From positions 1 to 33,583 of the forward strand of contig QPMI01000683.1 of the NCBI GenBank assembly GCA_004431415.1: a stretch of DNA of 33,583 nt, in the 5' to 3' direction. Numbering within the stretch: position 1 is the stretch's first letter; the number at the start of each line of letters is the position of its first letter. This DNA comes from Cyanophora paradoxa CCMP329. Taxonomy: Eukaryota; Plantae; Glaucophyta. This document shows, piece by piece, positions 1 to 33,583 of the stretch. The notes under the pieces are model-generated. The model was not told the origin of the DNA. It ran no database searches and saw nothing but the letters and a program-made list of their open reading frames with translations. Both the position numbers and the translations under genes were made by a program.

Positions 1-445
1 ACCAGCGACTAGTCTGGGGCGGCCGGCAATGTCTTGCTGCCGTGTGCCGCAGAGCACGCACAGCCCGTTTGGGTTCACCTCGCTGTACAGCTCTGGTGCG
101 TCCCGCTTGCGGACCAGGGCCGTCGCCACGGTACCCAGCACCAGTTTCACATGCGTACCCCGGTAGCAGTTGCTTTCCCGGCTCACCCCGACGCGGCGGG
201 GTCCCATCGCCATCTGATCGTACACAGCGCCGTGATCGACCGGCTCCCGCAGCCACTGGCCTGCCTGCGCCTGATTCGACCAGGCGAAGTGCGTATGATG
301 CGCATGCAGCACTGCGGCGTGCCTCCGGGGATCGCCTTCGACCCGCCTCGCGGTTCCGTCCGACCCCTCGATCGTCAGGACCGCCGGCATGCTGAACTCC
401 GGCGGCAGGAAGATGCCCTCATCGATCTCCGCTGGTCGAGCTCCC
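1..445 (-). pseudogene. C-terminal tail of ORF2 with start of a Cys zinc-binding motif
   Basis: Positions 49-60 on the minus strand read C-V-L-C (NGLCVLCG), where non-LTR ORF2 proteins carry a C-terminal CCHC motif. The rest of the motif is not resolvable. Confidence 0.55.
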
Positions 446-910
446 TGGCGAGCTTCGCGGCGGCGTCGGCACGGTTGTTCATCTCATCAGTGCCGTGCGC
501 TTTGACCTTGACTAGCTCGATTTCCCGGCTGTGCTCACGCTTCGCCAGGATGGCCCGGAATCTGGACCAAGCGTAGAGCTCGGCGCTGCACGGGTGGCGG
601 ACGTAGTCGCGCGCGTGCTTGTGGTGCGCATTCTGAACGAACTGTTTGTACCACGTGCAGACGTTCTGACTGTCCGTGTGCAGCCGCAGACCTGTAGGCG
701 CGAGCACGTCGGCGACGATCGCCGCCTGGAGCTCTGCCTTGTTGATCTCCTGGAGGCCGCGGAGCCGGCCGTACAGCGTGGACTCCTCTCCTTCCGGATT
801 GAGGGCGCAACATCCGTGCGCGGGCCGGAATCACTATTCCAAACCCCGCTCGGGCATCCGCTGTCTGACCGCCCCCAGGCTCCCGTCCGTCCAGATGTTC
901 AGCTTTCCTT
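445..910 (-). pseudogene. RNase H (RNase HI-type) domain of ORF2, frameshifted
   Basis: Catalytic motifs in order across frames: LNIWTDGS (~880-903), AGFGIV, INKAELQA, LHTDSQ, VKVKAH..EMNNRADAAAK. Confidence 0.88.
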
Positions 911-2390
911 CCGTCTCGGCGTACCGAGCGAGTTGTTCCGTCTCTGCCTTGGGCCACACTTCCAGCAGGTGCTGCAGTACAAGTTTCGGTCCCGCCGTGC
1001 TGCAGATCGCGTGTCCATGTCTTGGGCCCCCGCCCGTGTAGTAAAGGTCGCGCCGTTCCGCAGATTTCGACACGGGCGGGCCTCGTCCCTCGGCTCCGTG
1101 CTCGGCGCCGCCGCCGCCGCCGCGTCCAAGGCTACGCGCAGGTCCTCCTCGGCCTCGGGGCTCAGCTCCTCGCGGAGGAAACGTGGGTCCTCGTCCTGGA
1201 CCGCCTTCACGCGGGCCTGGCGGAGGAGCTGCTGGCGTCTCTCGTCTTCATTCAGTCCGGGATCGTAGTACTCGAGCGTCATCCGCCCAGCGGCCCCCTT
1301 GCGCCCTCGTCGCGACTTCGTCTCCCGGCTCTCTCCGGCGACTAGATACGTCTCGGGTTCGCCGCCCAAGCTCAAGAGGGTGTCCTCTTCCTCCCACCAA
1401 CCCTCACCGTTTGTCCAAGGGCCGTCGCACTGACTCATTTCCGGGCAGCGTGCCGGGATCGGGTGCTTACACCGCTCGTCGTGGTGCCAGTACATCTTTC
1501 CGGAGCCGGGGACTGCCGTGTACGTTTCCGGGCGCCCCTTCACCTTCTCGTGCCTGCAGTGACCGTCGCACCGGCAGTAGAGTCCGGCTCGCTCCCGTCG
1601 GCTTCGGGGTCCGCGCCGCTCGGTATCGGCACCCAGTGCTCAAGCAGGTATTCGAACGCAACGATGCTGCCCTCCGGCGCCCTCCCTCTGACTACCCGGC
1701 CCACGTAGGGCAATGCAGCTTCATCGTGGAGCGCCTCCGCCTCGAAGACGGCTACGAAAGTCCCCGGCGTCCACTTGACCTTGCGGGCCCCGCCGGGGAG
1801 CGAGGCCATGGCCGACGCGCGCGTGCCCGCCCTTCGCATCGGGTGCCGCAGCTTCTTTCCGTCTACCGTGAGCGCTCCCACCAACTCTCGCCACCACGCA
1901 GGCTCGCTCTGCTGCAGCGTATCCTTGGGGGCCTGCGTCTGCAAGTCTCGCCAGGTGCGCACGGTCTCGCCGTCCGCAGCGGTCACCGCATCCATCGTCA
2001 CTGCGCCCGCCTTGTACAGCGCGGGGCCGCTACTCCAAAGATCGAGCTCGGTATGTGCGTCGCGACGACGTAGCGTCGGTCGAGCCGCTCCGGATCAGGC
2101 CAAGGCGTCGTCCCGGGCATGGTGCGGAACGCCGCGTAGCGCGCGTGGTTCGACACCAGCCTGTACTTACGCCGCTGCATCTGCGGCATGATCGCAGCCA
2201 GGGAGTTCCCGCGGGCCAGTCCGCTGGAGACGGGCGCATTCAGGAACTCGGTCGGGAGCAGCGGCACGCCGAGGTCCTCCTGCAGCGCGCGCACTCGGTG
2301 CCGGACCGCCTGGGCGAGCAGCGAGCCCTCGGTGCGCAGAGGCGGATCTGTGCCTCCGCGATCTGAGCCTCGGCCTGCAGGTGCTCGTCC
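910..2390 (-). pseudogene. RT-RNase H linker region of ORF2, broken into several frames
   Basis: Protein-like segments continue across ORFs 1998-2294, 1540-2001 and 899-1543 with frame changes near 2390, 2340, 2020, 1550 and 1070-960. Confidence 0.7.
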
Positions 2391-5260
2391 TTTTTAGGCT
2401 GTACCCCCCGTGGCTCCAGATCACGTAATTCGTCGTCGAGGCGGCGAGGTTCGCGTGGTGCTTGACCACCCTTAGCCAGATGCGATCTAGCTCCTGGCAC
2501 TGACCCTCGCTCAGGGTCATGAGCTTCAAGCCGTACGCGATTCGGGCCTGGACTACGGCCTCGACAAGGTAGCAGGCCTCGTTCGTGGTGAGCTTTTTAC
2601 GCTCTATCAGCGCCACGGCTCCTCGCGCCTGATCGCAGATGTACTGCCACTGACGATCCCAGTTCAGGTTCGCGCTCATATGCACCCCGAGGAGCTTGAA
2701 GTGCTCGTGGGGCTGGCGGACGAGCCCGACGGGGGTACCGTTAATCTTCGGCGGGGAGGGCCGCTTCTCCTTCTTCTTCGCGGCAGGGTGGGCCCCCGGT
2801 TTGCTCTCAGTCTCGCGGCGTGCGTTGTTCCACGTGAAGATCGTCTTCTTCGCGTTGACCTCGATATCGTGCAGGCGGAAGAATTCGCCGGCCACGTCGG
2901 CCTGGGCCTGCAGCCCCCGCAGGCTGCCGCTCATCCACTTCGTGTCGTCGGCGTACGCCACGCCGCTGACGCGGGCCCGGGCCGCGCGTTCCGCGGCGTC
3001 TGTCTCTCTCGGGTTCCCCATTACGTACGCTGTACCCGGCTCCTCCGCCGTCTCAGGGTGAGCATATTGCTCTATCGTTTTCGCCACCTTCTTGCCGCAC
3101 TCTCGCTCGTGCTGATCCATCCGCACTTGCGCGCAGAGGAGCGCATCGTAGAAGATCAGCCAGTGCAGCGGCGACTCGACGCCGCCCTGCGGCAGCCCGC
3201 ACTCGAGCTCGAATTCGTCCGAGAGGCCGTGCCCCGAGATCGCCCTGGCCCGACGGCGTCGGAATATGTTCCTGTGGAGCTCGATGTACCCCTCCGGTAC
3301 GCGCAGCCTCCGCATCGAGAGCTCCATGCTCTCCCACGAGACGGAATCGTACGCGCGCCTGATATCCTGCAGCAGGACGTAGACGGGCTTCTTGTACTGC
3401 TTCGCGTCCTCGAGGACTGCGTTAAAGACGTGGAGGGCGTCATCCGTCGAGCAACCAGGTCTGAAGCCGTAGTTGGCGCCCCTCAGGAACCCGTTCTCAT
3501 GTATGGTCCGGGACAGGCGCGCGTTCAGGAGGCCCGTGGTGAGCTTCAGGGCGACCTCCTGGAGGGTGATCGGCCGCAGGTTGTTATCGATGTCTCCGTC
3601 CCATTCCCCTTGCTTCGTGATGCCAAGGATGTTGCCCTGACACACGGCGTCCGGCATGTCCCGCAGGCGGATCGCCTCCGCCACCAGCGAGAGCAGCAGC
3701 TTCCGGCCCCAGTGGACCGGCTCGCCCTCGGCAGCCCCGTCGGGGCCCCCATCCTCCTGTTCGGGGCGGGCGGGGGCCGCGCCCTTTGCCCCTTTGCCCT
3801 CGCCTTCCTCCTTTTTCTTGGGCACTTCCGCCCACAGGAACTTCACCATAGCGTACGAGAAGTTAGACGGCCCTGCCGCCGTGTTCCCCAGCGTCTTAAT
3901 GTACTCTCCGAGCTCCTGTTCGCTCGGCTCGGCCATGTCCCTTGCGTATTTGGCGGGGTCAACGTAGTCTTTCGGCTCGTATTCAAGCCTCCAGAAGTCG
4001 AGCAGCGCCCTCCCTGCGCTGTCCTTCAGCACGCTTTGAGGCAGTGTTTCCACCGTGCCCCCCACTCGGGGTTGCCGGCGCTTGCACCAGGATCGCCAGT
4101 GCTCTTTCAGCAGCCGCTTCACTTCGGCAGGCTCGTTGTAGATCTCGTACGTCTTTCCGTCTCCTGACACCCGAGTGATATGCATGATCGGCCTGTTTCG
4201 GGGCTTCTCTAGGACCGAGGCGATGTAGGAGCCTAGTCGGCGCCCATCCATGAAGTTGTCTAGCCTGTTTTTGAGGGCCTTCTCTATTTCGCCTGCCTGC
4301 AACGCGCGGCGGATCCTCTGCAGATCGTGCCGCGTTCGGTTCTGCCATGTCTTGAGCTCTCTAAAGAAGGTCGCCCAATCTTCTTTCAGCTGCCGCCGGC
4401 GCGCAGCGGCCCAGTCATTGTCAACTTCAGCGTCCGAATTCGAAGTTGAATTCGAAGTCGAATTCGCGATCGGCGACGATGGCCATGGGGGGGAGGACTG
4501 GGACGGGGGGGACGAAGCTGGGGTACCGCCTGCAGCTGGCGGAGATCGAGATCCGCTCGAGCTTTGGGAGTTACGTGCGTCGTCCTGGCTCTGGCTTTGG
4601 GGCCACGAGCCTTGTGCACGAGCCCGCCTTTCAGCCGGCCTCAGCGGGAACGGCCGCAGACCTTCCTTGTCCGTCACGTAGCTCTGCAGCTTTTCTACTG
4701 CCAGGATCGTCTGCTCCGACGGAACCCCGCTGGATTCCTTGTTCCAGGCTGCCAATATGCGGGCGACCTTGGAGTCCACCTTCGCCTGCCACGGCAGGTT
4801 GCGCGGCTTGGTCGGCTTCCCGCCCCGGCGCCTCATGCTTAGATGCTCCTTTGCCACCTCCTGAACAAGTGTGGCGCTCGCAGCGTGGATTCGGGCCAGG
4901 CGGTCGAGGCGCTCCTCCGGCGTTCCCTGGCCGACCGACTCCAGGTCCGACCCCAGTGCTTCCCCGAGCTTTTTGTTAAGCTCTCGCTTCAGCTCATCCT
5001 TCTGCTTCAGCGTCCGCTTCAGGCCGTCTGGGTCGAAGACCGGCGGACCAGGCTTCGGGGTGGGCATCGGTCCCACCGGCGCGATCAGCCCGGCGCGCTC
5101 CAGGTCGAAGTCCGCGAGCACCGGGAAGTGATCCGAGTCGTGTGGCGCATCGACCCAAGTCGGGCAGGCGTGCACGCTGAGGAGCGCCTCATCGAGGGCC
5201 TTCGACACCACCACCGCATCGATGCGCGCCGCGTGCCAGAGTGCGTCCTTCGGCAGATTC
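2390..5260 (-). pseudogene. Non-LTR reverse transcriptase (ORF2 core)
   Basis: AAGPS, RPITLQEVALKL, YGFRPGCSTDD, DIRRAYDSVSW, GLPQGGVESP, YADD (2944-2955), NAKKT, FKLLGV. The frame is lost near the T5 run at ~2391-2395. Confidence 0.96.
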
Positions 5261-6227
5261 GCGGGGCTTCCTCTTCTGCGTGTTCCGTTCCTTCTGACTC
5301 GACGGCGCCGGCAGGCTGCGGCGGGTCTGCCTCGGCCGCCGGGCCCTGCTTCGCACCGTGCGGTGTGCGGTGCGTAACCTCGCGCGCCGAGCGCCAGGTC
5401 CCATTATCATAATCGTGGGAGTGCTGAAGCGCTGTATCGCGCAGGTCCCATGAATCTGTGAACGTGTTCCACCATTTCCTCTCCGCCGTCCTGCTCGGGA
5501 CCATGGTCCCGTTGCGGATCCGCGACAGTTCGGGGATCGCTACGGAGTTCCAGTCGCCCAGCAGTATCAGGTGCGCGTGCTGCCGAGCGCTGAAGTCGCC
5601 GTGCATCTTTGTCAGCTCCTCGACGATCTTCTCCTGATCCTGGCGGTGCGCAGCCTTGCTCACGGTCGCGGGCATGTACACGCTTGCCACGAATAGCTGG
5701 ATATTCCCCTGGAACCGGAGCTCGAAGCCGATCAGCCGGCCCGGCACTTCGTACTTCTTCGTCAGGTGCTTGACCCACTGCGGCGCCACCCAGAGCGCCG
5801 CGCCGCTTCCCCGCGTACCATCGCCTGACTTCAGCGTGTACAGCAGCTTCCCGTGCGTGATTGCGCCTTCCGGCTGGAGCGGGTCCTCCCCATCCGACCG
5901 AAGCGCGGCTGCCATCTGGGGCCTAGTCATTGACAGCTCTTGCGCTCCCGCAATATCCACGTCCCAGCGCCGGCAGAATTCTTCCATTTGCTGCAGTTTG
6001 GCAGCGTTCGACCCTCTCGTGTTGAAGGTCATCGCTCTAAGGACGCCTTTCATTTTGTCTTTTGCAATGGACGGAGAAGCCCCGATAGAATCCCCGCCTT
6101 CAGGAAACTCGATATCGGGAAAGATGTCTTTTAGCCTGTACTCGGATGCAGGCCTTGCAACTGCAGGCTTTGGAGCCTGTGCTTTCTTGCCCTTCTCTAT
6201 CTTACTTTGGTTCTTCTTTCCTTTCAC
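5085..6227 (-). pseudogene. Apurinic-like endonuclease (EEP/APE) domain of LINE ORF2, frameshifted near 5260
   Basis: Motifs TFNTRG, DIAGAQE, GSGAALWV, GRLI, VASVYMP, LLGDWNS and TW. The distal motifs ARIDAVVVS and SDHFPV (SDH at 5128-5136) are in the RT frame, which implies a 1-nt indel, possibly in the G4 run at ~5263-5266. Confidence 0.92.
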
Positions 6228-6820
6228 TGTGGTCTAGCGACGGGGGCGCTAGTTGGGTCGCAGACACACGCTTGCACATACCGGACTCGCCGGCCTGTAC
6301 ATGTGCTCAGCTTCGGCACTACTCTGGAGACCTGGCATAGCTCGGGCTCTGCAGCTGCGCATGCATTCCCAAAGACATTCAAATTGGCGAGAGCGCTCGA
6401 CGAGTCCAAGGACAGGGTGACCGCAAGCAAGTTCCCGCATGAAGGAAGCTTGTTGGCTGCAGCTGGCCAGAAGAAGGGCGCCAGAAGGGCGGGCGACTGC
6501 GGGAGGAGATCAAATCTGCAGAATTCGATCCCGTCGCGAGAGGGACGGGAATCAGCTCGGAAACCGTCGCATGCATCTTGGAATGATGCTCGGGGTCCGC
6601 ACGCATGCAGGATGCGTTCATTCTCGACCGGGATCGCCGAATTCCCGAGAGGCACCGCCGGCCGAAGCCGCAGACACAACCGGCCGCAGCCGCAAAGAAC
6701 ATCAGGACACATGTGCATGCCCTTGAAGGGCAGCCGGCCGCAGCCGCAGTCGACCTGCGGTGCTCCGGAGCGACGTGCGGCGTTCACGCGCTTTGCCGGA
6801 GGGTTAGCCAACGTGTACAT
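6224..6820 (-). CDS. Cys/His-rich 198-aa ORF directly upstream of APE; possible zinc-binding (GRF-like spacing) protein or ORF fragment
   Basis: ATG start; two CGCGRL motifs followed by HAC and further Cys; its stop overlaps the start of the APE reading frame (6224-6227). Confidence 0.4.
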   Translation of the reverse strand: MYTLANPPAKRVNAARRSGAPQVDCGCGRLPFKGMHMCPDVLCGCGRLCLRLRPAVPLGNSAIPVENERILHACGPRASFQDACDGFRADSRPSRDGIEFCRFDLLPQSPALLAPFFWPAAANKLPSCGNLLAVTLSLDSSSALANLNVFGNACAAAEPELCQVSRVVPKLSTCTGRRVRYVQACVCDPTSAPVARPQ

Positions 6821-6941
6821 GTGCGTATGCGTACTTCCGCACGCTTCTGCGTGCGCGGGGAGGCGGAGCGGGAAGCGTTCAAACCTTTGTCATCTCTTTG
6901 GGACCTGGATGGCCGAACAGCTAGCCCTAGTGCTCCTAAGA

Positions 6942-8358
6942 CTATTCCCACGGGTTTCCCGCGGCGGCGGTCGCCTGAAGGCTCAGGAAAGGCTTCCGAC
7001 GGATCGACCTGAAATTCCCGGGGGTCGCGCCGCTCGAGCCCGGGGTCGGGCCGGCGGCGGGTGCCAGGCCCACGAAGAACCGCGCCGCCGCCGGCCAGTC
7101 TGTCACGTCCGGAGCGAGGATCTGGTCGAGAGTGCCGATCAGGCCGCCGCCGAGCGGGGTGTCACACAGTGTGTGAGCCGTTGGGTCCGAAGGCTTGCCA
7201 GCCAGGCACGAGGCAGCGCCCCGAGTTGAGCATCTCGCGCACGACCGACGCCTGCGGGAGCCGCGATCGCTGCTGGAAGGCGCGCGGGAAGGCCGGGTCG
7301 CTGGTGCTTGCGCAGAGGCCGCCCAAGATGAACGGGTGCGAGAGCGTGCCCAGCGCTATCATCTCGAGAGTCGGCTGGTGCGGCATGTGCTTCAGGACGA
7401 GTTCGAGGGTGATGTCGCCGAACTGCTGGCCGTCGGCGAGCGCCGCCATGCGCCGGAAGATGGCAAGGTACGCCTGCGTGAGCTCTCGGCGGCGGTTCGG
7501 TACGTCGCCCTCCGGGCGGCTGGCGTAGATCAGCTCCGTGAGCGTGTTCGTGTCGTGGTAGATCAACTCGAGCGGCGTGCCGGCGCCGGTGGTGGCAGGA
7601 ACCGCCACGACGTGCTCGCTCAGCAGCTCGACGTGCTCGCCGCCGGCGAGCCAGCGGAACTCGCCGTTCTCCAGGACCTCGAAAGCGGCCGTGGGTTGCG
7701 ATTCGGTGCCCTCGGCCGGTTCGCTGTAGCAGAGCGCGTAGAGCCGGCCCTCGGCCGTGTACTCGCCGAGCGACATCGCCTTGCCCGCGATCGGTTTCTC
7801 GTCGGCAGCGAGCCGCGCCGTCGACTCAGGGCCCACGTAGCGGCCGTGCAGGACGTGCTGCATGGACTGGGCCATGAAACGGCGAGGCAGCTGGACGCGC
7901 GTGCGGCGCAGGTGGTTGATGAACGTGTGCAGCGTGCCTGCGGCCGCGAGCAGGAACGTGCGTGAGCCTTCATGCTCTGTGCTCTTGCATGGCACGCAGC
8001 CCCGCCCCGTGTCAGCCTGGTGCGTGCTTGAGGAGTCCGGTGGGCCGAAAGAGCCCCGCGGGCCCGAGACTAGCTCGTGCGGCCCAGAGGCCCATCGGCT
8101 ACGTGCAGAATCGGTTCCTGCAGCCCGGAGGCCAGGAAACCGAGGCCGATCCTCAGTCTGTGGTTGCTCTGACTCCAAATGGTTCTGCTGATCCGCGAGT
8201 TGCGTGCGCGTAGGCGCCGTCCGTTCGCGCCGTGGAGATGCCGGTCGCATGTTGCTCGTGAAAGCACGACCTGCATCCCCATGGGGCGGCGAATCGGGCG
8301 GCGGCGAACCTTGGCTCGCTAGGAAGTACGGCCGCGGTGGCCCCGCGGTGTCACTCAT
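6942..8358 (-). CDS. Putative LINE ORF1 / unknown protein, ~470 aa, one frameshift near 7170
   Basis: 398-aa ATG ORF with a disordered N-terminus, a CVPCKSTEH (C-x2-C-x4-H) knuckle-like motif and a globular-looking C-half. A shifted frame continues LCDTPLGGGLIGTLDQIL...GNPWE* to TAG at 6942-6944. Confidence 0.55.
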
Positions 8359-9031
8359 CTCGCGACTCCGATTTCAAGCTGCTGCTGCTGGCAATGGTCG
8401 GCAAAAGCCGCGAGAGCCCGAGCCTGCGCTAGCCGGCTCGGGTACACAAAATCTGAGCCCGAAGGGGGCGTACGCAAGCGGCGCCGCGGGGGAAGGCGTC
8501 ACGCTGCCTTCCGCACTCCGCGCGGCCTTGCTCGAAGAAGACAGATTACTCTCACGCTTTGCTGGAGTAATCCACTCTGTCAGCACAAATGAATGCTAAA
8601 ACCCTAACATGATATACCCCGCAAGCTCTTTCCCGGGGAGGGTGGGGGGAGCAATCGGTGGGAGGGTGCGCGTTTGCAAACTCTCCGGGAAATTAAATAC
8701 CCCACACAGCGCCCGCTCAGCTGCAGCCTGGCACTGGGGCGGCAGGCCCCGCGGCCGCTGCTCATTTCTATGTCAACCGCGAATTCGAACGAACTCAAAG
8801 GCGCGACCTGGCAGGACAAGGATTGTGTGCCAACTGCAAATTCTTTTTAGTTTGTTGATCGCTCATACGACCGCGCGCTGACCCGCGCGCGTCGCGCTCC
8901 GATCCTGCGCACGCCCACAGACGGGCACATGACGGACAAGGAAATTGAGCAGCTCGCCCGAGACCATGCAAGGACTTCAGGCGGCGACGAGAGCGTGTGC
9001 ACGCCCTTGGCGCGATTTTACTAGGATCTCG

Positions 9032-9091
9032 TTAGCCCTGCCAATTTCGGGCGAAGCCTCTTCGGGCGAAGCCTCTTCGGGCGAAGCCTCT
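9032..9091 (+). repeat. Stack of element 5' termini: one family-B end (TTAGCCCTGCCAATT) plus three family-A ends (TCGGGCGAAGCCTCT x3)
   Basis: 15-nt units at 9032-9046, 9047-9061, 9062-9076 and 9077-9091; the same modules recur at 15744-15783 and 28507-28578. Confidence 0.9.
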
Positions 9092-10903
9092 TCCGTTGGT
9101 CGATGGTGAACGGCCCCATTTATTTTTTTTCCAGTCGAGTCCGATTGGTCCGAGCCGTTGGTCGATTGGTGAACGGCCCCATTTATTTTTTTTCCAGTCG
9201 AGTCCGATTGGTCCGAGCGTCCAGATTCGCAACCTCCGCAATGAAGGCGAACGATTTCGCATGTAACACAGTTGCCCACGGACGTTACATTGACGTGACA
9301 TTTATTTTTGGACTCGAGGTTCCTCTAAGACGACCGCTCTCCCGTGGGCGTCGCGCGAAATCGAATTTCCCTCCAGGATCAATTCCAGTATTTATACCCC
9401 GGGGCTCGATCGCGAGAGTCCAAAAAGTGGGACCCGGTCCCGCGACGAAAGCGCGCCAGGGACGCCCCAGAGCGCTCAGAATAACAGCCAAGAGCGCGCG
9501 CATTGCGGCAAGCTCGATTTCGGCCGCCGCCGACGCTCCAGTCGGAAGAGTCGGCCGAAATCTTGATCCTGCCGGTTCCGGCCGGTCCCGCGACGCATGC
9601 ATTCGATGCGTACTGGCGCGCATAGACATAGCAGGGCCTGCGCACTCCAGATATCCGCTTTTCGGAGCCGGAATAGTGAAGGCAGATGTCCGACAGCAAA
9701 AATTCGATCCTGTTCAATCCTGCACATGTAAGAGTCTGCTAGACCCCTAAAAAAACGATTAGGACCCCCGGTACAGTATTTCCCGGACCGGGTCCGATTT
9801 AGGAGCTCGGTCGGCGTGCGTGCCGGGGGGCGCCCTGCAAGCGCGACCAACGCTCTCAGCTAGTTCGATAATGCCCGGATCGCAACTCGCCGCGTCCCCG
9901 GGCGAGCGGTGTGAGCTTCCGGCGGTCGGCAAGCGACTGGCACCTTCGGAGAGCCTCCGGAGCGGCGTGCCGGTCAGCAGGCGGCAGCAACGCCTTCAGA
10001 AGTGATAGTATAGCATACAAGATCGTTCTGGAATGCCGCGAGACACTCCCCGCCTGCCGACCCGCACCGCCCTGCGGCCGCGTCGCGCAAGCCTCGTAGC
10101 GCGGGCGCCCAGCGAGCAGCAGCGGCATCTCCCTGCCTGCAGGACACTTTTGGTGCGCTGGTTTAGGTCGCGGGCAACAGTCGGTCGCGCGCAACAGTGC
10201 CGCTGACGAACGCGCAGGCCGATCGCCTGTCAGGAGCCTCTCCCGCTAGCTACTGCACCTGTAGATGCCACGGGGAGCCTCTCGGCTGTCCTACCATGCG
10301 GGTTTGCGGTCCGCGCGTCCGAGCGGCCAGCAGCAGCCGGGCGGCACGTTGGATTCGCCAGCCAACCTTCGGCCGGCGAGCTTTTCCGGCGTAGATAGCC
10401 TACAGCCGCCGGAAACAGCGTCCCGGGCTCCTTTTGCAGGCGTCCGCGCGCCTCGTCGGCTCACTGCCTCGGCGCACCTCGGACAACCGACAGCTGCGCG
10501 CCCAGGTGCGGCGCCGCCCGTCGTTCCTCGCGCAGAAAAGGATGTTTGGAGGATCGCGCATGCTTAGGGCTCGTCCTGACGCTGTTTCGCACAGGTCGGC
10601 CGGCTGCGTGCGGATTGCTTGCACCGTCGAAGGCGGACGACGCACCGCGCACGCGCAACGCTCTGCATCGTCTCTCCGGTCGATCCTGTCGCAGGCGAGC
10701 CGCGCCCGCTGCCGCGCTGCGCCCGAGCACCGACCCCCGCCGCAGTTTCATGGTCGCGCGGCCGCACCCGTGCGCTCCCGCCCAATCGCTGCGCATAGCC
10801 GTGATCCTCGTCTCAGATGCTCGCGAAACGGCCGCGCGGGAGCGGGTCCGCCGCCGCTCCTTCCCCCCTCGCGGTGCTGGAGCTAAGCTAAGCGGGTGCT
10901 CGC

Positions 10904-11835
10904 CCAGGTACGCGGGGACCTTAGGGGAGGGAGAATCAACTTTCGGCCGACCACGTAGGCTTATAGAGGGCTTCAATACGAGTTTAAAAAGCATAGTCTC
11001 CGGTCCGGCAGATCACTTTTAGAGACGACTTCCTGGCACCGTTGCCGGGCCGCTGTGCCACGGGAATCGCTGCCGCGGGCGCGTTCTCTTATCCCGCGCA
11101 TTAATCTGCATCTAACCTCAATCCTGGAACTCGCAGATCTTGCAGGCGAGCTCTCAACGCGAAACGGCTGAGGAGCTCCGGGCGTTTCGGGTGCGCGCTC
11201 GCCAGGGCGGCGATTCCTCCCAAAATTTTCTTAGCGGAGGCAGCTCCTCTGAGGGAGTAGAGTACGGGGAACCGCCTTTCGACCCCCTTCCATTCCGTGA
11301 GGAGCTTCCTTTGCGGATCTTGCGCCAGGGCCAGGGCGCCGCTCTTAAGCCCCATCAATCATCTTAAATGTCTCTTCAATGCGCTTCTCACATATTTTTG
11401 CCTCCCAGATTGTCGGGGATCGATCTGGCGCCCTCGTGGAGGCCGTGGCGGTCGGGGACGGCGTGCGCCGCCTCCAGGTCCGCGGGGACCTTAGGGGGGG
11501 GAGAATCAACTTTCGGCCGACCACGTAGGCTTATAGAGGGCTTCAATACGAGTTTAAAAAGCATAGTCTCCGGTCCGGCAGATCACTTTTAGAGACGACT
11601 TCCTGGCACCGTTGCCGGGCCGCTGGGCCACGGGAATCGCTGCCGCGGTTCCGCTCTCTTTCCCCGCGCACTAGCCTGCATCTAATCTCGAGTTCTGCTT
11701 GTTCAGATTTCGCAGGCGAGATCCCCACGCGAAACGGCTGAGGAGCTGCGCGCTTTTCTGGTGCGCGCTCGCCAGACCGCGGCGCCGCTCTTAAGCTCTT
11801 TGCATAATCTCAAATGACTCTTCAATGCGCGCTTC
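10904..11835 (+). repeat. Internal direct duplication, 570-bp offset (10904-~11390 vs 11474-~11835)
   Basis: About 170 bp nearly identical (CGCGGGGACCTTAGGGG...GGAATCGCTGCCGCGG), then diverged; the second copy lacks ~125 bp. Confidence 0.9.
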
Positions 11836-13065
11836 GACGTGCTTCTAGATCGCCCGGTTCTGAACGCCCCCCGCCTGACCTTATTCTGACATTATTCTGA
11901 CACTATCCCCTAGGACGGACCTCCCGACCCGTCCCTGGCCACCGGAGGCGCGCCGGACCGCCGGAACTGCGCGGCCCGACGGCGACGGGTACGGGCAAGA
12001 GGCGCGTACCCCTACCGGGGGGTACATGATTTCTCAGTGACCGTCCTTCAGGTCCTCATTTCTCGGCACGGCGGCGGCGGCGGGCGGCTCCGCGCGGCTT
12101 CCCGTGCGCGTCTTGGCATGGCCAATCCACACGCCAAGCGCGGCGCCCGGCGCCGCAGCCAGCGAGGAGCGCGGGCCCGAGATCTCGCCTGGAGAACCCT
12201 CTGGGCCGCCGCGCTCCTCTGCGCCTCCCCTATTCCCGCGCGTGAGGATGCGCGGAGGTCGCTAGGATGATTCTTTGTCTAAATGTGCAGTAAACATGCA
12301 GCGCGATGGTCGCTTTCGGCACAGCGGGGCAGTTTTCGCACGCGCCGTCCCGCGGAGCGGCGCTGGGGGCTTCGCGGCTTCTATACGCATCTCTACTCGA
12401 TATAGAATGTCCGTGGCATGCTGCGCGCCGGGCGGGAGTTCCGGGGAATGCATTCCGCAGCGAAAAGTATATGCAGCCGGTTCAAATTTGGCGGCCTGCT
12501 GTGAACGCACCGGCTCATCTCCGGCTTCTGAAACTTGCATATTTGGAATCAGAAGCTTCAAAATAGGCTGGGTGCTTAATCCCAGGTCGATACGCGAAGA
12601 GGGCGCGATCCGCGACTCGGCCATGAACATGATGATGATCATGATGATGATTTGCATGACACGACATCAGCGGTTTACACTCGACCTGCGCATTTTACAT
12701 TTTACGAAAAACCATAAATATCCAGAAGGGTGTAGATGGGGGTTTTCGAGGGTGCCGAAGACGATGGGCGCGTTTCCGCGGCCAGCCGATTAAAGCCTGA
12801 ACCGGTATTCAAGATTCGCAGTAATGAGGGCCCCCTATTGCTCCTAGCGTCATTTCGCCCCGCCCGTTCGCAGCCAGCTTCTGCAGCTCCAAATATAAGT
12901 CATTCAGATGCTATTAAGAAATAATGCATGCTTGGAAGCCCGCTCGGAGTTCAAATCACGAGCCCCGCACCCCCTCGAGCCCTTGGCCCCCGCGTGCTCA
13001 GTCTGCAGATCAGCTAGCTTGGTTCAAATCGGTGCGGTGACAAGACATGGGGCCCGGGACGCGGG

Positions 13066-13172
13066 CTGGGGAAGAGAAGAGAGGGGGGGGGGGGGGGGAG
13101 GGAGGCGGGAGGGGAGGGGGAGGGGAGGGGAGGGGAAGGGAGCGGGCCGGGGGGGAGCGAATGGCGAGGGAG
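13066..13172 (+). repeat. G/A-rich polypurine tract (G-run and GGGGA repeats), G-quadruplex-capable
   Basis: Long G homopolymer from 13083 and repeated GGGGA units, just beyond the stop codon of the minus-strand cargo ORF. Confidence 0.8.
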
Positions 13173-13192
13173 GGCCGGGCTTCTAGAGCCTA

Positions 13193-14447
13193 CTACCGCC
13201 GGCGCTTCGGCGTGGCGGCGGCGCCCGCGAGGGCGGGGGCGGGGCGCTTGCCGTTGCGGGGCGCGGCGGGGGCATGGGAGGGGGCGCGGCGCTTGCCGTT
13301 GCGCGGCGCGGCGGGGCGGTGGGGCGCTCGAAGATCGCCTTGCGGTGATCGTCCCTGAGGCAGGTGCCCTCGGTCAGCGGGCCCGGCTCGCTGAAGCGGG
13401 ACGGGGGGCGGGCGTCGGCACTGGACGGCGCCGGCGAGACGGAGGCGCTGCGGGCGGCGGATCAGCTCCGCGGCCGGCGCGGGGGCGGGCGGGGCGGGGG
13501 CGCGGGCCTCGAGGGGCGGGCGTCGGGCGAGGGCGCCGTCCGCGCGGCCGCCGCTCGCGGGCGCGGCCGCGCGGCGTTGGAGGCTGCGCCCCGGGAGGCA
13601 GCGGCAGAAGGCCACCCTCGTACTCCTCGCTCCCCTCTCCAGGTCCGTCGTGGGGCTTGGGCGCCGTGGGCGGCTGAAATCTCATTCTCGGCGGCCCAGG
13701 CGCGGCCGTCGGCCGGTGGACGGGGTGCGCGCCGATCACGACGGCGCCCGGCAACACCGCTTTCACCGGCACCGCCGCCGCCGGCGGGGCGCGGCTGAGG
13801 AGCGGCGGCGGAGACGGCGAAGGAGAGGCGGCGGCGGCGCCCGCCCCGCCCCGCAGGAGCTGCTCCTCCAGCTCGCGGACCCGCCGGGTCAGGCGCTCGA
13901 TCTCCGTTCGGGACCCCTCGCAGCTGCCGCACGCCACGCCGATCGGTGCGCCGTCCATGCTCTTGCGCCGTCGCGGCGCCGGCGTCCCGGCGGCCCCGCT
14001 CTGACTGCCCGCCTGTTGCTCCGCATGCAGGCGCTGCTGCTCCCGGAGCAGCGCATTCGCCTCCCTCAGCAGCTCCTCCAGCGTCCGGACCCTGTTTTCC
14101 AGTGCGTGCGCCCTCCCCCGCGCCCCCTCCCATCCAGCGTTTAATGCGTTCGTCTGCTCCCGCAGCGTTTCGCATCCGGGGCAGCTCTTTCCCGCTCCGA
14201 GATGTTTCAGGAAAGCGTCGGCCGAATCTGTATAGGCTTCTCCGAACTCCGGCCCAGACAGCGGCGGGAAGAGGGAGAGCGGGGCCGCCGGGCTGGCTGC
14301 TGCAGCGGGCGGGCTCGCCGCGGGCCAGGAGTCGACGGGAGAGGTGTTCATGTCTGCGCGGCGGCGGCGGACGCGGCGGCGTCAGCAGGGCGCTCGGGGC
14401 GGCCGCGCGTGCGGGGCGAGGCCCGGGGCGGCCGCACCGAGGTCCAT
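13193..14447 (-). CDS. Cargo gene of the TIR element: two CxxC+coiled-coil modules, Pro/Ala-rich tail, basic C-terminus; probable frameshift in the 3' part
   Basis: ORF 13374-14351 has CPGC-ETLREQ...LEELLREAN and CGSC-EGSRTEIERLTRRVRELEEQL. Candidate first exon ATG GAC CTC G (14447-14438) plus an 84-bp GT..GCTGAC..CAG intron (14437-14354) joins in frame. An alternative frame ends RNGKRR...TPKRRR* at 13193. Confidence 0.55.
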
Positions 14448-15753
14448 GGGATCGTAGGGCACGTCGCTGCTGCTGTAGAGAGCGAGCTCCGTACCGCCAC
14501 GCTCGGGCGGGCTCTCTGCGCGCGGGCGGATCGAATCCTACACGCACGCGCTGCGCCGCCGGCGGGCTCACCGAAGTGCTGCGCGATGCCTCCGACGTTG
14601 CTGGGGCCCGCCGCGCTGCTGCTGCTGCTGGCGCTCGCGTGCTCCGCGCTGGGGCCCGCTGCGAGCGCTAGCGCGTGCGTGAGGCCGCGGCACGCGTGCG
14701 GCGCTGGAACGGGCGCCGCTCACGCAAGAACGATGCGCTCTGAGCCAGCATGAGGCACGGAAGCTCGATCTGGAGCGTGGAACTCGCTCCCGCTGCGTCT
14801 AAGTCAGGGCGGCGTGGCGGGAAGTCGACCTGGGGCCGTTCGCGACCCGAACAAGCGCGCGTACGTGGCTCTGATGCATACTGAGATGTTCCAGATGCTT
14901 CTGGAGCGGCTGGGGCGCCCGCCGGCCCCGCTCCCTGGAAATCTGCGTGTCGCTCCTCACGCATGGCAGACCCCCGGGAACTATCGATGAGACAAAGTCT
15001 AGTTAGATCACGAACCGCTCGTTTCACTAGCGTGTGCATGGGGATCTGCCATGGCTGACCCGGGCCAGCGCGCCTTCGCTCCCAACCGGCCCGCGGCCGC
15101 TTTCGAGGCGTTTGGTTGCTTCCCCTTGCGCTTCCCGGTTGGCTCCTTCATTGCCGCAAGTTGTTGCGAGCCTAGCTGCACGCTAGCTACGTGCTCGGCG
15201 GCGCGCGCCCGGCTTTGCTGTACCCTGTTTTTGGACTTCGCTAATCGTTTTTTTAGGGGTCTAGCAGACTCTTACGACAGTCCTGGGCATCATTCCGCGC
15301 GCCCACGCTGCGGCGCATGCGCGGAACTCTAGTATAAGCATCTGAGATGTAGAAGAAGCCTTCCGTACGCTTTCTAAATGCGCCGGGCCGCGACGACCCA
15401 GCCGACCCCGAACAATCGATCCTGGCAACTGCAGCGATTCCCCTAATAGCATAATTATATTCTCTCAGGAAATCTCCTCTCAGGACAATTGAACTCCTCC
15501 CAGAATTATATTCCCTCTCAGCAGCCCTCCCCTCCCCTCTCCCTGCCCCACCAACTCAAAGACAGCCACGACGGGCCGCGATGATTAAGGGGGACGCGAG
15601 GTGGGCCGCTGAGGCTTCGCCCGATGTTTGGGACCCGCAGGGGCCCAGGGCTTGGGTCGGCGAACGAAATTAACGGTCACGTCAGGGTCACATCCGTCCC
15701 GCGTGTTCGCCCGCTACCCATCCTGAATCAATTCACGCACTCACCTGCCAATT

Positions 15754-18564
15754 TCGGGCGAAGCCTCTTCGGGCGAAGCCTCTTCCGTTGATCGATGGTG
15801 AACGGCCCCATTTATTTTTTTTCCACTCGAATCCGATTGGTCCGAGCGTCCAGAGTCGCAACCTCCGCAATGAAGGCGAACGGTTTCGCATGTAACACAG
15901 TTGCCCGCGGAGGTTACATAGACGTGACATTTATTTTTGGACTCGAAGATCCCCTAAGACGACCGCTCTCCCGTGGGCGTCCCGCGAAAATCGAATTTCC
16001 CTCCAGGATCAATTCCGATATTTATACCCCGGGGCTCGATCGCGAAACTCCAAAAAGTGGGACCCGGTCCCGCCCGGTCCCGCGACGAAAGCGCGCCAGG
16101 GACGACCCAGAGCGGTCAGGATGACAGCCAACAGCGCGCGCATCGCTGCAAGCTCGATTTCGGCCGCCGTGGACGCTCCAGTCCGAAGAGTCGGCCGAAA
16201 TTTTGATCCAGCCAGTTCCGGCCGGTCCCACGACGCGCGCATTCGATGCGTACTGGCGCGCATAGACATAGCAGGACCTGCGCACTCCAGATATCCGCTT
16301 TTCGGAGCCGGAATAGCGCAGGAAGGTGCCCGATGGCAAAAATTCGATCCTGGACAGCCCCGGACATCTTTCCGCGCGCCCACGCCGCGGCGCATGCGCG
16401 GATCAATAGTATAAGCATTTGAGATGTAGCAGAAGCCTTCCGCACGGTCTCTAAATGCGCCGGGCCGCGAGGACCCAGCCGACCCCGAAAATTCGATCCT
16501 GGACGGACCTGCACATCTTTCCGCGCGCCCTCGCGTCCTCACCCACGCCCATCGCTACAGTATTCATTTGAAATCTAAACGAAGCCTTCTGCAAGCTCTG
16601 TGGCCGCGACAGAGCACGAGAACCCAGCCGACGCCAAATTTTCGATCCTGGACAGGCCTGCACATATTTCTGTGCGCCCTCGCCTCCGCAGCCCTGGACA
16701 TCGATCCTGTACGCATCCGAGATTCTGTTTAAGCGATTCATAAGCGGTGTGCATGCGCCTGGCCACTAGAACCTCGCCCCTCCCCTCGACAATCTCGTCT
16801 CAATTTCCTCAAGACCTCGCGATCGAGCTCAACTACAGCTAGCTGATTGGCAGATTATTATATACTCACCAATTCCCCTTATTCCATAATTATATTGTGT
16901 CATGGCAACTCCACTCAGGACAACTCCCCCCATAATTATATTCCCTCTCAGCAGCCCTCCCCTCCCCTCTCCTTGCCCCACCGACCCAGCAACAGCCACG
17001 ACGGGCCGCGATGATTAAGGGGGGCGCGAAGAGGGCCGCTGAGGCTTCGCCCGATGTTTGGGACCCGCAGGGGCCCAGGGCTTGTCCGTAGGTCGATGGT
17101 GAACGCCCGATTCTATTTTTTTTCCAATCGACTCCAATTGGTCCGAGCGTCCAGAGTCGCAACCTCCGCAATGAAGGCGAACGGTTTCGCATGTAACACA
17201 GTTGCCCGCGGAGGTTACATAGACGTGACATTTATTTTTGGACTCGAAGATCCCCTAAGACGACCGCTCTCCCGTGGGCGTCCCGCGAAAATCGAATTTC
17301 CCTCCAGGATCAATTCCGATATTTATACCCCGGGGCTCGATCGCGAAACTCCAAAAAGTGGGACCCGGTCCCGCCCGGTCCCGCGACGAAAGCGCGCCAG
17401 GGACGACCCAGAGCGGTCAGGATGACAGCCAACAGCGCGCGCATCGCTGCAAGCTCGATTTCGGCCGCCGTGGACGCTCCAGTCCGAAGAGTCGGCCGAA
17501 ATTTTGATCCAGCCAGTTCCGGCCGGTCCCACGACGCGCGCATTCGATGCATACTGGCGCGCATAGACAAAGCAGGACCTGCGCACTCCAGATATCCGCT
17601 TTTCGGAGCCGGAATAGCGCAGGAAGGTGCCCGATGGCAAAAATTCGATCCTGGACAGCCCCGGACATCTTTCCGCGCGCCCACGCCGCGGCGCATGCGC
17701 GGATCAATAGTATAAGCATTTGAGATGTAGCAGAAGCCTTCCGCACGGTCTCTAAATGCGCCGGGCCGCGAGGACCCAGCCGACCCCGAAAATTCGATCC
17801 TGGACGGACCTGCACATCTTTCCGCGCGCCCTCGCGTCCTCACCCACGCCCATCGCTACAGTATTCATTTGAAATCTAAACGAAGCCTTCTGCAAGCTCT
17901 GTGGCCGCGACAGAGCACGAGAACCCAGCCGACGCCAAATTTTCGATCCTGGACAGGCCTGCACATATTTCTGTGCGCCCTCGCCTCCGCAGCCCTGGAC
18001 ATCGATCCTGTACGCATCCGAGATTCTGTTTAAGCGATTCATAAGCGGTGTGCATGCGCCTGGCCACTAGAACCTCGCCCCTCCCCTCGACAATCTCGTC
18101 TCAATTTCCTCAGGACCTCGCGATCGAGCTCAACTACAGCTAGCTGATTGGCAGATTATTATATACTCACCAATTCCCCTTATTCCATAATTATATTGTG
18201 TCATGGCAACTCCACTCAGGACAACTCCCCCCATAATTATATTCCCTCTCAGCAGCCCTCCCCTCCCCTCTCCTTGCCCCACCGACCCAGCAACAGCCAC
18301 GACGGGCCGCGATGATTAAGGGGGGCGCGAGGTGGGCCGCTGAGGCTTCGCCCGATGTTTGGGACCCGCAGGGGCCCAGGGCTTGTCCGTAGGTCGATGG
18401 TGAACGCCCGATTCTATTTTTTTTCCAATCGACTCCAATTGGTCCGAGCGTCCAGAGTCGCAACCTCCGCAATGAAGGCGAACGGTTTCGCATGTAACAC
18501 AGTTGCCCGCGGAGGTTACATAGACGTGACATTTATTTTTGGACTCGAAGATCCCCTAAGACGA
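15754..18564 (+). mobile_element. Family-A copies: two stacked 5' ends (15754-15783), then bodies 15784-17084, 17085-18385 and a truncated 18386-18564 (1301-bp period)
   Basis: Near-identical units at an exact 1301 offset (ORF pairs 15973/17274 and 16890/18191). Complete bodies end GAGGCTTCGCCCGA-tgtt-TGGGACCCGCAGGGGCCCA hairpin-GGGCTTG|T. Confidence 0.88.
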
Positions 18565-19975
18565 CAAGCCCTGGGCCCCTGCGGGTCCCAAACATCGGGC
18601 GAAGCCTCAGCAGCCCACCTCGCGCCCCCCTTAATATTAATCATCGCGGCCCGTCGTGGCTGTCTTTGGGTCGGCGGGGCAGGGAGAGGGGAGGGGAGGT
18701 TTGGTACATAATTAATAAGAGGAGAATTAAGAGGAGCTCGAGGAGGCGCTGGGTCGGTGGGGCAGGGAGAGAGGCGGGGAGGGGTGCTGAGAGGGAATAT
18801 AATTATGGAAGGAGTTGTCTTGAGAGGAGTTGTGCCGAGAGAATATTATTATGTGATAAGGGGAATTGGTGCAGCTGAGAGAGAATATAATGAGGGGAGG
18901 AGTGGTGCTGCCAATCAGCTAGCTGTAGTTGAGCTCGAGGCCCTGAGGGAATTGAGAGGAGATTGTCGAGGGGACAGGCGAGGTTCTCGCGGCCAGGCGC
19001 ATGCGCAGAGCTTATAAATCGCTTAAACAGAATCTCGGATGCGTACAGGATCGATGTCCAGGGCTGTGGAGGCGAGCGCGCGCGGAAATATGTGCAGGCC
19101 TGTACATGTCCAGGATCGAAAATTTGGCGTCGGCTGGGTTCTCGTGCTCTGTCGCGGCCACAGAGCTTGCGGAAGGCTTTGTTTAGATCTCAAATGAATA
19201 CTGTAGCGATGGGCATGGATGAGGACGCGAGGGCGCGCGGAAAGATGTGCAGGTCCGTCCAGGATCGAATTTTCGGGGTCGGCAGGGTCGTCGCGGCCCG
19301 GCGCATTTAGAGACCGTTTGAAAGGCTTCTTCTACATCTCAAATGCTTATGCTATTGATCCGCGCATGCGCCGCGGCCTGGGAGCGCGGAAAGTTGCCCG
19401 GGGCTGTGCAGGATCGATTTTTTGCCATCGGGCACCTTCCTGCGCTCTTCCGGCTCCGAAAAGCGGATATCTGGAGTGCGCAGGCCCTGCTATGTCTATG
19501 CGCGCCAGTACGCATCGAATGCACGCGATGTTGGACCGGGAGGGACCGGCAGGATCATATTTTGGGCCGACTCGCTGGACTGGAGCTTCGAGGGCGGCCG
19601 AAATCGAGCTTGTCGCGATGCGCGCGCTCTTGGCTGTCATTCTGACCGCTCTGGGGCGTCCCTGGCGCGCTTTCGTTGCGGGACCGGGTCCCACTTTTTG
19701 GGGTTTCGCGATGGAACCCCGGGGTATAAATACCGGAATCGATCCATGAGGGAAATTCGATTTTCGCGCGACGTTGATGGGAGAGCGGTCCGGCGGGTAC
19801 CAGTCACGTCTATGTCACGTCGGAGACCGTTCGCCTTCATTGCGGAGGTTGCGAATCTGGACGCTCGGACGAATCGGACTCGAGTGGAAAAAAAATAAAT
19901 GGAAACGTTCACCATCGATTTACGGAAGAGGCTTCGCCCGGTTCACCATCGATTTACGGAAGAGGCTTCGCCCGA
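18565..19975 (-). mobile_element. Full-length family-A copy, inverted
   Basis: 3' end CAAGCCC at 18565; 5' end AGAGGCTTCGCCCGA ending at 19975, with a 34-bp tandem duplication of the 5' region (~19907-19974). Confidence 0.85.
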
Positions 19976-21429
19976 CAAGCCCTGGGCCCCTGCGGGTCCC
20001 AAACATCGGGCGAAGCCTCAGCGGCCCTCTTCGCGCCCCCTTAATCATCGCGGCCCGTCGTGGCTGTTGCTGGGTCGGTGGGGCAAAGAGAGGGGAGGCC
20101 TAGGGGAGGGGTGGTGAGAGGGAATATAATTATGGGAGCAGTTGTCCTGAGAGGAGCTGTCCTGAGAGAATATAATTATGAAATTACGGGAATTGGTGCA
20201 GGTGAGTTGGAATATAATGAGTGGAGGAGTGGTGCTGCCATGCAATCAGCTAGAGTATATAATTATGGGAGGAGTTTTCCTGAGATCTAGAGGAGCTGTG
20301 CTGAGAGAATTTAATAATGAAATTCGGTGTCCATGAGAGAGAAGAGCTGTCCCTGAGAGAGAGTATAATGAGGGGAGGAGTGGTGCTGCCAATCAGCTAG
20401 CTGTAGTTGAGCTCGAGGCCCTGAGGAAATTGAGAGGAGTTTGTTGAAGGGACGGGCGAGGTTCTCGCAGCCATGGCCAGGCGCATGCGCAGAGCTTGCG
20501 ACACGCTTAAACAGAGTGTCGAATTCATATAGTTTTGATGTGCAGGGCTGCGGAGGCGAGGGCACGCGGAAATATGTGCAGGCCTGTGCAGGATCGAAAT
20601 TTTAGCGTCGGCTGGGGTCTCGTGCTCTGTCGCGGCCACAGAGCTTGCGAAAGGCTTTAAGAAGCTCTCAAATGAATACTGTAGCGATGGGCATGGATGC
20701 GGACGCGAGGGCGTGCGGAAAGATGCACAGGTCCGTCCAGGATCGAATTTTCGGGGACGGCTGGGTCCTCGCGGCCCGTGGCATTTAGAGACCGTGCGAA
20801 AGTCTTCTTCTACATCTCAAATGCTTATACTATTGTTCCGCGCATGCATACACAGTTGCCTACGGACGTTACATTGACGTGACATTTATTTTTGGACTCG
20901 AGGTTCCTCTAAGACGACCGCTCTCCCGTGGGCGTCGCGCGAAATCGAATTTCCCTCCAGGATCAATTCCGATATTTATACCCCGGGGCTCGATCGCGAA
21001 ACTCCAAAAAGTGGGACCCGGTCCCGCCCGGTCCCGCGACGAAAGCGCGCCAGGGACGACCCAGAGCGGTCAGGATGACAGCCAACAGCGCGCGCATCGC
21101 TGCAAGCTCGATTTCGGCCGCCGTGGACGCTCCAGTCCGAAGAGTCGGCCGAAAGTTTGATCCTGCCGGTTCCGGCCGGTCCCGCGACGCATGCATTCGA
21201 TGCGTACTGGCGCGCATAGACATAGCAGGGCCTGCGCACTCCAGATATCCGCTTTTCGGAGCCGGAATAGTGAAGGCAGATGTCCGACAGCAAAAATTCG
21301 ATCCTGTTCAATCCTGCACAGTCCTGGGCATCATTCCGCGCGCCCACGCTGCGGCGCATGCGCGGATCGCATGCGCGCAAAAATAAATGGGGCCGTTCAC
21401 CATCGACCAACGGAAGAGGCTTCGCCCGA
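19976..21429 (-). mobile_element. Family-A copy, inverted, with an internal ~520-bp inversion (20850-21368)
   Basis: 3' end at 19976 is head-to-tail with the neighbouring copy; 5' end at 21415-21429; the middle segment is in plus orientation. Confidence 0.75.
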
Positions 21430-22147
21430 TGAGGGGATCCCGGAGGAGTGGTGCTGCCAATCAGCTAGCTGTAGTTGAGCTCGAGGCCCTGAGGAAATTG
21501 AGAGGAGATTGTTGAGGGGACGGGCGAGGTTCTCGCAGCCATGGCCAGGCGCATGCGCAGAGCTTGCGACACGCTTAAACAGAGTGTCGAATTCATATAG
21601 TTTTGATGTGCAGGGCTGCGGAGGCGAGGGCACGCGGAAATATGTGCAGGCCTGTGCAGGATCGAAATTTTAGCGTCGGCTGGGTTCTCGTGCTCTGTCG
21701 CGGCCACAGAGCTTGCGAAAGGCTTTAAGAAGCTCTCAAATGAATACTGTAGCGATGGGCATGGATGCGGACGCGAGGGCGTGCGGAAAGATGCACAGGT
21801 CCGTCCAGGATCGAATTTTCGGGGACGGCTGGGTCCTCGCGGCCCGGCGCATTTAGAGACCGTGCGAAAGTCTTCTTCTACATCTCAAATGCTTATACTA
21901 TTGTTCCGCGCATGCGCCGCGGCGTGGGAGGAGTTTGTTGAGGGGACGGGCGAGGTTCTCGCAGCCATATGCATGGCCAGGCGCATGCGCAGAGCTTGCG
22001 ACACGCTTAAACAGAGTGTCGAATTCATATAGTTTTGATGTGCAGGGCTGCGGAGGCGAGGGCACGCGGAAATATGTGCAGGCCTGTGCAGGATCGAAAT
22101 TTTAGCGTCGGCTGGGTTCTCGTGCTCTGTCGCGGCCACAGAGCTTG
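21430..22147 (-). repeat. Two partial internal fragments of family A (21444-21925, 21927-22147)
   Basis: Near-identical to 20376-20847. Confidence 0.85.
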
Positions 22148-22187
22148 TCTAACCGACACGACGATGCGCAGAGAAGTGCGCCACACG

Positions 22188-24752
22188 ATGGCGGAACAGG
22201 AGTTCAACCCGTTCGCAACGCCAGCCCAGCCTGGCGCTGCTGAGGAAGGCGCTGGCCAGGAAGGCGGAGACGCCGATGGCGATGAGCTCATGGACGGCCT
22301 CGGCGAGATCGACGATGCTGGCAACGGCGCAGATCTCGGCGAGCAAGGCGCTGGTGCAGAAGCCGGAGAGCAGGGCGCTGCGGTGAACGCCGGCGAAGAT
22401 GAAGACTATGCCGGCGACGCCGACGACGATGACGCGGCAGGGCCGAGCGGCCCAGTTGTGCGAGCGCCGACGGGCGGAGAGCGACGGGACAAGTCGCAAC
22501 CGATAAACAAGACCTTCCGCGTCCCGAAGTTCATGGTTGCGGTCGTCTTCGAACCGCTCGACCTAGTCCCGACCAAGTACGCGGGGACCCAACTCTGCCT
22601 CAACGGCGACGGGCTAGTCCCACTGAATGAACGCAAACATATGGTTCAAACGGTCCGTCATGACTCGGCCGAGCGAGCTCCCGCCCACGCTGAGAATGCG
22701 CGACAGGTGATCTCAGAACGGAACATCGCCCACGGCGGAGTTCGCACCAACTTCCCCTCAAAGGGGTGCGTCGCAGTACTGGCAACGCCGGACGTGATGA
22801 CAGATGTCACATATGCGAAAGCTCGCAAGGTACGCCCGATCTGACGATACGCCCGTCCCCAAGTCTCCTCGCTCACCCCTCGCAGTGGACCAAGGACACG
22901 GCTGCGAAGCTGCGCGTCGCTACATGCCTCGCGGTGAAATTGCAGAACAAGACGAATCGCCGAGACGAAGTGACGATCTACCAGATCGATTCGCCAGTAG
23001 TGGTAAGACGCCGAGCGAGCCGGAACGACTTCCCCATAACTGTGCATGCGCAGAGAGCCCCGAAACCATGGATGCTGCTCGATGACAAGGAGCACGCGCC
23101 AATGATCCTCATCGACGGCGCCCCGGTGTTCTCTACCAAGGGCGGTCTCCAGCCGGACGGCAACTTCTCCGCGAACACGCGCCGCGATGTGCTTCATCTC
23201 TTCCGCACACTGGCGCGCCAGGTGGAGCACGACGCGACGAAGTCGCTCAAGACCGCGACGCGGGAGAAACTCACGCCGCTGCAAGACGGCACGGTGTGAT
23301 GATCTAACCGGCCACGCGGCGAACGCTAACCCACCGCTGGTACGCAGCTGGAGGCAGAATGCCTCGGCTTTCGAGTCCTCGGATGGGCCGGCACGCCAGC
23401 GGCGGTACAACAGAACATGATCATGCGCGAGCCTCCGCGCATCGCCCTCACCACCGGCAACGTTCACCTTGCCAACAAGTACGTTGCCGCGCACGGCGAC
23501 CGGGGCTGACCTGAGGCTGACAGCAATCCGCGCTCGCAGACTGATCGAACTCAGCAAGGCGAACCTGCTGCGGTTCGAGTCGTGCCCCATCACGGTGAAC
23601 CTCGCAACCGAGGCCCCCGAACTCCACACCTGCGGCACCTTTGTTCTGGCTCTGCATGCGGCGACAGCGCAACTCCCGGTGAGCCGAGAGTCCTTTTTCC
23701 CCTCCCGTCCCCGCGGACGCAGAAGGCTGAAGGCTTGGCAGCTGCCCACCATCCTCAAGGAAGTGGCGCGCAACCCGGCAGAAGTGACGCTGGTCTACCA
23801 CCAATGCAGCTACAGTCACGGCCAGTCACCACCCGACGGCGACGTGCTGCACCTCCTTATCAAGAAGGAGAAGGTGGCTGCCTGGGAGGCGGCGATGAAG
23901 CCCGCCGCGCCTGGCGTGCGCTACTCGTGCGGCGAGACGCTTCACCTCTCAATGCAGGTGGCGGACCACACGGCCTCGCTCTGGCGTGTCCGGCCGCCGG
24001 CGAGCCTCACCCCGAAGGCGCTCCAGAACTTCAGCCCCGCTGGCTGCCGCCGTCACCGCCTCCAAGCCTACTTCGAACACAAGAGCTCGAAGTGCCCCGG
24101 CACGGACTGGAAGCCGCGGACGAGCGGCAAGGCGGACGCTGAGGCGTCAGCAGCGTCGTTGGCTGGCCAGCAGCCGGGCTCAGCAGCCAGCAGCCGCGGC
24201 CGCGGACGCGGCGGCGCAGCAGCTAACGCTGGGCGCGGGCGCAGGAGCAAGCGCCAGGAAGAGGCGGACCCCCGCGAGACGTTCTTCCCCAAGGAGGCCA
24301 AGCGCCCTCGGGTGCTGCAGCCATTTGTACCTCCCACGGCCCCGCCAGCGCCAGCCTGGGGCGGCAGCAGCGCAACGCCGACCGACCTCTTGGCCGTCGT
24401 GGCCGGCGTCCCCGCAGCATCCTGGCCGCCGCTGCAGCTGGGCATAGACTCGGCAGCAGTGACGTCAGCGGCGTTGGCGCTGAGCAGCAACGATACCCGT
24501 GGCCGCAACTCGCGGGGCCGCGGGACGCGTGGACGCGGCGGACCCCACGGCGGGCGCGGAGAACACACTCGGGTGGAGGTGGCGGCGCCTCAACCCCCGA
24601 TCCCCATCCTCTCCCCCCAGCTCCCGGGGGGGTTCCCGGGATTTATGATGCAGCAAACGCCGCAGCAGGTGGCACAGCAGATGCAGATGAACCAGGCGCA
24701 GGCGATGTATTTTGGCGCCATGCTTGCAGCCCAGCAGCCAGGCCGCAGTTAA
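22188..24752 (+). CDS. Spliced gene, ~797 aa, unknown function: acidic N-terminus, globular middle, RG-rich and Q/M-rich low-complexity C-terminus
   Basis: Exons 22188-22829, 22886-23293, 23348-23478 and 23540-24752. Introns of 56, 54 and 61 bp have GT donors (GTACGC, GTGTGA, GTACGT), branch motifs GCTCAC/GCTAAC/GCTGAC and CGCAG acceptors; splicing restores one open frame. A fourth in-frame intron is possible at 23679-23741; alternative ATG at 22164. Confidence 0.8.
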
Positions 24753-25489
24753 AGACTAGAGAGGCCTCGAGGATTGTACGTGCTAGTGTGAAGGACACTG
24801 GCAATTTGTGCGTACAGGCAGGGGAGGGCGGGCCCATGCCGGGGGGGGAGGGGGTAGACTTGGGAGGGGGCGGACAGCTGGAGTCGGGGAGCAACGGAGC
24901 GGGAGTGCCCAGCCAAAGTGGAGGCCTAATCCTCTCTGAACCCCCGGCCCTAGCGGGGCCGGAGGCACCAAGCTCCTCACCTCTCCACTCAGGCAGTACC
25001 ACCCCACCAGCTTTATCACCCTCGCTCCATCCCCACCTATTAGCATAGGACTAGCCCAGGGGTAGAGTTAGATGGATAGCCAGTTATATAGGTATATGTT
25101 TAGGCACAGCACACGAGAGTCCTCATATTCTCTTCCTGGATATAGTTTTCAGTGAGGGTATGGTCGACGTTACGACTTCAGTGTTGTACGGTTGTGCTAA
25201 TGCAAATTTGATAAGTGCCAAATTTTCGATCCTGGACAGGCCTGCACATATTTCCGCGCGCCCTGGCCTCTGCATCCCTGGACATCGATCATGTATGCAT
25301 TCTAGACTCTGTTTAAGCGATTCGCGAGCTCTGCGCATGCGCCTGGCCGCGAGAACCTCGCCCCTCCCCTCACCAATCTCCTCTCAATTTCCTCAGGCCT
25401 CGAGCTCAACTACAGCTAGCTGATTGGCAGCACCACTCCTCCCCTCATTATATTCTCTCTCAGCTCAACCAATTACCATAAATACATAA

Positions 25490-26911
25490 TTGCAAGGGGG
25501 GGTACCCCTCCCTTGCTCCCCTGGTGAATTGGTGCGGCGTACTTTCCGTGTTAGCAATTTTTCTAAGATGAGATTCTTTGCATGCGCTCTCGTATAGGTG
25601 TGATCGCATGGTAGCCGCTGCGAGCGACCGAAAAAAATGCACCGGCGGGGCTGTGCAAACATGTTGAGATAGCACCTCACCAGCTTTTGCTATAAGCGCC
25701 GGACCACGTGCTCCTGATTGCTCTCAATGAGCTTTTCAAACTTTGTCATACATGCATGGGCTCGACAAGAGGCGCGCGGCGTGCTAGGCCGCGTCAAGTA
25801 CCTTTGTACTTGCCAGTCCGAGACTCGATCTGCCACAAACTCCTGAGAGTTTGAGTTTTTGCTGGGTACAGGAAACAGCTGCTTTGCACATGGCACGGCG
25901 CGGAGGCCGAGATCTAGAGCTTGGTTCCGCGCGCGGAGTTGAAGAAGAGGAGTACCAGCTGTGTTCGGAACCGCGCTCCGACCCGCGCGGCTGCCATCCG
26001 TTGCGGCAAGCACTTCGCTTCGCAAATGCACTCGTGAGCAAGTCCTGCCATGCCGTGCGGGGCTGGGCCTCGCCCTGGGCGCGCTGACGTGACGTCTCGG
26101 CGCTGCGCAGGCTGTCCGGCTCTGCCGATCCGCAGGCTGCGCAGGCTGTCCGGCTGTCCGCTCTGCCATCCGCTCTGCCCGCTGCTTCAGCTTGCCCGCG
26201 CGGCTACGACGCGCTTGCCCGCTCGGGCGCCTCGCGCACTCCTCGGCGCCACGCGCGCGTATCTTGATCATGACCCGCGGCCGGCGCTCTGTAGCAGATG
26301 GTGGCGGAGTTGCTCCAAGTACTCCGCGCCGGGTTGGACCTCGCCCCCGCGCCGCCGCTGTCCGCGGCGGGGCGAGCTCCGCCGCCCCGCCCGCTGCCTC
26401 GGCTTCGTCGACTCCAGGTTCGCCCCGCCGCCGCTGCTGCACACGTGCACCTCACCCAGCCGCCGCCGCTGGCCCAGCCCCGGCGCCGCCGCTGTCCGGG
26501 GCGAGCTGACGCCTCGGCTCTGCGCAGGCCTAGGCGGTGTACAGGGCCGGGGGCCCAGCGCCACCTGCCGGTCCGCCTGCTTCCGGGCCCGCCGCCCCGC
26601 CCTCTGCCTCGGGTTCGTCGACTCCAGGTTCGCCCCGCCGCCGCTGCTGCACACGTGCACCTCACCCGGCCGCCGCCGCTGGGCCCAGCCCCGGCGCCGC
26701 CGCTGTCCGGGGCGAGCTTACGCCTCTCTGCGCAGGCCTAGGCGGTGTGCAGGGCCGGGGGCCCGGCGCCACCTGCCGGTCCACCTGCTTCCGGGCCCGC
26801 CGCCCCTGTACCCTGTATTCCAACCCTGAATTTGTACAAGTACCCCCCCTTGCACCTCCGCGCGCGGCCCGCACTTGCCGCACTTGCACACGGCCGGGCG
26901 CGGTCTGCTAG
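25490..26911 (+). mobile_element. Family-C non-autonomous Helentron/Helitron2-like (DINE/HINE-like) element, 1422 bp
   Basis: 15-bp asymmetric inverted repeat TGCAAGGGGGGGTAC at 25491-25505 and 26840-26854; 5' local hairpin 25492-25516; 3' stem CCGCGCGCGGCC/GGCCGGGCGCGG (26858-26903, 11 of 12 pairs); ends GCTAG. It splits host CATAA|TTATATTCTCTC with no duplication. Confidence 0.85.
26343..26805 (+). repeat. ~210-bp GC-rich tandem repeat (~2.2 units) inside element C
   Basis: TTCGTCGACTCCAGGTTCGCCCCGCCG at 26404 and 26614. Confidence 0.9.
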
Positions 26912-27223
26912 TTATATTCTCTCAAGACAACTCCTCTCAGGCCAACTCCTCCCATAATTATATTCCCTCTCAACAGCCCTCCCCTCTTCCTAGACCTTCC
27001 CCACCGACCCAGCGCCTCCTCAAACTCCTCTTAACTTTCTCCCCTTATGCCCTGCAGGAAAAGTGCTCCCATTATTATATTCCATCTCACCAGCCCTCCC
27101 CTCACCTCTCCCTGCCCCACCGACCCAGCAACAGCCACGACGGGCCGCGATGATAAAGGGGGACGCGAGGAGGGCCGCTGAGGCTTCGCCCGATGTTTGG
27201 GACCGGCAGGGGCCCAGGGCTTG

Positions 27224-28506
27224 TAGACGTGACTGGAACCCGGCGAACCGGCGAAATTATTTTTTTTTCCACTCGAGTCCGATTGGTCCAAGCGCCCTGG
27301 TTCGCAACCTCCGCAATGAAGGCGAACGGTCTCCGACGTGACATAGACGTGACTGGAACCCGGCGAACCCGCGCAAAAATCGAATTTCCCTCCAGGATCA
27401 ATTCCGGTATTTATACCCCGGGGCTCGATCGCGAAACTCCAAAAAGTGGGACCCGGTCCCGCGACGAAAACGCGCCAGGGACGCCCCAGAGCGGTCAGAA
27501 TGACAGCCAAGAGCGCGCGCATCGCGACAAGCTCGATTTCGGCCGCCCTCGAAGCTCCAGTCCAGAGAGTCGGCCCAAAATTTGATCCTGCCGGTCCCTC
27601 CCGGTCCAACATCGCGCGCATTCGATGCGTACTGGCGCGCATAGACATAGCAGGGCCTGCGCACTCCAGAAATCCGCTTTTCGAAGCCGGAACAGCGCAG
27701 GAAGGTGCCCGACGTCAAAAATTCGATCCTGCACAGCCCCGGGCAACTTTCCGCGCGCCGACGCCGCGGCGCATGCGCAGATCTAGAGCAATAGTATATG
27801 CATTTCAGATGTAAAAGAAGCTTTCCGCACCGTCTCTAAATGCGCCGGGCCGCGAGGACCCAGCCGTCCCTGAAAATTCGATCCTGGACGGATCTGTGCA
27901 TCTTTCCGCGCGCCCTCGAGTCCTCACCCATGCCCATCGCTACAGTATGCATTTGAGATGTAAACAAAGCCTTTCGCAAGCTCTGCCGCCGCGACAGAGC
28001 ACGAGAACCCAGCCGACGCCAAAATTTCCAGGACTGGCCTAGGCCTGCACATATTTCCGCGCGCCCTCGCCTCCGCAGCCCTGGACATCGATCCTGTATG
28101 CATTCGAGACTCTGTTTAAGCGTTTCGCAAGCTCTGCGCATGCGCCTGGCTGCGAGAACCTCGCCCCTCCCCTTGACAATCTCCTCTCAATTTCCCCATG
28201 ATCAGGACCTCAAGCTCAACTACGGCTAGCTGATTGGCAGCACCATGGCCACTCCTCCTCTCATTATATTCTCTCTCAGCTGCAGCAATTCCCCTTATTA
28301 CATAATAATATTCTCCCAGGACAACTCCTCTCAGGACAACTCCTCCCCTCTAGCTAATTATATTCCCTCTCAGCAGCCCTCCACTCCCCTCTCCCTGCCC
28401 CACCGACCCAAAGACAGCCACGACGGGCCGCGATGATTAAGGGGGAAGCGAGGTGGGCGGCAGAGGCTTCGCCCGATGTTTGGGACCCGCAGGGGCCCAG
28501 GGCTTG
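27224..28506 (+). mobile_element. Family-A body with rearranged 5' part and intact 3' end
   Basis: Ends GGGCTTG at 28506, joined directly to TCGGGCGAAGCCTCT. Confidence 0.8.
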
Positions 28507-30119
28507 TCGGGCGAAGCCTCTTCGGGCGAAGCCTCTTCCGTAGGTCGATTAGCCCTGCCAATTTCGGGCGAAGCCTCTTCCGTTAACACAGCACCCCACG
28601 GACGTTACATTGACGTGACACTTATTTTTGGACTCGAAGCTCCCCTAAGACGACCGCTCTCCCGTGGGCGTCGTGCGAAAATCGATTTTCCCTCCAGGAT
28701 CAATTCCAGTATTTATACCCCGGCTCGATCGCGAAATCCCAAAAAGTGGGACCCGGTCCCGCGACGAAAGCGCGCCAGGGATGTCCCAGAGCGGTCACAA
28801 TGACAGCCAAGAGCGCGCGCATCGCGGCAAGCTCGATCTCGGCCGCCGCTGATGCTCCAGTCGGAAGACTCGGCCGAAAATTGGATCCTGCCGGTTCCGG
28901 CCGGTCCCCCGACGCCCGCATTCGATGCGTACTGGTGCCCATAAACATGGCAGGGCCTGCGCACTCCAGATATCCGCTTTTCGGAGCCGGAACAGCGCAG
29001 GAAGGCACCCGGCGGCAGAAATTCGATTCTGCACAGTCCTGGGCATCTTTCCGCGCGCCCATGCCGCAGCGCATGCACGTATCAATAGTATAAGCATTTC
29101 AGATGTAGAAGACGCCTTTCGCACGGTCTCTAAATGCGCCGGGCCGCGAGGACCCAACCGTCCCCGAAAATTCGATCCTGGACGGACCTGCGCATCTTTC
29201 CGCGCGCCCTCGCGTCCCAACCCATGCCCATCGCTACAGTATGCATTTGAGATCTAAACGAAGCCTTCCGCAAGCTCTGTGGCCGCGACAGGGCACGAGA
29301 ACCCAGCCGACGCCAAATTTTCGATCCTGGACAGGCCTGCACATATTTCCGCGCGCCCTCGCCTCCTCAGCCCTGGACATCGATCCTGTATGCATCCGAG
29401 ATTCTGTTTAATCGATTTATAAGCTCTGCGCATGCGCCTGGCCGCGACAACCTCGCCCGTCCCCTCCACAATCTCCTCTCAATTCCCTCACGGCCTCGAG
29501 CTCATGATCAACTACAGCTAGCTGATTGGCAGCACCACTCCTCCCCTCATTATATTATCTCTCAGCTGCAGCAATTCCCCTTATTGCATAATTATATTCT
29601 CTCAGGACAGCTCCTCTCAGGACAACTCCTCCCATAATTATATTCCCTCTCGGCACCACTCCCCTAACCCTAGGCCTTCCCCACCGACCCAGCGCCTCCT
29701 CAAGCTTCTGTTAATTCTCCCCTTATTATATAGCTAGTTGCATGCCCTGCACAAAAACTGCTTCCCTAATTATATTTCCTCTCACTAGCCCTCCCCTCCC
29801 CTAGGCCTCTCCCTGCCCCACCGACCCAGCAACAGCCACGACGGGCCGCGATGATTAAGGGGGGCGCGAGCGGGGCGGCCGAGGCTTCGCCCGATGTTTG
29901 GGACCCGCAGGGGCCCAGGGCTTGTCGGAAATCCAGATCGGCGAGCGAAATTCCTGTAACGTCCGAGAAACGTCCGTACCCCGTGTTCATCGTGGATCAA
30001 TTCACGCACACACCTCGACAGTGACATCACGCAATTTTCCATCAAGTTCTCTCATGGATCAAATGTCAGACTTGTACGCCGACATGTCCGGACGTCTCGA
30101 GGAATTCCGATCGTGGCTT

Positions 30120-32141
30120 TTAGCCCTGCCAATTTCGGAAATCCAGATCGGCGAGCGAAATTCCTGTAACGTCCGAGAAACGTCCGTACCCCGTGTTCAT
30201 CGTGGATCAATTCACGCACACACCTCGACAGTGACATCACGCAATTTTCCATCAAGTTCTCTCATGGATCAAATGTCAGACTTGTACGCCGACATGTCCG
30301 GACGTCTCGAGGAATTCCGATCGTGGCTTCTCGAGGGAGACCGCTCTCCCATGGCCGTTGCGCGAATATCGAATTTCGGCTCTCCCGTGGGCGTCACGCG
30401 AAAATCGAATTTCTCTCCCGAACTAATCCCGGTATTTATACCCCGGTTCGATCGCGAAACTCCAAAAAGTGGGACCCGGTCCCGCCCGGTCCCGCGACGA
30501 AAGCGCGCCAGGAACGCCCCAGAGCGATACAGAATGAGAGCCGATGGCGCGCGCACCGCTGCAAGCTCGATTTCGGGCGCCGCCGACACTGCAATGCGAA
30601 GAGTCGGCGGAAACTTTGACCCAGCCGGTCCCGCCCGGTCCCGCGACGCGCGCAATCGATGCGTACTCACGCGCATAGACATAGCACGGCCTGCGCACTC
30701 CAGCGATCCGCTTTTCGGAGCCGGAACAGTGCAGGAAGGCACCCGGCGGCAAAAATTCGATCCTGCACAGGCCCGGACATCTTTCCGCGCGCCGACGCCG
30801 CGGCGCATGCGCCGAACAATAGTATACACATTTGAGATGTAGACAAATCCTTCCGCGCGCTTTGCAGATGCGCCGGGCCGCGAGGACCCAGCCGACCCCG
30901 AAAATTCGATCCTTGACGAACCTGCCCATCTTTCCGCGCGCCCTCGCATCCTCACGCATGCCCATCCCTACAGAATTCATTTGAGAGCTTTTCCAAGCTT
31001 TGCGCAAGCACTGTGGGGGCGAAAGAGCACAAGAACCCAGCCGACGCCAAAAATTCGATCCTGCACTGGCCTGCACATATTTCCGTGCGCCCTCGCCTCT
31101 GCAGCCCTCCACATTGATATTATATGCATTCGAGGTACTTTGCAAGATATTCGTAAGCTCTCCAAATGCGCCTGGCCACAGGAACCTCGCTCCTCCCCTT
31201 AATGATGACGAGCTCGAGCTCGAGGTGAGATCTAGGGGGGAAAGGTATATATATGTATATTTCCCTCTAGATCTCACCTCGATCTCGCAATCGATCTCCC
31301 CTTGAGCTCGAGTCTCACCTCGAGCTTGAGCTATTTGTTTTCCCCCTCTAGATCTCACCTCGAGCTCAAGCTCCACCGACCAATATATATATATATATAT
31401 GGCGGCAATGAATAGGAGGCGGCGGGCCGGGGGGGCTTCGAGAAAGCCCAACCTTTCGCACACGCAAGCTTAAGAACCCACGGCTCGGCGGTGTACATGT
31501 ACATGTAGAGGCGCGGCGAAGAGCTGCAACGGCCTGGACTCCGGGAGCGGAAGCGCGGCGCGCAGCCGCCGCCGGGCCGGGCGCCCTGCCAGGCTGGCTC
31601 GCCGGGCGGAGCTCAGCCTCGGATCCGGAGCTCAGCGGCCTGGCGGAATGACTTGGTGGATGGTGAGGAGGCGCCAGGGACGGCGGCGCGGCTCGCCGGA
31701 CGGAGCGGAGGCGCTCGGGGCAGCCGCCGGGCGCCATGGCGCGCCGGGTGGGGCGCAGCCTCGGAGCGCGGCGGCCTTGCGACGTGGCTCAACGGCTTGG
31801 CCGACGGAGCGGAGGCCCCAAGGGCGGCGGCGAGGCTCTCAGGGCGGAGGGTTGCAGCTCGCGGCCGGATGCTTGGCGGGCGGCCGCGGGCCATGGCGGA
31901 GCAGAGGATCGGAACGCTCGGGCGAGGCGGACCCGCAGGCTATAGCTAGGCACTGCGGCACAGAGGCGGCGGATCCGGAGCGGCGTGCAGCCTACGGTGC
32001 AGGGCCAGGTCTACGCCTACGTATATAATACCGAGCGCTGCCCACTTAGCCTCATTGACGCTAAGACAGACTCTCTGAGACAGGGAGGCTGAGATAGCAG
32101 GCATGCATTGGCAGGGCTTACCACACGTGAGTGTGGGCTTG
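30120..32141 (+). mobile_element. Family-B Helitron2/Helentron-like element, 2022 bp
   Basis: 12-bp asymmetric inverted repeat AGCCCTGCCAAT (30122-30133) / ATTGGCAGGGCT (32107-32118); hairpin CCACAC-GTGA-GTGTGG (32121-32136); end GCTTG|T. Its core 30330-31200 is a diverged homolog of the A core. Confidence 0.85.
31210..31400. repeat. Palindromic cluster plus (TA)n microsatellite in element B
   Basis: GAGCTCGAGGTGAGATCTAG (31216-31235) has two inverted partners (~31260-31282 and ~31339-31367); (AT)n at 31383-31400. Confidence 0.85.
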
Positions 32142-33583
32142 TGGTGAACGGCCCCATTTATTTTTTTTCCACTCGAGTCCGATTGGTCCGAACGTCGAGG
32201 TTGACAACCTCCGCAATGAAGGCGAACGGTCTCCGACGTTACATAGCTGGACACGGACGTAACACTTATTTTTGGAATCGTGGCTCCCCTCTAATTCCGT
32301 CCGCACTCCTGGGTCCCCGCCCGAAAATCGAATTTCCCTCCAGGATCAGTTCCGGTATTTATACCCCGGGGATCGATCGCGAAACCCAAAAAGTGGGATC
32401 CGGTCCCGCCCGGTCCCGCCAGGAAAGCGCGCCAGGGACGTCCCAGAACGGTCAGGATGACAGCCAAGAGCGCGCGCATTGCGGCAAGCTCGATTTTGGC
32501 CGCCGCCGACGCTCCAGTCCGAAGAGTCGGCCGAAAATCTGATCCTGCCGGTTCCGGCCGGTCCCCCGACGCGCGCATTCGATGCGTACTGGCGCGCATA
32601 GACATAGCAGGGCCTGCGCACTCCAGATATCCGCTTTTCAGAGCCGGAACAGCGCAGGAAAGTTCCCGATGGCAAAAATTCGATCCTGCACAGCCCCGGG
32701 CAACTTTCCCTGCGCCCACGCCGCGGCGCATGCGCGGAACAATAGTATAAGCATTTGAGATGTAGAAGAAGACTTTCGCACGGTCTCTAAATGCGCCGGG
32801 CCGCGAGGACCCAGCCGTCCCAAAAAATTCGATCCTGGACGGACCTGTGCATCTTTCCGCACGCCCTCGCGTCCGCATCCATGCCCATCGCTACAGTATT
32901 CATTTGAGAGCTTCTTAAAGCCTTTCGCAAGCTCTGTGGCCGCGACAGAGCACGAGAACCCAGCCGACGCTAAAATTTCGATCCTGGACAGGCCTGCACA
33001 TATTTCCACGCGCCCTGGCCTCTGCAGCCCTGCACATCAAAACTATATGAATTCGACACTCTGTTTAAGCGTGTCGCAAGCTCTGCGCATGCGCCTGGCC
33101 ATGGCTGCGAGAACCTCGCCCGTCCCCTCAACAATCTCCTCTCAATTTCCTCAGGGCCTCGAGCTCAACTACAGCTAGCTGATTGGCAGCACCACTCCTC
33201 CCCTCATTATATTCTCTCTCAGGGACAGCTCTTCTCTCTCAGGGACAGCGAATTTCATTATTAAATTCTCTCAGCACAGCTCCTCTCAGGAAAACTCCTC
33301 CCATAATTATACACTCTAGCTGATTGCATGGCAGCACCACTCCTCCACTCATTATATTCCAACTCACCTGCACCAATTCCCGTAATTTCATAATTATATT
33401 CTCTCAGGACAGCTCCTCTCAGGACAACTGCTCCCATAATTATATTCCCTCTCGCCACCCCTCCCCTAGGCATCCCCTCTCTTTGCCCCACCGACCCAGC
33501 AACAGCCACGACGGGCCGCGATGATTAAGGGGGGCGCGAACAGGGCCGCTGAGGCTTCGCCCGATGTTTGGGACCCGCAGGGG
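32142..33583 (+). mobile_element. Remainder of the family-A copy whose 5' end is at 28522-28548; 3' end cut by the window edge
   Basis: Resumes TGGTGAACGGCCCC; 3' inverted repeat at 33551-33564 followed by the start of the hairpin. Confidence 0.85.

Follow-up and report, generated by a model that had tools for sequence, protein, structure and literature searches.

An apparent 1.3-kb satellite in Cyanophora paradoxa consists of protein-less Helitron2-type elements nested in one another. The DNA analyzed (the window) is the 33,583 nucleotides of contig QPMI01000683.1, in which the array begins at position 9032. It comprises elements of three families, A (~1.3 kb), B (~2.0 kb) and C (1.42 kb), with one complete copy each of B and C within the window. 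We regard A, B and C as very probably non-autonomous Helitron2/HLE2 elements of the HINE/DINE-like kind. Elements of this kind are already known. What is unusual is that several copies lie exactly 15 bases inside a resident element, even one of another family.

Terminal structure of the elements

A preliminary description of this DNA gave each family a T plus a motif of 12-15 bp, an inverted partner of that motif near the far end, a hairpin, GCTTG or GCTAG, and then a host T. The motifs and their coordinates are as described there. The first base is T in all three families; B and C start TT and A starts TC. [quoted passage not shown] It is followed by a hairpin, by GCTTG (A and B) or GCTAG (C), and by the host T. 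In the complete A copy at 28564..29924 the 14-bp repeat occupies 28564-28577 and 29881-29894 and the hairpin 29899-29917, with about three diverged 149-bp repeats in the center. Family B (28549..32141, plus strand, ending GGGCTTG) has its 12-bp repeat at 28551, repeated at 30122, and at 32107-32118, with the 3' hairpin at 32121-32136. Family C (25490..26911, plus strand, ending CTAG) has its 15-bp repeat at 25491-25505 and 26840-26854 and its 3' hairpin at 26858-26903.

Helitron2/HLE2 elements have asymmetric repeats of 8-15 bp, the 5' repeat being 0-2 nt from the end and the 3' repeat about 20-30 nt from the end (38-60 nt in HINE) above a hairpin, with a 5' T and no TSD (PMC3627910, PMC4067079). 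The end layout found here fits that published definition, as the earlier assignment to Helitron2/Helentron had it: the inverted repeats are short and asymmetric, the 3' repeat is subterminal and upstream of a hairpin, and there is a 5' T without TSD. An exact repeat of at least 12 nt so placed arose by chance in 3 of 20,000 trials using non-repeat DNA of the window. The HLE2 reading is favored because three unrelated motifs occupy one asymmetric layout. The families had been called unrelated in their motifs. That is true of the terminal motifs, but the bodies of A and B are homologous, sharing a core of ~820 bp with 79-86% identity (30379-31199 within B).

Compared with shuffled sequences, the 3' hairpin is significant in B (z -2.9), weak in C (z -1.2 to -1.7) and not above the shuffles in A (z -1.0), where the stem is conserved in seven copies. 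The 5' hairpin of C is strong (z -3.1) and contains the C repeat. Neither the 3-bp GAA mini-hairpin of A nor the weak 7-bp stem of B at the 5' end exceeds the shuffles.

The last 45 nt of A differ at only 3 of 270 positions over seven copies (99% conserved), whereas unrelated A bodies are 82-96% identical. Plain satellite drift is disfavored because the termini are so much more conserved than the bodies. The array might still be a satellite or segmental duplication of old, dead elements with the ends as relics, and the copies are indeed locally tandem or inverted, 97-99% identical in places, with 149-bp subrepeats of satellite-like appearance. Against that origin stand the conserved ends, the single layout of three unrelated motifs, and precise single-base junctions with empty sites, and we consider it very unlikely.

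Empty sites and target sequence

Three insertions had been proposed to be excisable without TSD, and removal of each restores an intact site. Excision of 28564-29924 regenerates a B head like that at 30120 (T|T), excision of 28549-32141 an A head of the form found five times in the window (A|T), and excision of 25490-26911 an A site like those at 15443 and 33382 (A|T). The joint of 28548 to 32142 was found in contigs of two public runs. The empty sites set the boundaries of B and C independently, and a 210-bp duplication of the B head, 100% identical, fixes the B start as TT.

All resolved junctions are N|T without TSD. The targets had been given as A|T or T|T. Both occur, but so does G|T, and the rule here is N|T. 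The target is T|T at all sites 15 nt inside a resident (+15). B, C and two A copies sit at A|T, and several other insertions at G|T. Most A targets begin TC, like the start of A itself.

The span 9032-33583 also holds a DDE-type element and a gene-bearing insert. The DDE-type TIR element (9727-15276) has symmetric terminal repeats and splits the A copy 9047..15654; it is flanked by a 3-bp TSD, in contrast to the absence of TSD at the resolved A, B and C junctions. Atlas gave no usable match for the ORF at 13374-14351 or for the gene at 22188-24752, a spliced gene for which the query was one ORF only. The window ORFs had no exact-sequence match in the protein collection, and an Rfam search found nothing.

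Organization of the array

The exact A 5' motif occurs on the plus strand at 9047, 9062, 9077, 15754, 15769, 28507, 28522 and 28564, and on the minus strand at 19975 and 21429, plus 19941 with one mismatch. Eight A 3' ends are complete (repeat, hairpin and GGGCTTG), at 15654, 17084, 18385, 27223, 28506 and 29924, and on the minus strand at 18565 and 19976. The following base is T in seven of the eight; 15654 has lost ~11 nt of flank. B heads lie at 9032, 28549 and 30120, with a partial head at 15745 and a lone B 3' end at 32141.

The array opens with a B-type head, B' (9032..9046, plus strand), which hosts an A insertion at +15. That A copy (9047..15654, plus) has three stacked 15-nt heads (9047, 9062 and 9077) and one 3' end, together with a 63-bp duplication and an internal deletion. 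Behind its tail the B' body follows (15655..15753, plus), ending in the partial B head (15745-15753); 64 of 78 aligned nt of this body are identical to B, and ~11 nt have been lost at the junction. An A-in-A nest at +15 (15754..18564, plus) has two heads (15754 and 15769) and bodies at 15784-17084, 17085-18385 and 18386-18564. A recent tandem duplication of 1301 bp produced its extra body, 17085-17264 being equal to 18386-18565; the duplicate has 8 differences within the first 52 nt and 5 within the other 1250.

An inverted A copy (18565..19975, minus) has a 34-bp head duplication and interrupts a resident A at about +195 (G|T). The 3' part of the rearranged A fragments beyond it (19976..22147, minus) is head-to-tail with that copy; they include 20841-21368, which is on the plus strand, and the A head at 21429, which interrupts a resident at about +1100 (A|T). 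Further along, an A 3' part (25217..27223, plus) hosts C at an A|T site (about +1120 of A) without TSD, and its own tail sits in the next A, at about +150 (A|T). That next A copy (27224..28506, plus) has no head, and its tail is head-to-tail with the head at 28507. The last A copy (28507..33583, plus) has two stacked heads (28507 and 28522) and is split by B at +27; its body resumes at 32142 and continues past the window end. The B element in turn carries the complete A copy 28564..29924 (plus) at +15 (T|T, no TSD). The view of the locus as a nested colony in place of a satellite is borne out by the empty sites as regards nesting, but part of the array is plain tandem and inverted duplication.

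A possible fixed offset of insertion

Intact A insertions lie exactly at +15 of the resident in three cases, one in A and two in B. These are half (3/6) of the resolved internal A insertions; other A positions within residents are 0, +150, +195 and about +1100. In a post hoc binomial calculation the excess at +15 has P = 2e-4 taking 46 T|TC sites and 0.01 taking 12 T|TCSG sites; it weakens to 0.005-0.06 should both A-in-B nests descend from a single one. Judged from their sequences these two nests are probably independent, because the A-bearing B head at 28549 matches the A-free one at 30120 in all 210 nt, and because B' is about 82% identical. The +15 site is one base beyond the 5' repeat and begins like the start of A (TC[CG]G). 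A rule of insertion just behind the 5' hairpin does not account for the B site, which falls within the 5' arm of the weak B stem. Our literature search found no paper describing a fixed insertion offset across Helitron families.

We tentatively suggest that a C. paradoxa RepHel may home to the 5' end of a resident Helitron2 and integrate at a fixed 15-nt offset whatever the family. In the overall explanation that we favor, a RepHel encoded elsewhere in the genome would nick N|T at the 5' end of an element, and one strand would be peeled off as far as a stop at the subterminal repeat and hairpin. This strand, probably as a circle, would then be joined into another N|T site without TSD. New copies often land within resident copies, with A favoring the site 15 nt inside the head of a resident A or B. 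Such nesting stacks heads and aligns bodies; multi-headed composites that keep a single tail, and duplications that arose afterwards in tandem or inverted form, complete the satellite-like look. Several points count against this explanation: the window encodes no RepHel, the A 3' hairpin and the A and B 5' hairpins do not exceed the shuffles, one A copy has three heads and one tail, and three of the sites are A|T and several G|T in place of the usual T|T.

Alternatively, the elements could be of HLE2 type with the stacked heads and tandem bodies arising mainly by slippage or unequal crossover, or because a rolling circle read through or re-initiated abortively at the 5' nick, rather than by insertion directed to +15, which would be just one among several sites resembling the element start. 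The locus does contain duplicated heads (34, 63 and 210 nt) as well as the 1301-bp tandem duplication, the copy at 9047 has its three heads with one tail, two head-to-tail junctions are compatible with read-through, three resolved A insertions lie away from +15, and the TC start of most A targets points the same way. Yet duplication cannot place A in B, where a B head precedes and a B body follows A at both 28564 and 9047. Moreover, without the 1301-bp duplication two heads and two bodies remain in the A-in-A nest, and T|TCSG sites are on offer 18 times in B and 12 times in A, while all three intact nests take the one at +15. We think this account rather unlikely.

Putative partner protein and wider occurrence

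The window encodes no RepHel, in agreement with the preliminary description; comparison of 151 RepHel proteins with it gave short, weak matches only (best E = 5e-4). Searches with an HLE2 RepHel as query gave no match identifiable as Cyanophora and none with A, B or C ends, and five RepHel loci compared with the window had nothing in common with it. Degenerate Rep-motif patterns matched at most phage-like Reps in viral contigs; from a metagenome they recovered a single HLE2 RepHel (L015), the query of the searches above. An exact search of viral and metagenome contigs with the A 3' end gave no match.

The family is abundant beyond the window: in four runs, bins of the A core were 10 to several hundred times deeper in reads than B-specific bins, a ratio that is not a copy number. 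Of the loose ends listed from reads with a 5,991-letter query, which left the C 5' end outside, none lay at the termini. Outward-facing PCR, proposed earlier as an assay for circles, would be confounded because chromosomal head-to-tail A junctions (28506|28507 and 19976|19975) would also amplify.

A mobilizing protein of another kind could be at work: an HUH protein (Replitron-type or IS91-like), or a DDE transposase that uses the inverted repeats for cut-and-paste movement. Other HUH transposons likewise lack TSD. Replitrons, however, carry short terminal repeats in direct orientation, and none was detected in glaucophytes (PMC10288648); DDE elements have symmetric terminal repeats and TSD, as in 9727-15276. 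A DDE transposon or MITE was rejected on the 3' repeat lying 23-57 nt inside the end and the absence of TSD. We find such a mobilizer most improbable.

Little is known of target choice by Helitron transposases, and arguments for a passage from Helitron to satellite have usually drawn on internal repeats. Here nested whole elements make up the array, and their junctions can be read at single-base resolution. Fixed-offset homing, if true, would be a distance-set targeting rule that builds satellite-like arrays by ordered nesting. Should the +15 preference hold genome-wide across families, it would provide a direct test of RepHel at a resident left end steering integration. Without such a rule, the locus still adds three new, cleanly annotated HLE2 families from a glaucophyte.

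Comparison with known systems

Helitron1 (Helraiser, PMC4778049) resembles our elements in N|T junctions, A|T targets and a 3' hairpin, and also in the TC start of A and the CTAG end of C. Helitron1/HLE1 elements have 5' TC, 3' CTRR and no paired inverted repeats. We rejected this class because the repeats are paired in all three families, the ends of A and B are CTTG, and B and C start TT. Replitrons (PMC10288648) are also HUH-type, mostly without TSD and with a right-end palindrome, but were rejected because the end repeats here are inverted and asymmetric, not direct.

Helitron2/HLE2 elements (Bao and Jurka 2013, PMC3627910; HELIANO, PMC11417382) are like A, B and C in repeats, 3' hairpin, 5' T and lack of TSD. 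They differ in that their targets are usually T|T or T|C, whereas A|T and G|T are used here besides T|T; moreover, the 5' hairpin here is clear only in C, and as much as 57 nt separate the C 3' repeat from the end. Our literature search found no paper on such elements in a glaucophyte. Helentrons are endonuclease-bearing HLE2 elements, with an AP endonuclease fused to RepHel. [quoted passage not shown] In contrast to these, whole elements form the array here by nesting, no microsatellite module was seen and the flanks are not poly-T.

FoHeli, a Helitron2 of Fusarium oxysporum, undergoes self-insertion and has multiple heads (PMC5148889). It shares with our locus self-insertion near the 5' end, several heads per tail, and joined ends. 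The extra heads of FoHeli vary in length (31, 65, 73 and 85 nt) and a single nest was found, whereas in C. paradoxa intact nests recur at +15 and cross families.

Terminal structure of families A, B and C

Aligned against itself, the window shows a 1.3-kb unit that recurs on both strands between 9047 and the window end, in about a dozen copies, some whole and some partial. The preliminary description had interpreted this satellite-like array as a nest of three non-autonomous Helitron2-type families, and that interpretation is upheld; the feature is real. A motif search of the window agrees with the original placement of the three terminal motifs. For family A it returns 10 exact heads (5′ ends) and eight complete tails (3′ ends). 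B is represented by three full heads, a partial one and a single tail, and C by one head and one tail. The end layout ascribed to all three is likewise borne out. The 5′ repeat of A begins directly at the element start (0 nt), that of B 2 nt and that of C 1 nt further in; the exact complement stops 30 (A), 23 (B) and 57 (C) nt short of the 3′ end. Beyond this lie a hairpin, then GGGCTTG (A and B) or GCTAG (C), and then T. An exact repeat of at least 12 nt occurred in such a position in 3 of 20,000 random trials. The B 3′ and C 5′ hairpins are significant, the C 3′ hairpin is weak, and the hairpins of A are not above shuffles.

Excision in silico of 25490–26911 (C), 28549–32141 (B) and 28564–29924 (A) in each case gives back a site found intact elsewhere, with no TSD, as had been claimed. 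All junctions that could be resolved are N|T. Contigs of two public runs contain the joint without B, which other A copies would be expected to supply. The locus provides an internal control for the absence of TSDs. A 5.55 kb TIR element (9727–15276) that interrupts the first A copy has 35-bp perfect symmetric terminal inverted repeats, and its TSD is 3 bp long (ACA), whereas A, B and C have none.

A plain satellite was rejected, since the ends of A are conserved while its bodies are not. Across their final 45 nt, seven A copies show differences at 3 of 270 positions, but bodies from separate lineages are only 82–96% identical. Conserved ends on drifting bodies would be expected of cis-acting transposition signals.

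Relationship of A and B, and later duplications

The three end motifs are unrelated, as had been noted, but A and B are themselves related. About 820 bp of the A core is present within B at 79–86% identity, and the GGGCTTG terminus is common to both. In a midpoint-drawn tree B falls outside the A copies. B is either a sister family of A or a chimera with different ends. Past the A-like core, B contains nested inverted repeats (31210–31400; 34-bp arms, 91%) and TA runs. C has an internal tandem duplication of 210 bp (26379–26806; 95% identical).

The array is nested as described, but a portion of it arose by later duplication. Of the differences between units 15784–17084 and 17085–18385, eight lie in the initial 52 nt, against five in the remaining 1250, and the third body of the 15784–18564 nest has a start identical to that of the second. 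These patterns indicate a 1301-bp tandem duplication, which when undone leaves two heads and two bodies. Inverted blocks near 19987–20847 and 32728–33583 are 97% identical. Head-to-tail A junctions are present at 28506|28507 and 19976|19975, so the outward-facing PCR proposed for circle junctions would amplify chromosomal DNA.

Positions of the insertions and a possible fixed offset

Three of the six resolved internal A insertions lie at +15, i.e. 15 nt inside the resident copy. One is in A (15769, where A position 16 directly follows the tail), one in B (28564) and one in a diverged B (9047; the tail junction has lost about 11 nt). The other insertions of A into A are at about +150, at +195 (reversed) and at about +1100, with two more copies head-to-tail; the offsets of B and C within A are +27 and about +1120, respectively. 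Stacked heads at 9062, 9077 and 28522 have no matched tail within the window.

In both A and B the +15 site is one base past the 5′ repeat, and its sequence, T|TC[CG]G, resembles the start of A itself. The 3/6 share has P = 2 × 10−4 when the 46 T|TC sites are taken as possible targets and 0.01 when the 12 T|TCSG sites are, or 0.005 and 0.06 respectively if the two A-in-B nests are counted once, all post hoc and on a small sample. The first 210 nt of B are duplicated without mismatch, and A is present in the first copy only; the insertion at 28564 is therefore recent. The diverged B around 9047 matches B at 64 of 78 positions. The two nests are probably independent, provided that the B head duplication is not an assembly error. 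The use of +15 may reflect protein bound at the resident end, likeness to the element start, or both.

The B head duplication (28549–30329) begins exactly at the 5′ terminus and terminates in GTGGCTT, resembling the true 3′ terminus of B. It could have arisen by self-insertion at T|C, by aborted re-initiation or as an assembly error.

Neighboring elements

The window DNA is GC-rich and eukaryotic in character. To the left of the array is a non-LTR retrotransposon (375–6227, minus strand) whose AP endonuclease, RT and RNase H domains lie in separate frames. It has numerous relatives in the Cyanophora paradoxa genome, and the top matches of its reverse transcriptase ORF (2167–5214) fall within the C. 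paradoxa gene set (EukProt). Upstream on the same strand, a 398-aa ORF (7162–8358) may be its ORF1. In the TIR element no transposase was seen; it has a 570-bp internal duplication, and its 325-aa coiled-coil-like ORF (13374–14351, minus) matches no family.

A 3.07 kb insert (22148–25216), between A fragments in opposite orientation, carries a spliced gene; separate C. paradoxa contigs hold at least five copies nearly identical to it, and ORF 23469–24752 matches five EukProt entries from five contigs. Pfam and Atlas searches with the gene (EukProt model 741 aa) gave no match. The first base of the insert is a T directly preceded by GAGCTTG; the 3′ end is AT-rich, and paired end repeats are lacking. 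It is probably mobile.

Proposed mechanism and search for a partner

The best reading is that A, B and C would be mobilized in trans by a RepHel (Rep plus helicase) protein. As had been noted, none is encoded here; the window contains no Rep or Pif1 motifs and no credible RepHel matches. Such a protein would nick N|T at the 5′ end of the element displace one strand and terminate on reaching the 3′ repeat with its hairpin; the displaced strand would be joined in at another N|T site. These steps have been demonstrated for Helraiser (PMC4778049), and we infer them for A, B and C. Insertion just within a resident head would stack the heads and align the bodies. A composite running from the outer head to the first tail, an origin proposed for Fusarium elements (PMC5148889), would account for the three heads on one tail of the copy at 9047.

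A metagenome HLE2 RepHel with DUF6570, Helitron_like_N and PIF1 domains (L015), used as search query, returned nothing assignable to C. paradoxa and nothing with A, B or C ends. This gene (L015:1287–7793) and those of five further loci (L016–L020) are HLE2-type RepHel genes of other eukaryotes; in L019 a GIY-YIG gene lies downstream. The six loci share no ends with the window.

Comparison with known systems

Membership of Helitron1, Replitrons or DDE transposons fails on defining features. The ends of A, B and C fit Helitron2/HLE2 (PMC3627910, PMC11417382) and HINE/DINE-1 (PMC4067079), but here the target base is looser, the 5′ hairpins of A and B are weak and no partner was recovered. The center of A comprises about three diverged 149-bp repeats, and HINE elements too have central repeats (PMC7492417). 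Among publications that included few subscription papers, we found no account of fixed-offset or cross-family target use, and none of Helitron2-type elements in Cyanophora. Helitron insertion near other Helitrons (PMC12477314) and self-insertion (PMC5148889) are known. The sole aspect that might surprise specialists, based here on three nests, is nesting at a fixed offset and across families.
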